44,475 nt of DNA, from positions 1 through 44,475 of the forward strand of contig JAIFNC010000057.1 in the NCBI GenBank assembly GCA_020047935.1. Reading direction: 5' to 3'. A program made the position numbers and the translations under genes. Within the stretch, counting starts at the first letter, position 1. Each line of letters starts with the position of its first letter. The stretch comes from Bacteroidota bacterium (GTDB lineage Bacteria; Bacteroidota; Bacteroidia; Bacteroidales; JAIFNC01). The notes beneath the pieces are model-generated. The model was not told the origin of the DNA. It searched no databases and was given only the letters and a program-made list of their open reading frames with translations. Below are positions 1 to 44,475 of this stretch, in pieces.

Positions 1-1216
1 CACTACTTTTTAGCAAACTGTTACCAGTTGGGTCATCCATAGTTGGGTTGTCCACAAGCGTAAATTCGGGCAAACGTTGCCCTATTTGTTCATTATATAT
101 TCTTATTCCTTCTCTTTCGATATTGATTGCTGCGTTCATATCACGGTCAATAACAGTTCCACACTCTTCACAGATAAATTCTCTGTCCTTTAATGTTAAA
201 TTGTTATTCTTCCATCCACATTCACAACAAGTTTTACTTGATGGAAACCATCTACTAACAAATACTAATTCTCTTCCATACCACTTTGACTTATATTCCA
301 ATTGTCTCCTCATTTCATATAAACCAAGTTCCTGAATTGACTTAGCTAATTTATGGTTCTTCATTATTCCACTAACATTCAAATCTTCTAAAACAATAAC
401 TTGGTTCTCGTTAATTATCTTAGTTGTAATGTTATGAAGGAAATCTTGTTTTTGATTTTTAATCTTTTCGTGTAACTTGGCAAGTCTTAATCTTACCTTG
501 TTACGATTGTTACTACCTTTAACCTTTTTTGATAGTTGTTTTTGTATCTTCTTTAACTTCTTTTCGTTGGTTTTTATCCATCTTGGATTATCAATGGTTT
601 CACCATCTGAAAAAGTTAAAAGTGTTTTAATTCCTAAATCTATTCCGACTGATTTATTTGATTTGTTAACTATTCTTAATAAATCACCATCTATTAAGAT
701 TGTTGCAAAATATTTACCTGATTTGGTTTTAGTAATCGTAACGGATTTAATGCCTTGTTTGTTTTTGTAAAGGTATTGTTTATCCCTGTCCGAACATTCA
801 AATTTCAAACCTTTAATGGTTTTAGTTAAATTCAGTCTTGAAGTTTCTTCATCAAAAGTTTTGGAAGCGACTGCTTCTTGTGGAAATCTAACTTTCTGCT
901 CATCGTGTTTTGATTTGAATTTAGGGAATCCTTTATGCTGTTTAAAGAAGTTCTTGTAAGCTACTTCTAAATTCATTATAGACTGTTTCAGAACCTTAGT
1001 ATTATGCTCTTTCAACCAATCATATTCACTCCTTAAATCTTGATGAAAGTAATGCCCTAAATCAGATAGCGAAGTATTCTTTTTATCGGTTTCATAATTC
1101 AGTTTTTTGTAAGCAAGGCATTGATTATAGACAAAGCGATAAGACCCAAGCAAACTATTAACTAAGTTTGTTTGTTCATTGTTTAAATATAGTCTTACCT
1201 TTATCGCTTTTAACAT
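1..1216 (-). CDS. tnpB: TnpB (OrfB_IS605-type RuvC/zinc-ribbon nuclease), 3' end cut by window edge
   Basis: My own minus-strand translation from ATG at 1216. It is absent from the ORF track because it runs off the window. Open for 405 codons: MLKAIKVRLYLNNEQ... Motifs: RuvC-I GIDLGIK (the D is codon 193, checked in frame), LEDLNV, zinc ribbon CCECG...CEECG, RuvC-III DRDMNAAINI. Confidence 0.85.
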   Translation of the reverse strand, partial: MLKAIKVRLYLNNEQTNLVNSLLGSYRFVYNQCLAYKKLNYETDKKNTSLSDLGHYFHQDLRSEYDWLKEHNTKVLKQSIMNLEVAYKNFFKQHKGFPKFKSKHDEQKVRFPQEAVASKTFDEETSRLNLTKTIKGLKFECSDRDKQYLYKNKQGIKSVTITKTKSGKYFATILIDGDLLRIVNKSNKSVGIDLGIKTLLTFSDGETIDNPRWIKTNEKKLKKIQKQLSKKVKGSNNRNKVRLRLAKLHEKIKNQKQDFLHNITTKIINENQVIVLEDLNVSGIMKNHKLAKSIQELGLYEMRRQLEYKSKWYGRELVFVSRWFPSSKTCCECGWKNNNLTLKDREFICEECGTVIDRDMNAAINIEREGIRIYNEQIGQRLPEFTLVDNPTMDDPTGNSLLKSS

Positions 1217-1388
1217 CTAATCATTTCTTTTTACCTATTTTATTATTTTCACAATTTTTACGATATTCCTCATCATCTTCTTTGCTTTTATTTCTGATTT
1301 TAACTGACGTGTAATTATTATCAGTAGCGTCTTACCTCGTTTGTTTAGTAAACGACATTTTTGATTCTTTTTTCATATCTTATACATT

Positions 1389-1880
1389 TTAGTAAGGTAA
1401 ATCATTGTCATTTACACTACTTATAATGATGCTTGACACATTATTCGGTTTGTCTTCTATTGGTGAATATCTTTCATAATCACCAACACTTCTATCTGGT
1501 ATTATTATGTTTTCACCATCGACAATATAATCATGTTCAGTCATAACTGAATTGTATATTTCTTCAACATTTTCCAATAATTCTGGGTGATAATAAAAAC
1601 TTTCTTCTTCATTATCTGTTATAAATTTAACATTAAAGTGTTTAATTAACTCATCTCGTATCATAGTTGAATTATTTCCACCATATACTGTTAGCTCTAA
1701 TGTTGGGCTATCAACGGGTTCTCTATTTTCATTTACGTAGTTTTTCTCTTTAATTAACATGTGGTTGTTGAATGGGTCAATAATCCAATTTGACCCATTA
1801 TTCACAACAACTTTTAAAGAGGTTTTTTCGTTAATATCATCAAATGATATTTTTTTATTAAATATATATTCTACGGACAT
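1389..1880 (-). CDS. Hypothetical protein, partner of the GHKL ATPase (163 aa)
   Basis: ATG at 1880 lies 1 nt after the GHKL stop (TAAAATG junction). The track start at 1991 overlaps the ATPase and is probably too long. No motif recognised. Confidence 0.55.
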   Translation of the reverse strand: MSVEYIFNKKISFDDINEKTSLKVVVNNGSNWIIDPFNNHMLIKEKNYVNENREPVDSPTLELTVYGGNNSTMIRDELIKHFNVKFITDNEEESFYYHPELLENVEEIYNSVMTEHDYIVDGENIIIPDRSVGDYERYSPIEDKPNNVSSIIISSVNDNDLPY

Positions 1881-1881
1881 T

Positions 1882-3435
1882 TTAATAAAGTATAAATTTA
1901 CGTAATCTTTCACTAACTTTAATGAAGTATTCATTAAGTAAATTTTCCTTTTCGGTGTCATTGTAATATTCTGTATCTTCCAATGATACACCCAATGAAA
2001 TTAATAATTTAAGCATAATATCTTTGGTTTCTATAGATGCTTTTGACATGAACTTTACCCAAAATGGATGTTCTTGATTTATTTCTAAAATATATAAACT
2101 ATGTTCTTTAACTGCTTTAAACATTAAACCATTTTCACCAAATCTAACAAATCTGTAGTCACAAAATTTATCATCACGGCTTCTTGTTTGTCCTGGTTTA
2201 CTACCAGGGGTTTTTATTTCTTTTATTTCAACTGGTTCTTCTCTTTTTTTGTTCATTCCACGTAACTTAGGAATATCAATAAATGGTGTGATGTTAATAC
2301 TTTTAATTGAATCATCTAATTCTTTTTTAATATCATCACTTGGTTCGTTTGATGTTTCCTTATTCTCTTCCTTACTTTTAATACTTTTAATATAAGGTTT
2401 GAATGATAGTTGACAAACATCCCTAAAACCTTGGTCAATATCATTTTTATCTGTTTCATGAATCATTTTATTAAATGTTGAGCCAAACAAGTCATCACAA
2501 TCACCATTAATAAATAATTCAATTCTTAATCCATTTAAATGACCATCACCCAATTTTCCAACCATACCCAAATCCAAACCAGACCCAACTAATCTATTAT
2601 TTCTGTAGATATATAGTCCTGCATTTGATTGATTTCTATTTATTTTTCGGGATATTGTTTCATTAACTTTTTCAATATCATAAATACTAAATTTAAAATC
2701 GTGTTCATCATATTTGAATTTCTCATTGGATGTTAAACATTTTGTATAATTTTCTTTGCGATACATTGGGTCAAAACTTTCAACAATTTCGTTATTAACG
2801 TATATCTTAATATTCGACTCATCAATAAAAAATTTGTAGATTAATGATATTTTATTTTTCAATGTTTCTTTAAATATAGTAATATTATTGTTTGTTACTC
2901 TGTCTAATTTAGTTATCGTTACAATAGTTCCAGTATCAGAATTACCATTTAATTGTTTGAACTCATCATACTCATCAGAAGAACCAATCCTAACAGGTAT
3001 CTGAAATTGATTACCTTTAATCAGTTCATCTAAATCATATGTTGCCACATAAAATTCATCATTGTCTGATTTAGTTCTGATTTCAAACTCCCTACCAATA
3101 GATAAAGCAGCAGCTTTTAGTCCAGTACCATATGAACCTAAATCTAATGTTTTGTTTTTACCTGTTATAGCGCCAAGCTTAAAAGCTTCGTCAAGTGTGT
3201 TAATGTCCATACCACACCCATCATCACAAATTTTAATGTAATCATAATCTTCCTTGGACTTTTTTACGATAATCCTAACATTCTTAGAATTAACATCAGT
3301 ATCCAGCGAGTTATCAACAATATCTGCAATTGCAGTATAATTATTATAACCTGAATTCCTCAACGTAGTTAAGAAATTTACATTTGGTGTCACATCTATT
3401 TGCGACTTTTTAATTTTTAATTCACTCATAATCAA
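1882..3435 (-). CDS. GHKL (Bergerat-fold, MORC/MutL-like) ATPase
   Basis: 517 aa. N-box IADIVDNSLD, G1 box ICDDGCGMD and G2 box GSYGTGLKAA in the N-terminal third, followed by a long C-terminal region with no motif I recognise. Confidence 0.75.
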   Translation of the reverse strand: MIMSELKIKKSQIDVTPNVNFLTTLRNSGYNNYTAIADIVDNSLDTDVNSKNVRIIVKKSKEDYDYIKICDDGCGMDINTLDEAFKLGAITGKNKTLDLGSYGTGLKAAALSIGREFEIRTKSDNDEFYVATYDLDELIKGNQFQIPVRIGSSDEYDEFKQLNGNSDTGTIVTITKLDRVTNNNITIFKETLKNKISLIYKFFIDESNIKIYVNNEIVESFDPMYRKENYTKCLTSNEKFKYDEHDFKFSIYDIEKVNETISRKINRNQSNAGLYIYRNNRLVGSGLDLGMVGKLGDGHLNGLRIELFINGDCDDLFGSTFNKMIHETDKNDIDQGFRDVCQLSFKPYIKSIKSKEENKETSNEPSDDIKKELDDSIKSINITPFIDIPKLRGMNKKREEPVEIKEIKTPGSKPGQTRSRDDKFCDYRFVRFGENGLMFKAVKEHSLYILEINQEHPFWVKFMSKASIETKDIMLKLLISLGVSLEDTEYYNDTEKENLLNEYFIKVSERLRKFILY

Positions 3436-3528
3436 TTTTTTTAATTTTTAATACTAATTATTTTTATTATTTTTTCGTAATTTAAATATTACTATTCAAA
3501 TTACTTCACAAATGTATGAAAATTTTTA

Positions 3529-4176
3529 TTATAAAACAACATTTGTATCATTGTTTTCACTATTTTTAACCTCTTTATTCTTTTTTCTACGTTCAGCACT
3601 TCTACGTCCGTACATTTTCCCACTGAAACTAGCCATTAAACTAACCAAGTCAGTAACCAAATCTTCCTGTTCACTAACATCATTCTTTTCAATGTGAATA
3701 ATCTCAACACCATAACTACTAAACATTCGTTCAATGAAGTTATATTGAAATCGTGTTAACCTATCCTTATGTTCGATTATAACTTTATTAACTTTCTTAT
3801 CAATAACTAAATTAGTCAGTTTAATAAACCCATTTCTTGTATCAGATAGACCCGAACCAACATCTTTAATAATGAAACCAACATTAAGTTTCTTCTTAGC
3901 ACAGTATTCACTTAAACGTTGTGATTGTCTATCTAAGTCACCTTTTTGTTTCTGTTCATGTGAGCTAACACGAGAATAGGTCGCAACCAAATCGGACGTT
4001 TCTACAACACTTTTATTAATTCCGATATATTCATCCAACTGTTCTTGTTGGTATCGTCTATGACCACCAGTAGTGGTTATAGGTATAAGTACACCTGACT
4101 TACCCCAACGCCTTAATGTTTCTTTTGCCACATTAAGATATTCTGATGCTTGTTTTAATGTTAACAGTTTACTCAT
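3529..4176 (-). CDS. tnpA: IS607-type serine recombinase/transposase (MerR-like HTH + resolvase core)
   Basis: HTH LTLKQASEYLNVAKETLRRWGKSG...GGHRRY, then YSRVSSHEQK (catalytic Ser), DVGSGL and KDRLTRF. Start taken at MSKLL (ATG 4176). Confidence 0.9.
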   Translation of the reverse strand: MSKLLTLKQASEYLNVAKETLRRWGKSGVLIPITTTGGHRRYQQEQLDEYIGINKSVVETSDLVATYSRVSSHEQKQKGDLDRQSQRLSEYCAKKKLNVGFIIKDVGSGLSDTRNGFIKLTNLVIDKKVNKVIIEHKDRLTRFQYNFIERMFSSYGVEIIHIEKNDVSEQEDLVTDLVSLMASFSGKMYGRRSAERRKKNKEVKNSENNDTNVVL

Positions 4177-4177
4177 T

Positions 4178-4381
4178 CTATTCCTCAATATTTTTTATAT
4201 GATTCAGAATCATAGATTTTGATTCATCTAATAATTTTTGGAATTCTTCAACGGTAATGTCTTCATCCAATTCAAATACGTTTGGATAAACATCACCATT
4301 TTCAAGTTCATATTCGGTTTTAGAAACACGAACAACTTTCATATTTTTTTCTTCCATAATTTTTATTATTTTATTCTTCAT
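4178..4381 (-). CDS. Hypothetical small acidic protein (67 aa)
   Basis: ORF ends at TAG 4178-4180, 1 nt before the tnpA ATG (TAGAATG junction). No motif recognised. Confidence 0.4.
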   Translation of the reverse strand: MKNKIIKIMEEKNMKVVRVSKTEYELENGDVYPNVFELDEDITVEEFQKLLDESKSMILNHIKNIEE

Positions 4382-4554
4382 ATATAAATATATTAATTTT
4401 TAAAAAAAGTTTGTTTTTATTGTATATATTTTTTTATTTTTGTGTAATTTTGTTTAATTTTTGTTAAACAGTTGATTTACCCTTTCTTTTCTTAATTTGT
4501 GTATGAATTTACTGCTAACTTTAATAATTTCAAGACCTAACAATGTTTTGTATA

Positions 4555-4839
4555 TCATATTATTCTATTTAAGTGATCAATAATAATTGGCTCAAAATCA
4601 TTTTCTAAATGACGTAATCTTCTTTGTTCTAACAAGTCATGTAACATTGCGTCACCAAGACTTCTAATATTTTCATGATCTTCTAGGTAATAAACAGGAA
4701 AATGATGTTGTCGATAAAGACTTGTATAACTCAAATTACTCATTCGTTCACTAAAACCAAACCCTGGATCAAACCATTGAACTGGCGTTTCAAAACCCCT
4801 TTGTTTTAACAACGCATTTAAACCTTTATTTTGAATCAT
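4555..4839 (-). CDS. Hypothetical protein (94 aa from MIQNKGL)
   Basis: Track ORF 4555-4866. A -7-like box (complement caaaggta, 4863-4870) lies inside the long version, so ATG 4839 is the likelier start. Confidence 0.5.
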   Translation of the reverse strand: MIQNKGLNALLKQRGFETPVQWFDPGFGFSERMSNLSYTSLYRQHHFPVYYLEDHENIRSLGDAMLHDLLEQRRLRHLENDFEPIIIDHLNRII

Positions 4840-4875
4840 TTTATTTAAATTAAAATTATAACACAAAGGTACGAA

Positions 4876-4900
4876 AAAGGTTTGGTATCTTCAAACCTTT
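4876..4900 (-). terminator. Hairpin terminator after ORF 4910-5239
   Basis: aaaggtttg / caaaccttt 9-bp stem. The T-run follows in the minus sense. Confidence 0.55.
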
Positions 4901-4909
4901 TAATAAATT

Positions 4910-5239
4910 TTAATAATCCAATAAAGTAGATTTTATTATTCTTAATCCCCACTTTTCTCTAAACATTCCAACGTCCATTGACATATAAAATAATTGTCCA
5001 TTCGGAACACCCATTGGTTGAATAGCGACAATGTCATTAGATAATAGTCCTGAAAACACGCGTCTAACTATTGGAAACACAACGGTATCAAAATAGTGTT
5101 CATCGTTGGGCGCGTTTTTTAATAAAAATTTTAAACCATTATTGGTTAATATCGGGAAATTCACTTTTACATTTGTGTTTAAAAATTTTAAAGGGTAACC
5201 ATTGGAAAAATCTTCCCAACCACCCAATCGGTTCACCAC
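4910..5239 (-). CDS. Mini-ORF carrying a T4 gp23/gp24-type capsid motif
   Basis: Contains IVRRVFSGLLSNDIVAIQPMGVPNGQLFYM. I recall T4 gp23 as MVRRAIPNLIAFDICGVQPMNSPTGQVFAL, which gives 14/30 identities. The ORF is only 109 aa, against roughly 500 aa for a capsid protein. Confidence 0.5.
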   Translation of the reverse strand: MVNRLGGWEDFSNGYPLKFLNTNVKVNFPILTNNGLKFLLKNAPNDEHYFDTVVFPIVRRVFSGLLSNDIVAIQPMGVPNGQLFYMSMDVGMFREKWGLRIIKSTLLDY

Positions 5240-5483
5240 ATTGTTGACAACAATATGATGGTTTTTTATTTGTCACGTCCATTGCGGGATTATAAACCAC
5301 ATTAGAAGTTGCTGATGGCATCCATATATCATCGGGAATTCTTAAATTACCATCATTAGTTAAATATTGTGTGTTCATTGTGGTATTAAAATTTCTCATT
5401 AATACAGATAATTGAACATCGTCTAAATTACCAACAGGAACTGTGAAACGATATCGAACTCTATTATCAATATAACCGTTCAA
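5139..5483 (-). CDS. Hypothetical protein; possibly the N-terminal part of one gene with 4910-5239
   Basis: Overlaps the next ORF by 101 nt in another frame. An A6 run at about 5252-5257 could join the two frames. Confidence 0.4.
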   Translation of the reverse strand: MNGYIDNRVRYRFTVPVGNLDDVQLSVLMRNFNTTMNTQYLTNDGNLRIPDDIWMPSATSNVVYNPAMDVTNKKPSYCCQQCGEPIGWLGRFFQWLPFKIFKHKCKSEFPDINQ

Positions 5484-5693
5484 CTAAACTTGTACAAAAT
5501 TACACAAGTTATCGTTTTCTTGTATGTCTTCTATTCTCAATTTAATTTCAAGTAAACATTTTTCAACATTACCTTTATCCGCGATTAATTGTAATATCAT
5601 TTCACCGATATTTCTTGTTGGACTAATTTTATACAACGATTGAAATTTTACTAATTTGTCATCAATTGTTCTTATTGTTTTAAAAGAATACAC
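5484..5693 (-). CDS. Hypothetical protein (69 aa)
   Basis: Track ORF, abutting its neighbours on the same strand. Confidence 0.45.
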   Translation of the reverse strand: MYSFKTIRTIDDKLVKFQSLYKISPTRNIGEMILQLIADKGNVEKCLLEIKLRIEDIQENDNLCNFVQV

Positions 5694-5712
5694 CCGTTTT
5701 CCGCTTTTTCCA

Positions 5713-6489
5713 TTATATTAATATTTTATTAATTGATTCTTTATCTTGTGAAAAGATTGCTGGATCTGTTGATACCCATTTATTTCTTTTTGCACCATTA
5801 ACGTCAAATTCTTGTTTAACGATAAGTCTACCACGTTTTTGTTTAACGGGTAAGTCATTCCAATTAATACCTTTTTGGTAACATAACTCTTGCATATCAT
5901 TCTGATTCTTACCGTTCAATTCTTTAGCCGAATATAGTGATTGTGCAACTGATGATATACTATTTCTTACAGTATCTTGCTGTCTCCATTGAAGATTATT
6001 TAATACTTCGTCTTTAAATGGTATAGTAAACGCTCTACTATCAAATTGTGCCATTTTAAAATCAGAAATTATTTTACTAATCATTAATCCATCGTATTCG
6101 TTAATTGGTTTTTCATTAAAAAACCTCATAATTCTTAATTGATTAAATTTTTCAGTTGTCATTGATGCGGATATACTTGTCATTTTTTGTACTTCCCCAT
6201 CAAACCAAGCATCAGTAGTTATACTGTCAAAATCAGTAAGTACTATTGTGATTTCATCTGATTGTACAAACGCTAACTTAGCACCTTGGATGTTAGCACA
6301 AAGATATTTAGCTGTTTCATCCATATCTTCAATTAAACCAACATCAAACGGTTTTTTTAGTCCTTTTGTGTAATTTTTAAATGAACGCCCATCTAATCTA
6401 ATTATAGTGTATGTTCTTCTTGGAAGATAAGTTCTTGACCTTTCTTCATAAAATTTTTTTTGTCGTATCGACAAATTATCTTTACTCAT
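5713..6489 (-). CDS. Thg1-like protein (tRNA-His guanylyltransferase family, 3'-5' nucleotidyltransferase)
   Basis: IIRLDGRSFKNYTKGLKKPFD, then AFVQSDEITIVL. These match the Thg1/TLP metal-binding signatures (RxDGRxF and SDE) at the usual spacing. Confidence 0.65.
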   Translation of the reverse strand: MSKDNLSIRQKKFYEERSRTYLPRRTYTIIRLDGRSFKNYTKGLKKPFDVGLIEDMDETAKYLCANIQGAKLAFVQSDEITIVLTDFDSITTDAWFDGEVQKMTSISASMTTEKFNQLRIMRFFNEKPINEYDGLMISKIISDFKMAQFDSRAFTIPFKDEVLNNLQWRQQDTVRNSISSVAQSLYSAKELNGKNQNDMQELCYQKGINWNDLPVKQKRGRLIVKQEFDVNGAKRNKWVSTDPAIFSQDKESINKILI

Positions 6490-6757
6490 GTTTTTTATTT
6501 TTAAATTCTAAATCGGTTATTTCAATATGATCAATAAATTCTTCAAGAGATAAATTAATGTCATCGCCATCAGCACTATGTGTTATTAGTCCGTGTGACC
6601 ATATGTCTAAATAATTTCTATTAGGGAATTTTGGCTTCAGACTTTTATTAAATTTACCCCAACCATAACCTAAACAAAACATTAATTTTTGTATTATATC
6701 CCATTCAACATCATTTTCCGCTCTAACAGATAATATTACTTTACCATCATCATTCAT
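6482..6757 (-). CDS. Hypothetical protein (91 aa)
   Basis: Track ORF; 8-nt overlap with the downstream gene. Confidence 0.5.
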   Translation of the reverse strand: MNDDGKVILSVRAENDVEWDIIQKLMFCLGYGWGKFNKSLKPKFPNRNYLDIWSHGLITHSADGDDINLSLEEFIDHIEITDLEFKNKKHE

Positions 6758-6759
6758 AA

Positions 6760-7155
6760 TTAGTCTTTTATATTATTAAACAAGGACAAAACTTCTGATA
6801 ATGTTATGACAAAACCTAATTTAGTACCATAAAAAGAAGAATACATATCGGCAGAGTTTAGAAAAACCCATCCATCATCTTCACCTAAAACTAAAATTTG
6901 AAAATATTCGTCACGTTTTATGATAGCGGCACCACCATAACTTGTTAGATGATAAACACGAATATTATTATTGCCTCGATAAACTCTACTGATAGGAAAA
7001 CTATCGTACATACCATCTTGACCACCTACCTCATTGTAAATTTTATAAATGTCGGAATTAATGAGTTCATCCAATTCCATATCATGTCTACTTACTTGGG
7101 TTGATTTTCTGTATTCTTCTAAATCTTTTTTTGAAATATATTCAGTATTGTCCAT
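6760..7155 (-). CDS. Hypothetical protein (131 aa)
   Basis: Track ORF, tightly packed (2-nt gaps). Confidence 0.55.
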   Translation of the reverse strand: MDNTEYISKKDLEEYRKSTQVSRHDMELDELINSDIYKIYNEVGGQDGMYDSFPISRVYRGNNNIRVYHLTSYGGAAIIKRDEYFQILVLGEDDGWVFLNSADMYSSFYGTKLGFVITLSEVLSLFNNIKD

Positions 7156-7157
7156 GA

Positions 7158-7592
7158 TTAGTCTTCTATTATATTTCTTTCTTGTTTTAATTCCTGAATT
7201 TGTTTATACAAATCATTTATTTTCATGCCAATTTTGTTTTCTTTTTCACAATGTTTTTCATATCTAGCTATTAATTTTTCGTCAGCCAATTGTATTTTCA
7301 TACCAGAAAAAACATATTCAATATGATCAGAATGATATAGAATCTGTACGTGTGTGACCCCTTTTTCTTTTAATTCTGTTAATATTTTAATTGCGTTATC
7401 AATATTAATTGGCTCACTATCTGCATTACCAAAACTACGGTTAATTTCACAAAAATCATCATGAGTAAGATAATCATACCCATATTGTTTATGTATTTCA
7501 TCATATAGATAATCAGATGTAATATTTTGTACTAATTCCTTAGATACGTAGATTTTATTATCCTTTTTCTTCGTGTAATTCACAGGATCCAT
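7158..7592 (-). CDS. Hypothetical protein (144 aa)
   Basis: Track ORF, tightly packed. Confidence 0.55.
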   Translation of the reverse strand: MDPVNYTKKKDNKIYVSKELVQNITSDYLYDEIHKQYGYDYLTHDDFCEINRSFGNADSEPINIDNAIKILTELKEKGVTHVQILYHSDHIEYVFSGMKIQLADEKLIARYEKHCEKENKIGMKINDLYKQIQELKQERNIIED

Positions 7593-7782
7593 GTTGGTTA
7601 GCCATTTCGTTAAATATTATTAATTTATCAAACACACAACAACCATAACCAAAGATTTCATCTATTTTACCAACCCCAGTCCATTCATTTCCTGGGTGAC
7701 GATAAATAGGTTTCTGATGTTTACAATTACAACAACACAAACCATCGATAATACCTTTATATGTACAAGTATCTTTTTTCAT
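7558..7782 (-). CDS. Cys-rich small protein (74 aa)
   Basis: CTYKG..LCCCNCKH...YGCCVFD. Possible metal binding; family unknown. Confidence 0.45.
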   Translation of the reverse strand: MKKDTCTYKGIIDGLCCCNCKHQKPIYRHPGNEWTGVGKIDEIFGYGCCVFDKLIIFNEMANQHGSCELHEEKG

Positions 7783-8129
7783 TTTTTCATTTTTTCATTT
7801 TTTATTATATTCATATCTTTCATTAAAGAAACTATTTATTTTACCAGGATTCCATCTACCGTTACGAATGGATGATATATATGCACTAGTTCCTCTTTTA
7901 TGAAAATCTGACATGACACTATATTTCAACATAAGTTATTGCATATCCTACCATACCTAAAAACTTTCCCTTGTAATACTGACTACCTTTGGGTATAATA
8001 CACTTCACTTTTATTTCACCTATCCAACTCAAATCCTCTTTAATATTCATACTGCGAGCTTAACTTACCAATGTATTCTCCCCACTTATGCCATCGCCAA
8101 CATCCTCCTTTTCCCTTGTTTTCTTTTTC

Positions 8130-8459
8130 CTACCAAACGGGGGTTAATGATATTACATATCTATTTTCGACATCATCTATCTCTTCCTTGTTATATTCCT
8201 TTATTTGATCAATATTATCTGCAACACCATAAGTGACTTTTTCATAATTAGGAAATATTTTATATCTGTCTTCCCATGTTAATACCTGTAACTCTATAAA
8301 TTCTTCTTCGGGAAAATTAAATGGAAATGAACTTTGATATATACCAGTTTCCTGCAACCACTTAGAATGTGATTGTGCCATGTATTCAAACTTATACTCT
8401 TTCGCAACTTCGTGACGCATCTCTATTTCAACAAGGTCGGGGCTTAAATTTATTAACAT
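8130..8459 (-). CDS. Hypothetical protein (109 aa)
   Basis: Track ORF. Confidence 0.5.
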   Translation of the reverse strand: MLINLSPDLVEIEMRHEVAKEYKFEYMAQSHSKWLQETGIYQSSFPFNFPEEEFIELQVLTWEDRYKIFPNYEKVTYGVADNIDQIKEYNKEEIDDVENRYVISLTPVW

Positions 8460-8494
8460 ATATCTTTTGCTTTAAGTTTTTTTACTTCTTCTTG

Positions 8495-8707
8495 TTATTG
8501 TTCAATAATCTTATCTTGTCTTACAAATATTATATGTACACTTAAATCTATTACACACAAGATTATACCAATAACAATGATAGTTTCTGTACCTAAATTT
8601 GATACAGCACTTAATACAAAGAATACTGATAAAAAAATGGGGATTACTATAAGTATTCCTGTTAACCAATCTAACTTCATAATATTATTTCTTTTTATTT
8701 TCTTCAA
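8495..8707 (-). CDS. Small membrane protein (2 predicted TM)
   Basis: Hydrophobic stretches LTGILIVIPIFLSVFFVLSAV and TIIVIGIILCVIDLSVHIIFV. An alternative start at ATG 8680 avoids the overlap with the upstream gene. Confidence 0.5.
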   Translation of the reverse strand: MKKIKRNNIMKLDWLTGILIVIPIFLSVFFVLSAVSNLGTETIIVIGIILCVIDLSVHIIFVRQDKIIEQ

Positions 8708-9017
8708 ACCATTTTGGAAACTCTATGACTAAATCGGTTATATCTCCTGTTATTCTAATATTTTTTATGAAAAAAGACCTAAACAATTCCTCAACTTCTT
8801 TTTCTGAATATACAATATCAACCTTTGGCGCAAGTTCACTATTGTCTTCGTAATAAAGAACTGTGGGATTATCGGGTACTGGTCTACCACATTCATCACA
8901 TATCAGTAATGGCGGTTGAAATCCACCTAGCGGGGTCTCACTAATAGATTCACTACCACAATGCTCACATTTGTAATAATATTGCTTGAAACCATTATTA
9001 TATTCTTTTCTTTTCAT
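8685..9017 (-). CDS. Zinc-ribbon protein (110 aa)
   Basis: CEHCGS...CDECGRP, a pair of CxxC motifs. Confidence 0.5.
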   Translation of the reverse strand: MKRKEYNNGFKQYYYKCEHCGSESISETPLGGFQPPLLICDECGRPVPDNPTVLYYEDNSELAPKVDIVYSEKEVEELFRSFFIKNIRITGDITDLVIEFPKWFEENKKK

Positions 9018-9136
9018 TATTCTACTTGTTTAATTGTATCTAAAATTGATTGTTTACTAGTTTTAACCCAACATTGACCAGTAGTATTTAACTCCGTCCA
9101 ATTTTCTTTTCCATATCCTTTTTTTTATTTACACCA

Positions 9137-9168
9137 CAAAGATAATACTAATATCCCATATAAACAAA
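9137..9168 (-). promoter_or_regulatory. Bacteroidota-type promoter for gene 8685-9017; left border copy of the island promoter subfamily
   Basis: Minus sense: TTTG (9165-9168), 20 nt, then TATCTTTG (9137-9144). 9131-9178 aligns without gaps to 19141-19188 at 37/48 positions (hand count). Confidence 0.55.
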
Positions 9169-9244
9169 TATTTTAACCTTTATTTGGATATATCAAAAAT
9201 TTGGGGTATATTTAATCTATTGATATATAATATATGCTAAAATA

Positions 9245-9276
9245 TTTGGTTATGCCATCTAAATTATATATCTTTG
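9245..9276 (+). promoter_or_regulatory. Promoter of the cas operon
   Basis: TTTG 9245-9248, 20 nt, TATCTTTG 9269-9276. The ATG follows 24 nt downstream. Confidence 0.55.
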
Positions 9277-9300
9277 TGTCATAATTAAAAACAAATAAAA

Positions 9301-10362
9301 ATGAAAAAAGTAAAAACTATTCTATTAAAAGTAGAATTAAAAGGTAATGGTATTGTAAATTTTGATAGTGGCGATCAAAAATATATATGGAATAAAAACG
9401 CAACTGATAATGGACACGAAAAAAGTCCATATGATAATGTTTCTTTTGCTAAAAAAAGATGGTACAAAGAAAATGGTAAAACAACGCATAAAATAATTAT
9501 TTCGAGCAATTGTCTTCGACATAATATATTTTCCAATGACGTATTGTTTCAATCACCAAACATTATGAATAATAAAAATCTTTTATACTCAATGATTGGT
9601 TCACCAGGTTCACTATTAAGAGGTTATTTATTCGCTCAAAAAGATGCTACATCAATACATAGATCAAGTGTTCTGAATATTACTGATGCTCAGCAAACAA
9701 ACGAGGCGATATCATCAATAGAAACATTCGCCAGAAGTGGTGAAAAAGTTACTGATGAAAATAAATCAGATACAAGTTTCTTTAAAAAAGAATCTATTGG
9801 TGATATTACTTATGAAGCTCTTGGTTCAATTGATTTAATGCAATTACAATTTGTCAGTTGTGATGAAATATTTGATCGACTAGCATTTAATCCTGATGAT
9901 TTTGAAGAATATAAAAAATCTATGGTGACAAGATTTCCAGATTTCAATCCAACATTAGGTTATTATCAAATTAAAAATAGTGTAATCGAATTACCTGAAT
10001 ACGGCATTAAACTTTCCGAAGAAAACACTGTTTCATTAACTAAAGAGTTATTAACACGTATTTTAAACACAAACATACGAACATCTGGCGCGTATGCTGA
10101 GGTTGTGAAAGTTTCTTATAAATTGGTGTACGATGCTTTTGAAAATAAAATGTCTAATAAAGATGGTTGGGTTGAAATAAGTCAAAAATCTATTGACGAT
10201 TTATATTTTGAACCACAAGATTATTATGAAAATTACGATTCTGAAACAGCATCGGAATTAAGAAAATCTTTAACTGAAATATCTCGTTTAAAAAAGGAAA
10301 AAAATAAAGAAGAGGCGGACGCTAAAAACAAAGAAAAGAAAAAAACTAAAACTGAAAAATAA
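9301..10362 (+). CDS. cas7: Cas7-like backbone subunit (putative), with a Lys-rich C-terminal tail
   Basis: First gene of the operon that also holds cas6, the array and cas3. HKIIISSNCLRHNIFS resembles the Cas7 'ISSQSLKRxxR' segment. The tail reads KKEKNKEEADAKNKEKKKTKTEK. The assignment rests on context plus a weak motif. Confidence 0.5.
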   Translation: MKKVKTILLKVELKGNGIVNFDSGDQKYIWNKNATDNGHEKSPYDNVSFAKKRWYKENGKTTHKIIISSNCLRHNIFSNDVLFQSPNIMNNKNLLYSMIGSPGSLLRGYLFAQKDATSIHRSSVLNITDAQQTNEAISSIETFARSGEKVTDENKSDTSFFKKESIGDITYEALGSIDLMQLQFVSCDEIFDRLAFNPDDFEEYKKSMVTRFPDFNPTLGYYQIKNSVIELPEYGIKLSEENTVSLTKELLTRILNTNIRTSGAYAEVVKVSYKLVYDAFENKMSNKDGWVEISQKSIDDLYFEPQDYYENYDSETASELRKSLTEISRLKKEKNKEEADAKNKEKKKTKTEK

Positions 10363-10364
10363 TT

Positions 10365-11261
10365 ATGAAATATTTAAAATTAACATTTAAAAATGCAGGA
10401 TTTTTCATAATTAATAATGGTACTAAAGATTTTGTTTTCGATATAAATGGACAACGAAAACGTAAGGATGCGTTTATGTCAAAACAACAAAAAGTAAGTA
10501 TATCGGTAAATCAAATTAGTAATATGTTGCACGTATTAATGGGTGAAAGACCCAGTGCAACATATAGGGAAACTTATATTAAGTCAATTCCATATATTTT
10601 TGAAGTCGCCCAAAATTCATATATTAAAATCGATAATCCAAGATTCTCTTTTGTGGATAAAAAGACACAAGATACAAAATTTTATTATCAATCAGAAACC
10701 ATTACTACCCGAAAATCAGTTTGGAATAGTTTCAGTAAAACTAAAGATCTTGTTTATTGGAAACGAATTGAAAATGCGTTAACCGATGATGATAATTCTA
10801 AATATATTGAAATGATTTCATTATTTAGTGAAATTCTTGGTTATAACGTGTTAACTAAACCTGCTGAAGAGGTGGTTGAAGAATTAAGACTTAAACACCC
10901 TTATAATCAAAAAATTAATGATTTTAAATCATCATTAAAAGGAAAAACGCCAATTATAAAATTTATTGATGGTGATTATTGGGCTAATGGTACTGGTAAT
11001 GGTGATTTAAATAAAAATTCAAGAACATTGATTACAACGAATAATGGTATTGAAAAAATTATTAGATTGTCAGGGTCAATAATTATACCATTAAATGATA
11101 ATGACATTGAAAAAATACGCAATTCCAAATCAACAGCAACTTTACTTGATGGTGGCGTTGTATGGGTCGAAGATTTAATTGACGAAAATGATTTTGGTAT
11201 TATTGAATTAATTGAATACGTTAATATTAATAAATTAGAAGAATATGAGAATAAAATTTAA
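10365..11261 (+). CDS. cas5: Cas5-like (or Cas5/Cas8-like) subunit, putative
   Basis: Starts 2 nt after the cas7-like stop and overlaps cas6 by 17 nt. VNQISNMLHVLMGERPS is reminiscent of the Cas5 N-terminal helix. Assigned mainly by position. Confidence 0.4.
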   Translation: MKYLKLTFKNAGFFIINNGTKDFVFDINGQRKRKDAFMSKQQKVSISVNQISNMLHVLMGERPSATYRETYIKSIPYIFEVAQNSYIKIDNPRFSFVDKKTQDTKFYYQSETITTRKSVWNSFSKTKDLVYWKRIENALTDDDNSKYIEMISLFSEILGYNVLTKPAEEVVEELRLKHPYNQKINDFKSSLKGKTPIIKFIDGDYWANGTGNGDLNKNSRTLITTNNGIEKIIRLSGSIIIPLNDNDIEKIRNSKSTATLLDGGVVWVEDLIDENDFGIIELIEYVNINKLEEYENKI

Positions 11262-11949
11262 TTTCACAAAAAATACTACACCAGTAAATATTAATAATCA
11301 ATCTGATGTAAATTATTATATACATAAATGTTTAGGTGATAATAATCCATACCATGATGCTAAAAATGATTATTCAATATCTAATCTACAAGGTGGTAAA
11401 CTTATAAAGGGTACAAAAAATCTTCAGTTTGATAATGGTGGGTTTATTACTATAACATCATTAAATACCATTTTTATTAATGATATTATTGGGGGAATTA
11501 TGTCAAATCCACAATTGAAATGGGGAATGGTATTTAAAAATGTCGAATTTATTAATGAAAACTTTATTAATGGATGGAATCATTTTGCTACTTTATCACC
11601 TTTTATTATTAAAAAATATTCGGATAAAAACACTTATTCATTTGCCACAATCAATGATAATGATTTTAATACTATCGTCAAAAATCATATTGTTAATAAA
11701 CTGACAAAAATTTATCCTACCATCAAACTGGATAACTTTGATGTACAAATTAAAAATCATCCATCACATAAAGTGTCTAAAGTTAGGGTTAAAAATGTTT
11801 TAAATATCGGTAATCAATGCCACGTAAGTATTTTCACAACTAAAGATGTTGCCGAAAAAATTTATAATATTGGGTTAGGACAATCAACAGGGTCAGGTTT
11901 TGGTACAATATATAAAACAGAAAATCGTTCTACTTATAAATTAGAATAA
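11245..11949 (+). CDS. cas6: Cas6 endoribonuclease
   Basis: N-terminus MRIKFNF and the C-terminal glycine-rich loop GLGQSTGSGFGTI (the GhGxxxxxGhG Cas6 signature). Lies directly upstream of the array. Confidence 0.8.
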   Translation: MRIKFNFTKNTTPVNINNQSDVNYYIHKCLGDNNPYHDAKNDYSISNLQGGKLIKGTKNLQFDNGGFITITSLNTIFINDIIGGIMSNPQLKWGMVFKNVEFINENFINGWNHFATLSPFIIKKYSDKNTYSFATINDNDFNTIVKNHIVNKLTKIYPTIKLDNFDVQIKNHPSHKVSKVRVKNVLNIGNQCHVSIFTTKDVAEKIYNIGLGQSTGSGFGTIYKTENRSTYKLE

Positions 11950-11990
11950 AAAAAATGGTGAAGGTTAAACTATATTATATTATTAATAGT

Positions 11991-11998
11991 TATATTTG
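11991..11998 (+). promoter_or_regulatory. Candidate -7 box in the CRISPR leader
   Basis: TATATTTG lies 52 nt before repeat 1 in an A/T-rich 101-nt leader (11950-12050). No clear -33 element. Confidence 0.3.
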
Positions 11999-12050
11999 TA
12001 TCGTCAAACCATCCTTAAATGGTTTAATTTCAATGAATTATATAAAACCT

Positions 12051-12613
12051 ACTGTATCTTATCCAATTCCGCAAGGGAATCACAACTTTACAACATTGTT
12101 ATATATTACCGTGATTACTGTATCTTATCCAATTCCGCGAGGGAATCACAACTGAATATTATTATGGTGAAGATATGTGAGAACTGTATCTTATCCAATT
12201 CCGCAAGGGAATCACAACAATGTGGGTGTACTATAATATTAAAAATATACTGTATCTTATCCAATTCCGCAAGGGAATCACAACGGTGACACATATACTG
12301 TTACATACAATGGTACTGTATCTTATCCAATTCCGCAAGGGAATCACAACAATATTAGGTCATTATAGTGTTTTTTACGACTGTATCTTATCCAATTCCG
12401 CAAGGGAATCACAACACAAAGGGTGATGTTTCAATTTCGCCCCATACTGTATCTTATCCAATTCCGCAAGGGAATCACAACAAAAATAACTTTGCCTTGC
12501 CTTGATTAAAAACTGTATCTTATCCAATTCCGTAAGGGAATCACAAGGGAACAGCTAAAAGTAATAACAATGATTTCACAGTTTCTTATCCAATTCCGTA
12601 AGGGAATCACAAC
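12051..12613 (+). CRISPR. CRISPR array, 9 repeats and 8 spacers
   Basis: 36-nt repeat ACTGTATCTTATCCAATTCCGCAAGGGAATCACAAC starting at 12051, 12117, 12183, 12249, 12315, 12380, 12446, 12512 and 12578. Spacers are 30, 30, 30, 30, 29, 30, 30 and 30 nt, all different. The last two repeats are degenerate, so the leader is on the cas6 side. Confidence 0.97.
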
Positions 12614-12679
12614 TAAATAAGGTTGAATTCTTTGGGGTCGGTCTTCATTTGTTTTTTTTTATATTATTCCATACAGGAA

Positions 12680-12711
12680 TTTGTTTATATGAAATATTTG
12701 TATTATCTTTG
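12680..12711 (+). promoter_or_regulatory. Promoter of cas3
   Basis: TTTG 12680-12683, 20 nt, TATCTTTG 12704-12711. ATG 12728 follows 16 nt downstream. Confidence 0.5.
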
Positions 12712-12727
12712 TACCAAAATAAAAATT

Positions 12728-14977
12728 ATGATTGAAAAACTTTTATCAAATAGTAACGGTACGAATCTTATAACCCATTTAAAAGCAACATCTAAAATTG
12801 CTGGCATTCTTTGTGATCGTATGGGGTTATCCGATGATAAAAAAATTATAATACAAACATCAGCATTATTACATGATATTGGTAAATCATATAGTGTGTT
12901 TTATGATTATATTAGTACTGGCGTTGAATCTGATGAATTTTTGACTAATAAAATTTTACATCATGAAGTATCTTGGGCGGTATTATTATATCTATTGGTG
13001 GATAATAAATATAAACACAATATTCTTCATGCTATTTATTGGCATCATGCTAAAGACGCGTCAACAATGAATAAAGAATATGCATCAAGTATTATCGAAA
13101 AAATTAATGTTAATGATAGACTACAAATAGTTCAACTATTTAACTTTTTAACTAATGATAATAAAACTATTGATGTTTTTAATGATGACATTAATAATGA
13201 CGAATATCCTATTTACTTTAAAAACAAATCTAACGATAATAACAACGCTATTAATTTTTTAACAATGGGATGCCTAGTATCTGCCGACAGATATGTGTCT
13301 ATATTTAATCAAGAAAAAATATTAATCAATGATGATTATTGTTTTGAAATTGTTAATAAAATTGAAATATGTAATAAACGACCATATTCAATTCCTGAAC
13401 ATTATGATCTTGAACGATTTAATAAACAAGTTGAATATGTTTCATTAATACCAAACAATACTACTACTATTTTTAAAGCACCTGCAGGTTTTGGTAAAAC
13501 CCCAACGGGTCTTATATGTTGGAATACTAAATCAAGAAAAAAATTGATATGGGTGTGCCCAAGAAACGTTGTGGCCGAAACGGTTTATCAAAATATCATT
13601 AATGAACTAGATGCGTTAAACCTTAATGATACTAAAGTTGAATTATATTTAACAAGTAATGTAGTTAAATCAAATTATAATAATTACTCGGATTTTTCAT
13701 CTGATATTATCGTCACTAATATTGATAATTTTCTTAACCCTACAATTAATAACTGGGTTAAAAATAGAATGTTTAATATATTCTCTTCTGATGTGATTTT
13801 TGATGAATTTCATGAATTTATTGGGGATGAACCATTATTTGCATCGTTTGTTAATGTAATGAGAATTAGACATAGATATACAAACTCTAATACGTTATTA
13901 CTTAGTGCCACCCCAACACTAATGAATTTTTTGTGGGATACTATCAATAATGAAACTATTATTTTACCTAATAATCAAACACATTACCCACCAGTACACA
14001 ATAAACCTTATAATTTTAATTATGTATCTGACTTTAATAGTATATTACCACAAAAAAACACTTTATTTGCTACAAATGCTATTAAATCTTCCCAAATTTT
14101 AACTATAAATAAACATTATTCAAATATAGTACATAGTAAATTTACAGATACTGATCGAAAACGAATTATTACTAATTTATTTAATATGTATGGTAAAAAT
14201 TCTACTGAAGAAAAAAAAGACGTTATATCTGCACCACTTGTTAGGGCCGCGATGGATTTATCATTTCAAAATTTATATATTATTATCAAATCAATTGAAG
14301 ATTTTTTACAAACAATTGGTAGAATAAATAGGTGGAATGAATATGATTATGCTAATGTTTATGTGATCATTGACATTAATAACCCTACTATTAAAAAATC
14401 TGAAATTGCCGCAATCAAATATACGTATAATGAAACTTTATACAATATTTGGGTTGATTTTATAAAAAAAGAAATGGTTGATGGTAATTCATATAATCTA
14501 ACTGAATTATACAATTTATATAATAAATTTAATATAACATATAAAACTAATATTATTGAATATATTAACAATAAATTTATTAACAGTACTGTTAATCTAT
14601 CTAAAATATATCCGAAAAAATATTTAATACCAGAAAACGACACTAGCACTAAAATTAAAACTTCTAAATTAAGAGATAACGGAAATGAAAAAATATATTG
14701 TATATATCGTAATTATTTTAATGATGATTATACCGAACCTTTTTTAATTGATATGGAAGATGAAAATATTAATGAAAATAGTTTGAAATTTATTGTTAAA
14801 AATATTGAACGTTTAATAACTGATGAAAGATTTGAATATACTAAATATACTTTGAAATATATTCAAAATGATATTAATAAACTAAAAATAATGGCTACAA
14901 ACCCTAAAACACCATATATATCTTTCAATAAAGTTTACCACCAAAAACTTGGTATAATAGATAAAAATTTATGTTAA
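12728..14977 (+). CDS. cas3: Cas3 (N-terminal HD nuclease + SF2 helicase)
   Basis: HD motifs: LLHDIGKS, HHEVSW, YWHHAK. Helicase motifs: APAGFGKTP (I), FDEFHEF (II, DExH), LLSATP (III), VHSKFTDTDR, QTIGRINRW (VI). The track start 12623 is a TTG upstream of the promoter; ATG 12728 (MIEKLL) is preferred. Confidence 0.88.
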   Translation: MIEKLLSNSNGTNLITHLKATSKIAGILCDRMGLSDDKKIIIQTSALLHDIGKSYSVFYDYISTGVESDEFLTNKILHHEVSWAVLLYLLVDNKYKHNILHAIYWHHAKDASTMNKEYASSIIEKINVNDRLQIVQLFNFLTNDNKTIDVFNDDINNDEYPIYFKNKSNDNNNAINFLTMGCLVSADRYVSIFNQEKILINDDYCFEIVNKIEICNKRPYSIPEHYDLERFNKQVEYVSLIPNNTTTIFKAPAGFGKTPTGLICWNTKSRKKLIWVCPRNVVAETVYQNIINELDALNLNDTKVELYLTSNVVKSNYNNYSDFSSDIIVTNIDNFLNPTINNWVKNRMFNIFSSDVIFDEFHEFIGDEPLFASFVNVMRIRHRYTNSNTLLLSATPTLMNFLWDTINNETIILPNNQTHYPPVHNKPYNFNYVSDFNSILPQKNTLFATNAIKSSQILTINKHYSNIVHSKFTDTDRKRIITNLFNMYGKNSTEEKKDVISAPLVRAAMDLSFQNLYIIIKSIEDFLQTIGRINRWNEYDYANVYVIIDINNPTIKKSEIAAIKYTYNETLYNIWVDFIKKEMVDGNSYNLTELYNLYNKFNITYKTNIIEYINNKFINSTVNLSKIYPKKYLIPENDTSTKIKTSKLRDNGNEKIYCIYRNYFNDDYTEPFLIDMEDENINENSLKFIVKNIERLITDERFEYTKYTLKYIQNDINKLKIMATNPKTPYISFNKVYHQKLGIIDKNLC

Positions 14978-15222
14978 CAAATGATGATTTAATTAAACTT
15001 GGTTTTAAACCTATACCACATTTTACTATTGGTAATTCCGTTACTTATGATTTAGGTAGAGGAAGACATTTATCTGCAGGGAATGTTGGTACTCCTAATG
15101 AAATGGTCTTTATTTGTGCAACTGATTATAAGGATAAAACTAACATTACCGATCTTGTTTGTTTACATAACTATGATTATGATGGATACATTACTGAAGA
15201 GAAAATTAAAATATATATGTAG
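14971..15222 (+). CDS. Hypothetical protein (83 aa) translationally coupled to cas3
   Basis: Its ATG overlaps the cas3 stop (ATGTTAA). No Cas1, Cas2 or Cas4 motif recognised. Confidence 0.45.
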   Translation: MLTNDDLIKLGFKPIPHFTIGNSVTYDLGRGRHLSAGNVGTPNEMVFICATDYKDKTNITDLVCLHNYDYDGYITEEKIKIYM

Positions 15223-15242
15223 TTAAAATATATTAAATGATT

Positions 15243-15398
15243 CTATTTTGATACTTTCTTTTCTTTAAAATAAGATAATAGTATGGTTTCAATCATATTA
15301 TTGGTTGATGGTCGGTTTTCTTCTAACCGAGCTTTTTCAATTGCATCAACTAACCAATCATTTTTATCTGTGAATTTTAAGGATATTCTATTTGCCAT
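15243..15398 (-). CDS. Small RHH-like protein (51 aa), my own ORF call
   Basis: MANRISLKFTDKNDWLVDAIEKARLEENRPSTNNMIETILLSYFKEKKVSK. The pattern is a beta-strand followed by two helices. Its ATG is 1 nt after the helicase stop (TAAAATG). Confidence 0.35.
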   Translation of the reverse strand: MANRISLKFTDKNDWLVDAIEKARLEENRPSTNNMIETILLSYFKEKKVSK

Positions 15399-15399
15399 T

Positions 15400-16935
15400 T
15401 TATAATCCGAATTGTTTGATTAATAAATCACTTATACTTAATTCCGCATGTTTTTCTGCTTCTAATTGAGCTTCCAATTTTTCAATGGTTTGTCCTACGT
15501 TTGGTAATCGTCTTCTTAGTTCATTTAAACCGTCTGGTTGATCGATTTCTGATACGCCATGGATTCTATCCATTCCAACAATATCTTCGTTAGGATTAAA
15601 CCCATAATCACGTAATTCTGTTATTAATTGTATAACATTTGCTTTATCATCCTCATTTCCATTATAAACACTTGGTATCATTATGTAAGCATATGGTTTA
15701 TTCATTAATTCCAAATCATTAACACAAATTACGTTAGTGTCAATTTTTTTCCTATCATCAATATCTGGTCTGGCTGACCTACCATATGTTTGTAAAAATT
15801 TACTCTTTGATAATGTCCTTAATGGCATTATACCAGAAAACCCACTAACATCAATTCCCTCAGCTAATATATCATAATGTAATACTATTAGTTTCTTAGT
15901 GATATCTAAACCATCCATCTTTAATCTTCTTAAAAAATCTTGACGATTTACTTGTTCACCATTGATATTATTACCAACTTCACCATTAGATGCTACGGCA
16001 TATATACTAACGCCAGCATTAATTAATTGACTATATTCCCTACTGTTAAGGAAATTAATAATATCCTGTGTACCCTTTGCCGATACTAAAACCTTTGGTA
16101 ATCTCTTAGTTAATATTTTACCATGTTGTTCAAAGGTATCTTTAATGATTTTATTTAATGATCGGTTATAATCATCTACATTATAAACACCATCAGTAAT
16201 AACAAAATGTAATCTCGGTCTAACCATCTTACCCAATTCAATCGCTTGCCTTGGTATCATACTATATAATAGTTCTCCGTATGACTCACTATTATTCATT
16301 CCCCTACCTGTATCTGATGGCGTCGAAATTGTGGTTGCGGTAAAGAAATAACACCTTTCAGATTTTAATGTATGCAATATATCATGAAATTGCTCCTGTA
16401 CCAAATAATGGGCTTCATCATTTAATATTATAGATATTGGATTAAACCCTTCTCTAGCATCCTCGATTCTTTCTGCCGAATTATATGTACTGAAAAATAT
16501 TAATGGTAAATTTTGTTCCTTAGCCTTAAACATCATTCCTCGTATGTCTGACATACTTGTTCCCGAACCAATTTCAGAAAATGGTATACTTGCACCATCA
16601 AGATTAGCCTTGATACGAATATCTTCTAACTCCTTTTCATTTGTCTTTCCACCACTATGTACAAACATATAACGAGCTTCTATCTTCGCATCAACTAAAA
16701 ATCCATAAACCTCTTTTAAAAGTTGATACGTTAATACTATTCTCGGTGCATTAACAACATACATACGAAAACCACTATTCTTTATAATGTCATCAGCAAT
16801 TATCGCCGCCTGACAGAATGTCTTACCTACACCCGTTGGCATACATACTATACCTTTTTCTCTCGATATTGCACTAGCCACGGCTTCCTTTTGATATGGA
16901 TATAACCTATCAAGTATATTTATTCTACTTTCCAT
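15400..16935 (-). CDS. SF2 (DEAH/ResIII-type) helicase
   Basis: CMPTGVGKT (I), LNDEAHYL (II), FFTATT (III), QTYGRSARP (VI). Confidence 0.8.
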   Translation of the reverse strand: MESRINILDRLYPYQKEAVASAISREKGIVCMPTGVGKTFCQAAIIADDIIKNSGFRMYVVNAPRIVLTYQLLKEVYGFLVDAKIEARYMFVHSGGKTNEKELEDIRIKANLDGASIPFSEIGSGTSMSDIRGMMFKAKEQNLPLIFFSTYNSAERIEDAREGFNPISIILNDEAHYLVQEQFHDILHTLKSERCYFFTATTISTPSDTGRGMNNSESYGELLYSMIPRQAIELGKMVRPRLHFVITDGVYNVDDYNRSLNKIIKDTFEQHGKILTKRLPKVLVSAKGTQDIINFLNSREYSQLINAGVSIYAVASNGEVGNNINGEQVNRQDFLRRLKMDGLDITKKLIVLHYDILAEGIDVSGFSGIMPLRTLSKSKFLQTYGRSARPDIDDRKKIDTNVICVNDLELMNKPYAYIMIPSVYNGNEDDKANVIQLITELRDYGFNPNEDIVGMDRIHGVSEIDQPDGLNELRRRLPNVGQTIEKLEAQLEAEKHAELSISDLLIKQFGL

Positions 16936-16936
16936 A

Positions 16937-17518
16937 TTATAATTCTTTTACGATTTCTCTTACTTTATCCCAAAATATAAAATTATTATCTAATAAACTT
17001 CTAAAATCATTATAACCAAAACATTTAACTTTACTTTTAAACATCTCTTGGTCAGTATAGAAATTTAAACCAGTTGCCGTGGTAAATACAAAATGCCTAT
17101 AATTATTTGGATTTTCCATATCAGCAACAACTCCATGACTTAACATTCCATCCGTAAGCAAATTTCCTAAACTGTCTCTATTACTAGTCAATTCAGTTAA
17201 TACATTACTTCGATATTTTACTTGAACTACACTCTTTTCTCTATTAAGGTTTATTCCTAATCCATCAACACCATTATCGTTTTCTTGAACTGGTACATAG
17301 TTATAAACCCCAACACGATTGTCCGTTGAATGTAATAACAAAAACAACTCAACAAAGAACTCAAACGCATCACCCTTATACTTTTCAGAATCATATCTTA
17401 ATGGGTCAATTAATGACTCCCTTTCAATATTCCTCATAAGTTGTGACATCCTATTAACACCATCAAATAATCTGGGTAAACTATGACTCTTTGTTATAAA
17501 ATTATGTTGTAAATTCAT
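16937..17518 (-). CDS. PD-(D/E)xK (Mrr-like) restriction endonuclease domain protein
   Basis: GDAFEFFVELFL ... GVDGLGINLNREKSVVQVKYR (D...QxK core). Ends 1 nt before the helicase ATG. Confidence 0.6.
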   Translation of the reverse strand: MNLQHNFITKSHSLPRLFDGVNRMSQLMRNIERESLIDPLRYDSEKYKGDAFEFFVELFLLLHSTDNRVGVYNYVPVQENDNGVDGLGINLNREKSVVQVKYRSNVLTELTSNRDSLGNLLTDGMLSHGVVADMENPNNYRHFVFTTATGLNFYTDQEMFKSKVKCFGYNDFRSLLDNNFIFWDKVREIVKEL

Positions 17519-17623
17519 ATCATGTTGATTTTTAATGTGTTTTTATTTATACTATCACAACAATATCCATTTTTGGGTGAAATTATAAATGTAATACTTT
17601 TTATTTTTGAAACATATAGATTA

Positions 17624-19111
17624 TTAAATAAACTCTTTCCAAAAATCTTTTCTAAGTAATGAAATTGCTTTATAATTATATCTATGTCTTCCAACACCTG
17701 TCGTACCATCACTAAATGACATTAACTCCATAAATTTTGGGTTAAGCATTGCTCTTTGAATATATGGTAGATTTTTTGGTTCATCAACAATTGCATAAGA
17801 AAATTGTGTCATCGCATATTCACCACTTTCATCAATAACTGGCGATGACGCACCTCCATTACTAAAAATAACTTTAGATATACCAAAATGACCATGTTCT
17901 TTTGTACTTGAATAACGAAGATTTAAAGAACCATCTTTATATGTAACATAAACAACTGGATATTTAAACACATCGGTTTGTTCTTTTGATACATATTCTT
18001 TTTGTATATGGTATTTACAATTATATAATATACTTACATTATCCTCACCTTTTTTAGCAAGAAGTTTTTGATATTCCTTATACATTCCGTTAGGTATAAA
18101 TTTCATTTTAGAAATATCTATTCTTTGAGTTGTACCATCCATACATTTAATTTTTGTAAACATAGTGTTAGATACGTTATGTAGACAATAGAAATCGTAT
18201 GTTGTATATGCACCGAAAGTACTAAAACCGTCATTAGTATTATGTAATTCCAAATAAAGTAATTGTTTAGATTTAAGCAATGTTTTAACTTTATCAAAAC
18301 CATTACCCAAACTTCTCCAACCATCAGGATGTACAGCGACTAGATAACCACCATCAACCAATTGGTCAACAGTTTTAATAACAAACTTATCCCATAGAAC
18401 ATGTGCAGAACCACGGTTAGGATTACCATCATTATACGGGGGATTCATAACAATAACATCAAATTTATCCACACCCCAATCTTTCATTCTCTCATTGAAA
18501 TCATCAGTTAAATAACTTCCATGATAAATATTCAATGCATATTCATCTTTTGGATCGAATGAATATAAATAAAGAAATAAATTCTTTGCCTGTAACTCAC
18601 ATACATATATCATATTCTCTAATATATGTTTATATCTTAATTTTTCATCTGGCTCAAAACTAATAAGACCTTTCATAAGTCTTTCTATTACTACTGAAAA
18701 GAACGTTCCTACACCATTACAAGGATCTAACCATTTAAGATTTGGATTTGTCCATACTTCATATGGTAAGGTATCTAACATTTCTTCTACTAATGTAATA
18801 GGTGTCATTACCTCACCCATAGTTTTTACTTCTGTTGGTGATACCTTAACATATTCACGAATCATTCCAACAACATCTTTAATATGCGACATTTCACTAT
18901 AGTTATCAGTATCCACTGTTTTCTGAATCTTACTACACATTAATCGATGCTCTACATTGTTCTCTTCCAGTATAGTCAATATCATTGACCTACGTTTCTC
19001 TATCGGAGCATTATTAATCATAGATTTAATTTCGGTAGTCATTCCATTAATACCATCGATTATCATATCTTGGATAAGATTTTCGTAAGTGTTTTTTAAT
19101 TCTGTATTCAT
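17624..19111 (-). CDS. N6-adenine DNA methyltransferase (gamma class, Eco57I/TaqI-like)
   Basis: Motif I LDPCNGVGTFF, motif IV VIVMNPPYN, and a long C-terminal target-recognition region. Confidence 0.8.
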   Translation of the reverse strand: MNTELKNTYENLIQDMIIDGINGMTTEIKSMINNAPIEKRRSMILTILEENNVEHRLMCSKIQKTVDTDNYSEMSHIKDVVGMIREYVKVSPTEVKTMGEVMTPITLVEEMLDTLPYEVWTNPNLKWLDPCNGVGTFFSVVIERLMKGLISFEPDEKLRYKHILENMIYVCELQAKNLFLYLYSFDPKDEYALNIYHGSYLTDDFNERMKDWGVDKFDVIVMNPPYNDGNPNRGSAHVLWDKFVIKTVDQLVDGGYLVAVHPDGWRSLGNGFDKVKTLLKSKQLLYLELHNTNDGFSTFGAYTTYDFYCLHNVSNTMFTKIKCMDGTTQRIDISKMKFIPNGMYKEYQKLLAKKGEDNVSILYNCKYHIQKEYVSKEQTDVFKYPVVYVTYKDGSLNLRYSSTKEHGHFGISKVIFSNGGASSPVIDESGEYAMTQFSYAIVDEPKNLPYIQRAMLNPKFMELMSFSDGTTGVGRHRYNYKAISLLRKDFWKEFI

Positions 19112-19146
19112 AATATGTTCTTTTTAATCGTTATTACTTTATGGTA

Positions 19147-19178
19147 CAAAGGTAAGACTTTTATTCCATATACACAAA
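19147..19178 (-). promoter_or_regulatory. Promoter of the methyltransferase operon; right border copy of the island promoter subfamily
   Basis: Minus sense: TTTG (19175-19178), 20 nt, then TACCTTTG (19147-19154). Homologous to 9137-9168. Confidence 0.5.
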
Positions 19179-19427
19179 TATTTTAACACCTTTTAATACA
19201 CCCCTAAAATACCTTTCATAACCTACTAATACCCAGTGTATTACAAACTCGTTTTGTCGTAGTTTAGTTTAACGATTTTTATACACCACTTTACCCCATT
19301 TCACCCCACCTAAATTATTGATAATTATTATGGTTAGATAGATAAAATCTATACCCATTTTCACGTCATACAATTCGTCTGGGATTGTCCCGTGTGTGAG
19401 TCAGTGAGTATAATAATATAATTTTAA

Positions 19428-19435
19428 TATCTTTG
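19428..19435 (+). promoter_or_regulatory. Orphan plus-strand -7 box (TATCTTTG)
   Basis: Followed only by 10- and 12-codon mini-ORFs and then the hairpin at 19591-19620. Confidence 0.3.
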
Positions 19436-19590
19436 TATATAAAATAAATTGGTATGAAGTGTCATAATGCAAGGACAAATAAATAAAACAGTACAAAAAG
19501 GAAGTTATGAAAAAAAAGTTCTTAGGGATAAAAAAAATATTGTAAGTTAAAATGGTGTTATTAGTAGCATAATGTCATACGGGAATAAAA

Positions 19591-19620
19591 CCCCCCTATA
19601 GAAATACACTAATAGGGGGG
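19591..19620. terminator. Bidirectional hairpin terminator
   Basis: cccccctat / atagggggg, a 9-bp GC-rich stem flanked by AAAA and TTTT. Confidence 0.75.
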
Positions 19621-19649
19621 TTTTAACTTAAAATAAATAAAAGAAAAAA

Positions 19650-19886
19650 TTACGCAACATATAATTTTTTAAATTTAATAGCTTCTTTTCGAGTATTAAA
19701 GTTTTTGGATTTTTTAAAACCGTCTTTCATAAATCTAACTCTGAACGTATTTCCATTGAAATATACATGGTCAGTGATAGGGATATATGACGATACATAT
19801 TTTCTAACAGTTTTGGTGGTAGTTTTATTCACATTAAATTTAAGTGAATTAGTAATTTTAGTAATAAGTTGATTAAACGTTGTCAT
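19650..19886 (-). CDS. Basic small protein, possibly DNA-binding (AP2/Arm-like pattern)
   Basis: YFNGNTFRVRFMKDGFKKSKNFNTRKEAIKFKK resembles the AP2-type three-strand-plus-helix pattern. Weak. Confidence 0.45.
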   Translation of the reverse strand: MTTFNQLITKITNSLKFNVNKTTTKTVRKYVSSYIPITDHVYFNGNTFRVRFMKDGFKKSKNFNTRKEAIKFKKLYVA

Positions 19887-19946
19887 ACAATAAAATTTTA
19901 GATGTTATAAAACAAATATACTAAAAAAAAATGATAAAAACAAATA

Positions 19947-20180
19947 TTAGTTATTAAAACTGTCAAGAATAATATTATATTGGTTATTAATTTTGTCATG
20001 TAATCTATTCATAAATTGTCCGAACACATAAGAGTTAATCGAGTCGTCTTTAAGTAGTGTATTTTCGAAAGTTCTTAATTTTTTTCTGACGGAAGTTTCT
20101 TCATCAATAGTATTGCAAGATTCAATGGTTTCTTCTAACCAAGTAAAAGTTTCGTAGTAATTTTCTTTTTTAGCACACAT
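19947..20180 (-). CDS. Hypothetical protein (77 aa)
   Basis: Track ORF. Confidence 0.45.
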   Translation of the reverse strand: MCAKKENYYETFTWLEETIESCNTIDEETSVRKKLRTFENTLLKDDSINSYVFGQFMNRLHDKINNQYNIILDSFNN

Positions 20181-20288
20181 AATATTATATTTATAAATAA
20201 ATATCAGTGATAATATAAAAAGTGATATTTTTTTTAATAAAAGTAGTAAAGAAAACTACATATTTAAAAATCAATGTAGTAATAAATA

Positions 20289-20438
20289 CTACAACCATAT
20301 TATAAGGTTATATATTCCCCAACATAGATATAGCCAGTTGAATATTCCTGTAAATATAAAGAAGTTTTTAACATTTACCCAGCTAGTGTTATAAATTGAT
20401 AGTCCAATAAAAAACAATACAATTAAGAAATTCACCAT
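20289..20438 (-). CDS. Small 2-TM membrane protein (49 aa), my own ORF call
   Basis: MVNFLIVLFFIGLSIYNTSWVNVKNFFIFTGIFNWLYLCWGIYNLIIWL. The stop overlaps the hairpin TGTAGTA/TACTACA at 20275-20293. Confidence 0.35.
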   Translation of the reverse strand: MVNFLIVLFFIGLSIYNTSWVNVKNFFIFTGIFNWLYLCWGIYNLIIWL

Positions 20439-20753
20439 GTTTAAAATTATTTAACATAAAACTTATTGTAGATTAGAATAAAAGTATTATCTTTGTATTG
20501 TAATAATTACTTACTTACCCATATTGTATCTACTTAATATATTCCACAAAGATACAAAAAATTCATCAGACTGCCAAACATTTTAGGTATTATTTCTTCA
20601 GGTTCAGGAAGGATCATCACAGGATAAAACTCACACCTGGAACTTTAACAATGTTAAAAAATGTATATTTTTTGTATATAGTAAAGAAAACTACATACAG
20701 AAATTTTTAATTATTTATATTTATACAAAATATTATGTATATAAATACAAAAA

Positions 20754-20783
20754 TCCCCAACAATAAAGAAATCGTTGGGGATT
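20754..20783 (-). terminator. Hairpin terminator
   Basis: atccccaac / gttggggat; the T-run follows in the minus sense. Confidence 0.65.
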
Positions 20784-20801
20784 AATAATAATGAAGTGAT
20801 A

Positions 20802-20975
20802 TTAGTTCAGGAATGTAACATCATTTTTATCGAGGAGTATAGAAACCTCCGTTTTGATGTGGTGTTGTGTCAGGACTTTATCATCCTTTATTTGGTAGTT
20901 GTATACTTCGGTTTTAGGGTATATCACCTTAAATAAACCTGACGCTACTGGGTGTTTTAATTTAAGTGTTACCAT
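20802..20975 (-). CDS. Hypothetical protein (57 aa), my own ORF call
   Basis: MVTLKLKHPVASGLFKV... Followed by the terminator at 20754-20783. Confidence 0.35.
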   Translation of the reverse strand: MVTLKLKHPVASGLFKVIYPKTEVYNYQIKDDKVLTQHHIKTEVSILLDKNDVTFLN

Positions 20976-21282
20976 GATTACATAGTAATTTTTTCTATGG
21001 TGAATTTAAAATTAGTATTGTGAGAGTCAAACGGTCAGAAAATATCATACAGATCGATTTCAGATTCTTTTAACCCTTCGAGACCAATCATAATTTCTTG
21101 TAGTGTCATAATAAAATTTATTAGTTTATATAATTGAATACAAATATACTCATAGTATAGTATATGGTCAAATATTAAATGTTAAAGTTTGTTAAGATGC
21201 AATGTTAAAGAACCAGGTATGAGTTTAAAAGTTATGAATAAATTAAACTCATACGTGGCAATTTAACAATGTTAAAATAAAA

Positions 21283-21308
21283 ATCCCCGTGTAGTAAAAC
21301 ACGGGGAT
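21283..21308 (-). terminator. Hairpin terminator
   Basis: atccccgtg / cacggggat; the T-run follows in the minus sense. Confidence 0.65.
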
Positions 21309-21319
21309 TTAATAATCAA

Positions 21320-21493
21320 TTATAGTCCAACAAAATAAATAATATTTGGTATATGTATAACATAGACAATACCATTTTCAGTGACGCTAATGAATAGATT
21401 AGTGTTATTTTTAATTTTGATTTTAAGGTCGTCGCGGGTTAATGTTTCATCCGTGATTTGGATATTATCCCTTAAAATTATTCTGACTCCCAT
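21320..21493 (-). CDS. Hypothetical protein (57 aa), my own ORF call
   Basis: MGVRIILRDNIQITDE... TAATATG junction with the upstream ORF; a terminator follows. Confidence 0.4.
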   Translation of the reverse strand: MGVRIILRDNIQITDETLTRDDLKIKIKNNTNLFISVTENGIVYVIHIPNIIYFVGL

Positions 21494-21494
21494 A

Positions 21495-21659
21495 TTATTT
21501 AATTATGTTAGATTGAAATACATCTCTTTTATCACCATTTTTCTTTGGTGTTCCATCTTTTTTCAATTCAACGCCAAAATATACCATTTCAGATGCGTTG
21601 TCATTAAATACCTTGGTAACTTTCAATTTGAATAGAGCCGATATGGTCAGTGATAACAT
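21495..21659 (-). CDS. Hypothetical ORF (54 aa), or the C-terminal half of a frameshifted gene
   Basis: ...KVTKVFNDNASEMVYFGVELKKDGTPKKNGDKRDVFQSNIIK. Overlaps 21604-21774 by 56 nt in another frame. Confidence 0.35.
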   Translation of the reverse strand: MLSLTISALFKLKVTKVFNDNASEMVYFGVELKKDGTPKKNGDKRDVFQSNIIK

Positions 21660-21774
21660 CCCCAATTTTATAAGGGTTATTTTCCTTGGTATATTGTATT
21701 AACAGTTCTAGTTTACTGTCATTATAAGTCTTTTCAATTTCTTTAAGTTTTGTATTGTATGTGATTAAGTCCAT
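21604..21774 (-). CDS. Hypothetical ORF (56 aa from MDLITY), or the N-terminal half of a frameshifted gene
   Basis: The track ORF start at 21960 lies inside the methyltransferase gene. ATG 21774 follows its stop. Confidence 0.4.
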   Translation of the reverse strand: MDLITYNTKLKEIEKTYNDSKLELLIQYTKENNPYKIGDVITDHIGSIQIESYQGI

Positions 21775-21787
21775 TGTGATACGTGTA

Positions 21788-22708
21788 TTAACGGAAGAAT
21801 AATTCGTATTTATTTTTTTTAGTTTTGAGACCTGCGAATAGGTGTTTAATAACTTCTTTGGTCCATGAGTTACCAATAAGTGATACTCGTTTATTGTTGC
21901 TGATATTACCAATGTTTGTATATCCTTTATCAATTGTCTGTAATACTTCCATTTCTTCAACTGTTAATGGTAAATATTGTCCATCCTTTGTGAAATAAAA
22001 ACCAGTATTAGAAATTGCAGTAACAAGACAATTCGCTTTACCATCTTTTCTGACAGACATAGGATAAGAATAATGATTATCACCATTTAATTTACGTCCT
22101 CGTTTGCCAGCGCCAGCAATTGCGTTTGGTATTACATCTGAAAGCATAATACCTTTATCTTCGATATTGGTATTACAAGGGATATTTGTCCAGTATAATC
22201 TTTCACGATTTTGTGCCGAAACTTTATTGCTATTAATAAATATAGGTTTAACACCTAGTGTATTAGTAATCACATTTTCCCATTGTTTAGTCATACGAAC
22301 ATTTTCAAGGAAAAAATATTTAGTATTAGTTTCTTTCCATAATCGAATGAATTCCCAGAATAAGAAACTTTCGCCAACGAATTCAAAACCTTCAGATTTT
22401 AATTTAAGATATTGGTTTAGATTTGTAATTTCAACATTTTCGGTAGTGACCATTCCTTTCTTTTTGCCCATGAATGAGAAGTCAGTACAAGGTGTTCCGC
22501 CACAAATTAGTTTAATATCATTCAATAGTTTCCCGTTGATATGTCTTACATCACCAAGTTGATTGGTGTTAGGGAAATGATGTTGAGTAACTTTAATAGC
22601 CGCGGGTTCAATTTCACTTGCGTAATAGTTATCATAATGGATACCAAGGTCACTAAGACTTTTTTGAGCAATGGATATACCATCACATAAACTTAATACG
22701 TTATTCAT
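21788..22708 (-). CDS. C5-cytosine DNA methyltransferase (orphan)
   Basis: Motif I LSLCDGISIAQ, motif IV GGTPCTDFSFMG, motif VI FFLENV, motif VIII QNRERLYW, motif X GNSWT. Confidence 0.85.
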   Translation of the reverse strand: MNNVLSLCDGISIAQKSLSDLGIHYDNYYASEIEPAAIKVTQHHFPNTNQLGDVRHINGKLLNDIKLICGGTPCTDFSFMGKKKGMVTTENVEITNLNQYLKLKSEGFEFVGESFLFWEFIRLWKETNTKYFFLENVRMTKQWENVITNTLGVKPIFINSNKVSAQNRERLYWTNIPCNTNIEDKGIMLSDVIPNAIAGAGKRGRKLNGDNHYSYPMSVRKDGKANCLVTAISNTGFYFTKDGQYLPLTVEEMEVLQTIDKGYTNIGNISNNKRVSLIGNSWTKEVIKHLFAGLKTKKNKYELFFR

Positions 22709-22726
22709 CTTGAAGTTTATTTATTA

Positions 22727-22864
22727 TTAGTAATACGAAAGCAATAATAAACAACTAAACATTGCTTTCGCATATAGAAGTACTTTATTATTTTGATCAA
22801 CTAAAAGTGCTGTGCCGAAAAAACCTGTTACAAAACAAAGGATATAAAATGGTAATTTTTTCAT
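22727..22864 (-). CDS. Small membrane protein (45 aa), my own ORF call
   Basis: MKKLPFYILCFVTGFFGTALLV...CLLLLSYY. Confidence 0.3.
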   Translation of the reverse strand: MKKLPFYILCFVTGFFGTALLVDQNNKVLLYAKAMFSCLLLLSYY

Positions 22865-22905
22865 TTGAATTTTTTATAATTTAAAATAGAAGTTTAATAA
22901 AAACT

Positions 22906-23250
22906 TTAGTTTTCATTAGTATATTTGTTATAAAAGATAATAAAATCAATCACATCATTATACACTTCATTAATATCGGTGCAAGTCATCAAATGATTGT
23001 TTGTATATTCAATCGCTTCGTGATTTGTTTCGGACCATTTGATAAAGAAATCCTGAACGGTATCATCAACGTATGACGCATATAATAGTTCATCGATTTT
23101 TTTCAACACTGGAATTAACCAATCCCACGAACAATGATACATAGCACCATTCAAGAAACACTCTTTTTCAGAATTACAAATGTTAGATAAATTAACATTA
23201 CCTAATTGAGAATAATGCATAAATTCGGCAATAATTTCTGATGATGTCAT
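22906..23250 (-). CDS. Hypothetical protein (114 aa from MTSSEII)
   Basis: The track start 23289 reads through the -7 box (complement at 23267-23274). ATG 23250 is preferred. Confidence 0.5.
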   Translation of the reverse strand: MTSSEIIAEFMHYSQLGNVNLSNICNSEKECFLNGAMYHCSWDWLIPVLKKIDELLYASYVDDTVQDFFIKWSETNHEAIEYTNNHLMTCTDINEVYNDVIDFIIFYNKYTNEN

Positions 23251-23432
23251 ACGATTAATTTTTATACAAAGATAAGGTGAATTTTTCAATCCGCCAAATC
23301 TTTTTAGTTAAAGATCATTAACACGTAATACCTCAATCAAGTGCAACAACGGAAGAAGAATTGTTAATGTTAAATCATTATACCAATCTTCAACCGTTAT
23401 GATCTTACATCAATCGTGATGTAAAAAGAAAC

Positions 23433-23909
23433 TTAATAAACTGGCTCTAATATTTTTAGATTTTTAATAGTTCTATTAATTTCGGTTGTCATCGTATCAT
23501 ACAAAGCTTGTTTGGCTATTTTCATAAATGACACATTTTTTTCTATTGTATCCACATCTGTACCATGTACATCTGTTTTTCCCACGATACATCTTAAATC
23601 TTTGGTTTCTTTACCATTCCTTACAAAAGTGGAACGAACATATATATATTCGCGTTGAATAGTGATTTTGATTTCATCATCAATACATTCGCGTGAACGT
23701 AGTTGAATAATTAGTTCCTCCAACTTTGACAAATCTTTAATAAAATCCATTAAAGGATTAAGAATGTCATTATATAGTGTTAACATTTCTTTTAACTCAT
23801 GGGTTAAATTAATTCCCTGAGTTTTATCAATACCACGAAATTTTTCAATTTCATTGTTTTCAATAATGTTATTGAAAACTGAACTAAGAATTACATTATT
23901 TCTTCCCAT
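23433..23909 (-). CDS. Hypothetical protein (158 aa)
   Basis: Track ORF. Confidence 0.55.
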   Translation of the reverse strand: MGRNNVILSSVFNNIIENNEIEKFRGIDKTQGINLTHELKEMLTLYNDILNPLMDFIKDLSKLEELIIQLRSRECIDDEIKITIQREYIYVRSTFVRNGKETKDLRCIVGKTDVHGTDVDTIEKNVSFMKIAKQALYDTMTTEINRTIKNLKILEPVY

Positions 23910-23921
23910 AATAATTTAATT

Positions 23922-24131
23922 TTAGCAATACACTTCAGTTACAAACACTCGTTCAATACAACTAATATCCAACAAATGGTCAACCGCGTCTTCATCCTGG
24001 CCATCAATTAAATCCTGAACATCTTTTAATACTTGTTCAACATCATCATTGCTGAACTTATCTTCTGAAATAGTAACGTTGAATAACCCAGTTAAACAAC
24101 CTTCGCTGTCAAATAATTGAAATAATCTCAT
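23922..24131 (-). CDS. Hypothetical acidic protein (69 aa)
   Basis: Track ORF, preceded by a cassette promoter. Confidence 0.5.
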   Translation of the reverse strand: MRLFQLFDSEGCLTGLFNVTISEDKFSNDDVEQVLKDVQDLIDGQDEDAVDHLLDISCIERVFVTEVYC

Positions 24132-24338
24132 AATGAATAATTTTTTATTGTTTATATTATTTTCTATTATGATACGAAGATAATACTTTTATGTGATACG
24201 TACAAGTAAATTAACATATTTAACAATGTTAAAGTTCCAGGTGTGAGTTCATAACCTTCCCGTCGGATCACCTGTGGCTATTTAACATTTGACAGCATAA
24301 AAAAACCCACCGTTTTAAAGTGGGTTTTTTAACTGATA
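24132..24338 (-). promoter_or_regulatory. Intergenic regulatory cassette
   Basis: -7 complement 24175-24182 (TATCTTCG variant). Palindrome TTTAACAATGTTAAA 24219-24233. Arm ccaggtgtgagtt 24237-24249. Terminator aacccac/gtgggtt 24304-24326. Confidence 0.6.
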
Positions 24339-25187
24339 TTAAATATGCGCATCAACCATTGTGATTACAGTATCATCCGATACACTATCAATCAGTTCAG
24401 ATAGTTTTTTATTCCATTCATCATCTGATATTTCATTTGATGATACACCCCACCAACCCATGTCGCCTTTTTGAAACCACACGCCATCTTTAACAATAGA
24501 GTAGGCGGATATTGCACCATTTCTGAATTTATCAATAAATTCTTCGCGAGAACAATTAAAATCATCAGGTGAAACCCAATGTTTTTGAGCCTTTTTTAAT
24601 GCCGCATTTCTTGGTTGATTATGATAAAAATCACGTGTTTTGTCAATATCCACAATGCGTTCACGGATAACTTCCCATGATTCACTAATAGGTAGTTCAC
24701 CAATGATTGATATGATTTCATCATAACTCTCGCCAGCTTTAACACCAGCATCATTTCTCATACCTTCAAAATCAATATCTTTTTTCAATGCAACATCGCC
24801 ATGGCCAACTTCTGGCTGATTTTTGAAAACGCCAGATTCTCCCAGTTTTGGTATTACGCCAGGTTTTAATTTGAAAAATCCAGACCAACGACCACCAATG
24901 ATATACCAATCCCATTTACTGTCAGGATTATAAGTTGAAAACTCGGACCAATCACCGTTTTCATCTTTTCGATAATTATTACCATTCCAGTCGTTACCGT
25001 ACTTTTCATAACATTCTTCAAACGTGCCGACAAAGTTTTTATTCCTTTGGTAATAATCCAGAATACGGTTTTTCTCTTCTTCTGATACTTCACCCCGTTT
25101 ATATTCGGGAACGTCTATACTCTCATCATACTTTTCTAATTGTGTTTCCACATCATTGCCAATCACTAAAACCACAAAATGACTCAT
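24339..25187 (-). CDS. Hypothetical protein (282 aa)
   Basis: Track ORF between two cassettes. The YIIGGRWSGFF motif seems familiar from phage proteins, but I cannot name the family. Confidence 0.65.
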   Translation of the reverse strand: MSHFVVLVIGNDVETQLEKYDESIDVPEYKRGEVSEEEKNRILDYYQRNKNFVGTFEECYEKYGNDWNGNNYRKDENGDWSEFSTYNPDSKWDWYIIGGRWSGFFKLKPGVIPKLGESGVFKNQPEVGHGDVALKKDIDFEGMRNDAGVKAGESYDEIISIIGELPISESWEVIRERIVDIDKTRDFYHNQPRNAALKKAQKHWVSPDDFNCSREEFIDKFRNGAISAYSIVKDGVWFQKGDMGWWGVSSNEISDDEWNKKLSELIDSVSDDTVITMVDAHI

Positions 25188-25340
25188 AACTAATTAATTT
25201 TAATTGTTTATACTGTTTTAATTCAATACACAAAGATAATACTTTTATTTTGATTGTACAAGTAAATTAACATATTTAACAATGTTAAAAGGCATAACAT
25301 AAATTGGGTGAAGTAATACAACTTCCCCCAATTTTATATT
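25188..25340 (-). promoter_or_regulatory. Intergenic regulatory cassette (no long arms)
   Basis: -7 complement 25231-25238. Palindrome 25275-25289. Hairpin 25304-25331. Confidence 0.55.
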
Positions 25341-26189
25341 TTAACACATTTGATAAATTTCGTTGAATAATTGTCGTTCAATTACCCCAGTTTTACCAAC
25401 CATTTTATTCTGTTGATTTTTAATTTCATTCTTACTCGCTGAGTGGGTTGTATATCTTGTTGCTGAAGAAAATACGCCCCATGCGGTTTCAGATTTACTT
25501 TTCAATTCAATATCCATATCCATATCAAATCGTGCAATTTGATTTTGTTTACGAGTTGATAAATCATCAAGTGTCATTGCACGGTCGGTATTGTCCAATT
25601 GGAATAAAAGGTTTTTAACCAAATCAATCATAACTGGCGTCATCGGTGTTTCTGACATACGTTTAATTTTGTCAAAATCTTGTTTTTCCTCCAATAATAA
25701 TTTGTCAATGTTTCTAAGAATTTCATCAACACGAATTTGTAAACCTGCTGTGTGCCGTATTTTACTATCAACACTTCTGAAAGCTTTAAAAAACGTATTG
25801 GTACAGCTTATAGTAACACTTGAATTACCAAAGGCTAAGGATGTTGCACCATTGAATGAATTGATACCTGTGATAAATCCCTCAACGCGGTCATTACCCA
25901 ATTTTAAATCATCCGATTTCAATTGCATATAAACAAGATTTCCATCGTCAAATAACCCAGATTTGTGTAACTGTAAACCAGTACTTTGTGAAATTTGATA
26001 AAGTAAATCCATAAGTTGATGATTTTGAAACATTTCGTAACCATCACCCATAACAGATAACACACTATTTGTGTCATCACGTACAATAGCAACTTTATCT
26101 GGTATAATAATTCCAGATTTTGTTACCATTTCTTCTTTTCTAACTGTCCAGTCTAACTTTGTTGTTTCCAACATTTCTTGTGCTGTCAT
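25341..26189 (-). CDS. DUF932 / phage-plasmid TIGR03299-like protein
   Basis: LDWTVRKEEM...VAIVRDDTNSVLSVMGDGYEMFQNHQL matches my recollection of the DUF932 N-terminal pattern. Confidence 0.5.
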   Translation of the reverse strand: MTAQEMLETTKLDWTVRKEEMVTKSGIIIPDKVAIVRDDTNSVLSVMGDGYEMFQNHQLMDLLYQISQSTGLQLHKSGLFDDGNLVYMQLKSDDLKLGNDRVEGFITGINSFNGATSLAFGNSSVTISCTNTFFKAFRSVDSKIRHTAGLQIRVDEILRNIDKLLLEEKQDFDKIKRMSETPMTPVMIDLVKNLLFQLDNTDRAMTLDDLSTRKQNQIARFDMDMDIELKSKSETAWGVFSSATRYTTHSASKNEIKNQQNKMVGKTGVIERQLFNEIYQMC

Positions 26190-26401
26190 AATAAATAATT
26201 TATATGTTTATACTGTTTTAATTACAATACAAAGATAAGACATTTAATTTAATCTACAAAATTATTATAGTTAAATGTAGTTAAAATAATTGGTAGATAA
26301 AACTATTACGTGGACACATAATATAAACTCACACCTGGATTTTTAACAATCGTATATAATAAAAAAACCTAGTCATTTCTAACTAGGTTTTTTTATGCTT
26401 A
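26190..26401 (-). promoter_or_regulatory. Intergenic regulatory cassette (variant)
   Basis: -7 complement 26230-26237. Distal arm aaactcacacctgg 26325-26338. Terminator acctagt/actaggt 26367-26388. Confidence 0.5.
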
Positions 26402-27010
26402 TTACTCGTAAGTAATAGAGCCTGTTTTCACTTCAACTACATTATCAGTAACAACGATTTTACCCAAGTCAGATATATCCTCGCCCACCCAAGTGATTTC
26501 GCCGTTCAACATTACGCCCCATTTTGAAAAGAAGTTATTAATGTAGTACTTTAACCAAGCCACATATTCATAGAATTTTTCACCACCATCCCATTCTAGA
26601 ACGGCGCCATCATCACTGATAATCCATGCACACCATAAACCAGGTTGACATTCACCATCAGCAATGCGACGTTGCATTTCATTCCAACGGCCATTAAAAT
26701 CGTCAAATGATTTATCATCATACCCCAATTGTCCTGGAGGTGTATTGTAGTCGATTATAGAATCATCTTTACTTTGCCCTGACTGTCCGTCATCTTTAGC
26801 GAAATACTCGCCATCGCGTCCGTAAATTGCTTCTGGCGTGGTGTCAGTAGCAAAAGGATTGCCATGTTCACCTTTGTACAATTCCATCAATTTAGTAACA
26901 TCGCGTTTCATTCTGCGAGTGTTTGAAATAAGATTAATATAATCTCTTTCCTTTTCTGTTAAAGGTCTGCTGATTGTAATGGACCCATCGAAATTAGTGT
27001 GATACCCCAT
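26402..27010 (-). CDS. Hypothetical protein (202 aa)
   Basis: Track ORF between cassettes. Confidence 0.65.
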   Translation of the reverse strand: MGYHTNFDGSITISRPLTEKERDYINLISNTRRMKRDVTKLMELYKGEHGNPFATDTTPEAIYGRDGEYFAKDDGQSGQSKDDSIIDYNTPPGQLGYDDKSFDDFNGRWNEMQRRIADGECQPGLWCAWIISDDGAVLEWDGGEKFYEYVAWLKYYINNFFSKWGVMLNGEITWVGEDISDLGKIVVTDNVVEVKTGSITYE

Positions 27011-27263
27011 GATAATAATTTTTTTTAGTTGTTTTTATTCTGTTTTAATTATGATACAAAGATAATATATTGATATGACATGTACAAGTAAATTAACTTT
27101 TTTAACAATGTTAAAGATCCAGTTATGAGTTTTATGTACCCCGTCGCCAGGATTAACTAGAAGAAACTCACACCCAGAATTTTAACATATTGGTATTACA
27201 AAAAAAGAAACCCCCAACCATTTCTGACTGAGGATTTCCAGGCAACATATAAAACAACTAAAA
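27011..27263 (-). promoter_or_regulatory. Intergenic regulatory cassette
   Basis: -7 complement 27057-27064. Palindrome 27101-27115. Arms 27119-27133 and 27163-27177. Terminator about 27211-27233. Confidence 0.6.
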
Positions 27264-27854
27264 CTATTTTTCTTCTGGCTCGAGATCTGCAAGAAATTCT
27301 TCTACTGTCGGCAAGTTGTCAAGGTCATACGATTTCATTAATCGTATTGATGCATATTCGGTATCACCTTTAGGTTTATAAAACCGTTCAGTTTCTTCCA
27401 TTGGTGATTTATTAAACCCTTCATACACTTCAAAAGTGTTTTTATCCAGGTCAATAACATAACCATATTCACAAAATAAACTGTCATGTACAAAATCACG
27501 ACTGTCGTGTAACATGATATTTTGATCTTCTGATTCTGCAATTACATTCAAAATGTCGCTGCCGTGGCCACGGGTTAAGTATGGGTATTTTTCGTTATAC
27601 TGTTTGGTTTGTTTGTCATTCATCCAACCATTCTCACATCCGATTGATTTTAAAAATTCTGTAATACCTGTTTCTTCTTCTGGAGTAATAAAATGACACA
27701 CCTTCAATTTTTCCCTTAATTTTTCTAGAATTCCTTTGTGAAGAAATTCCAAAGTAACTACACCGTTGCCACTTGGGTAATGATCCCATTGTCCATACTG
27801 TGCAACGACTGGATTGCCACCTAAAATAACCATTGTTATGCCTCTTGTACCCAT
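27264..27854 (-). CDS. Hypothetical protein (196 aa)
   Basis: Track ORF between promoter elements. Confidence 0.65.
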   Translation of the reverse strand: MGTRGITMVILGGNPVVAQYGQWDHYPSGNGVVTLEFLHKGILEKLREKLKVCHFITPEEETGITEFLKSIGCENGWMNDKQTKQYNEKYPYLTRGHGSDILNVIAESEDQNIMLHDSRDFVHDSLFCEYGYVIDLDKNTFEVYEGFNKSPMEETERFYKPKGDTEYASIRLMKSYDLDNLPTVEEFLADLEPEEK

Positions 27855-27889
27855 GATAATAATTTTTTATTAGTTGTTTTTATATGATA

Positions 27890-27897
27890 CAAAGATA
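27890..27897 (-). promoter_or_regulatory. Stand-alone -7 box for 27264-27854
   Basis: Complement of TATCTTTG. The upstream gene ends only 20 nt away, so there are no arms and no terminator here. Confidence 0.45.
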
Positions 27898-27917
27898 ACA
27901 CATTTATTTGATACTAC

Positions 27918-28250
27918 CTAATTATTTCTAACTTTATCACATTTTTTAACAACCCAATGTGCTAATGCATAACTAGGTTTATAATCCATATTAATAACAC
28001 CCGCATGATTATGGTCGATCCAATCTTTAACCAGTTGATAATAATTTCTTTTATTAGTAACTTGAATTAAATTATAATGTTTCCATGCAATGTCAGGAAC
28101 GTTATTAATCATTGATAACATATTGAATGTATCACAAATGCCAACCCAATCAGGCCCAGTAAGTTTATTAAACGTTTCATTTTGTTTTAAAACCTCGCCA
28201 AAAGTGGCGAGGTCTTTAATGGGTTGTCCCAGTTTATTGTATTTTTCCAT
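27918..28250 (-). CDS. Hypothetical protein (110 aa from MEKYNKL)
   Basis: ATG 28250 follows the upstream stop at 28252 (TAATATG junction). The track start 28289 overlaps the upstream gene. Confidence 0.55.
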   Translation of the reverse strand: MEKYNKLGQPIKDLATFGEVLKQNETFNKLTGPDWVGICDTFNMLSMINNVPDIAWKHYNLIQVTNKRNYYQLVKDWIDHNHAGVINMDYKPSYALAHWVVKKCDKVRNN

Positions 28251-28251
28251 A

Positions 28252-29079
28252 TTAAAACACGTTATTAATGTCGTTATGCTTAATAACAAAGGGCGTTTCA
28301 GGAATAGTGTATTTATTATTTTTCACACTTGATGCCGTCATTTTGAATTTCAGTCCAACAATAACATTTTTTTTGTCGAGGTAACGTGCGTCATACAAAT
28401 CACCGTTAATAACTTCAAACCCGTGATACATTTTTGGTAACAGTTTTTCGAAAACCGCCGCCACTCTAAAACCATTTTTCAATGCTTGTTCACATAGTTT
28501 CCAATTGTAACCGTTATAACTGTATGTTATATCATAGTTGGTATACTTTTTTGAAAGTTCCAACCGATTAAAAACCTTTGTGTAATCATAAAATTGCACA
28601 TCTGGGAATAATTCTAAAATGTTTTTTCCGTTATGTACAAAATCCTCCATACTAATATCAGAAGTTGCATTAATTCTAACAGAAAATTCAAGTCCGTCCA
28701 GTTCCGCTTGTAACCTATGCATTTTAATTTCGGCAATCATCATTTGCATGAAGTAGGTTTTATTCACAAAAAACAATTGTGTTTTTTTAATGCGTGAATT
28801 TATTAATGTACTTTTACCTGCGCCAATTTCCATTCTGGCACGACCACTACCAAATAAACAATGCTCGCGACAATGTTTATCATTGACACATGCTTTAAAA
28901 CCGCTTAAATCAGAACTAGCCAAATAAATAGAATAGGTAGCAACACCATGTACATAACTATGCATAAACTTTGAACTGTGGGCTACATTTCCTAAGTATG
29001 CCACGCCCAACTCTTTTTTCGCTTTGGTTAAACCTTTGTAGGTTAATTTTGATAACTCATCTTTGTTTAATAATAACAT
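28252..29079 (-). CDS. Hypothetical protein with a Cys/His cluster (possibly GP88-like)
   Basis: CVNDKHCREHCLFGSGRA cluster. The family assignment is a weak recollection. Confidence 0.55.
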   Translation of the reverse strand: MLLLNKDELSKLTYKGLTKAKKELGVAYLGNVAHSSKFMHSYVHGVATYSIYLASSDLSGFKACVNDKHCREHCLFGSGRARMEIGAGKSTLINSRIKKTQLFFVNKTYFMQMMIAEIKMHRLQAELDGLEFSVRINATSDISMEDFVHNGKNILELFPDVQFYDYTKVFNRLELSKKYTNYDITYSYNGYNWKLCEQALKNGFRVAAVFEKLLPKMYHGFEVINGDLYDARYLDKKNVIVGLKFKMTASSVKNNKYTIPETPFVIKHNDINNVF

Positions 29080-29114
29080 AATAGTAAATTGTTTTTAGTT
29101 GTTTTTATATGGTA

Positions 29115-29155
29115 CAAAGATAATACTATTATATGAATTATACAATAGTATTATC
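29115..29155 (-). promoter_or_regulatory. Palindrome-type promoter
   Basis: -7 complement 29115-29122, embedded in a perfect 12-bp inverted repeat: GATAATACTATT (29119-29130) and AATAGTATTATC (29144-29155). Confidence 0.5.
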
Positions 29156-29166
29156 GTTAAAGTTAG

Positions 29167-29397
29167 TTAATCGTTTTTAATTCCATAATAAGTAGTTTCA
29201 ATAAATTTATCAACTTCATTTGAAAATTTAGTTACCTCATCTTTGTCATCGGCATCAGGCAAGTCAATGCCTATCATTTCACCAACATAGATTTCATTAA
29301 GATAAATTTCAATGCCGCCACATGATGAGTCTAAATCATAAAAAGATTTACAAGTAAATTCGTCTGTGCCTACTGGAATAATAATAGAATGTTTCAT
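29167..29397 (-). CDS. Hypothetical acidic protein (76 aa)
   Basis: Track ORF preceded by a cassette promoter. Confidence 0.5.
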   Translation of the reverse strand: MKHSIIIPVGTDEFTCKSFYDLDSSCGGIEIYLNEIYVGEMIGIDLPDADDKDEVTKFSNEVDKFIETTYYGIKND

Positions 29398-29685
29398 ACT
29401 GTTTTATTTTTAATTGTTTATACAAAGATAATACTTTTAAACTATTCTACAAAACATTTTATGTTAAAGATTGTTAAAGTGCAATGTTAAAGAGCCAGGT
29501 ATGATTTTTTACCTGCAGGATCGTCTTCAGATCGGATTAGTGTCCACGATCCTTCCTGCGAAAAACTCACAGCAGGCTTTTTAACAATTGGATATATAAG
29601 AAAACCCCAATCATTACTGACTGAGGTTTAATCCACGGCGATACGGTTCACTGTTCCCTTTTACGGTAGTATCTTTTGTGGCCTG
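29398..29685 (-). promoter_or_regulatory. Intergenic regulatory cassette (three direct TGTTAAAG sites)
   Basis: -7 complement 29423-29430. TGTTAAAG at 29462, 29472 and 29485. Arms 29495-29508 and 29563-29576. Terminator 29605-29626. Confidence 0.55.
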
Positions 29686-30231
29686 TTATTTTTCTACCAA
29701 ATCAAAAACCAATTCGGTGTGCTCATTACTGGGTTGGTCATCAGATACGGTAATCACTTCGCCAGCCCAAGAACCGACCAAACCATTTGCATCATCACCA
29801 TAATAATCACCACCGCCACGAGAGTTTGAGTTGCATGTTAGCAAAGGTAGCGGGTGTATACGGTAATCATAAGTATCCGTAGCATCGTTTGGGTTTACCC
29901 ATGTATCAGTAATTGGCACTTTGTCCAAATCAACAAACGATTTTTTGGTTTCGTTAATAAGGAATCGGAAATAATGATTTTCAGTTTCTTCTGGCTCGAT
30001 TTTATTAGACTCATAAGTTTCTGGGTTTACATCACCCTCTTCGGCATAATCGCCGCCCCAAGTTAATGATTGACCAAACCATGCGCCACCTTTGGCGATA
30101 AGTTTTTCTACTAAATTTACATAGTTGTTACCAATCCAACCTGTTTCCATTAATTTTGCTCCATTACCATATTCATGTGGATTTACACACTCATTGAGTT
30201 CTTTAACTCCTGCATTAAAATACTGTCCCAT
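29686..30231 (-). CDS. Hypothetical protein (181 aa)
   Basis: Track ORF between cassettes. Confidence 0.65.
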   Translation of the reverse strand: MGQYFNAGVKELNECVNPHEYGNGAKLMETGWIGNNYVNLVEKLIAKGGAWFGQSLTWGGDYAEEGDVNPETYESNKIEPEETENHYFRFLINETKKSFVDLDKVPITDTWVNPNDATDTYDYRIHPLPLLTCNSNSRGGGDYYGDDANGLVGSWAGEVITVSDDQPSNEHTELVFDLVEK

Positions 30232-30424
30232 AATAATAAGTTTTATTTGTTGTTTTTATATGATACAAAGATAATACTTTTATGTGATGCACACAAGCGT
30301 TTTAACACTTTTAACAATGTTAAAGTTCCAGGCGTGAGTTCATAACCTTCCCGTCGAAAATGTATCCCCCGAGCAAAAAAAACCCACCAGCGAAAAGCCA
30401 GTGGGTATTACACTACCAAATTAT
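30232..30424 (-). promoter_or_regulatory. Intergenic regulatory cassette
   Basis: -7 complement 30266-30273. Palindrome 30310-30324. Arm 30328-30340. Terminator about 30381-30406. The arm and centre are homologous to cassette 24132-24338. Confidence 0.6.
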
Positions 30425-30667
30425 TTATGTCGACCAGTTTAAAAAAAACTCTAATTGATTAGTCGTGTCAATAAAATAACCATCATCAAGATAATTATTT
30501 ATGTCTTCCTCGTCATACCCAACACAATTTTTTATGCTGTCAATAAAATACTTTTCAGATTTTAAAACTGCAGTATCTTTTTCGTTGGTGTCAGATATTT
30601 TAAATATGAATGATTTAACCTCATCAAGTGATCCAGCCTTAAATCGTATTACATTTATTACTTGCAT
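30425..30667 (-). CDS. Hypothetical protein (80 aa)
   Basis: Track ORF, 1 nt after the upstream stop. Confidence 0.5.
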   Translation of the reverse strand: MQVINVIRFKAGSLDEVKSFIFKISDTNEKDTAVLKSEKYFIDSIKNCVGYDEEDINNYLDDGYFIDTTNQLEFFLNWST

Positions 30668-30668
30668 A

Positions 30669-31511
30669 TTATTCTTTAGTTATTTTAGTTAATGTACATT
30701 CTAATCTGCGTTTTTGTAGTTTTTTAATATAAGTATTACCTTCTTTTTCTGTCAAAAACTGTTTACCAGGGTATCCGCCATACATAACATATTTGTACCC
30801 AGTTTTAGTTAATTTAACCAAATAACCACCATTAGATAATTTAATTTGAAATGATTCTTTAGTATCGTTAAGTAACTTAATTTTTTCATTACGTTGATTA
30901 TATCGTTTAACCGCATTAGTGAATTTATCACCTTTAAGTTTACTAGAAACATAATCAGTATTATAACCTAAACTTATTGTCGATTTTATATCAGTGTGTT
31001 TATAAAATTCGGTTATCTCATCAATTGCATTGAATAAATCATCAGTGGTAGTAACATTAATCATTTTTCTTTCGATATTACTATCATAACTAATATAACT
31101 ATTATTCACACAAACTGTAATACCTAAGTTAGTTAACTCTTCAACTGTTTTAGCACGTTTACACCCATTTTTGAAAAAATTCGTAAATTCTTTATAACTA
31201 CCAAAATTGCTCATAAACTTTAAACCGATATAACTGCCAAATTGGTCATCAGTATAATTGCTAGTGCCATCATCATTTAGATAACGTGTTTTGTTTTGGG
31301 TATTCATGTATTCCGCAACGTTAAGCATTTCGTTTAACGTGCCATAAAGTTTACCATTAGTCATATAGTAATACGGAAACCAATCACGCGAACGTCTTTC
31401 GCGTCCATTTACAAATACGGTGCAATTATTACTGCCAGATAATATCATTGGAACAAAATTGTCTTCATTCACTTTGATAAATTGTTTGTAATAAATAATT
31501 TCGTGGCTCAT
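30669..31511 (-). CDS. Hypothetical protein (280 aa)
   Basis: Track ORF. Confidence 0.65.
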   Translation of the reverse strand: MSHEIIYYKQFIKVNEDNFVPMILSGSNNCTVFVNGRERRSRDWFPYYYMTNGKLYGTLNEMLNVAEYMNTQNKTRYLNDDGTSNYTDDQFGSYIGLKFMSNFGSYKEFTNFFKNGCKRAKTVEELTNLGITVCVNNSYISYDSNIERKMINVTTTDDLFNAIDEITEFYKHTDIKSTISLGYNTDYVSSKLKGDKFTNAVKRYNQRNEKIKLLNDTKESFQIKLSNGGYLVKLTKTGYKYVMYGGYPGKQFLTEKEGNTYIKKLQKRRLECTLTKITKE

Positions 31512-31512
31512 A

Positions 31513-31677
31513 TTATTCTACTTTTAGATTATATTCTTGTTTCATCCAATCGCCAAAATCTGGTTCGGTTATTTCATCAACCTCATCCATATCCATATCA
31601 ATGCAGTTTTTTTCAAAACGTTCGCCAGCAAGAAATGCGTTACGCATGTCTTCGTCTGTAAATAAATTCTTTGCCAT
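31513..31677 (-). CDS. Hypothetical acidic protein (54 aa), my own ORF call
   Basis: MAKNLFTDEDMRNAFLAGERFEKN... TAATATG junction with the next gene. Confidence 0.4.
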   Translation of the reverse strand: MAKNLFTDEDMRNAFLAGERFEKNCIDMDMDEVDEITEPDFGDWMKQEYNLKVE

Positions 31678-31681
31678 AACG

Positions 31682-31957
31682 TTAAATTTTTATTTTAAGT
31701 AAATACTCTTTGTTACCTCTAGTAATAATTTTACATACTTCACCTTTAGAGTTAAGTTTATAAAAATCCAAAATATCATAACCTGCATATTTTTTTAAAT
31801 CACTTTTAGAAAATTCTTTGCAGTGCTCCAAAACATCAGTAGGATTATGCAATAAATGTTTTAATATAGATGCTTTAATTGCACCTCTATCAAACTTTTC
31901 AAACCACTCAATAACAGTTTCACTGTTTTGACTAAATAATAAATGTTTTAATACCAT
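31682..31957 (-). CDS. Hypothetical protein (91 aa)
   Basis: Track ORF preceded by a cassette promoter. Confidence 0.5.
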   Translation of the reverse strand: MVLKHLLFSQNSETVIEWFEKFDRGAIKASILKHLLHNPTDVLEHCKEFSKSDLKKYAGYDILDFYKLNSKGEVCKIITRGNKEYLLKIKI

Positions 31958-32162
31958 TGTCGTATTGTTTTAATTTGTTACATACAAAGATAATACTTTT
32001 CTATAACATACACAAGCATTTTAACATTTTTAACATTGTTAAAGTCCCAGTTATGAGTTTCTTCCTGAAGTATCCTGGCGACGGGAAGGTTTGAAACTCA
32101 CAACCAGCATTTTAACATTTCATTTTACCGCACAAAAAAAGGGGAAATAAATCCCCTCTTAA
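31958..32162 (-). promoter_or_regulatory. Intergenic regulatory cassette
   Basis: -7 complement 31985-31992. Palindrome 32029-32043. Arms 32046-32060 and 32093-32108. Terminator GGGGA/TCCCC 32141-32156. Confidence 0.6.
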
Positions 32163-32792
32163 TTATTCTATTGTACTGTTTTGGTCGAATGGTTCATCCT
32201 CGTCATCACATTCTTCTGCATATTTTGCTTGTTGTTCATCCCAATCCAATTCCATATTACAAATTTCGGGAGTACCATCATTGTCTCTGACAGTACTTGC
32301 AATTCCACAAAAACAACAGCCAGGTTCGCTGTATTCCATAACAAAACTCAATTCGGGAAATTTCTCTTGTACATACATCAACCAAGTAATAGGTGGCGTC
32401 CATGCTGTGGTCATATAGAATTTAATTTCACCATGCGCATCACTTTCAACATATTGAATATCATAAAAATCGGCACTCCATTTCGTACCCCAGTAAGTGG
32501 AACACCAATCATACCAACCGACAACACCAAATTCTTTTAATTGCTGTACTGCAATCTCGGGGAAATCTTCTGGGTGGTTTGTGGTATCAGCAGCTTTGAT
32601 AATGTCAGGTTTTGGATAATACACCTCGATTGATAATTTCTTATCTTGAGGTAAATTATCAGTGTCAGTCTCAATATCGACTGTTTTCTCAGGTAACACA
32701 TATTCGGGGTTTTTAATTCCGAATCTTAAAAACTCTCTGGTTTTTTCTTTTTTACCTGTAATAACAATTTTATTAAAAGTCCAATTTGGCAT
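32163..32792 (-). CDS. DUF1281-like protein (MPNW...WGTKW...TAWTPP pattern)
   Basis: MPNWTFNKIVITG, YWGTKWSADF, MTTAWTPPITW. The family name is from memory. Confidence 0.5.
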   Translation of the reverse strand: MPNWTFNKIVITGKKEKTREFLRFGIKNPEYVLPEKTVDIETDTDNLPQDKKLSIEVYYPKPDIIKAADTTNHPEDFPEIAVQQLKEFGVVGWYDWCSTYWGTKWSADFYDIQYVESDAHGEIKFYMTTAWTPPITWLMYVQEKFPELSFVMEYSEPGCCFCGIASTVRDNDGTPEICNMELDWDEQQAKYAEECDDEDEPFDQNSTIE

Positions 32793-33079
32793 CGTTTTAA
32801 TTTTTTAAATGTTTAAATTCATTTTTAATTACAATACAAAGATAATTCTTTTATTTTATACCACCAAATAATTTGTGTTAATGTTTGTTCATCATTAAAA
32901 CGAAATGGTTATGTTAAAAAATTACGCACCATGAAATTCTTGGCGGTACTTTTGTTGAAACCCAAATGTTCATCGCCGTAACGATAATGTAATTTTTCTT
33001 TTTCATAACTGTTTTTATTTGTTTATACAAAGATAACACTATTATATGAATTATACAATAGTGTTATAGTTAATGTTTC
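32793..33079 (-). promoter_or_regulatory. Intergenic region with two promoters and a 30-codon mini-ORF
   Basis: -7 complements at 32837-32844 and 33028-33035. The second lies in the inverted repeat GATAACACTATT (33032-33043) / AATAGTGTTATA (33057-33068). Mini-ORF at 32914-33006. Confidence 0.45.
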
Positions 33080-33292
33080 TTAAATCAAATAATTTTCAAC
33101 TAATAAATCATATATATCAAAATCATCCGAACTGTAACCGATGCAATTTTCTGGTATATAATACTGTTTTTCTTCAAATTCAATACATTTATGATTATCC
33201 ATCATTAAATCTACATAAGCACTACTTTCATTCTCTTCAACAGGAACGCCAAAAGTATTCAAAAAATCTAAAACTTTGATTGTTGTTGTCAT
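33080..33292 (-). CDS. Hypothetical acidic protein (70 aa)
   Basis: Track ORF preceded by a cassette promoter. Confidence 0.5.
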   Translation of the reverse strand: MTTTIKVLDFLNTFGVPVEENESSAYVDLMMDNHKCIEFEEKQYYIPENCIGYSSDDFDIYDLLVENYLI

Positions 33293-33503
33293 AATACTAT
33301 TATTTTTAATTGTTTATACAAAGATAAAACATTTGTATCACATATACAAGCATATTAACATTTTTAACAATGTTAAAGTTCCAGGTGTGAGTTTTACCCG
33401 TGTCTTCTAGGGTATTTTTATTTCGATAGGTTTTGGTAGTATTACGCGCAACAAAAACCCCACCGAATAAACTGTGAAGTTTTCGTTGTAATACTATTAC
33501 TTA
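33293..33503 (-). promoter_or_regulatory. Intergenic regulatory cassette
   Basis: -7 complement 33319-33326. Palindrome 33363-33377. Arm 33381-33394. Weak terminator about 33456-33480. Confidence 0.55.
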
Positions 33504-33626
33504 CCTACATCAATAATTTTGCTTTAGGTGCTGGGTTAATACCAGGGCCTGGTTGATATGGGTTTGACCTACTAGGTTTTTTAGTCGGTGTCTTTACGGG
33601 AATTTTTACTGGCGCTGGTGCATTCA
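33504..33626 (-). CDS. Pro/Lys-rich mini-protein (40 aa), my own ORF call
   Basis: MNAPAPVKIPVKTPTKKPSRSNPYQPGPGINPAPKAKLLM. Confidence 0.3.
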
Positions 33627-33632
33627 TTTTTA

Positions 33633-33914
33633 TCATTTCTTTTCTTTTTTTGGTAATATACCAATGTTTTGGTAGTGTTCTATATTAGTTATCAAATAAT
33701 TTACAACGTCGTCTTCATAAATCGTAATGCCTTTAAAGGATTCATTATTTACCTTTTCATTTAGCCACAATGTTAATTCCCATAACCAAAGTATAAACCT
33801 TAACGGTTCGCGGGTTGAGTGTTTGAACTCGTCTGCGAACATAACACTTTCAAACTTAATTTCACGTGCTAATGCTTTTAAAACTTTTTGTTGTTCAATT
33901 CCGTTGTTTGTCAT
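33633..33914 (-). CDS. Hypothetical protein (93 aa)
   Basis: Track ORF preceded by a cassette promoter. Confidence 0.5.
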   Translation of the reverse strand: MTNNGIEQQKVLKALAREIKFESVMFADEFKHSTREPLRFILWLWELTLWLNEKVNNESFKGITIYEDDVVNYLITNIEHYQNIGILPKKEKK

Positions 33915-34131
33915 ACTGAATTATTTTATACAAAGATAATACATTTACTTATACTACACAAGCGTTTTAACACTTTTAACATTGTTAATGTGCCAGCTGT
34001 GAGTTTCTTCTAGCTACCCTCTTCAGATCCAGTCAGAAAATTCCGAGATCCTTCCAGGCATAAAACTCACAACCAGCATTTTAACATATACATATACAGA
34101 AAACCCCCGACTGTTATGCCGAGGGTTTAAC
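33915..34131 (-). promoter_or_regulatory. Intergenic regulatory cassette (56-nt centre family)
   Basis: -7 complement 33931-33938. Palindrome 33975-33989. Arms 33993-34006 and 34063-34077. Terminator about 34104-34125. Confidence 0.65.
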
Positions 34132-34230
34132 TTATTGTCCTAGAACTTGTCTGTATCCATTCTTACAAAATCTACACATTTGAGGGTCGTCAACATCGTT
34201 AACACATCCCTTACATTGTTTATATTTCAT
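34132..34230 (-). CDS. Zinc-ribbon mini-protein (32 aa), my own ORF call
   Basis: MKYKQCKGCVNDVDDPQMCRFCKNGYRQVLGQ. ATGA overlap with the upstream gene. Confidence 0.35.
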   Translation of the reverse strand: MKYKQCKGCVNDVDDPQMCRFCKNGYRQVLGQ

Positions 34231-34460
34231 AATATTACTTCTTCTTCGTACTTGTTACATCGTTTACAATAACGATATTGATACATTTGATTGTATTCAA
34301 ATCGTTCTCCTGTTTTATAAACAGTTCTTATCATTGTTCGTTCTTCTTGTTTCCATCTACCCCAGTCATGACCCCAGAAACACGTTTTACGCTTGTGGGT
34401 TATTATAAACCTGATAGGTGAGAATAACCAATAAAGGAATTTAATAATAATGTTTTTCAT
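34227..34460 (-). CDS. Hypothetical protein (77 aa), N-terminal TM and CxxC at the C-terminus
   Basis: Track ORF preceded by a cassette promoter. Confidence 0.5.
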   Translation of the reverse strand: MKNIIIKFLYWLFSPIRFIITHKRKTCFWGHDWGRWKQEERTMIRTVYKTGERFEYNQMYQYRYCKRCNKYEEEVIL

Positions 34461-34700
34461 ACTAAATAATTTTTAATTGTTTATACAAAGATAATACTTT
34501 TATATCACCCGCACAAGCATTTTAACACTTTTAACATTGTTAATGACCCAGTTATGAGTTTCTTCTAGCTACCCTCTTCAGATCCAGAAAGAAATTTCCG
34601 AGAGTCTTCCAGGCGGGCCACAGGTATAAACTCACAACCAGCATTTTAACATATCAAGGTATAAAAAAATTGAACCTCCGCTGAGTAATCAGCGGAGGTT
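34461..34700 (-). promoter_or_regulatory. Intergenic regulatory cassette
   Basis: -7 complement 34486-34493. Palindrome 34530-34544. Arms 34547-34561 and 34628-34642. Perfect 12-bp terminator stem aacctccgctga (34673-34684) / tcagcggaggtt (34689-34700). Confidence 0.65.
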
Positions 34701-34913
34701 CGTTCATAATGTCGGGGGGATTCTACTACATTTTTCTAGAATAACGGAGGATACTATTCCCACAACGGTTTGGTCATAACCCGCAAACGAGCCGAAAATG
34801 TTCTAACGGCGGACGAGTGACAGCGGAGGTCATATCTAATGTATACCAATCGGAAAAGGTAAACCTCATTAACGGTTACTTTCATCTACCGATTTGATAA
34901 TACAACATTATTT
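34701..34913 (-). other. GC-rich ORF-poor island (candidate structured RNA or foreign fragment)
   Basis: 56 of 120 positions are G+C in 34741-34860 by hand count, in an otherwise AT-rich window. Only a 43-codon Arg-rich ORF is present. CCTCCG occurs three times in the minus sense. Confidence 0.3.
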
Positions 34914-35048
34914 TTAATTATACAAATCTTTTTTGTTAAAATTTCTAAATTCTTTTTTTAATATACGATTAAAACCATTATTACGTCTGAATTTAGAAAA
35001 TCTACCAATCAAAACTATGATTATCAGTAATACAATTATAACACCCAT
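34914..35048 (-). CDS. Small membrane protein (44 aa), my own ORF call
   Basis: MGVIIVLLIIIVLIGRFSKFRRNNGFNRILKKEFRNFNKKDLYN: a TM helix followed by a basic tail. Confidence 0.4.
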   Translation of the reverse strand: MGVIIVLLIIIVLIGRFSKFRRNNGFNRILKKEFRNFNKKDLYN

Positions 35049-35128
35049 ATCATTTAGTTATTTCGTAAAGTTCCTCTTCAACTTCCTTTAATAATTCCAT
35101 AAGTTCATTAACACCACTTTCAAAGATA

Positions 35129-35335
35129 TTAAAACGGTTCAGTACCAATAAATGTAATACTTTTAGTAATACGATTATATTTGTAAACCAAATAATCATC
35201 AGACATAAAAAAACTATCAAATATCTGGATTTCAATTTCCTCAGCACCTTTAGTAATTAACAAATAGTCAATGGTATCAATAATTTCTTTTTTTAATTCG
35301 TCAACCTTAGTTGACATTATTTCAGTTATTTTCAT
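35129..35335 (-). CDS. Hypothetical protein (68 aa)
   Basis: Its start overlaps the upstream stop by 4 nt. Confidence 0.5.
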   Translation of the reverse strand: MKITEIMSTKVDELKKEIIDTIDYLLITKGAEEIEIQIFDSFFMSDDYLVYKYNRITKSITFIGTEPF

Positions 35336-35796
35336 ACAAAATTAAATTTATCTATGCAACAATATTTATATTTCAATGGTTTACCATTTTCATCAGTTTT
35401 CCCACAAGGGCATTTTTCATTACGTCCTGTATGACGAAACTTTTCATACTCTTTTTTTAACTCTTCACGTTTTTCATCCATACGTTTTCTCCAATCATTA
35501 TCAATTTCAATTTGACCTGCATCAGTTTCATTGATAACAATATCAGAACCGACATCACGAAACATATCCTCAAGGGGATTGCGTCTTATGCCTGCAAGAA
35601 TGCTGTACATTGAATCTTCTTTTTGTTTATTATAACGTGCCCTTTGTTCCTCTTGTTTTTCAATTGGAACATCAGATAAAAGATATTCTTTAGTAACTGT
35701 GCCGCAAGTACGGCAAGCACCATCTTCGCCAGTATTATGTAAAGTATAATCTTGACATTGATTACACCAGAAACGATTATAAGTAATTTGTGGCAT
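35332..35796 (-). CDS. Zinc-ribbon + SEC-C-motif protein (154 aa)
   Basis: CNQCQDY...CRTCG at the N-terminus. C-terminal KCPCGKTDENGKPLKYKYCC resembles the SEC-C metal-binding motif. Confidence 0.6.
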   Translation of the reverse strand: MPQITYNRFWCNQCQDYTLHNTGEDGACRTCGTVTKEYLLSDVPIEKQEEQRARYNKQKEDSMYSILAGIRRNPLEDMFRDVGSDIVINETDAGQIEIDNDWRKRMDEKREELKKEYEKFRHTGRNEKCPCGKTDENGKPLKYKYCCIDKFNFV

Positions 35797-35927
35797 TATA
35801 TAATATTTATTTTATTATGCATATCCATATAAGTAACGATTAACGTATTTTTCGGATTATTACGCCATCTCAGATATCTCACCCACATTAACCATGCGGT
35901 GCGGATTAAACTACGTTTCCTTTTCAT
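35796..35927 (-). CDS. Basic mini-protein (43 aa), my own ORF call
   Basis: MKRKRSLIRTAWLMWVRYLRWRNNPKN... TAATG overlap with the next gene. Confidence 0.3.
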   Translation of the reverse strand: MKRKRSLIRTAWLMWVRYLRWRNNPKNTLIVTYMDMHNKINII

Positions 35928-36170
35928 ACTGTATTGTTTTAAATGTTACATACAAAGATAATAAAATGTATTGATATAACAAAGTTTTTTGTGTTAAAAT
36001 AACATAATATCATATGTTAATGTTCCAGCTGTGAGTTTCTTCTGGCGTGCGCCTGGCGGGCCACAGGGATAAACTCACAACCCGCATTTTAACATATCAT
36101 GGAATAAAAAAAAGAAACCCCCAGCCATTTCTGACTGGAAGTTTCACCAAACAATTAAAACAACAATTTA
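35928..36170 (-). promoter_or_regulatory. Intergenic regulatory cassette
   Basis: -7 complement 35953-35960. Arms 36025-36038 and 36071-36085. Terminator about 36118-36140. Confidence 0.55.
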
Positions 36171-36338
36171 TTAACGAATATCGTATATTTGATTTTCTAC
36201 TACTAAATCCCATGTAGCACTAGGGTCATCAGTTTGACGTGCATCATGTTCTTCCATTATCTGATTAATTTCCGACTCAGTTAAATCGGTTATACCAATG
36301 CGATTAGCAACGTATAAAACATCTTCTTCTTCTATCAT
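36171..36338 (-). CDS. Hypothetical acidic protein (55 aa), my own ORF call
   Basis: MIEEEDVLYVANRIGITDLTESEINQIMEEH... TAATATG junction upstream. Confidence 0.4.
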   Translation of the reverse strand: MIEEEDVLYVANRIGITDLTESEINQIMEEHDARQTDDPSATWDLVVENQIYDIR

Positions 36339-36339
36339 A

Positions 36340-36501
36340 TTATTTGAATTTAACCCAGTCCTCTTCTGGTAAACCGAAAATTAATCTTTCGTTTGGTAAA
36401 TGATATAACAGTTCCTCAAGTACTGTATAATCATCTTGTTCAAAATCTTTTTTAAGTTGTTCAATGACTGCATCGACAAGCTCATGTTTTTCTCTTTCCA
36501 T
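36340..36501 (-). CDS. Hypothetical acidic protein (53 aa), my own ORF call
   Basis: MEREKHELVDAVIEQLKKDFEQDDY... TAATG overlap upstream. Confidence 0.4.
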   Translation of the reverse strand: MEREKHELVDAVIEQLKKDFEQDDYTVLEELLYHLPNERLIFGLPEEDWVKFK

Positions 36502-36602
36502 TATTTTGATATTTGATTAAGTATTTCAATCAATTCAACTAAAGAATAATGTACATTAATCTCAAGTGTTTTAAACGTTTTGTTTATAGTTTTTAGTGTC
36601 AT
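36501..36602 (-). CDS. Mini-ORF (33 aa), my own ORF call
   Basis: MTLKTINKTFKTLEINVHYSLVELIEILNQISK. First ORF after the structured leader. Confidence 0.3.
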   Translation of the reverse strand: MTLKTINKTFKTLEINVHYSLVELIEILNQISK

Positions 36603-36616
36603 AATAATTTTCTTAG

Positions 36617-36686
36617 AATCAGAATATGTGCTGTGTCCAACCGACCATCGGCTAACCTATTACACCATAACTTCCTTATTCTGATT
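36617..36686 (-). other. Structured 5' leader (10-bp perfect long-range stem)
   Basis: AATCAGAATA (36617-36626) and TATTCTGATT (36677-36686) enclose 50 nt that include CCGA..TCGG. The element sits between the -7 box (36695-36702) and the first ATG (36602). Confidence 0.35.
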
Positions 36687-36694
36687 TGTTGATA

Positions 36695-36746
36695 CAAAGA
36701 TAATACTTTTATTTGATATACACAAACATTTTATGTTAATGTTTGT
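36695..36746 (-). promoter_or_regulatory. Promoter with a 9-bp inverted repeat at the -33 position
   Basis: -7 complement 36695-36702. ACAAACATT (36722-36730) / AATGTTTGT (36738-36746). Confidence 0.45.
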
Positions 36747-36869
36747 TATTTTATTAATGTACCTTTTTTAAACAATTTAGTATAAGAGGTTACATTCGGA
36801 TAAGGAATTTCATCCTTTGTCCAAGTATCATTGTTTACCTTTGTAAAATCAATGTTTCTACTGCCATAA

Positions 36870-37091
36870 TTACCTCCATTTTAATGATATTAATTCAATA
36901 ATACCACACAATACATCTTCTAATACCGCTTCAGTAACAGTTGCTGTACTCCAACCATCAGTAAAATCTTGTATCTCATAACGATTTTCTTTGATTTTAC
37001 AAACACATCTGGTTGATAATCCTAATCTAACATCTTTATCAATTCCCTCCTCAAGTGAACTAATAATTTTTTTTGCATCTTCTCTTGTCAT
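36870..37091 (-). CDS. Hypothetical protein (73 aa)
   Basis: Track ORF preceded by a cassette promoter. Confidence 0.5.
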   Translation of the reverse strand: MTREDAKKIISSLEEGIDKDVRLGLSTRCVCKIKENRYEIQDFTDGWSTATVTEAVLEDVLCGIIELISLKWR

Positions 37092-37329
37092 AATATCATT
37101 CTTTTAATTGTTTATACAAAGATAATACTATTATATCACATATACAAGTGTTTTAACATTTTTAACATTGTTAATTATCCAGTTATGAGTTTTTCCTGAA
37201 GACGGATACTTCAGATCGGAATGGTGTCCACGATCCTTCCCTGAACTAAAACTCGCACCCAGCGTTTTAACATATCACGCCATAAAAAAACCCAATCATT
37301 TCTGACTGGGTTTTCAATTTGTTATAATT
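37092..37329 (-). promoter_or_regulatory. Intergenic regulatory cassette
   Basis: -7 complement 37117-37124. Palindrome 37161-37175. Arms 37179-37192 and 37249-37263. Terminator 37291-37310. The centre is homologous to cassette 29398-29685. Confidence 0.6.
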
Positions 37330-38109
37330 TTAGTTTACGGATTTCATAAACGATGGTGAGTTACCGTATAAAGGAGAATGTCCATCCCATTTTTCAATAA
37401 ACATTTGTTGTATGATTAATGGTGTCAATGTTTGTTGTTTAATTTTATTGGCTTCAGCCTCACCTCGGGCTTTGGTTACAGCAATCTCGGCATCGGCTCT
37501 TGTGCTACGAAGTTCATTCTCTTTTTGTTGTGCAAGTTGTACCGCGTTATTCTTAGCTTCAATACCTTTAGTCACACTGGCGGGATATCTCAAACCGAAT
37601 GTTAGAGGTCCAATTTCAAAACCCTCCTTTTCCAATTCTTTAGTTAATATAACCGTAACTTTTTTATCAAATTCAACACGTTTGGATAAAATATCATCAG
37701 TCGTATATTCGTTAAACACATTTTTAAACACATCCTTAACATAAGTTAATAAAATAGTTTGTCTAAGTTCCTCAATATCCTTTCGATACTTTATGAAAAT
37801 TTCGGGACTTTTACCTGCTTTAACACGAAAATTTAACATCGGGTCAACATAGAATACACTACCATCTTTGGCATTCACACTAAATGCTTCATAATCGGCT
37901 GTCTGATAAAATATAGGAAATTCCTCAACATCCTCGGTCCACGGATTATACCACACACGGCCAGTAACTAATGATGCCATTTGAACACCCTTATCAGAAC
38001 CGTACTGTTTCACTAAAATACCCTCGTACCCACCACCAATACGTTTTGTACATGAAGTAAAACTCATAGTTGCTACAGCAACCAATAAAAATAAAATCAC
38101 GTTTTTCAT
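37330..38109 (-). CDS. SPFH/Band-7 domain lipoprotein
   Basis: Signal peptide and lipobox MKNVILFLLVAVATMSFTSC. Then GYEGILVKQYG...TGRVWYNPWTE, typical of the SPFH N-terminus, and a coiled-coil-like C-terminal region. Confidence 0.6.
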   Translation of the reverse strand: MKNVILFLLVAVATMSFTSCTKRIGGGYEGILVKQYGSDKGVQMASLVTGRVWYNPWTEDVEEFPIFYQTADYEAFSVNAKDGSVFYVDPMLNFRVKAGKSPEIFIKYRKDIEELRQTILLTYVKDVFKNVFNEYTTDDILSKRVEFDKKVTVILTKELEKEGFEIGPLTFGLRYPASVTKGIEAKNNAVQLAQQKENELRSTRADAEIAVTKARGEAEANKIKQQTLTPLIIQQMFIEKWDGHSPLYGNSPSFMKSVN

Positions 38110-38318
38110 TTTGTTTTAAAAATTTTTATTATATAATTGATTAAAAAATAATTCCCAATAATAAAACCACTGATACCAATAACACCCACTAATACCGCAA
38201 TATCTGATGCCGTACTAACTAGCGATAACACACCATTGATATATAAAAATTCCATCAATAGTAATACGGGCAAAACTGCAATTAATATGATAATTTTATG
38301 TAAAATACTTTTTTCCAT
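38106..38318 (-). CDS. Small 2-TM membrane protein (70 aa from MEKSIL)
   Basis: ATGA overlap with the SPFH gene. The track start 38345 reads into the -7 box at 38343-38350. Confidence 0.5.
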   Translation of the reverse strand: MEKSILHKIIILIAVLPVLLLMEFLYINGVLSLVSTASDIAVLVGVIGISGFIIGNYFLINYIIKIFKTK

Positions 38319-38342
38319 TTTTTTATGTTTTAATTTATGATA

Positions 38343-38350
38343 CAAAGATA
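38343..38350 (-). promoter_or_regulatory. -7 box for the membrane/SPFH pair
   Basis: Complement of TATCTTTG. Confidence 0.45.
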
Positions 38351-38384
38351 ATACATTTATTTGATAAATACAAATGTTATTGTG

Positions 38385-38711
38385 TTAAACAATTTTACCC
38401 TCCAAAATTAATAATTTTTTATATTCACGAAACTGCACTAATTTACGTGCCTTTGATTGAATTTTGTAAAATTCTTCCTCTGTCATTTCGTTAAACTCAA
38501 GTAAATCATTATCTATTGTTTTAAAAAGTTCAATACCTTTAACCACATCATCACGTTTCTCTTTAACATACAATTCTAGTTCCTCATGTGTCCCCTCTTT
38601 AATTACATCAACATTATTAAATGTACCTGAATAACCACCGCCAAAACCCTCAGAACCATAACTTGGGCTGACTTGTATCTTTTCTACTTTAATTCCTACT
38701 AAGATTGACAT
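38385..38711 (-). CDS. Hypothetical protein (108 aa from MSILVGI)
   Basis: The track start 38789 reads through the promoter (-7 complement 38738-38745). ATG 38711 is preferred. Confidence 0.55.
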   Translation of the reverse strand: MSILVGIKVEKIQVSPSYGSEGFGGGYSGTFNNVDVIKEGTHEELELYVKEKRDDVVKGIELFKTIDNDLLEFNEMTEEEFYKIQSKARKLVQFREYKKLLILEGKIV

Positions 38712-38950
38712 AATACTATTGTTTTTAATTGTTTCTACAAAGATAATACTATTATATTGAATAAACAAGCATATTAACATTTTTAACATTGTTAAAGTTC
38801 CAGGTGTGAGTTTCTTCTAGCTACCCTCTTCAGATCCAGTCAGAAAATTCCGAGAACCTTCCAGGTATAAAACTCACAACCAGCGTTTTAACATATCAAG
38901 AAATAAAAAAAGGGGAAATAAATCCCCTCTTTTTAAATCCACCTGATAGG
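38712..38950 (-). promoter_or_regulatory. Intergenic regulatory cassette (56-nt centre family)
   Basis: -7 complement 38738-38745. Palindrome 38782-38796. Arms 38800-38813 and 38870-38884. Terminator 38912-38927. Confidence 0.65.
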
Positions 38951-39307
38951 TTATTTACATTTATCCGAAATAAAATCGGTATAAACCTCATCCATTGACA
39001 TAAACAGGCTGTTTGGCCGTCTGCGGTCGCCAGTTTTCAATTCGTAATATCCAGCCCCTTTTACTCCATCGGGGAAATAACGATACGATGTGAGCGGGTA
39101 CGAAACGTTTGGATGCTTTTCGTTAAATTCGGTTACAGACATTTTGACGGGTAACGACATAAGGTAATTTTTATCACCGATTTTTGTCATCACTAAACCA
39201 GATGCGGCACTATTCAAGTATTTTTCTTCGTATTGACGAACTGCGCGATAAGCTGCCGAAGATGAACGAAATGAACGAGGGAATTTTTTTACTTCTTTTG
39301 TTTCCAT
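38951..39307 (-). CDS. Hypothetical protein (118 aa)
   Basis: Track ORF between cassettes. Confidence 0.6.
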   Translation of the reverse strand: METKEVKKFPRSFRSSSAAYRAVRQYEEKYLNSAASGLVMTKIGDKNYLMSLPVKMSVTEFNEKHPNVSYPLTSYRYFPDGVKGAGYYELKTGDRRRPNSLFMSMDEVYTDFISDKCK

Positions 39308-39724
39308 AATTGTAAATTTTATTTATTGTTTTAATTCTGATACAAAGATAATACATTAATACCAATTGCACAAGCATTTTAACACTTTTAACATTGTTAA
39401 TGAGCCTGTTATGAGTTTGTAATACCTTCCAGTATTCTTCCAGTATTCTTCCAGTATTCTTCCAGTATTCTTCCAGTATTCTTCCAGTATTCTTCCAGTA
39501 TTCCTACTAAACTCACAGACAGCGTTTTAACATATCGTAATACAGAAAACCCCGCGTTTCACAACGCAGGGAACTCTTAATTTAACAATTTAACTATGGA
39601 CAAACCGTTCAATGAAACTCACACAAATATATACAAGTACCAATTTCCTAATTCAACGATTACCGCAATTTTTAAACTTTCGTTTCAAATTGTCTTACAT
39701 AATATCCAAAGGAGAAAATTCGGA
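39308..39724 (-). promoter_or_regulatory. Intergenic regulatory cassette whose centre is an 11-bp tandem array
   Basis: -7 complement 39343-39350. Palindrome 39387-39401. Arms 39408-39421 and 39512-39526. Terminator 39553-39574. Confidence 0.6.
39430..39506. repeat. Perfect tandem repeat, 7 x 11 bp (TTCCAGTATTC)
   Basis: Units start at 39430, 39441, 39452, 39463, 39474, 39485 and 39496, each checked base by base. Confidence 0.95.
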
Positions 39725-40327
39725 CTAACGTAGCCCTATCCCGAACGCTGATTCAAGTTCTATTTTTAATTTTTCTATAATATCTTTGTCAATGTTGTCT
39801 GACATACCATTTTTCCAAATGTTATCGCCATAAAAACCCCAGCAACTATCTGTCATTTCATCATCAACATAAACTTCAAATCCGTACACATCACCAGTAA
39901 GATATTGGTCGTATGTTTCAACTTCGGCGTTTAAATTTTCAACCGCCTTGTCATACCATTTTTTTGTACAGTATTTAATGTTGAAAGTTTTTTTCATCAT
40001 TTCCTTTGTAATGATTGCGAACCCAACTTGCCCGCTATCCCATTTACAACTGAAAGAACTTGTTGAAATTGTAATGCCCGAGTGGTCATATAAATATAAG
40101 GGCATAATCACAATCGGTTTTTCATTTCGGATAATATCCGCCTTCATTTCCTCCCAATTATTATTATCATGGAAATTATAATCATGTTTATCGCCCAAAT
40201 TATATCTTGAATGAAAACATATCATTTTAACTATGTTGCCATCGGTATAATCTAAATCGCGAGGACTTTGTGCATTTTCGTCTTGAATAATTTCTAAACG
40301 AATGTTGTCTTTTTTAATTGTTGTCAT
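39725..40327 (-). CDS. Hypothetical protein (200 aa)
   Basis: Track ORF between cassettes. Carries an LYLYDHSGITIS motif; family not recalled. Confidence 0.65.
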   Translation of the reverse strand: MTTIKKDNIRLEIIQDENAQSPRDLDYTDGNIVKMICFHSRYNLGDKHDYNFHDNNNWEEMKADIIRNEKPIVIMPLYLYDHSGITISTSSFSCKWDSGQVGFAIITKEMMKKTFNIKYCTKKWYDKAVENLNAEVETYDQYLTGDVYGFEVYVDDEMTDSCWGFYGDNIWKNGMSDNIDKDIIEKLKIELESAFGIGLR

Positions 40328-40586
40328 AATAGTGTTGTTTTAAATTGTTATACAAAGATAATACATTTACTTATACTACACAAGTGTTTTAACACTTTTA
40401 ACATTGTTAATGACCCAGTTATGAGTTTCTTCTAGCTACCCTCTTCAGATCCAGTCAGAAAATTCCGAGACCCTTCCAGGCATAAAACTCACAAACAGCG
40501 TTTTAACATATCGTAATACAGAAAAACCCACGTTTCACAACGTAGGTAATTCTTTGTCTGAACTATATCAAAAACCAAATATAAAT
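40328..40586 (-). promoter_or_regulatory. Intergenic regulatory cassette (56-nt centre family)
   Basis: -7 complement 40353-40360. Palindrome 40397-40411. Arms 40415-40428 and 40485-40499. Terminator 40527-40546. Confidence 0.65.
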
Positions 40587-40946
40587 TTAACCGTTTATTT
40601 TATTAACAAGTATTGACAAATTTCCGAGCAATTCCACATAAGTTTTACCACTTGTGAAAATTTTGTTATACTCATCACATATCCAATTTTTACAACGATA
40701 ACCACGTCTTTTTGCTGTTGTATGTATGATACAATAAATGAAGTCCCTTTCAGTATTCGGATACATTTGTCCCGAAATGAAAATCTTTCGTTCACCTAAT
40801 ATACGTACTAAATCTTTACTGTTACCCTCTCTGAAAAGTCTTTCTGCCTCTTTTTTAATACCATGTATAGTACCGATATTTGTAACATCAAAAGTGAAAT
40901 CACTTAGAAGTACTTTAATTTCCTTAATAAATTCTACTTGATTCAT
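40587..40946 (-). CDS. Hypothetical protein (119 aa from MNQVEF)
   Basis: The track start 40985 reads through the promoter (-7 complement 40972-40979). Confidence 0.55.
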   Translation of the reverse strand: MNQVEFIKEIKVLLSDFTFDVTNIGTIHGIKKEAERLFREGNSKDLVRILGERKIFISGQMYPNTERDFIYCIIHTTAKRRGYRCKNWICDEYNKIFTSGKTYVELLGNLSILVNKING

Positions 40947-41204
40947 ATTGCCTATTTTTAAATTGTTTACACAAAGATAATACATTTATATGTACTACAC
41001 AAGCATTTTAACATTTTTAACATTGTTAATGATCCAGTTATGAGTTTCTTCTGACGCGAGCCTGGTGAATCAAGAATCTTCCCAGGCAAATTCTAGCAGA
41101 AACTCACAAACAGCGTTTTAACACTTTGTAATACCATATAAAAAACCCCCGACTGTTAAGCCGAGGGTTGAAAAGACTGTACCGCTCCAATGTGTACTAC
41201 ATCT
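40947..41204 (-). promoter_or_regulatory. Intergenic regulatory cassette
   Basis: -7 complement 40972-40979. Palindrome 41016-41030. Arms 41034-41047 and 41100-41114. Terminator about 41146-41168. Confidence 0.6.
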
Positions 41205-41570
41205 TTATTTCCAGCCGTATTCCTTTTTAACAGTTGCCTCGTAATTGTCAGTCTTTTCTACATAACTGTCAATTCGGTCTGTTAACTCATCACAGTAAAC
41301 CATTTCTAATGTTTCTTTAATCTCACATTTATAATCTAACAAATACACGGTATATGTATCGTTATAGTCTAATGTGATTAACACATAACCTTTGTGCTTA
41401 AATCCTGATACCTTGAACAATAAACCTTTACCCTGAAAATTAACATAATCTCTTGCTCCCCAGCTCATTAAAATGCTAACACCACCAGCCCGAAGCTGTA
41501 ACAAAGTTTCTTGTGCATTGAGAACGTCTTTCAATAACGACTCAATTTTTTTTACATTTTCGCTTGTCAT
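41205..41570 (-). CDS. Hypothetical protein (121 aa)
   Basis: Track ORF between cassettes. Confidence 0.6.
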   Translation of the reverse strand: MTSENVKKIESLLKDVLNAQETLLQLRAGGVSILMSWGARDYVNFQGKGLLFKVSGFKHKGYVLITLDYNDTYTVYLLDYKCEIKETLEMVYCDELTDRIDSYVEKTDNYEATVKKEYGWK

Positions 41571-41846
41571 AATACTATTGTTTTAAATTGTTATACAAAG
41601 ATAATACTTTTATATCACCCGCACAAGCATTTTAACACTTTTAACATTGTTAATGACCCAGTTATGAGTTTCTTCTAGCGACCCTCTTCAGATCCAGTCA
41701 GAAAATTCCGAGACCCTTCCAGGCATAAAACTCACAACCAGCATTTTAACATTTCATATAACCACACAAAAAAGGGGCGAACCTAAATCCACCCCTCAAA
41801 ACACTTTGAAACTAAATGAAAAGTAACAAAGAGCAAACAACTTATA
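41571..41846 (-). promoter_or_regulatory. Intergenic regulatory cassette (56-nt centre family)
   Basis: -7 complement 41596-41603. Palindrome 41640-41654. Arms 41658-41671 and 41728-41742. Terminator 41774-41795. 41591-41697 matches 34481-34587 at 106/107 positions. Confidence 0.65.
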
Positions 41847-42161
41847 TTAAAGTACCTTAACTATTTCTTTTAATTTATTATGAAAATCGGTGAAATCTTT
41901 TAGACTTTCACTAATAGTGAAATTATCTTTATATTCTTTACTTTGTCTGTGTAAATCAATTTGCTCATCAACATCAAACTCATTAACATATTTTTTAAAT
42001 TCTACTTTTTTAAACGGTAATAAACCTATAATCATGTCCACACCGCCAGCTGTCCACATTTCCAACTCTGAACATTGTTCATTGTCTTGCTCAAACAAAA
42101 ATACCTTAAATCCTACTTCTTCAAAGAATTTAACTAATTCATCACTTGACATTTTTGACAT
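41847..42161 (-). CDS. Hypothetical protein (104 aa)
   Basis: Track ORF between cassettes. Confidence 0.6.
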   Translation of the reverse strand: MSKMSSDELVKFFEEVGFKVFLFEQDNEQCSELEMWTAGGVDMIIGLLPFKKVEFKKYVNEFDVDEQIDLHRQSKEYKDNFTISESLKDFTDFHNKLKEIVKVL

Positions 42162-42428
42162 AATAATATAGTTTTAAATTGTTATACAAAGATAATACTA
42201 TTATATCAATTGCACAAGCATTTAATGTTAAAAAAATGTAATACCAAATGTTAATGCGCCTTCTGTGAGTTTCTTCTGGTTGCCACACGGGGTGAGCTGA
42301 CGAAGCCTGTCGTCTCCCAGCTCAGGACGACTGCTGAACTCACAACCAGCATTTTAACACTTTGTAATACCACATAAAAAAAGAGTGGTACTAATTCCAC
42401 TCTTCCCTAAATAATATATAACACGTTT
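42162..42428 (-). promoter_or_regulatory. Intergenic regulatory cassette with a GC-rich hairpin centre
   Basis: -7 complement 42188-42195. Arms 42264-42273 and 42337-42351. Internal hairpin 42295-42324. Terminator 42383-42404. Confidence 0.55.
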
Positions 42429-42632
42429 TTATTCCCTTTTCTTTTTTTCGTAAAACAGTTGAACGTAATGTATGGAAACCACAGTTATAACCCAATAAAG
42501 TATTATACTAACATCTTTTCTCATTCCATCATATTGACAATACAACATTAAATAAGCCATCAACATTATGAATAAAATCATAGGTATTAAACACCCCAAA
42601 AATAACAATATGTTAAATCTTCTCTTTTCCAT
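42429..42632 (-). CDS. Small 2-TM membrane protein (67 aa)
   Basis: Two hydrophobic helices and a basic C-terminus. Confidence 0.5.
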   Translation of the reverse strand: MEKRRFNILLFLGCLIPMILFIMLMAYLMLYCQYDGMRKDVSIILYWVITVVSIHYVQLFYEKKKRE

Positions 42633-42635
42633 AAC

Positions 42636-42830
42636 TTAATCAAATAACGTGTGTACCTTACTAATACCAATGATTGTTAATAAAACACCCATAATTATCA
42701 ATATAATACCCGATAAACCTTGTAATGCCGTGGCATTATATAACCCAATAAATACATTGTAGGTATGAAATGATATGTTAATCACCAAAATTAAACATAC
42801 GATAACTGTTAAAATCTTTTTTGAATCCAT
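42636..42830 (-). CDS. Small 2-TM membrane protein (64 aa)
   Basis: Two hydrophobic helices. Confidence 0.5.
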   Translation of the reverse strand: MDSKKILTVIVCLILVINISFHTYNVFIGLYNATALQGLSGIILIIMGVLLTIIGISKVHTLFD

Positions 42831-43065
42831 AATGATATAATTTTTAATTGTTTCGACAAAGATACGGCAATAAGGTTATACTGCAAAATTTATTATGTTA
42901 AAGTTTGTAATACCAATTGTTAATGCGCCTTCTGTGAGTTCTACATGAAACCACAAACATGAAACATTTTTTTATCTCGACAAACTCACACACGGGCCTT
43001 AACATATCAACATACGAAAAACCCCCGACTGTTAAGACGAGGGTCAATTCCATATTCATATCATC
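42831..43065 (-). promoter_or_regulatory. Intergenic regulatory cassette (CGACAAAGATACGG subfamily)
   Basis: -7 complement 42857-42864. Arms 42932-42940 and 42982-42996. Terminator 43022-43043. Its first ~140 nt are near-identical to 43343-43480. Confidence 0.6.
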
Positions 43066-43329
43066 CTACTTTCGGTAAAACTCAATATATGTTAAATCCT
43101 TTGTATATTTTACTCTCAATTCCGAACCCAAACCCCAATAAACACCTCCTCTGTCATAAGCCCCGTTCATCGGTACTCGACAATCAAAGACTGTCTTCTG
43201 GTCACATTTACATATACGATTATTACGACCTCTAGTAATCGTATGAGGAAATTCACCCACGTTATTACGACCCATTGGCGCTCCGTACTTTGTTGATACA
43301 TTTGTGATAATTTTGTCTAGCGTTCTCAT
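43066..43329 (-). CDS. Hypothetical protein (87 aa from MRTLDK)
   Basis: The track start 43368 reads through the promoter (-7 complement 43355-43362). Confidence 0.55.
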   Translation of the reverse strand: MRTLDKIITNVSTKYGAPMGRNNVGEFPHTITRGRNNRICKCDQKTVFDCRVPMNGAYDRGGVYWGLGSELRVKYTKDLTYIEFYRK

Positions 43330-43702
43330 ATTGCATATTTTTAAATTGTTTCGACAAAGATACGGCAATAAGGTTATACTGCAAAATTTATTATGTTAAA
43401 GTTTGTGATGCCAATTGTTAATGAGCCTTCTGTGAGTTCTACATGAAACCACAAACATGAAACATTTTTTTATCACCCCCAAATGGTTTAACACTTTTTA
43501 TCTCGACAAACTCACACACGGGCCCTTAACATTGTTAAAATATGCTAACGCAAATGCTAATTTAACTTTCCCGAAAATGCTAAAGTTTATTAATAATATG
43601 TAATTTATCGGTTTACCTATTGTAGATATGAAAAATACATACTATCTTTGTCGAAACAATTCCAAAAACAAGTAATAATAACAATTTAACAATTTTGTGA
43701 AA
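43330..43702. promoter_or_regulatory. Divergent promoter / strand-switch region
   Basis: Minus-strand -7 complement 43355-43362. Arms 43432-43440 and 43508-43522. TTAACATTGTTAA 43526-43538. AATGCTAA three times (43542-43583). Plus-strand TATCTTTG 43643-43650. Confidence 0.6.
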
Positions 43703-44242
43703 ATGAAAACAAAAATTAACAAAACAGTATCGGTATCAGAAATGGTAAACATTTTAATGACAGTTTCTAAACAACAGTTCGTATTTTGTGTTTATAACAC
43801 TGAATACAGAATGAACAAAACAAACAACCCTTATTACGGACGTGTAAGAAAAATAACTTACAACCGTTTTATCTTAGGGTTTGACTACGAAAATCGTGTT
43901 AATAATAACATGTATAAAGAAGACATTCAAGGTACTTTTGTTTCACAAAAACCGAGTGGACGTACACACGTTTCAAAGTGTGTTACTATTGATGACAAAA
44001 CAGGGTTAACTCATTATGTGAATTTAGAATACTTCAAAGAGAACAAATTAAAAACCGAAATTTTATTGGATGGTGAAATCATAACAAATGGTAATTTGTT
44101 GAATGATATTAAAACTTACAAAGTGAAATCATATCCGAATACAAACCAACCTCAAGAAAAAAAGGTCGAAATGATTACCCCAAAGGTCGAAAATTTGACT
44201 TTCTTATCAATGAATAACATAAGGTACACTATTGAAAAATAG
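43703..44242 (+). CDS. Hypothetical protein (179 aa from MKTKINK)
   Basis: The track ORF starts at GTG 43697; ATG 43703 is preferred. It has a plus-strand promoter upstream and a terminator downstream. Confidence 0.6.
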   Translation: MKTKINKTVSVSEMVNILMTVSKQQFVFCVYNTEYRMNKTNNPYYGRVRKITYNRFILGFDYENRVNNNMYKEDIQGTFVSQKPSGRTHVSKCVTIDDKTGLTHYVNLEYFKENKLKTEILLDGEIITNGNLLNDIKTYKVKSYPNTNQPQEKKVEMITPKVENLTFLSMNNIRYTIEK

Positions 44243-44262
44243 TGTCTTAAATCGAATTTAAA

Positions 44263-44287
44263 AGGGACTTTTTTAGTCCCTTTTTTT
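44263..44287 (+). terminator. Rho-independent terminator
   Basis: agggact / agtccct stem followed by T7. Confidence 0.75.
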
Positions 44288-44297
44288 GTGTGGTATT

Positions 44298-44377
44298 ATG
44301 TTAATTAACCACCTATGAGTTTTCTGCACAAAAATAATACCCAAATTTTATTTGTTAAAATGCTGTCAGTGAGTTTT
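44298..44377 (+). promoter_or_regulatory. Cassette motifs in plus orientation
   Basis: TGTTAATTAACCACCTATGAGTTTT and TGTTAAAATGCTGTCAGTGAGTTTT (44353-44377) follow the plus-strand terminator. The motif orientation therefore flips together with the direction of transcription. Confidence 0.45.
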
Positions 44378-44475
44378 CCCTTAGACGTTTTAAGATAGGA
44401 TAAATTCTTATAGTAGGGTAACACATTTATTTATATTAAATTGAATATACCCATCTTAAAATCATTATACACCCC

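Follow-up and report, generated by a model that had tools for sequence, protein, structure and literature searches.

The window analysed here, 44.5 kb of DNA and probably part of a much larger genome, carries on its plus strand (9301-14977) three coupled genes, followed by a CRISPR array and a gene for an HD nuclease and DExH helicase of the Cas3 type (Table 1). The three ORFs are separated by a 2-nt gap (ORF1/ORF2) and joined by a 17-nt overlap (ORF2/ORF3), and the array occupies the interval between the end of cas6 and the start of cas3. This is the layout that the original prediction had described, and all features that it listed as directly seen are present in the sequence.

The absence of cas1, cas2, cas4, cas8 and cas11 that it had noted agrees with a PADLOC search covering the window's other 57 ORFs of 60 aa or more, which returned none of the five proteins; the sole Cas-like match was a truncated TnpB/Cas12f-like ORF (1-1216, minus strand). 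An 83-aa ORF (14971-15222), which the prediction had counted into the locus, does not belong to it: the ORF is missing beside every related cas locus, and its single homologue (65% amino acid identity) belongs to a phage of 636 kb, where no cas gene lies closer than 10 kb.

Table 1. Coordinates of the CRISPR-Cas components and associated elements in the window
Feature	Position	Strand	Basis
Promoter-like element before cas7: TTTG at 9245-9248, 20 nt, motif TATCTTTGTGTCATAATTAAAA at 9269-9290	9245..9290	+	sequence motif; putative promoter
cas7, Cas7fv-like backbone subunit, 353 aa, Lys-rich C-terminal tail	9301..10362	+	NCBIfam, PADLOC and PDB sequence matches
Cas5fv-like subunit, 298 aa, predicted helical insertion (about residues 132-202)	10365..11261	+	AF2 model with Foldseek; gene position
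cas6, crRNA-processing endoribonuclease, 234 aa, generic or Cas6b type	11245..11949	+	TIGR01877, PADLOC, Pfam
Array leader, A/T-rich, -7-like element TATATTTGTATC at 11991-12002	11950..12050	+	sequence; putative promoter
CRISPR array, nine 36-nt repeats ACTGTATCTTATCCAATTCCGCAAGGGAATCACAAC, eight spacers	12051..12613	+	read from sequence
Promoter-like element before cas3: TTTG at 12680-12683, motif TATCTTTGTACCAAAATAAAAA at 12704-12725	12680..12725	+	motif class and spacing as before cas7
cas3, stand-alone HD nuclease and SF2 (DExH) helicase, 749 aa, no Cas2 domain	12728..14977	+	PADLOC, PDB, Pfam

Identity of the Cas proteins

Profile and sequence searches bear out the suggestion that ORF1 encodes a Cas7 backbone protein. 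Its only NCBIfam match is to Cas7fv (NF040577, 1.1e-29), at 103.7 bits or about half of the equivalog cutoff of 200 bits, its best PADLOC match is likewise Cas7fv (4.6e-22), and its only significant sequence relatives in the PDB are Cas7fv chains (5o6u_C and 9g44_F, about 3e-17). The precomputed Pfam annotation "Cas7fv-like" (PF28157) is found on 105 of the 105 homologues listed. The family comprises 105 clusters at 90% identity, and the Lys-rich tail, which the prediction suggested might take over the DNA-binding role of the missing subunits, is kept throughout.

The product of ORF2 has no match in Pfam, NCBIfam, PADLOC or PDB sequences, and a profile-profile comparison with canonical Cas5fv (hhalign) was not significant and lends no sequence support. 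Its AF2 model (pLDDT 84.5), however, gave a single Foldseek match in the PDB with E below 0.001, namely 5o6u_F (E 7e-6, probability 1.0), a chain whose identity was checked and is Cas5fv; the TM-score is modest (0.37/0.34). Together with the position of the gene, between cas7 and cas6 in every case, the modelled fold supports the predicted Cas5-like role, and the protein is presumed to cap the crRNA 5' handle and to read the PAM. The family of this protein numbers 516 representatives (clusters) at 50% identity.

ORF3 is a Cas6, as its G-rich loop GLGQSTGSGFG had indicated. It exceeds the TIGR01877 cutoff of 58.65 bits (73.5 bits, 3.1e-20) and matches PADLOC Cas6b (3.6e-38) and Pfam Cas_Cas6_C (5.7e-11). 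An identity as Cas6f was rejected, since BLASTP detected no similarity to the Acinetobacter Cas6f and the profiles point to the generic or Cas6b type.

The Cas3 motifs LHDIGK, APAGFGKT, DEFHEF, SAT and QTIGRINR are all found in the sequence, and Pfam recognises the domains HD, DEAD and Cas3-like_C_2. The listed ORF begins at a TTG (12623), too near the last repeat to be accepted as the start; a conserved ATG, from which the protein begins MIEKLLSNSNG in common with L001, gives the length shown in Table 1. The best PADLOC match is Cas3fv (1.1e-56) and the only PDB sequence match is 9g44_A (2.4e-40), an I-F2 Cas3 with the Cas2 domain removed. Alignment of canonical Cas2-3fv starts at its residue 154 with the window protein, and at residue 101 or later with the Cas3 of all relatives.

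Array, leader and promoters

Seven of the nine repeats are identical and the last two are degenerate, which places the leader on the cas6 side. Spacers are 30 nt long, with one exception of 29 nt. The 3' end of the repeat, GGGAATCACAAC, is kept across related loci, and the repeat hairpin is weak (5 bp, dG -4.6 kcal/mol, z -1.5).

A 22-nt promoter-like motif is present in 15 copies in the window, where 0.08 would be expected, and each copy lies directly before an ORF, on the coding strand of that ORF. Copies precede both cas7 and cas3 at an identical 20-nt spacing from a TTTG element, and this repeated phage motif supports the proposal that cas3 has a promoter of its own, on the premise that the motif acts as one. 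A sigma-70 scan returned 55 sites versus 56.8 expected and is no guide to the cas3 promoter. Nucleotide homology to a related strain (L044, 94% identical) starts at 9283.

Distribution and phage context

All four genes are found together again in more than 40 loci from metagenomes, many of them on viral contigs of 280-700 kb. IMG/VR contains 33 loci with the system, many on contigs of 280-600 kb. Typical huge-phage genes accompany the locus on contigs of 326 kb and 364 kb, and for the same protein a contig of 711 kb is also recorded. In most relatives cas3 lies upstream, and the array between cas6 and cas3 is a feature of the window's sub-branch. Outside viral contigs the family is almost absent: among 185,579 cellular species genomes the Cas7 profile had one match, and the repeat core none.

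A phage-like setting had been predicted for the window, and it is borne out by PHROG matches flanking the locus, by the viral-contig relatives and by neighbouring genes that also occur on a 310-kb contig. An improbable alternative is that the locus sits on a bacterial chromosome or prophage-like island as an ordinary adaptive system, with cas1-cas2, and perhaps cas8, beyond the 44.5-kb contig. The window is indeed a contig fragment, so that cas1 and cas2 could lie elsewhere, and it contains a serine recombinase and a TnpB-like gene; furthermore, the single cellular match is binned into a Bacteroidia MAG, and tblastn with two Cas1 queries and one Cas2 query across about 45 loci found Cas1 and Cas2 beside the array of one divergent relative (L030), and only there. 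Against this, the neighbours of the cas genes belong to phage families, lie on one strand and have the promoter motif in common with them, the MAG match lies on a contig of 9.8 kb whose layout is the same and likewise lacks cas8, and no adaptation genes occur within 10 kb in any of the four relatives with Pfam tables. The large viral contigs of the relatives and the absence of the repeat core from cellular genomes also speak against a chromosomal origin, and canonical I-F2 relatives lack cas8 as well (PMC12956352).

Spacer targets

Spacer 4 (12285-12314) matches an IMG/VR phage contig, otherwise unrelated to the window, at 30 of 30 positions, and the adjacent spacer 3 (12219-12248) matches the same gene of this contig (L042) at 26 of 30; the gene adjoins a terminase gene. 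The mismatches of spacer 3 (positions 1-3 and 9) fall in the type I seed, so that the target as it stands in L042 may evade interference. The two protospacer flanks differ at position -1 (TCC, TCT), and thus no PAM is established. Spacers 1, 2, 5, 6 and 8, each searched singly, had no match in IMG/VR, nor did spacers 1 and 6 among JGI metagenome contigs; spacer 7 had none in a whole-array search of GenBank phages.

The two matches to an unrelated phage directly support the proposed use against competing elements. It is quite unlikely that the system serves mainly for host take-over or gene regulation, silencing or cutting host chromosomal or defence-island genes. The six spacers without a known target may include some against the host or defence elements, the scans of the 185,579 genomes having used the repeat core and Cas7 profile as queries; huge phages are reported to carry spacers against host genes (PMC7162821), and ICP1 to carry spacers against a host defence island, PLE (PMC11656645). 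Yet the only two matches fall in a phage gene, and the intact HD nuclease of Cas3 argues for degradation over repression.

Comparison with known systems

Type I-F2 (I-Fv) systems, exemplified by Shewanella putrefaciens CN-32 (PDB 5O6U, 5O7H, 9G44), have Cas8-less Cascades, already established, and are carried on mobile elements (PMC12956352); a canonical locus on the Acinetobacter plasmid pANC7924.1 has the gene order cas7-cas5-cas6. The window system resembles them in this order, in a three-protein Cascade devoid of Cas8 and Cas11, in the upstream cas3 of most of its relatives, in Cas7 and Cas3 proteins that are mutually closest detectable relatives, in a modelled Cas5fv fold with an apparent inserted helical domain, and in being borne on a mobile element (PMC12956352). 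It differs in its generic/Cas6b-type Cas6 of 234 aa versus a 195-aa Cas6f, in repeats and spacers of 36 and 30 nt versus 27-28 and 32 nt, in a 749-aa Cas3 without the Cas2 domain versus a 982-aa Cas2-3 fusion, and in the missing cas1f. Further differences are the sub-threshold Cas7 score and Lys-rich tail, a Cas5-like protein without detectable sequence similarity to Cas5fv, the array between cas6 and cas3, and a family essentially limited to viral contigs.

The profiles agree exactly with the original characterisation, which called the system reminiscent of I-F2 but noted its classical Cas6 and stand-alone Cas3. The accompanying statement that the system fits no subtype holds in the strict sense, since Cas6f, the Cas2-3 fusion, Cas1f and 27-28-nt repeats are all wanting, but the effector is clearly I-F2-derived, which makes this a variant and no new type.

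Adaptation-less CRISPR systems of huge phages are also established (Al-Shayeb et al. 2020, PMC7162821; reviewed in PMC11656645), and like the window system they are phage-encoded, lack Cas1, Cas2 and Cas4, and have a compact array with anti-phage spacers; unlike it, their type I example is an I-C-like variant without Cas6 in which another helicase replaces Cas3. The searchable literature holds no mention of an I-F2-like phage variant such as this one. The I-F system of Vibrio phage ICP1 is likewise phage-borne, of the I-F family, used offensively and devoid of Cas11, whereas it has Cas8f (Csy1), Cas6f, Cas1 and a Cas2-3 fusion and targets a host defence island (PMC10161043). Type I-B systems resemble the window's crRNA-processing module in their Cas6b or generic Cas6 (TIGR01877) and 36-37-nt repeats; the window, however, lacks Cas8b, and in its Cas7, Cas5 and Cas3 it follows I-F2 rather than I-B.

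Discussion

The locus is most probably a functional, interference-only, I-F2-derived type I CRISPR-Cas system for phage-phage competition, carried by a large, probably huge, phage. We read it as functional because the catalytic motifs are intact, because cas7, the Cas5-like gene and cas6 are under purifying selection (dN/dS 0.11, 0.09 and 0.06, respectively, versus L044, a strain 93-96% identical), and because the Cas5-like and Cas7 families are large. That it is instead a decaying remnant of a bacterial I-F2 system acquired by a phage, with the loss of cas1, the Cas2 domain and cas6f as steps of erosion, would suit the missing adaptation genes, the two degenerate repeats and the six unmatched spacers, but is highly unlikely given four intact ORFs, low dN/dS, a gene set retained across a family of hundreds of clusters, seven identical repeats and the perfect match of spacer 4. 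The host of the phage is likely a member of the Bacteroidota, judging from the promoter style and the one MAG contig.

As a functional system it would be expressed from phage-type promoters, one driving cas7-cas5-cas6, probably with read-through into the array, and another driving cas3 separately. Cas6 would cut the 36-nt repeats and remain on the 3' hairpin; the 5' handle left by the cut would be about 8 nt long and end in ...AUCACAAC. A Cascade without Cas8 and Cas11 would assemble on each crRNA, with one Cas5fv-like subunit holding the 5' handle and perhaps five or six Cas7fv-like subunits along the 30-nt spacer. By analogy with the I-F2 complex of S. putrefaciens, PAM recognition and the wedging apart of the duplex may fall to the Cas5-like protein's helical insertion, and the Cas7 backbone may steer the displaced strand and serve as the direct docking site of Cas3 (PMC12956352).

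Since neither the window nor the surroundings of close relatives contain cas1 or cas2, the machinery for adding spacers would have to lie elsewhere in the phage genome or in the host; alternatively, the array may be inherited and updated only occasionally. The DNA that Cas3 would unwind and degrade is presumably that of co-infecting phages.

Organization of the locus

Positions 9301-14977 form a plus-strand island in a window that is otherwise transcribed on the minus strand, and they hold the features of a type I system: an HD and SF2 DExH Cas3 adjoining genes for Cas7, a candidate Cas5 and Cas6, together with a nine-repeat CRISPR array. The three effector ORFs are separated by 2 nt (ORF1/ORF2) or overlap by 17 nt (ORF2/ORF3), an A/T-rich leader of 101 nt lies between cas6 and the array, and cas3 follows behind. 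This arrangement reproduces the original prediction of three tightly coupled ORFs with a nine-repeat array placed between cas6 and cas3. Seven of the nine repeats share one sequence, another differs by a single substitution, and the final two are degenerate. Spacers are 30 nt long in seven of eight cases and 29 nt in the remaining one, and the hairpin of the repeat comprises 5 bp only. We place the start of cas3 at ATG 12728 and not at TTG 12623, because the latter is too near the last repeat and the N-terminus MIEKLLSNSNG is conserved in the closest complete relative. Together the four proteins amount to ~1,630 aa, and those of the I-F2 locus of Acinetobacter to ~1,840 aa.

Features of the cas locus and example sites of the promoter-like motif in the window
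Feature	Position	Strand	Size or composition
ORF1, cas7	9301-10362	+	353 aa
ORF2, cas5-like	10365-11261	+	298 aa
ORF3, cas6	11245-11949	+	234 aa
CRISPR array	12051-12613		nine 36-nt repeats ACTGTATCTTATCCAATTCCGCAAGGGAATCACAAC, eight spacers
cas3 (start ATG 12728)	12728-14977	+	749 aa
Motif TATCTTTGTATCATAATTAAAA	9269-9290	+	22 nt
Motif TATCTTTGTATCATAATTAAAA	12704-12725	+	22 nt
Motif TATCTTTGTATCATAATTAAAA	27043-27064	-	22 nt
Motif TATCTTTGTATCATAATTAAAA	39329-39350	-	22 nt

When the remaining 57 ORFs of the window with 60 aa or more were concatenated and scanned with PADLOC, no Cas1, Cas2, Cas4, Cas8 or Cas11 was found among them, as had been anticipated from the sequence; the contig spans 44.5 kb, and adaptation genes could sit elsewhere in the genome. 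No additional gene is present inside the operon in either the window or its relatives, the large and small subunits being absent as in I-F2. The 83-aa ORF at 14971-15222 (+), which had been listed with the system and which overlaps the cas3 stop by 7 nt, proved unrelated: it has no family matches, is absent beside every related cas locus, and its only homologue, in the 636-kb uncultured phage LR756504.1 (65% at the amino acid and 72% at the nucleotide level), has no cas genes within its 10-kb flanks.

The only Cas-like PADLOC match outside the system was a TnpB/Cas12f-like ORF (1-1216 (-), cut by the window start; Cas12u4, 3e-69). Genes for an MzaB-like GHKL ATPase (HATPase_c_3) and for a serine recombinase of the IS607 type, the latter with a MerR-type HTH, lie close by (1882-3435 (-), 3529-4188 (-)), and the TnpB-like ORF and recombinase may represent an IS607-family element or remnant inside the phage. 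TnpB homologues also occur near the cas loci of L015, L031, L039 and L044, the last being a strain closely related to that of the window.

Cas7, Cas3 and Cas6

Sequence comparison identifies the ORF1 product as a putative Cas7 of the I-F2 kind, a homologue of Cas7fv and not an equivalog. Its sole NCBIfam match was NF040577 (Cas7fv; 1.1e-29, 103.7 bits against an equivalog cutoff of 200 bits), its best PADLOC match was likewise Cas7fv (4.6e-22, 77 bits), with the Cas7f of I-F1 near behind at 68 bits, and its only significant sequence relatives in the PDB were the Cas7fv chains 5o6u_C and 9g44_F of the Shewanella putrefaciens I-F2 Cascade (~3e-17). Members of the phage family are 350-380 aa long, against 315-326 aa for canonical Cas7fv, and share a lysine-rich segment, which in the window forms a C-terminal tail (residues ~319-353; 10255-10362).

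The Cas3 protein carries every HD and DExH motif, matches the Pfam families HD, DEAD and Cas3-like_C_2, and fits the PADLOC model Cas3fv best (1.1e-56; next Cas3b, 1.8e-30). Its single PDB sequence match was the I-F2 Cas3 chain 9g44_A (2.4e-40), itself a Cas2-truncated construct of a natural Cas2-3 fusion (PMC12956352). In the window protein the HD domain begins near the N-terminus, and the canonical 982-aa Acinetobacter Cas2-3fv aligns to it from residue 154 on only; with every related phage Cas3 the alignment starts at residue 101 or later. On this evidence the whole family lacks the Cas2 domain.

ORF3, with its G-rich loop, matches TIGR01877 above cutoff (3.1e-20) and PADLOC Cas6b (3.6e-38). 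No Cas6f match was obtained in NCBIfam or PADLOC, and BLASTP against the Acinetobacter Cas6f gave an E value of 0.17.

A candidate Cas5fv-like subunit

ORF2 matched nothing in Pfam (including PF20158), NCBIfam, PADLOC or the PDB sequences (phmmer), and a profile built from 40 sequences of its family found no PDB match. Comparison of the family with canonical Cas5fv by hhalign, as a single sequence or as a 13-sequence alignment, was not significant (E 0.12). The sole stretch aligned was the alpha-1 helix region after the first strand, ISVNQISNMLHVLMGERP versus ISKDTVMGILNRLIGDQ; Cas5 proteins carry a conserved motif at the helix in this position.

Structure prediction from the family alignment was more informative. 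The AlphaFold model is confident (pLDDT 84.5) and comprises an N-terminal beta/alpha core, a beta-hairpin region, a block of five helices at residues ~132-202 and a C-terminal beta-alpha-beta unit, and Foldseek returned one PDB match with E below 0.001, namely 5o6u_F (E 7e-6, probability 1.0, TM 0.37/0.34). This chain is Cas5fv, being matched by Acinetobacter Cas5fv at 2e-122. Weaker matches were mostly Cas5- and Cas7-class subunits of other class 1 complexes, with some ribosomal proteins. On the strength of its modelled fold, its length, the inserted helical domain and its invariant place between cas7 and cas6, we consider ORF2 probably a Cas5fv-like subunit. By word-indexed search its family forms 44 clusters at 90% identity, and an exhaustive profile search recovered 516 representatives at 50% identity.

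In the original prediction the 353-aa ORF was a Cas7-like backbone, the 298-aa ORF Cas5-like, the third ORF a Cas6 with a G-rich loop, and the last gene an HD and DExH helicase with Cas3 motifs. Profile and PDB sequence searches uphold the first, third and fourth of these identities, and the predicted fold and gene position favor the second, for which sequence searches were blank.

Relation to I-F2 and to other types

By comparative analysis the locus is homologous to I-F2 and would work like it, and it is not a new type. From I-F2 it differs in several ways. Its Cas6 is of the TIGR01877/Cas6b kind, whereas I-F2 has Cas6f (Csy4); its Cas3 is a stand-alone protein of 749 aa and not a Cas2-Cas3 fusion; no cas1f is adjacent in the window; the repeats and spacers measure 36 and 30 nt, in contrast to I-F2, where repeats of 27-28 nt form a stable hairpin and spacers are ~32 nt long, although divergent phage relatives do have 28-nt repeats; and Cas7 falls below the NCBIfam equivalog threshold for Cas7fv. 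The original prediction could name no fitting subtype. That view holds in so far as four I-F2 features looked for were not found (Cas6f, the Cas2-3 fusion, cas1f and 27-28-nt repeats), but the homology to I-F2 removes any claim to a separate type.

Assignment to type I-B would account for the Cas6, which alone is Cas6b-like; it is rejected on the grounds that the window has no Cas8b and that Cas7 matches I-F-family models only. Type IV loci consist of Csf1-Csf2-Csf3 with DinG or no helicase-nuclease, and some type IV chains did appear among the Foldseek matches of ORF2, weakly (E 0.03 or worse); the intact HD-helicase Cas3 and a Cas7 without a Csf2 match exclude this assignment. A CRISPR-associated transposon is dismissed, given the intact Cas3 and no Tn7 pointer in PADLOC, Pfam and PHROG scans, none of which was aimed at Tn7 genes.

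Phage context and promoter-like motif

The element is a phage, and the cas system is wired into it. Neighboring genes match phage protein families (DNA methyltransferases, helicase, Thg1-like enzyme, GP88, DUF932), and on an IMG/VR contig of 310 kb the cas locus is flanked by homologues of seven genes from 19650-29079, which substantiates the earlier impression of a phage-like element.

The window has 15 copies of a 22-nt motif where 0.08 would be expected by chance, each of them just upstream of an ORF start and on the coding strand of that ORF (see table for examples), and its core TATCTTTG precedes 20 of 64 ORFs by no more than 60 nt. Perfect matches to the degenerate pattern precede both cas7 and cas3, at each of which TTTG is found exactly 20 nt upstream of the motif, and a similar element, TATATTTGTATC, occurs at 11991 in the leader of the array. 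The layout TTTG...TAnnTTTG is that of Bacteroidota -33/-7 promoters, and leaders in this phylum are typically A-rich and lack a Shine-Dalgarno sequence; the motif resembles a phage promoter class bearing the Bacteroidota -7 signature TAnnTTTG. The cas genes appear, judging from motif and spacing, to use the phage's own promoter class, which supports the suggestion that cas3 has its own promoter. In the AT-rich DNA of the window, a scan for sigma-70 promoters and terminators gave no information and cannot show such a promoter.

Nucleotide homology between the window and strain L044, whose Cas7 is 94% identical, begins inside the promoter motif, at window position 9283 (L044 9982), and the flanks upstream are unrelated; the cas cassette thus sits in different neighborhoods among close relatives. 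It is a matter of speculation whether the repeated promoter motif serves as a recombination point for the shuffling of gene cassettes.

The region 19112-21380 contains no ORF of at least 90 aa, has a GC skew near zero and several imperfect inverted repeats, and carries the promoter core on the plus strand near 19430 and 20490; small proteins or RNAs may be encoded there, and Rfam gave no match in the window. A Thg1-like tRNA-His guanylyltransferase is encoded at 5713-6489 (-) (PHROG 4717, 1e-76; Pfam Thg1), and ARAGORN found no tRNA genes in the window. Two DNA methyltransferases with no recognizable restriction partner (17624-19111 (-) and 21788-22708 (-)), one N6-adenine Eco57I-like and the other C5-cytosine, probably protect the phage's own DNA.

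A family of related loci in large phages

The variant is widespread in large phages. An alignment-based scan of IMG/VR found 33 loci, many on contigs of 280-600 kb, where a single-protein scan had found none. The same four-gene set is present on L001, a 326-kb JGI contig, and on a 364-kb NCBI contig whose neighboring genes (IF3, PRPP synthetase, dCMP deaminase, tRNA-binding protein) are typical of huge phages; for a protein identical to that of L001, a 711-kb contig is on record. GenBank phages yielded no Cas7 homologue by tblastn, and the only DNA-level match there was to the 83-aa ORF. When 185,579 species-representative genomes were scanned with a profile, one locus was detected, on a 9.8-kb contig of a Bacteroidia MAG with the layout cas7-cas5-cas6-array, any cas3 lying beyond the contig end.

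Most loci are ordered cas3-cas7-cas5-cas6-array as in canonical I-F2 (cas1f, cas2-3, cas7fv, cas5fv and cas6f in Acinetobacter), and the window's sub-branch has cas3 after the array. In the main clade, repeats of 36 nt with a variable 5' half and a conserved 3' end ...GGGAATCACAAC are combined with 30-nt spacers. Divergent loci (L030, L033, L034, L035, L036 and L037; ~12000-15500) have 28-32-nt repeats ending ...AATTGAAA(G), 32-35-nt spacers and a small Cas6e-like or type-IV-like Cas6 of 154-184 aa. Exchange of the crRNA-processing module has occurred more than once. Two of the related loci, L045 and L046, share an identical Cas7; one has a collapsed array and the other a scaffold gap.

With the queries used, Cas1 was absent from ~44 of 45 related loci, and the Pfam tables of four related loci held no Cas1 or Cas2 within 10 kb. 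The exception, and the only one of ~45 loci with adaptation genes detectable by these queries, is L030 (IMGVR_UViG_3300028833_000278, 42 kb), a divergent relative in which an I-E-like Cas1 (PADLOC Cas1e, 2.5e-44) and an overlapping 82-aa ORF, possibly Cas2-like, occupy 12668-13731, between the small type-IV-like Cas6 and an array with 30 repeats of 28 nt. The picture suggested by these comparisons is of a conserved Cas7/Cas5/Cas3 core with exchangeable processing and adaptation modules.

Spacer targets and predicted activity

Two of the eight spacers match one phage contig. Spacer 4 is identical over 30/30 nt to IMGVR_UViG_3300028549_000699 (27.8 kb; L042 10123-10152), and spacer 3 matches at 26/30 positions ~1.7 kb downstream, on the same strand and in the same 689-aa ORF, which itself lies ~1.3 kb downstream of a large-terminase gene (PHROG 38, 9e-73). 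Apart from the protospacers, this target contig, with a GC content of 24%, resembles the window neither in nucleotide nor in translated sequence. On the spacer-sense strand the protospacers are preceded by TCC (spacer 3) and TCT (spacer 4) and followed by AAA in both cases (n=2); CC upstream would correspond to the GG PAM of I-F, and is seen at one of the two, that of the mismatched spacer 3. The mismatches of spacer 3 fall at positions 1-3 and 9, within the expected seed, so this target copy may belong to an escaper or to a diverged strain.

For spacers 1, 2, 5, 6 and 8 no match was found in IMG/VR, nor for spacers 1 and 6 in JGI metagenome contigs, and the whole array, including spacer 7, gave chance matches only against GenBank phages. 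No spacer matches the rest of the window with up to 6 mismatches allowed, and 155 unique spacers from the window and related arrays revealed no convincing cross-targeting among related loci. In the window's branch, the lineages examined carry different arrays that have no spacer in common. The repeat core was absent from the 185,579 cellular species genomes, and nothing thus points to a host array from which the phage could borrow adaptation machinery.

The locus belongs to the class of phage-encoded, adaptation-less CRISPR-Cas systems: its context is a phage, no Cas1, Cas2 or Cas4 was found in the window, and two of its spacers match a phage. An interference-only mobile system used against competing elements, considered plausible at the outset, is what the two phage-matching spacers and the lack of detected adaptation genes in the window point to. 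Values of dN/dS relative to L044 (93-96% protein identity) are 0.11 for cas7, 0.09 for cas5 and 0.06 for cas6. The variant is real and, from these sequence data, probably functional.

Beyond gene identity, we infer every step of its mechanism by analogy. Transcription would start from phage promoters; Cas6 would cleave within the 3' region of the repeat to give crRNAs of ~66 nt with an 8-nt 5' handle ending AUCACAAC; and one Cas5-like subunit, about five or six Cas7 and one Cas6 would assemble on the crRNA. The Cas5-like subunit would then recognize the PAM and open the duplex, an R-loop would form, and the stand-alone Cas3 would dock and degrade the DNA of the competing phage. In I-F2, PAM reading is the task of the helical domain of Cas5 alone, and Cas3 docks directly onto the backbone formed by Cas7 (PMC12956352).

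Discussion

Cas8-less I-F2 Cascades (PMC4937334, PMC12956352) and CRISPR systems of huge phages in which Cas1, Cas2 and Cas4 are missing and whose targets are other phages (PMC7162821, PMC11656645) are both already established. The 2025 classification update lists I-F1 to I-F4 plus an intermediate between I-F1 and I-F2, and we found nothing in it resembling the window variant; a link between I-F2/I-Fv and huge or jumbo phages was likewise not found in the searchable literature. The variant is apparently undescribed. All 105 clusters of its Cas7 family carry the recently created Pfam entry PF28157, 'Cas7fv-like', and database curators have therefore seen this Cas7. Al-Shayeb et al. 2022 (Cell) reportedly surveyed thousands of phage CRISPR loci, and this variant may be listed there.

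A bolder proposal, which we regard as rather unlikely, is that the window represents one of a large, phage-restricted and unclassified clade of Cas8-less type I systems, related to I-F2 without being a member, in which a Cas7/Cas5/Cas3 core has persisted while the crRNA-processing module was repeatedly swapped. If it were true, either spacers would be supplied by an unknown route, or phages would be the reservoir from which bacterial I-F2 arose.

Among known type I effectors I-F2 is, to our knowledge, the smallest, and it is being developed for genome editing; the window variant is smaller still. The occurrence of the same Cas7/Cas5/Cas3 core with unrelated Cas6 and repeat modules offers a natural experiment in how Cascade recognizes the crRNA handle. 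From an ecological standpoint, the family sharpens the question of where phage arrays obtain their spacers without a nearby Cas1-Cas2 or a host array sharing their repeat, and it extends the weaponry of huge phages by a class 1 system that is widespread and for which there is direct evidence that it targets other phages.

Follow-up and report, generated by a model that had tools for sequence, protein, structure and literature searches.

A minimal type I CRISPR-Cas array in a phage of Bacteroidota, with a repeat format resembling those of type VI-B and type II-C arrays

Results and discussion

The nine repeats described here form a genuine CRISPR array, which belongs to a stripped-down type I CRISPR-Cas system of a phage of Bacteroidota (Table 1). 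The array lies in a stretch of 44,475 nt (contig JAIFNC010000057.1, hereafter the window) that is also represented by two contigs of JGI metagenome 3300001765 and whose other genes are phage-like. The system is best explained as a phage-borne minimal type I system composed of a Cas7fv-like and a Cas5fv-like subunit, a classical Cas6 and a standalone Cas3. Because no spacer-capture genes were found nearby and the repeats are of a style found in host arrays, the array may borrow the spacer-capture enzymes of its host. In its specific form, this proposal holds that a type I array processed by Cas6 is formatted for the Cas1-Cas2 of a host type II-C system acting in trans; this is the explanation we favour, at about even odds.

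Table 1. Features of the CRISPR-Cas locus, in window coordinates.
Feature	Position (nt)	Strand	Basis or remarks
-7 box TATCTTTG	9269..9276	+	Bacteroidota type; TTG ~20 nt upstream; cas7 ATG 24 nt downstream
cas7fv-like backbone subunit, 353 aa	9301..10362	+	HMM and PDB matches
cas5fv-like subunit candidate, 298 aa	10365..11261	+	Fold match, conserved place
cas6 endoribonuclease, 234 aa	11245..11949	+	Classical Cas6/Cas6b type, not Cas6f
Leader	11950..12050	+	Candidate -7 box TATATTTG at 11991-11998; inverted repeat AAACCAT/ATGGTTT
CRISPR array	12051..12613	+	9 repeats of 36 nt, 8 spacers; repeats 8 and 9 degenerate
-7 box TATCTTTG for cas3	12704..12711	+	Motif
cas3, standalone, HD nuclease and DEAD/DEAH helicase, no Cas2 fusion	12728..14977	+	

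A compact set of type I genes

The Cas7fv-like protein matched the NCBIfam Cas7fv model at 1e-29, a score below the family cut-off, as well as PADLOC Cas7fv (5e-22), Pfam PF28157 (Cas7fv-like) and the Cas7fv chain 5o6u_C in the PDB (E = 2.6e-17). Cas6 was recognized by Pfam Cas_Cas6_C, TIGR01877 (3e-20), PADLOC Cas6b (4e-38) and the PDB structure of P. furiosus Cas6 (3pkm), and Cas3 by Pfam HD, DEAD and Cas3-like_C_2 together with PADLOC Cas3fv (1e-56). The cas3 gene most likely starts at the ATG given in Table 1, which corresponds to residue 36 of the TTG-started reading frame and is where homology to its relatives begins in tblastn.

Sequence-level searches gave no family match for the 298-aa candidate Cas5, whose gene is nevertheless conserved throughout the related loci, flanked by cas7 and cas6. 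Its AlphaFold model (pLDDT 83.6) matched only two structures in Foldseek at E <= 0.001, namely 5o6u_F (2.2e-5) and 9g44_B (3.5e-5), both of them chains of I-Fv/I-F2 Cascades, with TM-scores of only 0.29; this low score, like the thermodynamic weakness of the repeat hairpin described below, is a point against the minimal type I explanation. The operon holds no reading frame beyond cas7, cas5 and cas6, and no large subunit. Judging from homology, crRNAs would be bound by a Cascade that has no Cas8 and directs Cas3 to the DNA of competitors or of the host.

The original prediction treated the element as one without cas1 and cas2, and indeed we found no cas1, cas2 or cas4 in the annotated parts of the 44-kb window. 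Scans of the reading frames flanking the cas genes with Pfam, NCBIfam and PADLOC revealed no Cas1, Cas2 or Cas4, nor did precomputed Pfam matches on gene calls covering most of the window, and tblastn with type II Cas1 and Cas2 found neither protein in the window, this last search being the sole Cas1/Cas2 check for ~10 kb of it (roughly 15.8-20.6 and 24.2-27.3 kb). The window also contains no Cas13b, and no cas9-cas1-cas2 set beside the array. These searches, within the scope just given, argue against an adaptation module of the phage's own, of type II-like descent, that would sit elsewhere in a probably large genome and set the repeat format, as does the finding that about 1.1 Mb of fetched viral loci yielded no Cas1 or Cas2 except in those with 47-48-nt II-C repeats. 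In favour of such a module, the window and the related loci are fragments, and only about 10-20 kb was read of relatives' contigs that span 120-711 kb. On balance we think it quite improbable.

Array architecture, leader and host phylum

Re-counting in the sequence reproduced the nine-repeat array, the geometry of 36-nt repeats and 30-nt spacers and the variant positions of the original prediction. The repeats, all nine of them 36 nt long (consensus ACTGTATCTTATCCAATTCCGCAAGGGAATCACAAC), start at 12051, 12117, 12183, 12249, 12315, 12380, 12446, 12512 and 12578, and are thus spaced by 66 nt and once by 65 nt. The eight spacers are all unique, and seven are 30 nt long, the fifth being of 29 nt. 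Variants are A23G in repeat 2, C22T and C36G in repeat 8, and T3A, A6T and C22T in repeat 9. Regular 36-nt repeats and unique spacers of 29-30 nt, with cas6 and cas3 at either side, identify the region as a CRISPR array. A tenth, degenerate repeat at 12651-12686 was considered and rejected, as its identity of 18/36 is at the background level of the window and it overlaps the cas3 promoter.

The only other assembly found for the array is JGI contig 3300001765 MIS_1001800, where it is identical. A metagenome scan for the window's own repeat gave no match, and a second, looser scan returned relatives only. A first scan of genomes with the pattern ATTCCNNNNNGGAATCACAAC was too loose and gave, among the matches listed, single chance matches only. 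None of the Rfam CRISPR-DR families matched the repeat above its gathering score, the best being CRISPR-DR34 and DR46 at E = 7-8.

The leader had been placed beside cas6 on the grounds of repeat degeneration, and this polarity is upheld by the degenerate distal repeats, by the candidate -7 box of the leader, which is of the form TAnnTTTG, and by the turnover of cas6-proximal spacers in relatives (see below). Sigma-A promoters of Bacteroidota have TAnnTTTG at -7 and TTTG at -33 (PMC7366714). The leader box TATATTTG lies ~50 nt ahead of repeat 1, and the -33 TTG of the cas3 promoter falls within an ATTCC...GGAAT element at 12666-12680. In the window as a whole, TATCTTTG occurs 37 times versus 3.0 +/- 1.7 expected, and most copies stand ~25 nt upstream of a coding-strand ATG with a TTG ~20 nt further upstream. 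Since these boxes are of Bacteroidota type, the motifs support the view that the array would be transcribed on the + strand from a promoter in the cas6-side leader, and that the phage probably has its host in the Bacteroidota. A Gp37/68-like protein was uninformative on the host because its matches are scattered over many host phyla, and a tRNA scan found no tRNAs.

The repeat hairpin and crRNA processing

The original prediction gave the repeat a 5-bp stem and took the variation within the array to preserve it. The minimum-free-energy fold indeed pairs 16-20 with 26-30 around the loop GCAAG, yet this hairpin is weak (-4.6 kcal/mol, z = -1.5), with 14 of 200 shuffles folding equally well. All five variant positions fall outside the 10 stem positions; the probability of this within the array is about 0.20, so the 'hairpin-preserving' argument from in-array variation is weak.

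The family of related repeats is more informative. In an alignment of 21 of these, where the predicted register was compared with slid ones, 81.9% of cells were paired as opposed to 15-63% in the slid registers, and none of 500 shuffles reached the covariation score of the alignment. Pair 19-27 is CG in 11 of the 21 repeats, AU in three, UA in three and UG in one; pair 20-26 is CG in 15 and UG in six; and pair 18-28 is UA in 19. Pair 17-29, however, is kept in only 10, and therefore the conserved stem is 18-20/26-28, a core of 3 bp. Family covariation thus sustains the fold and its register, whereas the stem shrinks from 5 bp to this core and the significance of the in-array variation falls away. 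A GNRA-tetraloop register (16-20/25-29), which fits two of the relatives (L312 and L322), was rejected as worse overall (62.9% paired).

The base of stem 18-20/26-28 falls where Cas6 canonically cuts, 8 nt before the repeat end. By analogy with other Cas6 enzymes and in view of the covariation, Cas6 would cleave the repeats at the base of this hairpin with its 3-bp core, and a cut at that distance from the repeat end would leave an 8-nt tag, AUCACAAC, as the 5' handle of the crRNA.

Likeness to type VI-B repeats

The repeat of Bergeyella zoohelcum, to which the window repeat had been likened, had been given exactly: a literature search for the string gave no match, but the genome of strain ATCC 43767 contains GTTGGAACTGCTCTCATTTTGGAGGGTAATCACAAC in an array with 30-nt spacers that adjoins a 1224-aa Cas13b. 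Repeating the alignment again gave 23/36 identities, including the last 9 nt (AATCACAAC). Outside this shared 9-mer, 14 of 27 positions match, versus 6.7 +/- 2.2 in shuffles (P about 0.0013).

Arrays that end in G[GT]AATCACAAC and repeat at intervals of about 66 nt were sought in a complete scan, which yielded ten loci. Eight of these proved to be genuine arrays, and all eight come from Bacteroidota: seven belong to type VI-B, with a confirmed adjoining Cas13b in four cases (L359, L360, L361, L364), and one is an orphan whose last 16 nt are identical to those of the window repeat. When the 9-mer is excluded, the mean agreement of the phage repeats is 13.4/27 positions with VI-B repeats, 15.0/27 among themselves, and 9.9/27 with II-C repeats of 36 nt from other phyla. 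As judged from the shuffle test and from VI-B arrays in genomes, the 36/30 geometry and the resemblance to VI-B are real and go beyond chance. A mere coincidence of AT-rich composition is hardly credible: while the repeats are AT-rich and the comparison was picked after the fact, the shuffle P is about 0.001 outside the 9-mer, and the 9-mer itself is invariant in the 21 family repeats and common to hundreds of arrays.

The resemblance has limits. Internal stems occupy roughly 11-15/22-26 in B. zoohelcum versus 16-20/26-30 in the window repeat, and the likeness is therefore one of format and termini and not of fold; what had been predicted about lengths and the 3' end stands, and a structural likeness does not. 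These differences also bear on the idea that the array is a decoy, its transcripts mimicking host VI-B or II-C crRNAs so as to load or poison Cas13b or Cas9, or that it hijacks host effectors. On the one hand, some VI-B-type repeats agree fully with the array's repeat over its 3' 12-16 nt, and it has been proposed that the arrays of huge phages, where their repeats are host-like, make use of the host's Cas proteins (PMC7162821). On the other hand, the array is surrounded by a full cognate set of cas7, cas5, cas6 and cas3 that varies in step with it, its internal hairpin is positioned unlike that of a VI-B direct repeat, and its repeats have no 5' GTTG, all of which makes a decoy very unlikely.

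The shared repeat end in type II-C arrays

Scanning for arrays of three or more repeats that end in AATCACAAC returned at least 120 bacterial loci. Among the matches listed, nearly all had either 46-47-nt repeats from Bacteroidota (...TTGAAAGCAAATCACAAC) or 36-nt repeats from several other phyla, and the arrays with this end among the bacterial matches listed are II-C arrays. Read in the orientation of AATCACAAC, these have cas9, type II cas1 and cas2 upstream (the set cas9-cas1-cas2 stands beside the array in L201 and L174, for instance), and among the matches listed a degenerate repeat lies at the far end in 16 of 26 arrays and at the near end in none of the 26. The shared end is therefore leader-distal in II-C and phage arrays alike. 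We conclude that AATCACAAC is above all a hallmark of II-C arrays, which own Cas1-Cas2, and that VI-B is a fellow borrower and not the likely donor of this end. One repeat format is thus found with four effector kinds, and the integrase only in II-C loci.

Relatives in other phages

Pattern scans of IMG/VR and JGI metagenomes recovered ~20 related repeat variants on viral contigs of up to 596 kb, most of them adjoining homologs of the window's cas7, cas5, cas6 and cas3 at 25-67% identity. The gene order cas7-cas5-cas6-array-cas3 or cas3-cas7-cas5-cas6-array recurs in many phage contigs, and no adaptation genes were found within about 10 kb of the related phage loci. All repeats of the family are 36 nt long, and its 220 unique spacers are mostly of 30 nt (188) or 29 nt (25). 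G26 and the last 9 nt are invariant in the 21 family repeats that were aligned. A sister phage family, B, has the repeat GTTGGTAATTATATTATTCCGTAAGGGAATCACAAC, which matches that of B. zoohelcum at 25/36 positions by hand count and has both GTTGG and AATCACAAC in common with it. The end AATCACAAC also occurs in phage arrays adjoining TnpB-like genes, a further class, ATTGTGAATCATCCTTAAATGAAAGGTAATCACAAC; in three loci or more, TnpB/Cas12f/Cas12u4-like genes stand ~145 nt upstream of such an array.

Among 5.8 billion proteins, relatives of the Cas5 protein make up no more than 44 clusters, every one of them metagenomic, named 'hypothetical' and encoded on contigs of up to 711 kb, and 50,697 GenBank phage records contain no homolog of the window Cas7. 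Given so few clusters and none in GenBank phages, the compact set of Cas7fv-like, Cas5fv-like, Cas6 and Cas3 proteins has probably not been characterised before. When 185,579 species genomes were scanned with one Cas7 peptide pattern, just two loci matched. One chromosomal relative (L372), at 38% Cas7 identity, combines a repeat ending in ...GATTGAAAG with a Cas6e-type enzyme, and from this different repeat end it follows that the effector tolerates other handles.

Spacer turnover without adaptation genes

The original prediction had proposed comparing the spacers of related elements, since differing sets would indicate active acquisition, and related elements do differ in their spacers. Loci L005 and L021, 99.86% identical over 13.96 kb, differ in spacer 1, the cas6-proximal one; L273 and L281 carry spacers S1-S10, while L293 and L326, with flanks 94-98% identical to those of L273, carry T1 T2 T3 S4 S9 S10; and L373 and L376 have the same repeat and no common spacer. 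That near-identical phages differ in their cas6-proximal spacers means that spacers still turn over, and the pattern in these relatives is a signature of polarised acquisition combined with internal loss. The arrays that show turnover are free of adaptation genes in the 2-10 kb of readable flank. In a 330-kb phage the array was identical in three samples. Differences in array length among L380, L381 and L382 were discounted, as these assemblies were collapsed or contained N gaps.

Protospacers were sought in several collections. The 220 spacers gave only matches of 16-23 nt against all fetched loci, three spacers searched against IMG/VR with every sixth base left free gave none, and neither did the whole array and then 106 spacers against 50,697 GenBank phages; with the searches of fetched loci, IMG/VR and GenBank phages all negative, no PAM emerged from them. 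Neither a host genome nor a co-resident II-C locus was found.

Could the repeat format simply be inherited? On this account the array, or its repeat, derives from an ancient capture of a host array of II-C or VI-B type with no current borrowing, AATCACAAC has been kept only as the 5' handle bound by Cascade (Cas5/Cas7), and spacer differences reflect recombination or deletion between phage arrays, or rare past events. In its favour, the invariance of the last 9 nt among Cas proteins that have diverged to 25-30% identity is what a handle would lead one to expect, the comparison of L273 with L293 does show internal spacer loss, and the array of the 330-kb phage was unchanged among samples. Handle binding, however, leaves unexplained why a common end and the 36/30 format occur in Cas9, Cas13b and TnpB-like arrays, near-identical phages have unique spacers at the leader-proximal end, and the handle is a different one in a relative whose Cas7 is about as divergent. 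We consider inheritance alone unlikely, if a serious contender.

Proposed borrowing of host adaptation enzymes

According to the borrowing proposal, the Cas1-Cas2 integrase of a host II-C system would insert new spacers in trans, and these would enter at the cas6-proximal end, where turnover is seen in relatives. The proposed cues for the integrase are the 36-nt repeat, the 30-nt spacer, the 5' (A/G)YTGT and the invariant leader-distal AATCACAAC; the Cas1-less VI-B arrays of Bacteroidota have this same format. There are precedents: the VI-B system of F. columnare acquires spacers through the II-C Cas1 in trans (Hoikkala 2021, PMC8092290), II-C and VI-B repeats of nine species have a common leader-distal GTTGT, the complement of ACAAC (PMC8092290), and plasmid IV-A3 systems use host I-E adaptation (Benz 2024, PMC11656645).

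Several observations tell against borrowing. The window is only a part of a phage genome, and adaptation genes could sit elsewhere in it; the PAM used in II-C acquisition may not suit a type I effector; handle binding by Cascade could by itself keep the 3' end invariant; and the leaders, compared by eye with those of VI-B and II-C arrays, have no conserved junction motif in common with either.

Taking the phage arrays together, we tentatively suggest a broader reading, although we incline somewhat against it: Bacteroidota phages, many of them jumbo phages, would carry at least two kinds of effector set with no adaptation genes close by, a Cas8-less type I Cascade with Cas3 and a TnpB/Cas12f-like type V, with arrays of a common format (36/30, (G/A)YTGT...AATCACAAC) for loading by the host II-C Cas1-Cas2. 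The host integrase would then be a hub of adaptation across classes and replicons, vaccinating the phage against its competitors.

If borrowing is true, a virus keeps its CRISPR memory current with the spacer-capture enzymes of its host. Trans-adaptation, known within a single genome (VI-B/II-C) and for plasmids (IV-A3/I-E), would then reach phages and cross the boundary between classes. The ends of a repeat, together with the spacer length, would reveal the integrase that loads an array, whichever effector reads it, and repeats could therefore predict phage hosts and CRISPR cross-talk.

Comparison with known systems

Adaptation-less phage CRISPR systems and trans-adaptation are both already known (PMC7162821, PMC8092290, PMC11656645). 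We found neither the type I variant described here nor the idea that a phage borrows a host II-C machinery in the searchable literature, which included the 2025 classification (PMC12669027); a 2022 survey of virus-encoded CRISPR systems fell outside its scope.

Among phage-encoded systems, those of huge phages (Al-Shayeb 2020) are comparable in that relatives of the window system lie on contigs of 120-711 kb, and most huge-phage CRISPR systems are without Cas1, Cas2 and Cas4 (PMC7162821). Their type I variant, in contrast to ours, does without Cas6 and uses Cas5d. The type I-F system of Vibrio phage ICP1 is likewise encoded by a phage, but has its own cas1 and cas2-3.

In subunit composition, the closest likeness is to type I-F2 (I-Fv) of Shewanella putrefaciens CN-32 (5O6U, 9G44), which has a Cas7fv-like and a Cas5fv-like subunit, no Cas8 and a dependence on Cas3. 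The window has the Cas7fv subunit of I-F2 (by HMM and PDB matches, below the NCBIfam cut-off), the Cas5fv subunit by fold only, and no Cas8. Unlike I-F2, its Cas6 is of the Cas6b/P. furiosus type and not Cas6f, its Cas3 is standalone and not a Cas2-3 fusion, no cas1 was found, and the system is phage-borne with repeats of 36 nt and spacers of 30 nt. Type I-F systems have repeats of 28 nt and spacers of 32 nt.

In repeat format, the likeness is to class 2 systems. Type VI-B of B. zoohelcum also has 36-nt repeats, 30-nt spacers and a leader-distal GG(G/T)AATCACAAC, and VI-B loci are likewise without cas1/cas2 and transcribed from the leader (PMC8092290). The window differs in having no Cas13b, in beginning its repeats with ACTG instead of GTTG (yet the sister phage family has GTTGG), and in an internal hairpin that is ~5 nt nearer the 3' end and would serve Cas6. 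Type II-C arrays, from Bacteroidota and from other phyla, resemble the window array in their termini, 5' (G/A)YTGT and 3' AATCACAAC, with the same polarity relative to the leader, in spacers of 29-30 nt and, in some, in repeats of 36 nt. They differ in that most Bacteroidota II-C repeats are of 46-47 nt and end in GCAAATCACAAC, and in that II-C transcription proceeds towards the leader, the transcripts pairing with a tracrRNA (PMC8092290).

Finally, the trans-adaptation systems (VI-B of F. columnare, and IV-A3) resemble the phage system in combining an adaptation-less array, of a format common with an adaptation-competent system, with polarised spacer turnover. The pattern expected of acquisition in trans, a locus that has no adaptation genes and yet shows polarised turnover of its spacers, is seen in the relatives of the window array, and at the level of the phylum the repeat motif is common to the phage array and adaptation-competent II-C arrays. 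The phage system differs from them in its partners, in that the borrower would be a type I system of a phage and the lender a class 2 system of its host.

Genes beside cas3 and repeated promoters

The 83-aa ORF beyond cas3 has a homologue in the 636-kb uncultured phage LR756504.1 (65% identical, 72% at the DNA level), where neither an array nor a cas gene adjoins it. On the other side of this ORF, the minus-strand genes near cas3 at 15400-19111 may form a second module, for defence or anti-defence; in addition to the helicase and methyltransferase listed in the table, they include a 193-aa ORF without matches. A tRNA search of the window with ARAGORN was negative.

As a separate observation, about 30 small genes are preceded by a recurring phage promoter consensus, roughly TTAAAAYGCTTGTG-N15-GTATTATCTTTGTAT, and TATCTTTG occurs 37 times in the window vs 3 expected. 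Many copies of the consensus are contained in repeats dispersed between genes, which are 100-215 bp long and share 82-97% identity.

Coordinates of features in the window and of related loci
Feature	Location	Strand	Remarks
83-aa ORF	window 14971-15222		directly after cas3
ResIII/DEAD helicase, 511 aa	within window 15400-19111	minus	weak PbeA-like matches
N6-adenine DNA methyltransferase, 495 aa	within window 15400-19111	minus	
Serine recombinase or resolvase-like gene; Thg1-like tRNA-His guanylyltransferase	window 3529-4188 and 5713-6489	minus	MerR/HTH domains (recombinase)
Promoter consensus copies	window 20488-43650	mostly minus	between 25.2 and 43.4 kb
Dispersed intergenic repeats with promoter copies (examples)	window 33923-34107; 40321-40509; 41564-41752		
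Chromosomal relative	L372:10001-12640		Smithella MAG CAZWCA010000061.1
Relative with eroded repeats	L371:3035-4490		Bacteroidia MAG DATMPR010000018.1
Orphan array	L356:19-252		Bernardetiaceae MAG DAISIL010000108.1
TnpB/Cas12f/Cas12u4-like gene with array (IMG/VR)	L317:3491-4766; L289:9241-10635; L313:1032-2755; L288		

Relatives of the array in genomes and phages

Among ordinary metabolic genes, the chromosomal relative encodes Cas7fv-like, Cas5-like and Cas6e-type (PF08798) proteins, with a mini-array of two repeats ending in ...GGGGATTGAAAG and no cas3 up to the contig end. The relative in the Bacteroidia MAG has the repeat ACTGTTTACAACTTTTTTCTGTAAGGGAATTACAAC, in which the otherwise invariant terminal 9-mer is altered at one position; after its array comes a tail of ~900 bp, where about 15 eroded repeats retain nothing but the TCC...GGAAT core. 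The orphan array lies at one end of a 5.4-kb contig that contains no cas gene; its repeat, GTTGTCAAATCCCTAAATTTGCAAGGGAATCACAAC, is identical to the window repeat over the last 16 nt.

Two phage loci carry spacers with partial matches to themselves: spacer 7 of L312 matches 22/22 nt inside the cas7 of its own locus (L312:5530-5551), and spacer 4 of L286 matches 22/23 nt within its own (L286:4693-4715).

Finally, four IMG/VR phage contigs (L317, L289, L313 and L288) bear arrays of 4-6 repeats with the VI-B-like 36-nt repeat ATTGTGAATCATCCTTAAATGAAAGGTAATCACAAC and 30-nt spacers, and ~145 nt upstream of these arrays lie TnpB/Cas12f/Cas12u4-like genes of 311-415 aa. These loci look like type V-U-like phage systems in the repeat format of the window array.

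Follow-up and report, generated by a model that had tools for sequence, protein, structure and literature searches.

Dozens of early promoters of phage T4, served by the host polymerase, carry extended conserved upstream (UP-like) regions. In integrons, small genes are each followed by an imperfect inverted repeat of 60-140 nt, the attC site (consensus RYYYAAC...GTTRRRY) or, in Vibrio, the VCR. The Correia elements of Neisseria (NEMIS/CREE) and the enterobacterial ERIC and BIME sequences are chromosomal; they spread by transposition, duplicating their targets, and show no link to terminator-promoter junctions. The closest parallel to the locus described here is provided by the promoter-early stem-loop (PeSL) cassettes of T4-type phages (Arbiol et al. 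2010, PMC2839356; Comeau et al. 2014, PMC4122927). In PeSLs, an intergenic stem-loop, which is the terminator itself, is combined with a strong host-sigma promoter of the sigma-70 -35/-10 type and a generic A/T-rich upstream stretch; many copies are found among small ORFan genes in a plastic region, the stem-loops are reported to be lineage-specific, and the cassettes are tied to indels, replacements and gene-order changes between relatives.

The window analysed, i.e. the whole stretch of 44,475 nt, contains terminator-hairpin-promoter cassettes which are real, repeated and located between the small accessory genes of an uncultivated phage whose host is a member of the Bacteroidota. Read on the minus strand, a cassette begins with an intrinsic terminator; a long inverted repeat follows, its 24-nt arms conserved and its interior variable, and then come the TGTTAAA repeats, -33 TTG, -7 element TATCTTTG, A-rich leader and ATG. 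The cassette with its box at 41596 is given below as an example; its transcription start site (TSS) was placed 5 nt after the G of the box, following PMC6847099.

41772-41797, minus strand: predicted intrinsic terminator ending the upstream gene, with a T-run after a GC-rich hairpin
41728-41751, minus strand: 5' arm of the inverted repeat, TGTTAAAATGCTGGTTGTGAGTTT
41672-41727, minus strand: variable interior of family A, about 48% GC, including CTGGAAGG and GATCTGAAG
41648-41671, minus strand: 3' arm, AAACTCATAACTGGGTCATTAACA, spanning -80 to -57 for a TSS placed 5 nt past the box G
41640-41654, minus strand: palindrome of the preliminary description, -63 to -49, made up of the end of the 3' arm (TTAACA), a W and the distal TGTTAAA
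41632-41637, minus strand: proximal TGTTAA repeat, -46 to -41, 9 nt past the distal one
41624-41626, minus strand: -33 TTG within GCTTGT, assigned by consensus match
41596-41603, minus strand: -7 element TATCTTTG of the TAnnTTTG type, with a predicted TSS near 41590 and the ATG at 41570

Exact matches to CAAAGATA number 37 on both strands of the window, against 2.92 +/- 1.61 in shuffled sequences. Two of them, at 6299 and 35121, fall inside ORFs taken as coding, and are probably not promoters. The identification of the box as a -7 element is supported by its match, together with the -33 TTG, to the published Bacteroidota consensus TTTG/TAnnTTTG and TSS position (PMC2483708, PMC6847099). The palindrome, searched as TTTAACAWTGTTAAW, gives 34 strand matches corresponding to 17 sites, where 0.41 are expected in the window. 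In an automated scan 14 of the 17 lie exactly 44 nt from a box, while none of 10,000 random placements put even three at this offset. The remaining three (20644, 21262 and 43525) were absent from the preliminary description; they are located on the far, 5'-arm side of the hairpin, with a box at 97 nt, at 121 nt or lacking. That description, compiled by eye, otherwise stands up well in this respect: all of its approximately 30 boxes are present, with three small corrections (42188 becomes 42187, while 24175 and 19147 are the one-mismatch variants CGAAGATA and CAAAGGTA), its 14 palindromes are all recovered by the motif scan at the 44-nt spacing it had reported, and the third TGTTAA and the GCTTGT/ACTTGT element, holding the -33 TTG, are seen in the alignment of the 14 copies. 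Its terminator, stem-loop, promoter and short ORF layout is likewise borne out, with 33 terminator-like sites in the window against 7.2 expected; strong minus-strand terminators are found 10-24 nt upstream of the hairpin 5' arm.

Its estimate of about 20 cassettes corresponds to 14 cassettes carrying the palindrome (class A) and six in which the 3' arm is accompanied by direct TTAACA repeats (class B: 21141, 29423, 35953, 42187, 42857 and 43355). The 3' arm lies 74 nt from the box in 13 class-A copies and 83-84 nt from it in class B, a difference of about 10 nt. The remaining boxes belong to plainer promoters, about nine in number, that share this -33/-7 type. The array and its individual elements are as follows.

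20628-43540, minus strand: array of small genes with terminator, inverted-repeat and promoter cassettes (hyperplastic-type region)
20632-20658, minus strand: orphan 5' arm, with an adjoining palindrome (20644-20658)
21141-21276, minus strand: class-B cassette with direct TTAACA repeats, a short-loop inverted repeat and a distance of 84 nt between box and 3' arm
21262-21276: palindrome on the 5'-arm side of class-B cassette 21141
24175-24250, minus strand: class-A cassette with 3' arm and palindrome, 5' arm truncated
25231-25289, minus strand: class-A promoter with palindrome, without hairpin arms
26330-26353, minus strand: orphan 5' arm with a terminator upstream, followed by a plain-type promoter (26230)
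27057-27187, minus strand: complete class-A cassette, from box to 5' arm
29423-29586, minus strand: complete class-B cassette with three direct TTTAACA repeats
30266-30341, minus strand: class-A cassette, 3' arm only
31985-32117, minus strand: complete class-A cassette, interior inverted relative to copies 27131, 24249 and 30340
33319-33394, minus strand: class-A cassette, 3' arm only
33931-34086, minus strand: complete class-A cassette, interior of family A
34486-34651, minus strand: complete class-A cassette
35953-36094, minus strand: complete class-B cassette
37117-37272, minus strand: complete class-A cassette, interior of family B
38738-38893, minus strand: complete class-A cassette, interior of family A
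39343-39532, minus strand: complete class-A cassette, interior with an 11-nt perfect tandem repeat in 7.1 copies (39426-39503)
40353-40508, minus strand: complete class-A cassette, interior of family A
40972-41123, minus strand: complete class-A cassette
42187-42359, minus strand: complete class-B cassette, including GGTATTACA
42857-43005, minus strand: complete class-B cassette, sharing 96% identity with cassette 43355 over 140 nt
43355-43539, minus strand: class-B cassette, the first of the array, with a palindrome on the 5'-arm side (43525-43539)

The repeats are confined to intergenic DNA, and the genes flanking them are unrelated to one another; the sequence shared between cassettes amounts to 95-215 bp at 73-96% identity. 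In the alignment of the 14 copies, the region from -80 to the start codon is a block free of indels, in which near-invariance is seen in the arms, the -33, the extended -7 and the TGTTAAA repeats, and variation in the hairpin interior and the spacer between -33 and -7. Such a pattern points to motif constraint or homogenisation, not to recent duplication of whole segments.

The genes of the array are small and mostly of unknown function or members of phage accessory families (DUF932, GP88, DUF1281_C, SPFH). A type I-Fv-like CRISPR-Cas locus is also contained in the window. Hints of a T4-type phage are provided by an ORF resembling the Gp23 N-terminus and by a helicase that finds its closest counterparts, at 29% identity, among T4-like cyanophages. 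Three related lineages show the same architecture with different hairpin arms. Between the window and the relative L193, gene order is shuffled and amino-acid identity ranges from 32 to 88%; L193 and L199 are mostly 75-95% identical in nucleotide sequence and are separated by indels of 4.1 kb and 1.3 kb and by replacement of a DUF932 allele, with homology resuming inside the promoter block. A strain with a 99%-identical DUF932 has different neighbouring genes. The evidence for recombination is drawn from these relatives and not from the window itself, to which the three further copies found are all 100% identical.

In these comparisons indels and allele replacements end in cassettes, and gene order is shuffled. 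The resemblance to PeSLs suggested in the preliminary description is borne out, both against the PeSL papers and in the related genomes. The PeSL traits listed above recur here: terminator and strong host-type promoter with an A/T-rich upstream region, many copies among small ORFan genes, lineage-specific stem-loop and promoter consensus, and association with indels, replacements and rearrangements. The differences are the -33/-7 Bacteroidota promoter, the lack of a Shine-Dalgarno sequence, the presence of specific TGTTAA/TTAACA repeats, and the inverted repeat (24-nt arms, 31-90-nt interior), which is separate from the terminator and lies between it and the promoter. As in T4, dozens of host-polymerase promoters are conserved far upstream of the -35/-33, but consensus and host polymerase differ, and the upstream element includes a specific hexamer with G/C, whose orientation varies.

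The preliminary description had deduced from the fixed phasing a dimeric regulator acting on the palindrome, a view which is not upheld. Within a block lacking indels every pair of motifs has a fixed spacing, so the 44-nt invariance follows from conservation of the whole block and is not an independent signal. The palindrome is moreover composite: its left half, TTTAACA, is the outer end of the hairpin 3' arm, and its right half, TGTTAAA, opens a pair of direct repeats close to the promoter, with a 9-nt period. The related metagenomic phages keep the promoter and the upstream TTAAC repeats while their hairpin sequences differ, and the palindrome is found in none of the promoters (0/15 and 0/17) of relatives sharing this promoter; in a relative with 84% identity it lies beside the terminator, about 160 nt from the box. 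The palindrome at the 44-nt offset is thus a junction within one conserved block, and not clearly a separate regulator site.

More broadly, palindrome and TGTTAA/TTAACA repeats could be operator or activator sites of a dedicated phage or host protein, switching the set of small genes jointly. TTAAC/GTTAA pentamers, direct or variously oriented, occur between -68 and -35 in 29 of 36 promoter-like sites of the window, 15/15 in L193 and 16/17 in L199, against about 4-6 expected at random positions; the specific G/C kept within an A/T-rich motif suggests base-specific reading, and the roughly 10-nt difference between the classes fits this proposal. Four Bacteroidota MAG contigs, of which two are labelled Sphingobacteriaceae, have a similar palindrome at the same offset before a desaturase-like gene, and apparently represent one orthologous promoter. 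However, besides the conservation and distribution just described, the palindrome is also found away from promoters, the repeats occur in either orientation at spacings of 9, 10 or 13 nt, a misfit to one fixed dimer site, and the more distant lineage L197, with the same architecture, has the motifs in 0/26. The window yielded a single candidate regulator, the HTH of an IS607-type recombinase. A sequence-specific factor recognising TTAAC(A) upstream of the -33 is possible; joint switching by a dedicated regulator is considered unlikely.

A role of the inverted repeat mainly as RNA, with the promoter simply abutting it, appears less probable still. On this reading the hairpin formed upon read-through would provide a 3' stabiliser, a processing site of the RNase III type, or a back-up for termination or attenuation. 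Fourteen of 15 hairpins are more stable as sense-strand than as antisense RNA (e.g. -32.6 vs -12.4 kcal/mol), the interiors are GC-rich (about 48%, vs 30% for the genome), and non-Watson-Crick pairs in the 14-bp inner stem are nearly all G-U rather than A-C. Over both arms 35 G-U and 15 A-C pairs are counted, 13 of the latter at one internal-loop position, and the two arm variants are separated by one compensatory pair and three wobble-preserving changes. The wobble positions are inherited, however, so that the G-U excess amounts to about three events, and in the relatives' hairpin families the arms are mismatched and strand asymmetry is lacking (6 G-U vs 4 A-C). Paired cells are 90.1%, compared with 90.4% after random exchange of 3' arms between copies; an RNA role of the arms is unproven because they do not covary. 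In addition, some copies have an inverted interior or loop, orphan arms exist, the inverted repeat has no Rfam match, and little RNA is expected to reach an element located downstream of an intrinsic terminator.

The array is comparable to attC/VCR arrays in size and regularity, with an inverted repeat of conserved ends and variable centre after each small gene; like Correia, ERIC and BIME sequences, the elements are short and intergenic (about 100-150 bp), with 20-30-nt inverted ends, beside or providing promoters and possibly folding in mRNA. The conserved, terminal-inverted-repeat-like arms of 24-32 nt flank interiors of 31-90 nt found in both orientations, the arms are lineage-specific, as expected under co-evolution with a protein, and the PeSL authors themselves speculated on a recombination protein binding the stem-loops. 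That the repeats are MITE-like insertions between terminator and promoter, or attC-like sites bounding cassettes moved by a dedicated recombinase, is nevertheless very improbable: no target-site duplications were found, the elements are restricted to terminator-promoter junctions with the 3' arm at a fixed promoter distance, the outer boxes (GTTAAA...TTTAAC) have a polarity opposite to those of attC and no extrahelical-base pattern was seen, the cassettes have their own promoters and terminators, the window contains no integrase or matching transposase, its sole recombinase being the IS607-type serine recombinase 20 kb away, and the single mappable breakpoint in relatives falls within the promoter block, which fits plain homologous recombination.

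On balance the elements are probably PeSL-like transcription-boundary cassettes built on a Bacteroidota promoter, in an accessory (hyperplastic-type) region of a large uncultivated phage. Promoters, terminators and early timing are predictions from sequence. An intrinsic terminator would end the upstream transcript, and a strong host sigma-A-type promoter, recognised by its consensus match (-33 TTG, 20-nt spacer, extended -7 TATTATCTTTGTAT), would restart transcription about 20 nt before the next small gene, with an A-rich leader devoid of a Shine-Dalgarno sequence. The two TGTTAAA repeats at -55 and -46, upstream of the -33, would serve as an upstream promoter element, with which either RNA polymerase or a factor recognising TTAAC would make contact. 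The additional long inverted repeat is not required by the PeSL-like explanation. Lineage-specific and placed between terminator and promoter, it would create the palindrome where its 3' arm abuts the promoter; it may bind a protein or give read-through RNA an extra hairpin, which is the least certain step. The cassettes would insulate neighbouring genes transcriptionally, and their shared sequence would offer a substrate for homologous recombination, by which gene cassettes may be shuffled, deleted and replaced.

Between about 21 and 43.7 kb the window carries a series of repeated intergenic units, lying between small genes and combining a terminator, an inverted repeat and a promoter. The genes of this interval lie on the minus strand; in that orientation, each cassette is made up of the following successive parts:

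Part 1: stop codon of the upstream gene
Part 2: intrinsic terminator, variable in sequence
Part 3: 5' arm of the inverted repeat, TGTTAAAAyGCTGGTTGTGAGTTT
Part 4: interior of the inverted repeat, 31-90 nt
Part 5: 3' arm of the inverted repeat, AAACTCAyAaCTGGnnCwTTAACA
Part 6: W, TGTTAAAA, r, TGTTAAAA, y and GCTTGT, holding the -33 TTG
Part 7: spacer of 20 nt, variable in sequence
Part 8: extended -7 element, TATTATCTTTGTAT
Part 9: A-rich leader of about 20 nt, followed by ATG

The octamer of the -7 box, CAAAGATA on the plus strand and TATCTTTG on the gene strand, is found 37 times in the window, against 2.9 expected. The boxes listed in the preliminary description were all recovered, with minor corrections; the one placed at 42188 actually starts at 42187, and two are one-mismatch variants. 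In keeping with the layout first proposed, the window has 33 terminator-like hairpins with a T-run behind them (7.2 expected), the strong ones of the minus strand being located 10-24 nt ahead of the next element. About 29 promoters are contained within 23 kb of small genes, most of them without a Pfam family and the rest belonging to phage accessory families, e.g. DUF932, GP88, DUF1281_C and SPFH. The promoters outside the array (9137, 9269, 12704 and 19147) have no arms.

Comparison of the window with itself revealed repeats, 95-215 bp long and 73-96% identical, that occur in intergenic DNA only and have unrelated genes on their flanks. In the alignment of the 14 copies with a palindrome 44 nt from the box (class A), arms, direct repeats, -33 and -7 elements are near-invariant, while spacer and interior vary. 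The arms pair over 7 bp and, beyond a 3x3 internal loop, over another 14 bp, with predicted RNA hairpin energies of -24 to -41 kcal/mol. Next to the promoter, Tandem Repeats Finder reported a direct repeat of 9-nt period, TTTTAACAT in 2.7 copies. In six further cassettes (class B), direct TTAACA repeats replace the palindrome and the 3' arm lies 83-84 nt from the box.

The promoter matches, by sequence, TTG-N20-TAnnTTTG, with A/T-rich TGTTAAA repeats upstream. The consensus described for Bacteroidota is TAnnTTTG with a -33 TTTG (PMC2483708, PMC6847099), and the cassette box conforms to it. Following the rule from Flavobacterium johnsoniae, which places the G of the -7 element at -5 (PMC6847099), the palindrome is predicted to span -63 to -49 and the 3' arm -80 to -57, with the TGTTAA repeats beginning at -55 and -46. 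A third class of promoter, at 29115 and 33028, is marked by an inverted repeat of 7 bp, TACTATT-N13-AATAGTA, placed between the -33 and -7 elements; it is kept in a related phage locus (L193, at 5844 and 13260), and looks like an operator overlapping the promoter.

The window DNA is metagenomic; the other copies, fragments from ENA, Logan and JGI samples, are 100% identical to it and so offer no variation to use. No match was obtained when 40 kb of the window were compared by megablast with 50,697 phage records, or when IMG/VR was scanned with the DUF932 protein, and exact cassette patterns returned unrelated single matches or none in IMG/VR. The pattern palindrome-N35-39-TATCTTTG gave 25 single matches in GTDB genomes and 35 in JGI metagenomes, with no cassette array. 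Exact-pattern scans of IMG/VR, GTDB and JGI metagenomes having yielded no other array, relatives were found through DUF932 homologues. Two metagenomic phage loci, L193 (251-kb contig) and L199 (148-kb contig), encode DUF932 proteins 88% and 52% identical to that of the window, respectively. Both use the promoter of the window (TATTATCTTTGTAT), with TGTTAAAAATGTTAAAACGCTTGTG in some copies. They have another inverted repeat, GTCAAACCGCAAT-loop-ATTGCGGTTTGAC, whose distance from the box varies; in the window, L193-type hairpins (GTCAAACCGCAAT) are not above chance. A more distant relative, L197, features a third type of arm, TTGGTTGGCG...CGCCAACCAA, along with an A-tract upstream element. Three different arm sequences of 24-32 nt occur in three related phage lineages, with an architecture common to all.

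The resemblance to the promoter/stem-loop (PeSL) cassettes of T4-type phages, suggested in the preliminary description, was evaluated against the published accounts. A PeSL combines an intergenic stem-loop terminator with a strong host-type promoter preceded by an A/T-rich region; PeSLs are clustered among ORFans in hyperplastic regions, have a lineage-specific consensus and mediate indels and replacements (PMC2839356, PMC4122927). A further trait of PeSLs is the excision of mini-circles when cassettes recombine with each other. Here, a sequence match to the host primary-sigma-type promoter with an upstream A/T-rich region is found, as is a predicted terminating stem-loop just upstream of it, to which a second, long hairpin is added; the cassettes are likewise concentrated among small genes, mostly without a Pfam family, as in a hyperplastic region. 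The promoters themselves differ, being of the sigma-70 -35/-10 type in PeSLs and of a type other than sigma-70 in the window.

Genome comparison supports the same likeness. For 17 window genes with homologues in L193 (32-88% amino-acid identity), gene order is thoroughly different. Between L193 and L199, which are collinear and for the most part 75-95% identical in nucleotide sequence, there are three differences: a block of 4.1 kb with seven genes, another of 1.3 kb, and a replacement of the DUF932 allele. These indels and the replacement end in cassettes, as in PeSLs: at the 4.1-kb block, the two sequences become homologous again 42 nt upstream of a -7 box, within the promoter block, and the cassette on either flank matches the one cassette present in the other genome. 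The DUF932 alleles lie inside conserved flanks (L193 10001-10852, L199 10001-10843; 88% vs 52% identity to the window). A strain with a 99%-identical DUF932, compared by gene neighbourhood, has a different gene on each side of it. Architecture, location among small genes, and indels or replacements ending in cassettes all match the published description, and the cassette is probably a PeSL-like module, serving as transcription boundary and in recombination, on a Bacteroidota promoter grammar; this reading is drawn from sequence comparison. In a literature search, no elements of the PeSL kind turned up beyond the T4-type phages, nor any in phages of Bacteroidota.

The 15-mer TTTAACAWTGTTAAW, corresponding to the palindrome, occurs at 17 sites in the window (0.4 expected). 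An automated scan reproduced the 44-nt offset described at first, 14 of the 17 palindromes starting at exactly that distance from a box, and at least three palindromes at this offset were seen in none of 10000 random placements. The three that had been overlooked (20644, 21262 and 43525) are not at 44 nt. For these and for the palindrome of L201, a relative at 84% identity, the nearest box is 97-160 nt away or there is none; in L201 the palindrome adjoins the terminator, the box being about 160 nt away. Among the 14 aligned copies, no indel occurs in the block from -80 to +10, box included, and spacing is therefore fixed for every pair of motifs within it, as with the 3' arm and the box, which are 74 nt apart in 13 copies. 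Because the whole block is free of indels, the 44-nt spacing carries no independent signal, and the position of the palindrome is not constrained independently of neighbouring sequence. Given the anatomy of the cassette, the palindrome corresponds to a junction, its left half being the outer end of the 3' arm and its right half the first direct repeat.

The palindrome is absent from the promoters of the relatives (0 of 15 in L193, 0 of 17 in L199), although TTAAC repeats are present: TTAAC/GTTAA pentamers lie between -68 and -35 in 15 of 15 and 16 of 17 promoters, respectively. This comparison indicates that architecture and TTAAC repeats are conserved, while dyad and phasing are not, and that the palindrome is a junction peculiar to the lineage of the window. 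A dimeric regulator acting on it, as originally proposed, is not supported, the dyad being missing in relatives with the same promoter and the spacing being explained by the indel-free block; no candidate cognate DNA-binding protein was found within the window. Upstream of -33, either an UP-like contact or a factor recognising TTAAC is likely. In four Bacteroidota MAG contigs (L140, L142, L152 and L157; L142 and L157 labelled Sphingobacteriaceae), ATTAACAATGTTAAT is found at the phage-cassette distance from a TATCTTTG box. These four palindrome-N35-39-TATCTTTG matches represent one orthologous bacterial promoter, upstream of a fatty-acid-desaturase-like gene, which may be a lead to a host factor reading the dyad.

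Other roles were considered for the inverted repeat. That it acts as an RNA hairpin is unlikely. In favor of this role, the RNA of the sense strand is predicted to fold more stably in 14 of 15 hairpins, and 35 G-U pairs were counted compared to 15 A-C pairs, but the G-U excess reduces to about three inherited positions and is absent in L193, for which reasons it was downgraded as evidence. Moreover, no covariation was detected, 90.1% of cells being paired, compared to 90.4% with arms shuffled among copies; the hairpins of the relatives have mismatched arms and no strand asymmetry, interior or loop is inverted in some copies, orphan arms occur, and Rfam gave no match at E <= 1. A 12-codon micro-ORF within one type of interior (family A) is not conserved, its ATG being lost in the copy at 38812, and a leader structure following the promoter at 36695 is not significant (z = -1.7).

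Still less probable is that the arms are recognized by a recombinase, or structure-specific nuclease, which the phage encodes and which excises and inserts promoter-gene-terminator cassettes; if true, this would represent an integron-like acquisition of accessory genes in phages, each cassette having its own expression signals. Integron attC sites have 5'-RYYYAAC ... GTTRRRY-3' core sites, a neighbouring integrase and promoterless cassettes. Here the outer boxes, GTTAAA...TTTAAC, are in reverse polarity, every cassette has its own promoter and no tyrosine recombinase or integrase was found within the window, which makes an attC-like site unlikely. A MITE origin is also unlikely because, despite the presence of inverted repeats, the flanks (...GATA / ATGT...) are not duplicated and the element is at a fixed position.

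The hairpin interiors are enriched in short GC-rich motifs common to all three related lineages: CTGAAG, CTGGAAGG, CGACGG and GGATC. In 809 nt of interiors CTGAAG is found 9 times, CTGGAAG 12 times and GGATC 9 times, where the window-wide counts predict 0.36, 0.25 and 0.4, respectively, the copies being partly shared by descent. Examples are the interiors at 34007-34062, 37193-37248 and 29509-29562, and intergenic regions of L193, L197 and L201. CTGAAG is the Eco57I/AcuI site; the window encodes an Eco57I-type methylase domain. One interior is filled by 7.1 perfect tandem copies of an 11-nt unit (CTTCCAGTATT on the plus strand, 39426-39503), which includes CTGGAAG. A further sequence, GGTATTACA, is found 11 times in the window (0.64 expected), mostly in or beside cassettes and not in interiors (27192, 30404, 39418, 41127, 42237, 42363 and 42906); it is also the loop of the different hairpin family of L193 and L199.

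The window has a GC content of about 30%, and a tRNA scan of it found none. The genes of its left half include:

About 1-770, left window edge: putative TnpB zinc ribbon fragment, recognized by eye
1882-3435, minus strand: MzaB-like / HATPase_c_3 ATPase (defence-like)
3529-4188, minus strand: IS607-type transposase (recombinase), with MerR-type HTH and serine-resolvase domain
4910-5239, minus strand: 109-aa ORF matching the first 40 residues of the T4 major capsid protein Gp23 (PF07068)
5713-6489, minus strand: Thg1-like tRNA-His guanylyltransferase
9301-14977, plus strand: compact CRISPR-Cas locus on a phage-like element
First gene of the locus: Cas7fv-like protein (NF040577, E 1e-29, below the family cut-off)
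Next in the locus: 298-aa ORF without family match, then Cas6
12052-12612: CRISPR array of nine 36-nt repeats (CTGTATCTTATCCAATTCCGCAAGGGAATCACAAC) with 30-31-nt spacers
Last gene of the locus, after the array: Cas3 HD-helicase
15400-16935, minus strand: 511-aa helicase, nearest matches in T4-like cyanophages at 29% identity
17624-19111, minus strand: N6-adenine methylase with Eco57I-type domain
21788-22708, minus strand: C5-cytosine methylase

The Gp23-like ORF and the helicase hint at a phage in the wider T4 superfamily. The CRISPR-Cas locus has its own -33/-7 promoters at 9269 and 12704, and neither cas1 nor cas2 was found within the window; the locus resembles an interference-only system of type I-Fv (I-F2). 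Spacer 1 (TTTACAACATTGTTATATATTACCGTGATTA, 12087-12117) agrees with the palindrome region of cassettes (24216-24230, 25272-25286) at 14 of 15 positions, which is not significant (E 0.18); the array could target cassette-like sequences of competing phages. Comparison of the spacers with all retrieved loci gave chance matches only.

If confirmed, these results would mean that modular shuffling of the PeSL type is not peculiar to T4-type phages of Proteobacteria and cyanobacteria, and that it is a general design, rebuilt on a very different promoter grammar, that of Bacteroidota. The additional, lineage-specific inverted repeat is the part most likely to hold something new. The window would also provide an alignment of about 30 natural promoters whose upstream element is extended, in a phylum with a poorly defined promoter architecture, and this set would offer testable candidates, in the TGTTAA/TTAACA repeats, for an UP-like or factor-binding element.

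Follow-up and report, generated by a model that had tools for sequence, protein, structure and literature searches.

Organization of the locus

The window, i.e. the whole stretch of 44,475 nt that was analysed, comes from a large, uncultured Bacteroidota phage and displays its hyperplastic early-gene region, in which small ORFan genes form promoter-gene-terminator cassettes. An imperfect inverted repeat is located among these small early genes, after a terminator and before the next promoter. There are 16 full copies of the repeat and at least six half copies, the latter near positions 20627, 24224, 26325, 30334, 33389 and 44316. Fifteen of the full copies span positions 27109–43531 and lie in the range of a preliminary description of this DNA, which placed the arms correctly and whose hand-counted centre lengths differ from the measured values by only 1–2 nt; the additional copy, at 21203–21268, is outside of that range. 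A full copy consists of an outer helix of 6 bp (TGTTAA/TTAACA), an internal loop, an inner helix of 14 bp and a variable centre of 18–90 nt, and the hairpins are 65–140 nt in size. The full hairpins are as follows, with in-range centres measured between GAGTTT and AAACTC.

21203–21268, minus strand: 18-nt centre, outside the earlier range, z −8.5
27109–27187, minus strand: 31-nt centre, in inverted orientation compared with copy 32037 and with the orthologous half site of a relative (L021)
29485–29586, minus strand: 54-nt centre, family 2; degenerate 3′ arm (AAAATCA)
32037–32117, minus strand: 33-nt centre
33983–34086, minus strand: 56-nt centre family; best pairing among the copies, MFE −38.8, z −5.3
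34538–34651, minus strand: 66-nt centre, a variant of the 56-nt family
36015–36094, minus strand: 32-nt centre
37169–37272, minus strand: 56-nt centre, family 2; GCGAGTTT in the 5′ arm
38790–38893, minus strand: 56-nt centre family
39395–39532, minus strand: 90-nt centre of seven tandem 11-nt units
40405–40508, minus strand: 56-nt centre family
41024–41123, minus strand: 52-nt centre
41648–41751, minus strand: 56-nt centre family
42249–42359, minus strand: 63-nt centre
42918–43005, minus strand: 40-nt AT-rich centre, part of a 498-nt tandem duplication
43416–43531, minus strand: 68-nt centre, the duplicate of copy 42918 plus an insertion

The 11-nt unit in copy 39395–39532 reads CTTCCAGTATT on the plus strand and its tandem array is at positions 39426–39503. 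Pairing in the stem is ungapped, extrahelical bases are absent and no copy shows variation in the inner 7 bp of either arm. The internal loop, first described as 2 nt, has this size in some copies only and is 4×4 nt in most; one consistent plus-strand G·T sits within it. The hairpin is flanked by a perfect 13-nt palindrome, TTAACAWTGTTAA, with 17 occurrences against 0.03 expected, which by itself excludes chance as the source of the repeat. By hand measurement of one copy, the palindrome centre is near −60 of the promoter. This fixed palindrome beside the hairpin is a plausible candidate for a duplex protein site.

Half elements, terminators and promoters

20624–20659, minus strand: half element, terminator-side arm, then the 13-nt palindrome
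24220–24254, minus strand: half element, promoter-side arm and the TTAACAATGTTAA palindrome
26322–26357, minus strand: half element, terminator-side (sense 5′) arm; adjoins terminator 26359–26396
30311–30345, minus strand: half element, promoter-side (sense 3′) arm and centre remnant; abuts terminator 30382–30406
33364–33400, minus strand: half element, promoter-side arm alone
40960–40991, minus strand: representative promoter of the Bacteroidota type, 3′ of the hairpin; sense TATTATCTTTGTRT, −7 box TAnnTTTG
41144–41169, minus strand: representative intrinsic terminator, directly 5′ (sense) of hairpin 41024–41123

Equivalent terminators are found before other hairpins, e.g. at 27206–27239, 29602–29629, 34672–34701, 36114–36145, 38904–38935, 39550–39571, 40526–40547 and 41772–41797, and a scan gives 31 terminators where 7.4 are expected. 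Promoter boxes of the TAnnTTTG type number 21 within 26–44.4 kb. Above 19 kb the promoter scan gives 27 promoters, ten of which have neither terminator nor arms and two of which have a half element only. The statement that the element lies between each terminator and promoter was therefore too broad, although arms do accompany terminators. Of the 17 arm-bearing promoters, 14 have a terminator called by the scan; two of the others have one according to other analyses, and for the last (33317) a terminator is suggested by the sequence. None of the ten promoters that lack a terminator has arms. Thus the arms, which are positioned downstream of strong intrinsic terminators, occur exclusively where a terminator is present.

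The half elements segregate either with the terminator or with the promoter. The hairpin is the junction of two cassettes: its 5′ half (TGTTAA..CTGGTTGTGAGTTT) is part of the terminator end of the upstream cassette and its 3′ half (AAACTCAYAACTGG..TTAACA) is part of the promoter end of the downstream cassette.

Strand-specific pairing

Twenty copies, from the window and two relatives, provide 400 pair cells, of which 320 are Watson-Crick, 43 are G·U in the sense strand, 4 are A·C and 33 are transversion mismatches. The excess of G·U over A·C rests on about five variable positions in copies related by descent and represents roughly 8–10 independent events. At three positions (20, 21 and 25) the A-U, G·U and G-C states are all seen. 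Paired cells amount to 91.8% as compared with 87.7% in shuffles, and none of 500 shuffles reaches the observed value; slid-register controls are 31–45% paired. The covariation score is 0.171 versus 0.095. The long outer helix of L021 displays compensatory double changes.

Folding favors the sense strand in 13 of 16 copies, with a mean z of about −3.3. The mean energy with RNA parameters is −28.9 kcal/mol for the sense and −22.0 kcal/mol for the antisense strand; with DNA parameters the values are −12.4 and −10.2, a small strand difference of 2.2 kcal/mol. Base composition does not explain the G·U bias because the sense strand is G-rich and not T-rich, and the composition skew is both too small and of the wrong kind. 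Selection for pairing in one strand, the gene-sense strand, is supported. The preliminary description had proposed such a one-strand bias, which proves stronger than claimed; the arm differences that it noted for copy 33993 versus copy 40415 indeed leave the bases paired, as wobbles.

The invariant inner 7 bp of both arms, the lineage-specific arm sequences, which recall co-evolving repressor-operator pairs, and the frequent palindrome near −60 would also be expected of duplex DNA sites for a regulator of the phage early promoters, e.g. a shut-off repressor or an activator, with the arms and the neighboring palindrome as operators and the centre as a looped-out spacer. Mycobacteriophage stoperators are single asymmetric 13–14-bp duplex repressor sites. 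Stoperators and the ESAS repeats of mycobacteriophages resemble the present element in that many lineage-specific short sites are found in the intergenic gaps of one phage, with orientation tied to transcription, but stoperators have no hairpin, variable centre or wobble bias. Operators are quite improbable here. The arm spacing is 18–90 bp in the window and 0 to about 80 bp in sister lineages, a variability that disfavors a simple dimeric site, as was argued earlier; the arms follow terminators rather than promoters, and ten promoters are without them. In addition, duplex binding gives no cause for the strand-specific 43:4 wobble bias.

Related phages and cassette shuffling

Related aquatic phage contigs of 147–315 kb have kept the layout of terminator, inverted repeat and promoter. 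With different arms, it recurs among approximately 80 related loci, and arms could be typed in at least 26. Arm sequences are lineage-specific, and in the sister lineages, where gene orientation is the same, the G·U bias is absent. Arm types C, G and H are unbiased and have fixed transversion mismatches; thus RNA pairing is not demonstrable for the element class as a whole.

The homology blocks between the window and one relative (L017) are units of promoter and gene, with or without the terminator, and these are reordered. This shuffling of cassette order indicates that the element has a DNA-level recombination side as well. The centres also show rearrangement. The 56-nt centre family and the 29503/37187 pair, both previously proposed, are confirmed. 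The centres of copies 27127 and 32055 have an exact inverted match of 14 nt, and the orthologous L021 site has the orientation opposite to that of the 27127 centre, so that inversions are seen both among copies and at orthologous loci. Because it works both ways round, the centre carries no oriented RNA signal. The 11-nt repeat varies in number from sample to sample: four assemblies that are otherwise identical there have 7, 7, 3 and 6 copies. The hairpin marks sites of cassette inversion, truncation and reshuffling.

Such rearrangement could come about passively if the cassettes recombine by ordinary homologous recombination, as the PeSLs (promoter-early stem-loops) of T4 do. In that case the inverted repeat itself would serve no function, being a MITE-like palindrome or one homogenised by gene conversion, and the strand bias would be inherited from a single founder copy. 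Intergenic blocks of 109–195 nt with 60–100% identity (each copy compared to a reference copy) flank unrelated genes, a 498-nt segment is tandemly duplicated and half copies are common. Even phages with 82% DNA identity in their DUF932 genes differ in arm type, hence turnover is rapid. A passive repeat is nevertheless unlikely. Across lineages with approximately 50% identical DUF932 proteins the inverted repeat is kept at the exact place while its sequence is replaced, and a founder copy cannot yield A-U, G·U and G-C at the same positions with A·C almost absent. The compensatory double changes in L021 also speak against a passive repeat. Inspection revealed no target-site duplication flanking the element.

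Possible function and comparison with known systems

The explanation we prefer, at a probability of about 45%, is a cassette junction of the PeSL-like type; its hairpin would be under selection in the single-stranded sense form, most likely in read-through RNA, and the junction would also be a recombination hotspot. When RNA polymerase reads through the terminator, the sense-strand hairpin would form in the RNA, most likely the selected form. Its two-helix stem, approximately 24 bp with an internal loop, may then serve as a fail-safe that directs processing, affects stability or insulates neighboring strong promoters from each other; it is a candidate substrate of an RNase III-type enzyme, or a phage-specific factor may bind to it. 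In the DNA itself, recombination between the arms and within the centre could produce inversions, half sites, changes in repeat number and cassette reordering, and arms that are uniform within a genome and different between lineages may reflect concerted evolution.

The folded RNA proposed earlier is thus supported in part, by the selected pairing in the gene-sense strand. However, little RNA may cover the hairpin because the upstream terminators look efficient. A generic RNase III site is also weakened, as such recognition needs neither invariant inner pairs nor lineage-specific arms; these two properties suggest a partner that recognizes a specific sequence, or concerted evolution, rather than generic double-stranded RNA.

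In T4-type phages, PeSLs are regulatory cassettes that are mobile (Arbiol et al. 2010, PMC2839356; Comeau et al. 2014, PMC4122927). In both systems a terminator and a strong host-type promoter with an AT-rich upstream part form a repeated composite, the modules border small ORFans within an early region that is hyperplastic, and breakpoints of indels, replacements and reordering between relatives fall in the modules. The PeSL stem-loop is the terminator itself, whereas here an extra two-helix hairpin of 65–140 nt, with a hypervariable loop, strand-specific pairing and lineage-specific arms, is located between terminator and promoter, and the promoters have the TAnnTTTG box typical of Bacteroidota. 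The junction hairpin elaborates an already known kind of phage regulatory cassette.

Phage T7 early genes have RNase III processing hairpins, with proven cleavage, at gene boundaries. These are likewise intergenic, occur at many boundaries of an early region and have about two helical turns with an internal loop. Unlike the present element, a cleavage candidate only, the T7 sites have small loops, are not repeats of one sequence and are within one long transcript that has no terminator or promoter per boundary.

Attachment sites of integrons (attC) are likewise imperfect inverted repeats at the boundaries of gene cassettes. An unpaired spacer separates their outer box from the inner one, the terminal structure is very variable in length, and one strand folds better than the other (PMC5027507). 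The imperfect inverted repeats that bound the cassettes here have a similar anatomy, with a terminal structure of 18–90 nt and better folding of one strand. The element may thus be a structure-specific single-stranded DNA recombination site, like attC or an HUH/Y1 hairpin: the sense strand would fold when single-stranded in replication or recombination, and an arm-specific phage recombinase or nuclease would excise, insert or invert promoter-ORFan-terminator cassettes. Half sites at cassette ends, inverted centres and shuffled cassettes are consistent with this, as is a strand-specific loop motif of the sister lineages, GTAT(T/G)AC (29 sense versus 4 antisense in 87 loops). Arms that are uniform per genome and differ by lineage are a further parallel, since attC sites show the same behavior in sedentary chromosomal integrons. 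We nevertheless consider such a site rather unlikely. The GTT and AAC boxes are in the order opposite to attC, extrahelical bases are lacking, each cassette has its own promoter and terminator, the host is a lytic-type large phage, and the strand difference with DNA parameters is small. No IntI-type integrase was seen in the window, and the scanned window open reading frames (most of those ≥100 aa) include no tyrosine recombinase or HUH nuclease; the sole recombinase found among them, an IS607-type serine recombinase, is far from the array.

Correia (CREE/nemis) elements of Neisseria and REPINs of Pseudomonas are short multicopy intergenic inverted repeats, and the Correia elements can contain promoters, while RNase III binds or cuts them (PMC2649163, PMC3116915). 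They share with the present element a high copy number, arms that form long hairpins in transcripts (predicted here) and internal parts that vary in length. Those elements are mobile in chromosomes and come with target duplications or with a cognate RAYT transposase, neither of which was found here, whereas the phage element is locked to the gap between terminator and promoter.

Hairpin copies and their anatomy

The arms reported in the preliminary description, which was made from the sequence alone, are present. They form an imperfect inverted repeat around a variable centre, between a terminator and the next promoter. Fifteen full copies fall in the range described earlier and one more is at positions 21203-21268, and half copies are found near 20627, 24224, 26325, 30334, 33389 and 44316. 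On the sense strand, i.e. the minus strand of the window, which is the gene strand of the cassettes (promoter-gene-terminator units), the order is terminator, T-run, about 10-20 nt, TGTTAA, 4 nt, CTGGTTGTGAGTTT and the centre, followed by AAACTCAYAACTGG, 4 nt, TTAACA(W)TGTTAA, a -33 element and the -7 box. The outer boxes read 5'-TGTTAA ... TTAACA-3' on either strand, with GTT first and AAC last. A symmetric internal loop of 2-4 nt lies between the 6-bp and 14-bp helices, and the arms pair ungapped and without bulges. The inner seven base pairs (TGAGTTT/AAACTCA) are invariant. This includes the copies of L021, a related phage locus with 52% identity to the window in its DUF932 protein.

Centres of the 15 in-range copies measure 31-90 nt, at most 1-2 nt off the lengths first listed, and the centre of copy 21203-21268 is 18 nt; the terminal part therefore spans 18-90 nt. 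Both proposed centre families were recovered, i.e. a 56-nt family with four copies and one 66-nt variant, and a second family (29503/37187). The centre families display no kinship with each other.

The window contains 17 occurrences of a perfect 13-bp palindrome, TTAACAWTGTTAA, vs 0.03 expected, e.g. at 27102-27114, 33976-33988 and 40398-40410. One half of it contributes a strand to the hairpin's outer helix. In the one copy measured by hand, the palindrome has its centre near -60 of the promoter; in three copies it is on the terminator side instead. It is a candidate operator or UP-like site, and a duplex operator role suits it better than it suits the neighbouring arms.

Strand-specific pairing

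The joined arm regions of 16 window copies, three copies from L021 and one from L023, another related locus, were scored as a two-helix structure. In this set, where copies in one genome are a non-independent sample and window-type arms come from three lineages only (the window with near-identical assemblies, L021 and L023), 91.8% of cells are paired vs 87.7% in shuffles, a value reached by none of 500 shuffles. The covariation score is 0.171 vs 0.095, and both-side changes are found at six pairs of the stem. Pairing falls to 31-45% when the partner strand is shifted by 1-3 columns.

The one-strand bias claimed earlier holds in the full mismatch count of the 20 copies. The non-Watson-Crick cells comprise 43 G·U (sense), 4 A·C and 33 transversions; An equal frequency of G·U and A·C would have spoken against the bias; G·U is far commoner. 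Position 20 displays C-G (5), U·G (12) and U-A (1), position 21 A-U (3), G·U (11) and G-C (1), and position 25 A-U (2), G·U (11) and G-C (6). Such states would be expected along a stepwise path of selected pairing in a strand that tolerates G·U. Mutational strand bias, as a sufficient source of the G·U excess, is ruled out by composition and by sister lineages. The sense strand has an excess of G (skew about +0.2) but not of T, thus composition is unable to yield a 10:1 ratio. Sister-lineage arms in the same orientation do not show the bias, e.g. arms of type C have 14 G·U vs 16 A·C.

With RNA parameters the mean folding energy is -28.9 kcal/mol for the sense strand vs -22.0 for the antisense, the sense strand is better in 13 of 16 copies, and z-scores reach -8.5. 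With DNA parameters the gap between strands is only 2.2 kcal/mol, but the sign is unchanged and the sense strand is again better in 13/16. At the level of sequence there is clear evidence that the hairpin has been selected in single-stranded form, in one lineage.

Terminators, promoters and cassette boundaries

The window has 31 terminator-like sites vs 7.4 expected (four-fold), and the strong ones are found on the gene strand directly 5' (sense) of the hairpins. Near-identical -7 boxes (sense TATTATCTTTGTA) number 21, and the parts upstream of them are rich in TGTTAA. These are predicted promoters, and by their TAnnTTTG -7 box they are of the Bacteroidota type. Each cassette has a promoter of its own.

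A scan places 27 promoters above 19 kb. Arms accompany 17 of these, and a terminator was called at 14 of the 17; at two of the remaining three the terminator was placed by separate analyses, and at the third (33317) it is suggested by a GC-rich stretch alone. The 10 promoters without a terminator are all without arms. The hairpin is thus tied to the terminator, i.e. to the cassette boundary, and not to the promoter itself. Half elements occur singly in L021, the 5' half after terminators and the 3' half before promoters, including sites that adjoin opposite-strand genes or an extra gene.

Gene content and source of the window

The window is an entire metagenome contig of 44,475 bp and is AT-rich (G+C 27-33%). 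It has PHROG matches and encodes DNA methyltransferases.

Features of the window outside the hairpins
3529-4188, minus strand: IS607-type serine recombinase (MerR-like HTH and resolvase domain), upstream of the cassette array
4910-5239, minus strand: small ORF of 109 aa, match to T4 major capsid protein Gp23 (E 2e-08)
5713-6489, minus strand: Thg1-family tRNA-His guanylyltransferase, upstream of the cassette array
9301-14977: minimal type I CRISPR-Cas locus, phage-borne (two ORFs without Pfam match, Cas6-like ORF, array, Cas3)
11245-11949: Cas6-like ORF
12051-12635: CRISPR array, 9 repeats of a 36-nt unit ACTGTATCTTATCCAATTCCGCAAGGGAATCACAAC, spacers about 30 nt
12623-14977: Cas3 HD-helicase, following the array
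17624-19111: N6-methyltransferase ORF, borderline match to an Eco57I-family domain

From 19 to 44 kb there is a series of small minus-strand genes, mostly ORFans; a Pfam scan gave no match for most of the small genes. No cas1 or cas2 was seen at the CRISPR-Cas locus, and no structural module or tRNA was found within the window. A link of the hairpin to the CRISPR was considered and rejected, as the repeat and the Cas6-like gene are unrelated in sequence to the arms (compared by eye only).

The small ORF at 4910-5239 aligns solely with the N-terminus of Gp23, at profile positions 4-43 of 376 (the first ~40). The match may reflect a remote relationship to T4-type phages or the capture of a fragment, and it is the single hint of membership in the T4-type myoviruses. 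Among GenBank phages no cultured relative was found; there is no DNA match and DUF932 protein identity is below 30%. DUF932 homologues led to about 80 related loci from aquatic metagenomes, several of them on contigs of 147-315 kb, e.g. L017 (ERZ4201038 NODE_14, 251 kb), L032 (Ga0209990_10000005, 288 kb) and L094 (315 kb). From the phage-type matches, the lack of a cultured GenBank relative and the size of these contigs, the source of the window is an uncultured large phage. It may be related to the 'moraphage' lineage of aquatic Bacteroidota, with genomes of 200-307 kb, described in a paper that does not mention such repeats (PMC12619734).

Over 14.7 kb the window and the JGI contig L014 differ by only one substitution and one 1-nt indel. 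Both are at 35127-35131, within or adjoining small ORFs at 35050-35335.

Comparison with known elements and possible function

Among known systems, the layout most resembles the PeSL cassettes of T4-type phages; these combine a terminator and a promoter in one module, flank ORFans and bring about modular shuffling (PMC2839356, PMC4122927). As in these, there is a predicted strong early promoter of host-sigma type with an AT-rich upstream part that is repeated many times, together with an adjacent terminator-like stem-loop. The modules also lie on either side of ORFans, the region is hyperplastic, and the breakpoints between relatives fall at cassettes. Unlike PeSLs, the window has a long hairpin between terminator and promoter, and this addition is what is new.

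Selection on a single-stranded, sense-strand hairpin fits best with the wobble pattern, the freedom of loop length and the link to terminators. The most natural form to be selected would be a read-through RNA, in which the hairpin might serve as a fail-safe signal for processing or insulation. RNase III sites have ~20 bp or more of dsRNA, often with an internal loop, and the predicted sense fold agrees with this, as an internal loop separates its helices of 6 bp and 14-17 bp (stem of about 32 bp in L021). The hairpin sits downstream of terminators. The preliminary description had proposed that the element is probably a folded RNA in read-through transcripts, e.g. an RNase III-type processing or stability site. 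Single-strand selection on the sense strand stands (43 G·U:4 A·C, better folds in 13/16), and the RNase III-type role is plausible as judged from geometry.

Other candidates were considered. Rfam gave no match at gathering thresholds in the whole window, and chance-level matches only at E up to 10 in 26-44.5 kb. A hammerhead-like reading of the 56-nt centre (CUGAAGA...GAAAC) was rejected, as stem II cannot form. A leading-region single-stranded DNA promoter (Frpo-like) does not agree with the structure: the better-pairing strand is the sense and not the template strand, and the promoters are outside the stem. In comparison with MITE and Correia elements, the arms could play the role of terminal inverted repeats. 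By eye no flanking direct duplication (target site) is seen around the arms, and the window has no transposase besides the IS607-type serine recombinase.

Arms and loops in related lineages

Related loci keep the layout of terminator, inverted repeat and promoter, but the arm sequences are entirely different.

Arm types of sister lineages
Type C: GTCAAACCGCAAT; L017, L022, L062, L064
Type G: TTGTTTTGGCAGT; L099, L102
Type H: ATTTGWTTGGCA; L029, L037, L038, L086 and others

In all three types the loops are AT-rich and 0-80 nt long, and GC-rich variable segments are outside the arms, not between them. These flanks were tried as a continuation of the stem; pairing in ungapped register was at background level. 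L017 is a close relative and carries type C arms, not the window type, thus arms are kept uniform inside one genome and are replaced from one genome to the next. An invariant inner stem, together with arms that differ by lineage, suggests concerted evolution or a partner that is sequence-specific. Window-type arms are absent from the further DUF932 relatives L224, L225, L226 and L020, the hairpin element is absent from IMG/VR and GenBank phages, and three DNA-pattern scans of sequence collections for more copies gave chance matches only.

An unbiased k-mer test of 332 intergenic regions (the window and L017-L103) gave GTATTAC/GTATGAC as the top strand-specific motif, with 80 regions vs 14 expected and 17 for the reverse complement. 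The form (T/C)GTAT(T/G)ACA is the most enriched 6-7-mer of the cassettes and is strand-specific. In sister-lineage loops GTAT(T/G)AC is found in 29 of 87 in the sense orientation vs 4 antisense. In the window the motif (e.g. 39425, 39543, 40519, 41134 and 42370) flanks several hairpins and terminates the centre of copy 39413 (39395..39532). We take it to be reminiscent of the loop nick motifs of HUH Rep proteins.

CTGAAG is present in 51 and CTTCAG in 33 related intergenic regions vs about 10 and 8 expected; examples in the window are centres such as 34021 and 40443. Centres as clusters of restriction/methylation palindromes (GATC, CCWGG etc.) were rejected: in the 332 regions 6-mer palindromes number 721 vs 822 in shuffles, and GATC 176 vs 168.

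Centre variation and cassette exchange

A 14-nt exact match is found between the centre of copy 27127 (27109..27187) and the reverse complement of the centre of copy 32055 (32037..32117). The orthologous half site in L021 has the same centre sequence as 27127 joined to the other arm, thus centres flip between the arms. The 90-nt centre of copy 39413 consists of seven 11-nt units, and four independent assemblies have 7, 7, 3 and 6 units; in L015 and L016 the number of units is the sole difference across about 2 kb. Intergenic blocks of 109-195 nt that contain the hairpin and promoter have, per copy, 60-100% identity to a reference copy, and the adjoining genes are unrelated. Between the window and L017 (DUF932 82% identical, DNA), homology is in blocks of promoter and gene, in some cases with the terminator, and the order of blocks is different. 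L021 has an additional gene adjoining a half element.

The anatomy of the hairpin brings to mind integron attC sites, which have an outer box, unpaired spacer, inner box and variable terminal structure, with one strand favoured (PMC5027507). The window hairpin also has an unpaired central spacer and a variable terminal structure. However, attC outer boxes are 5'-RYYYAAC ... GTTRRRY-3', in that order (PMC5027507), and the box order of the hairpin is the opposite; its arms have no extrahelical bases. In addition, integron cassettes are promoterless, whereas every window cassette is self-promoted. No tyrosine recombinase (IntI) was found among the scanned ORFs of the window, whose 44 kb are part of a genome probably >200 kb in size (roughly 250).

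It is conceivable, but rather improbable, that this clade of large aquatic Bacteroidota phages runs an integron-like system of its own. Self-expressed promoter-ORFan-terminator cassettes would be bounded by DNA hairpins that fold in one strand, with lineage-specific arms and loops that sometimes carry the strand-specific GTAT(T/G)AC. Cutting and rejoining would be done by a structure-specific recombinase or HUH-type nuclease of the phage itself, resulting in capture, inversion and reshuffling of early and anti-defence genes.

Early regions of large phages have the fastest turnover of anti-defence and host-takeover genes. To our knowledge, the insulation and exchange of these early genes is understood in detail solely for the T4-type PeSLs. 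In the uncultured clade, with its Bacteroidota phage contigs of 147-315 kb, the junction is more elaborate and consists of terminator, lineage-specific hairpin and promoter. Should the hairpin prove to be a signal for RNA processing or insulation, it would be a part that Bacteroidota synthetic biology could reuse and a metagenome marker of early-gene cassettes; should it prove to be a site of DNA recombination, it would represent a new gene-cassette system in viruses. Under any reading the arms offer an easy sequence tag by which cassette boundaries can be found and these phages typed.

A 140-nt block is found at 42837-42976 and 43335-43474 with 96% identity and a spacing of 498 nt, thus the last two cassettes arose by a recent tandem duplication. 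In the second of them the hairpin centre has grown by insertion, from 40 to 68 nt.
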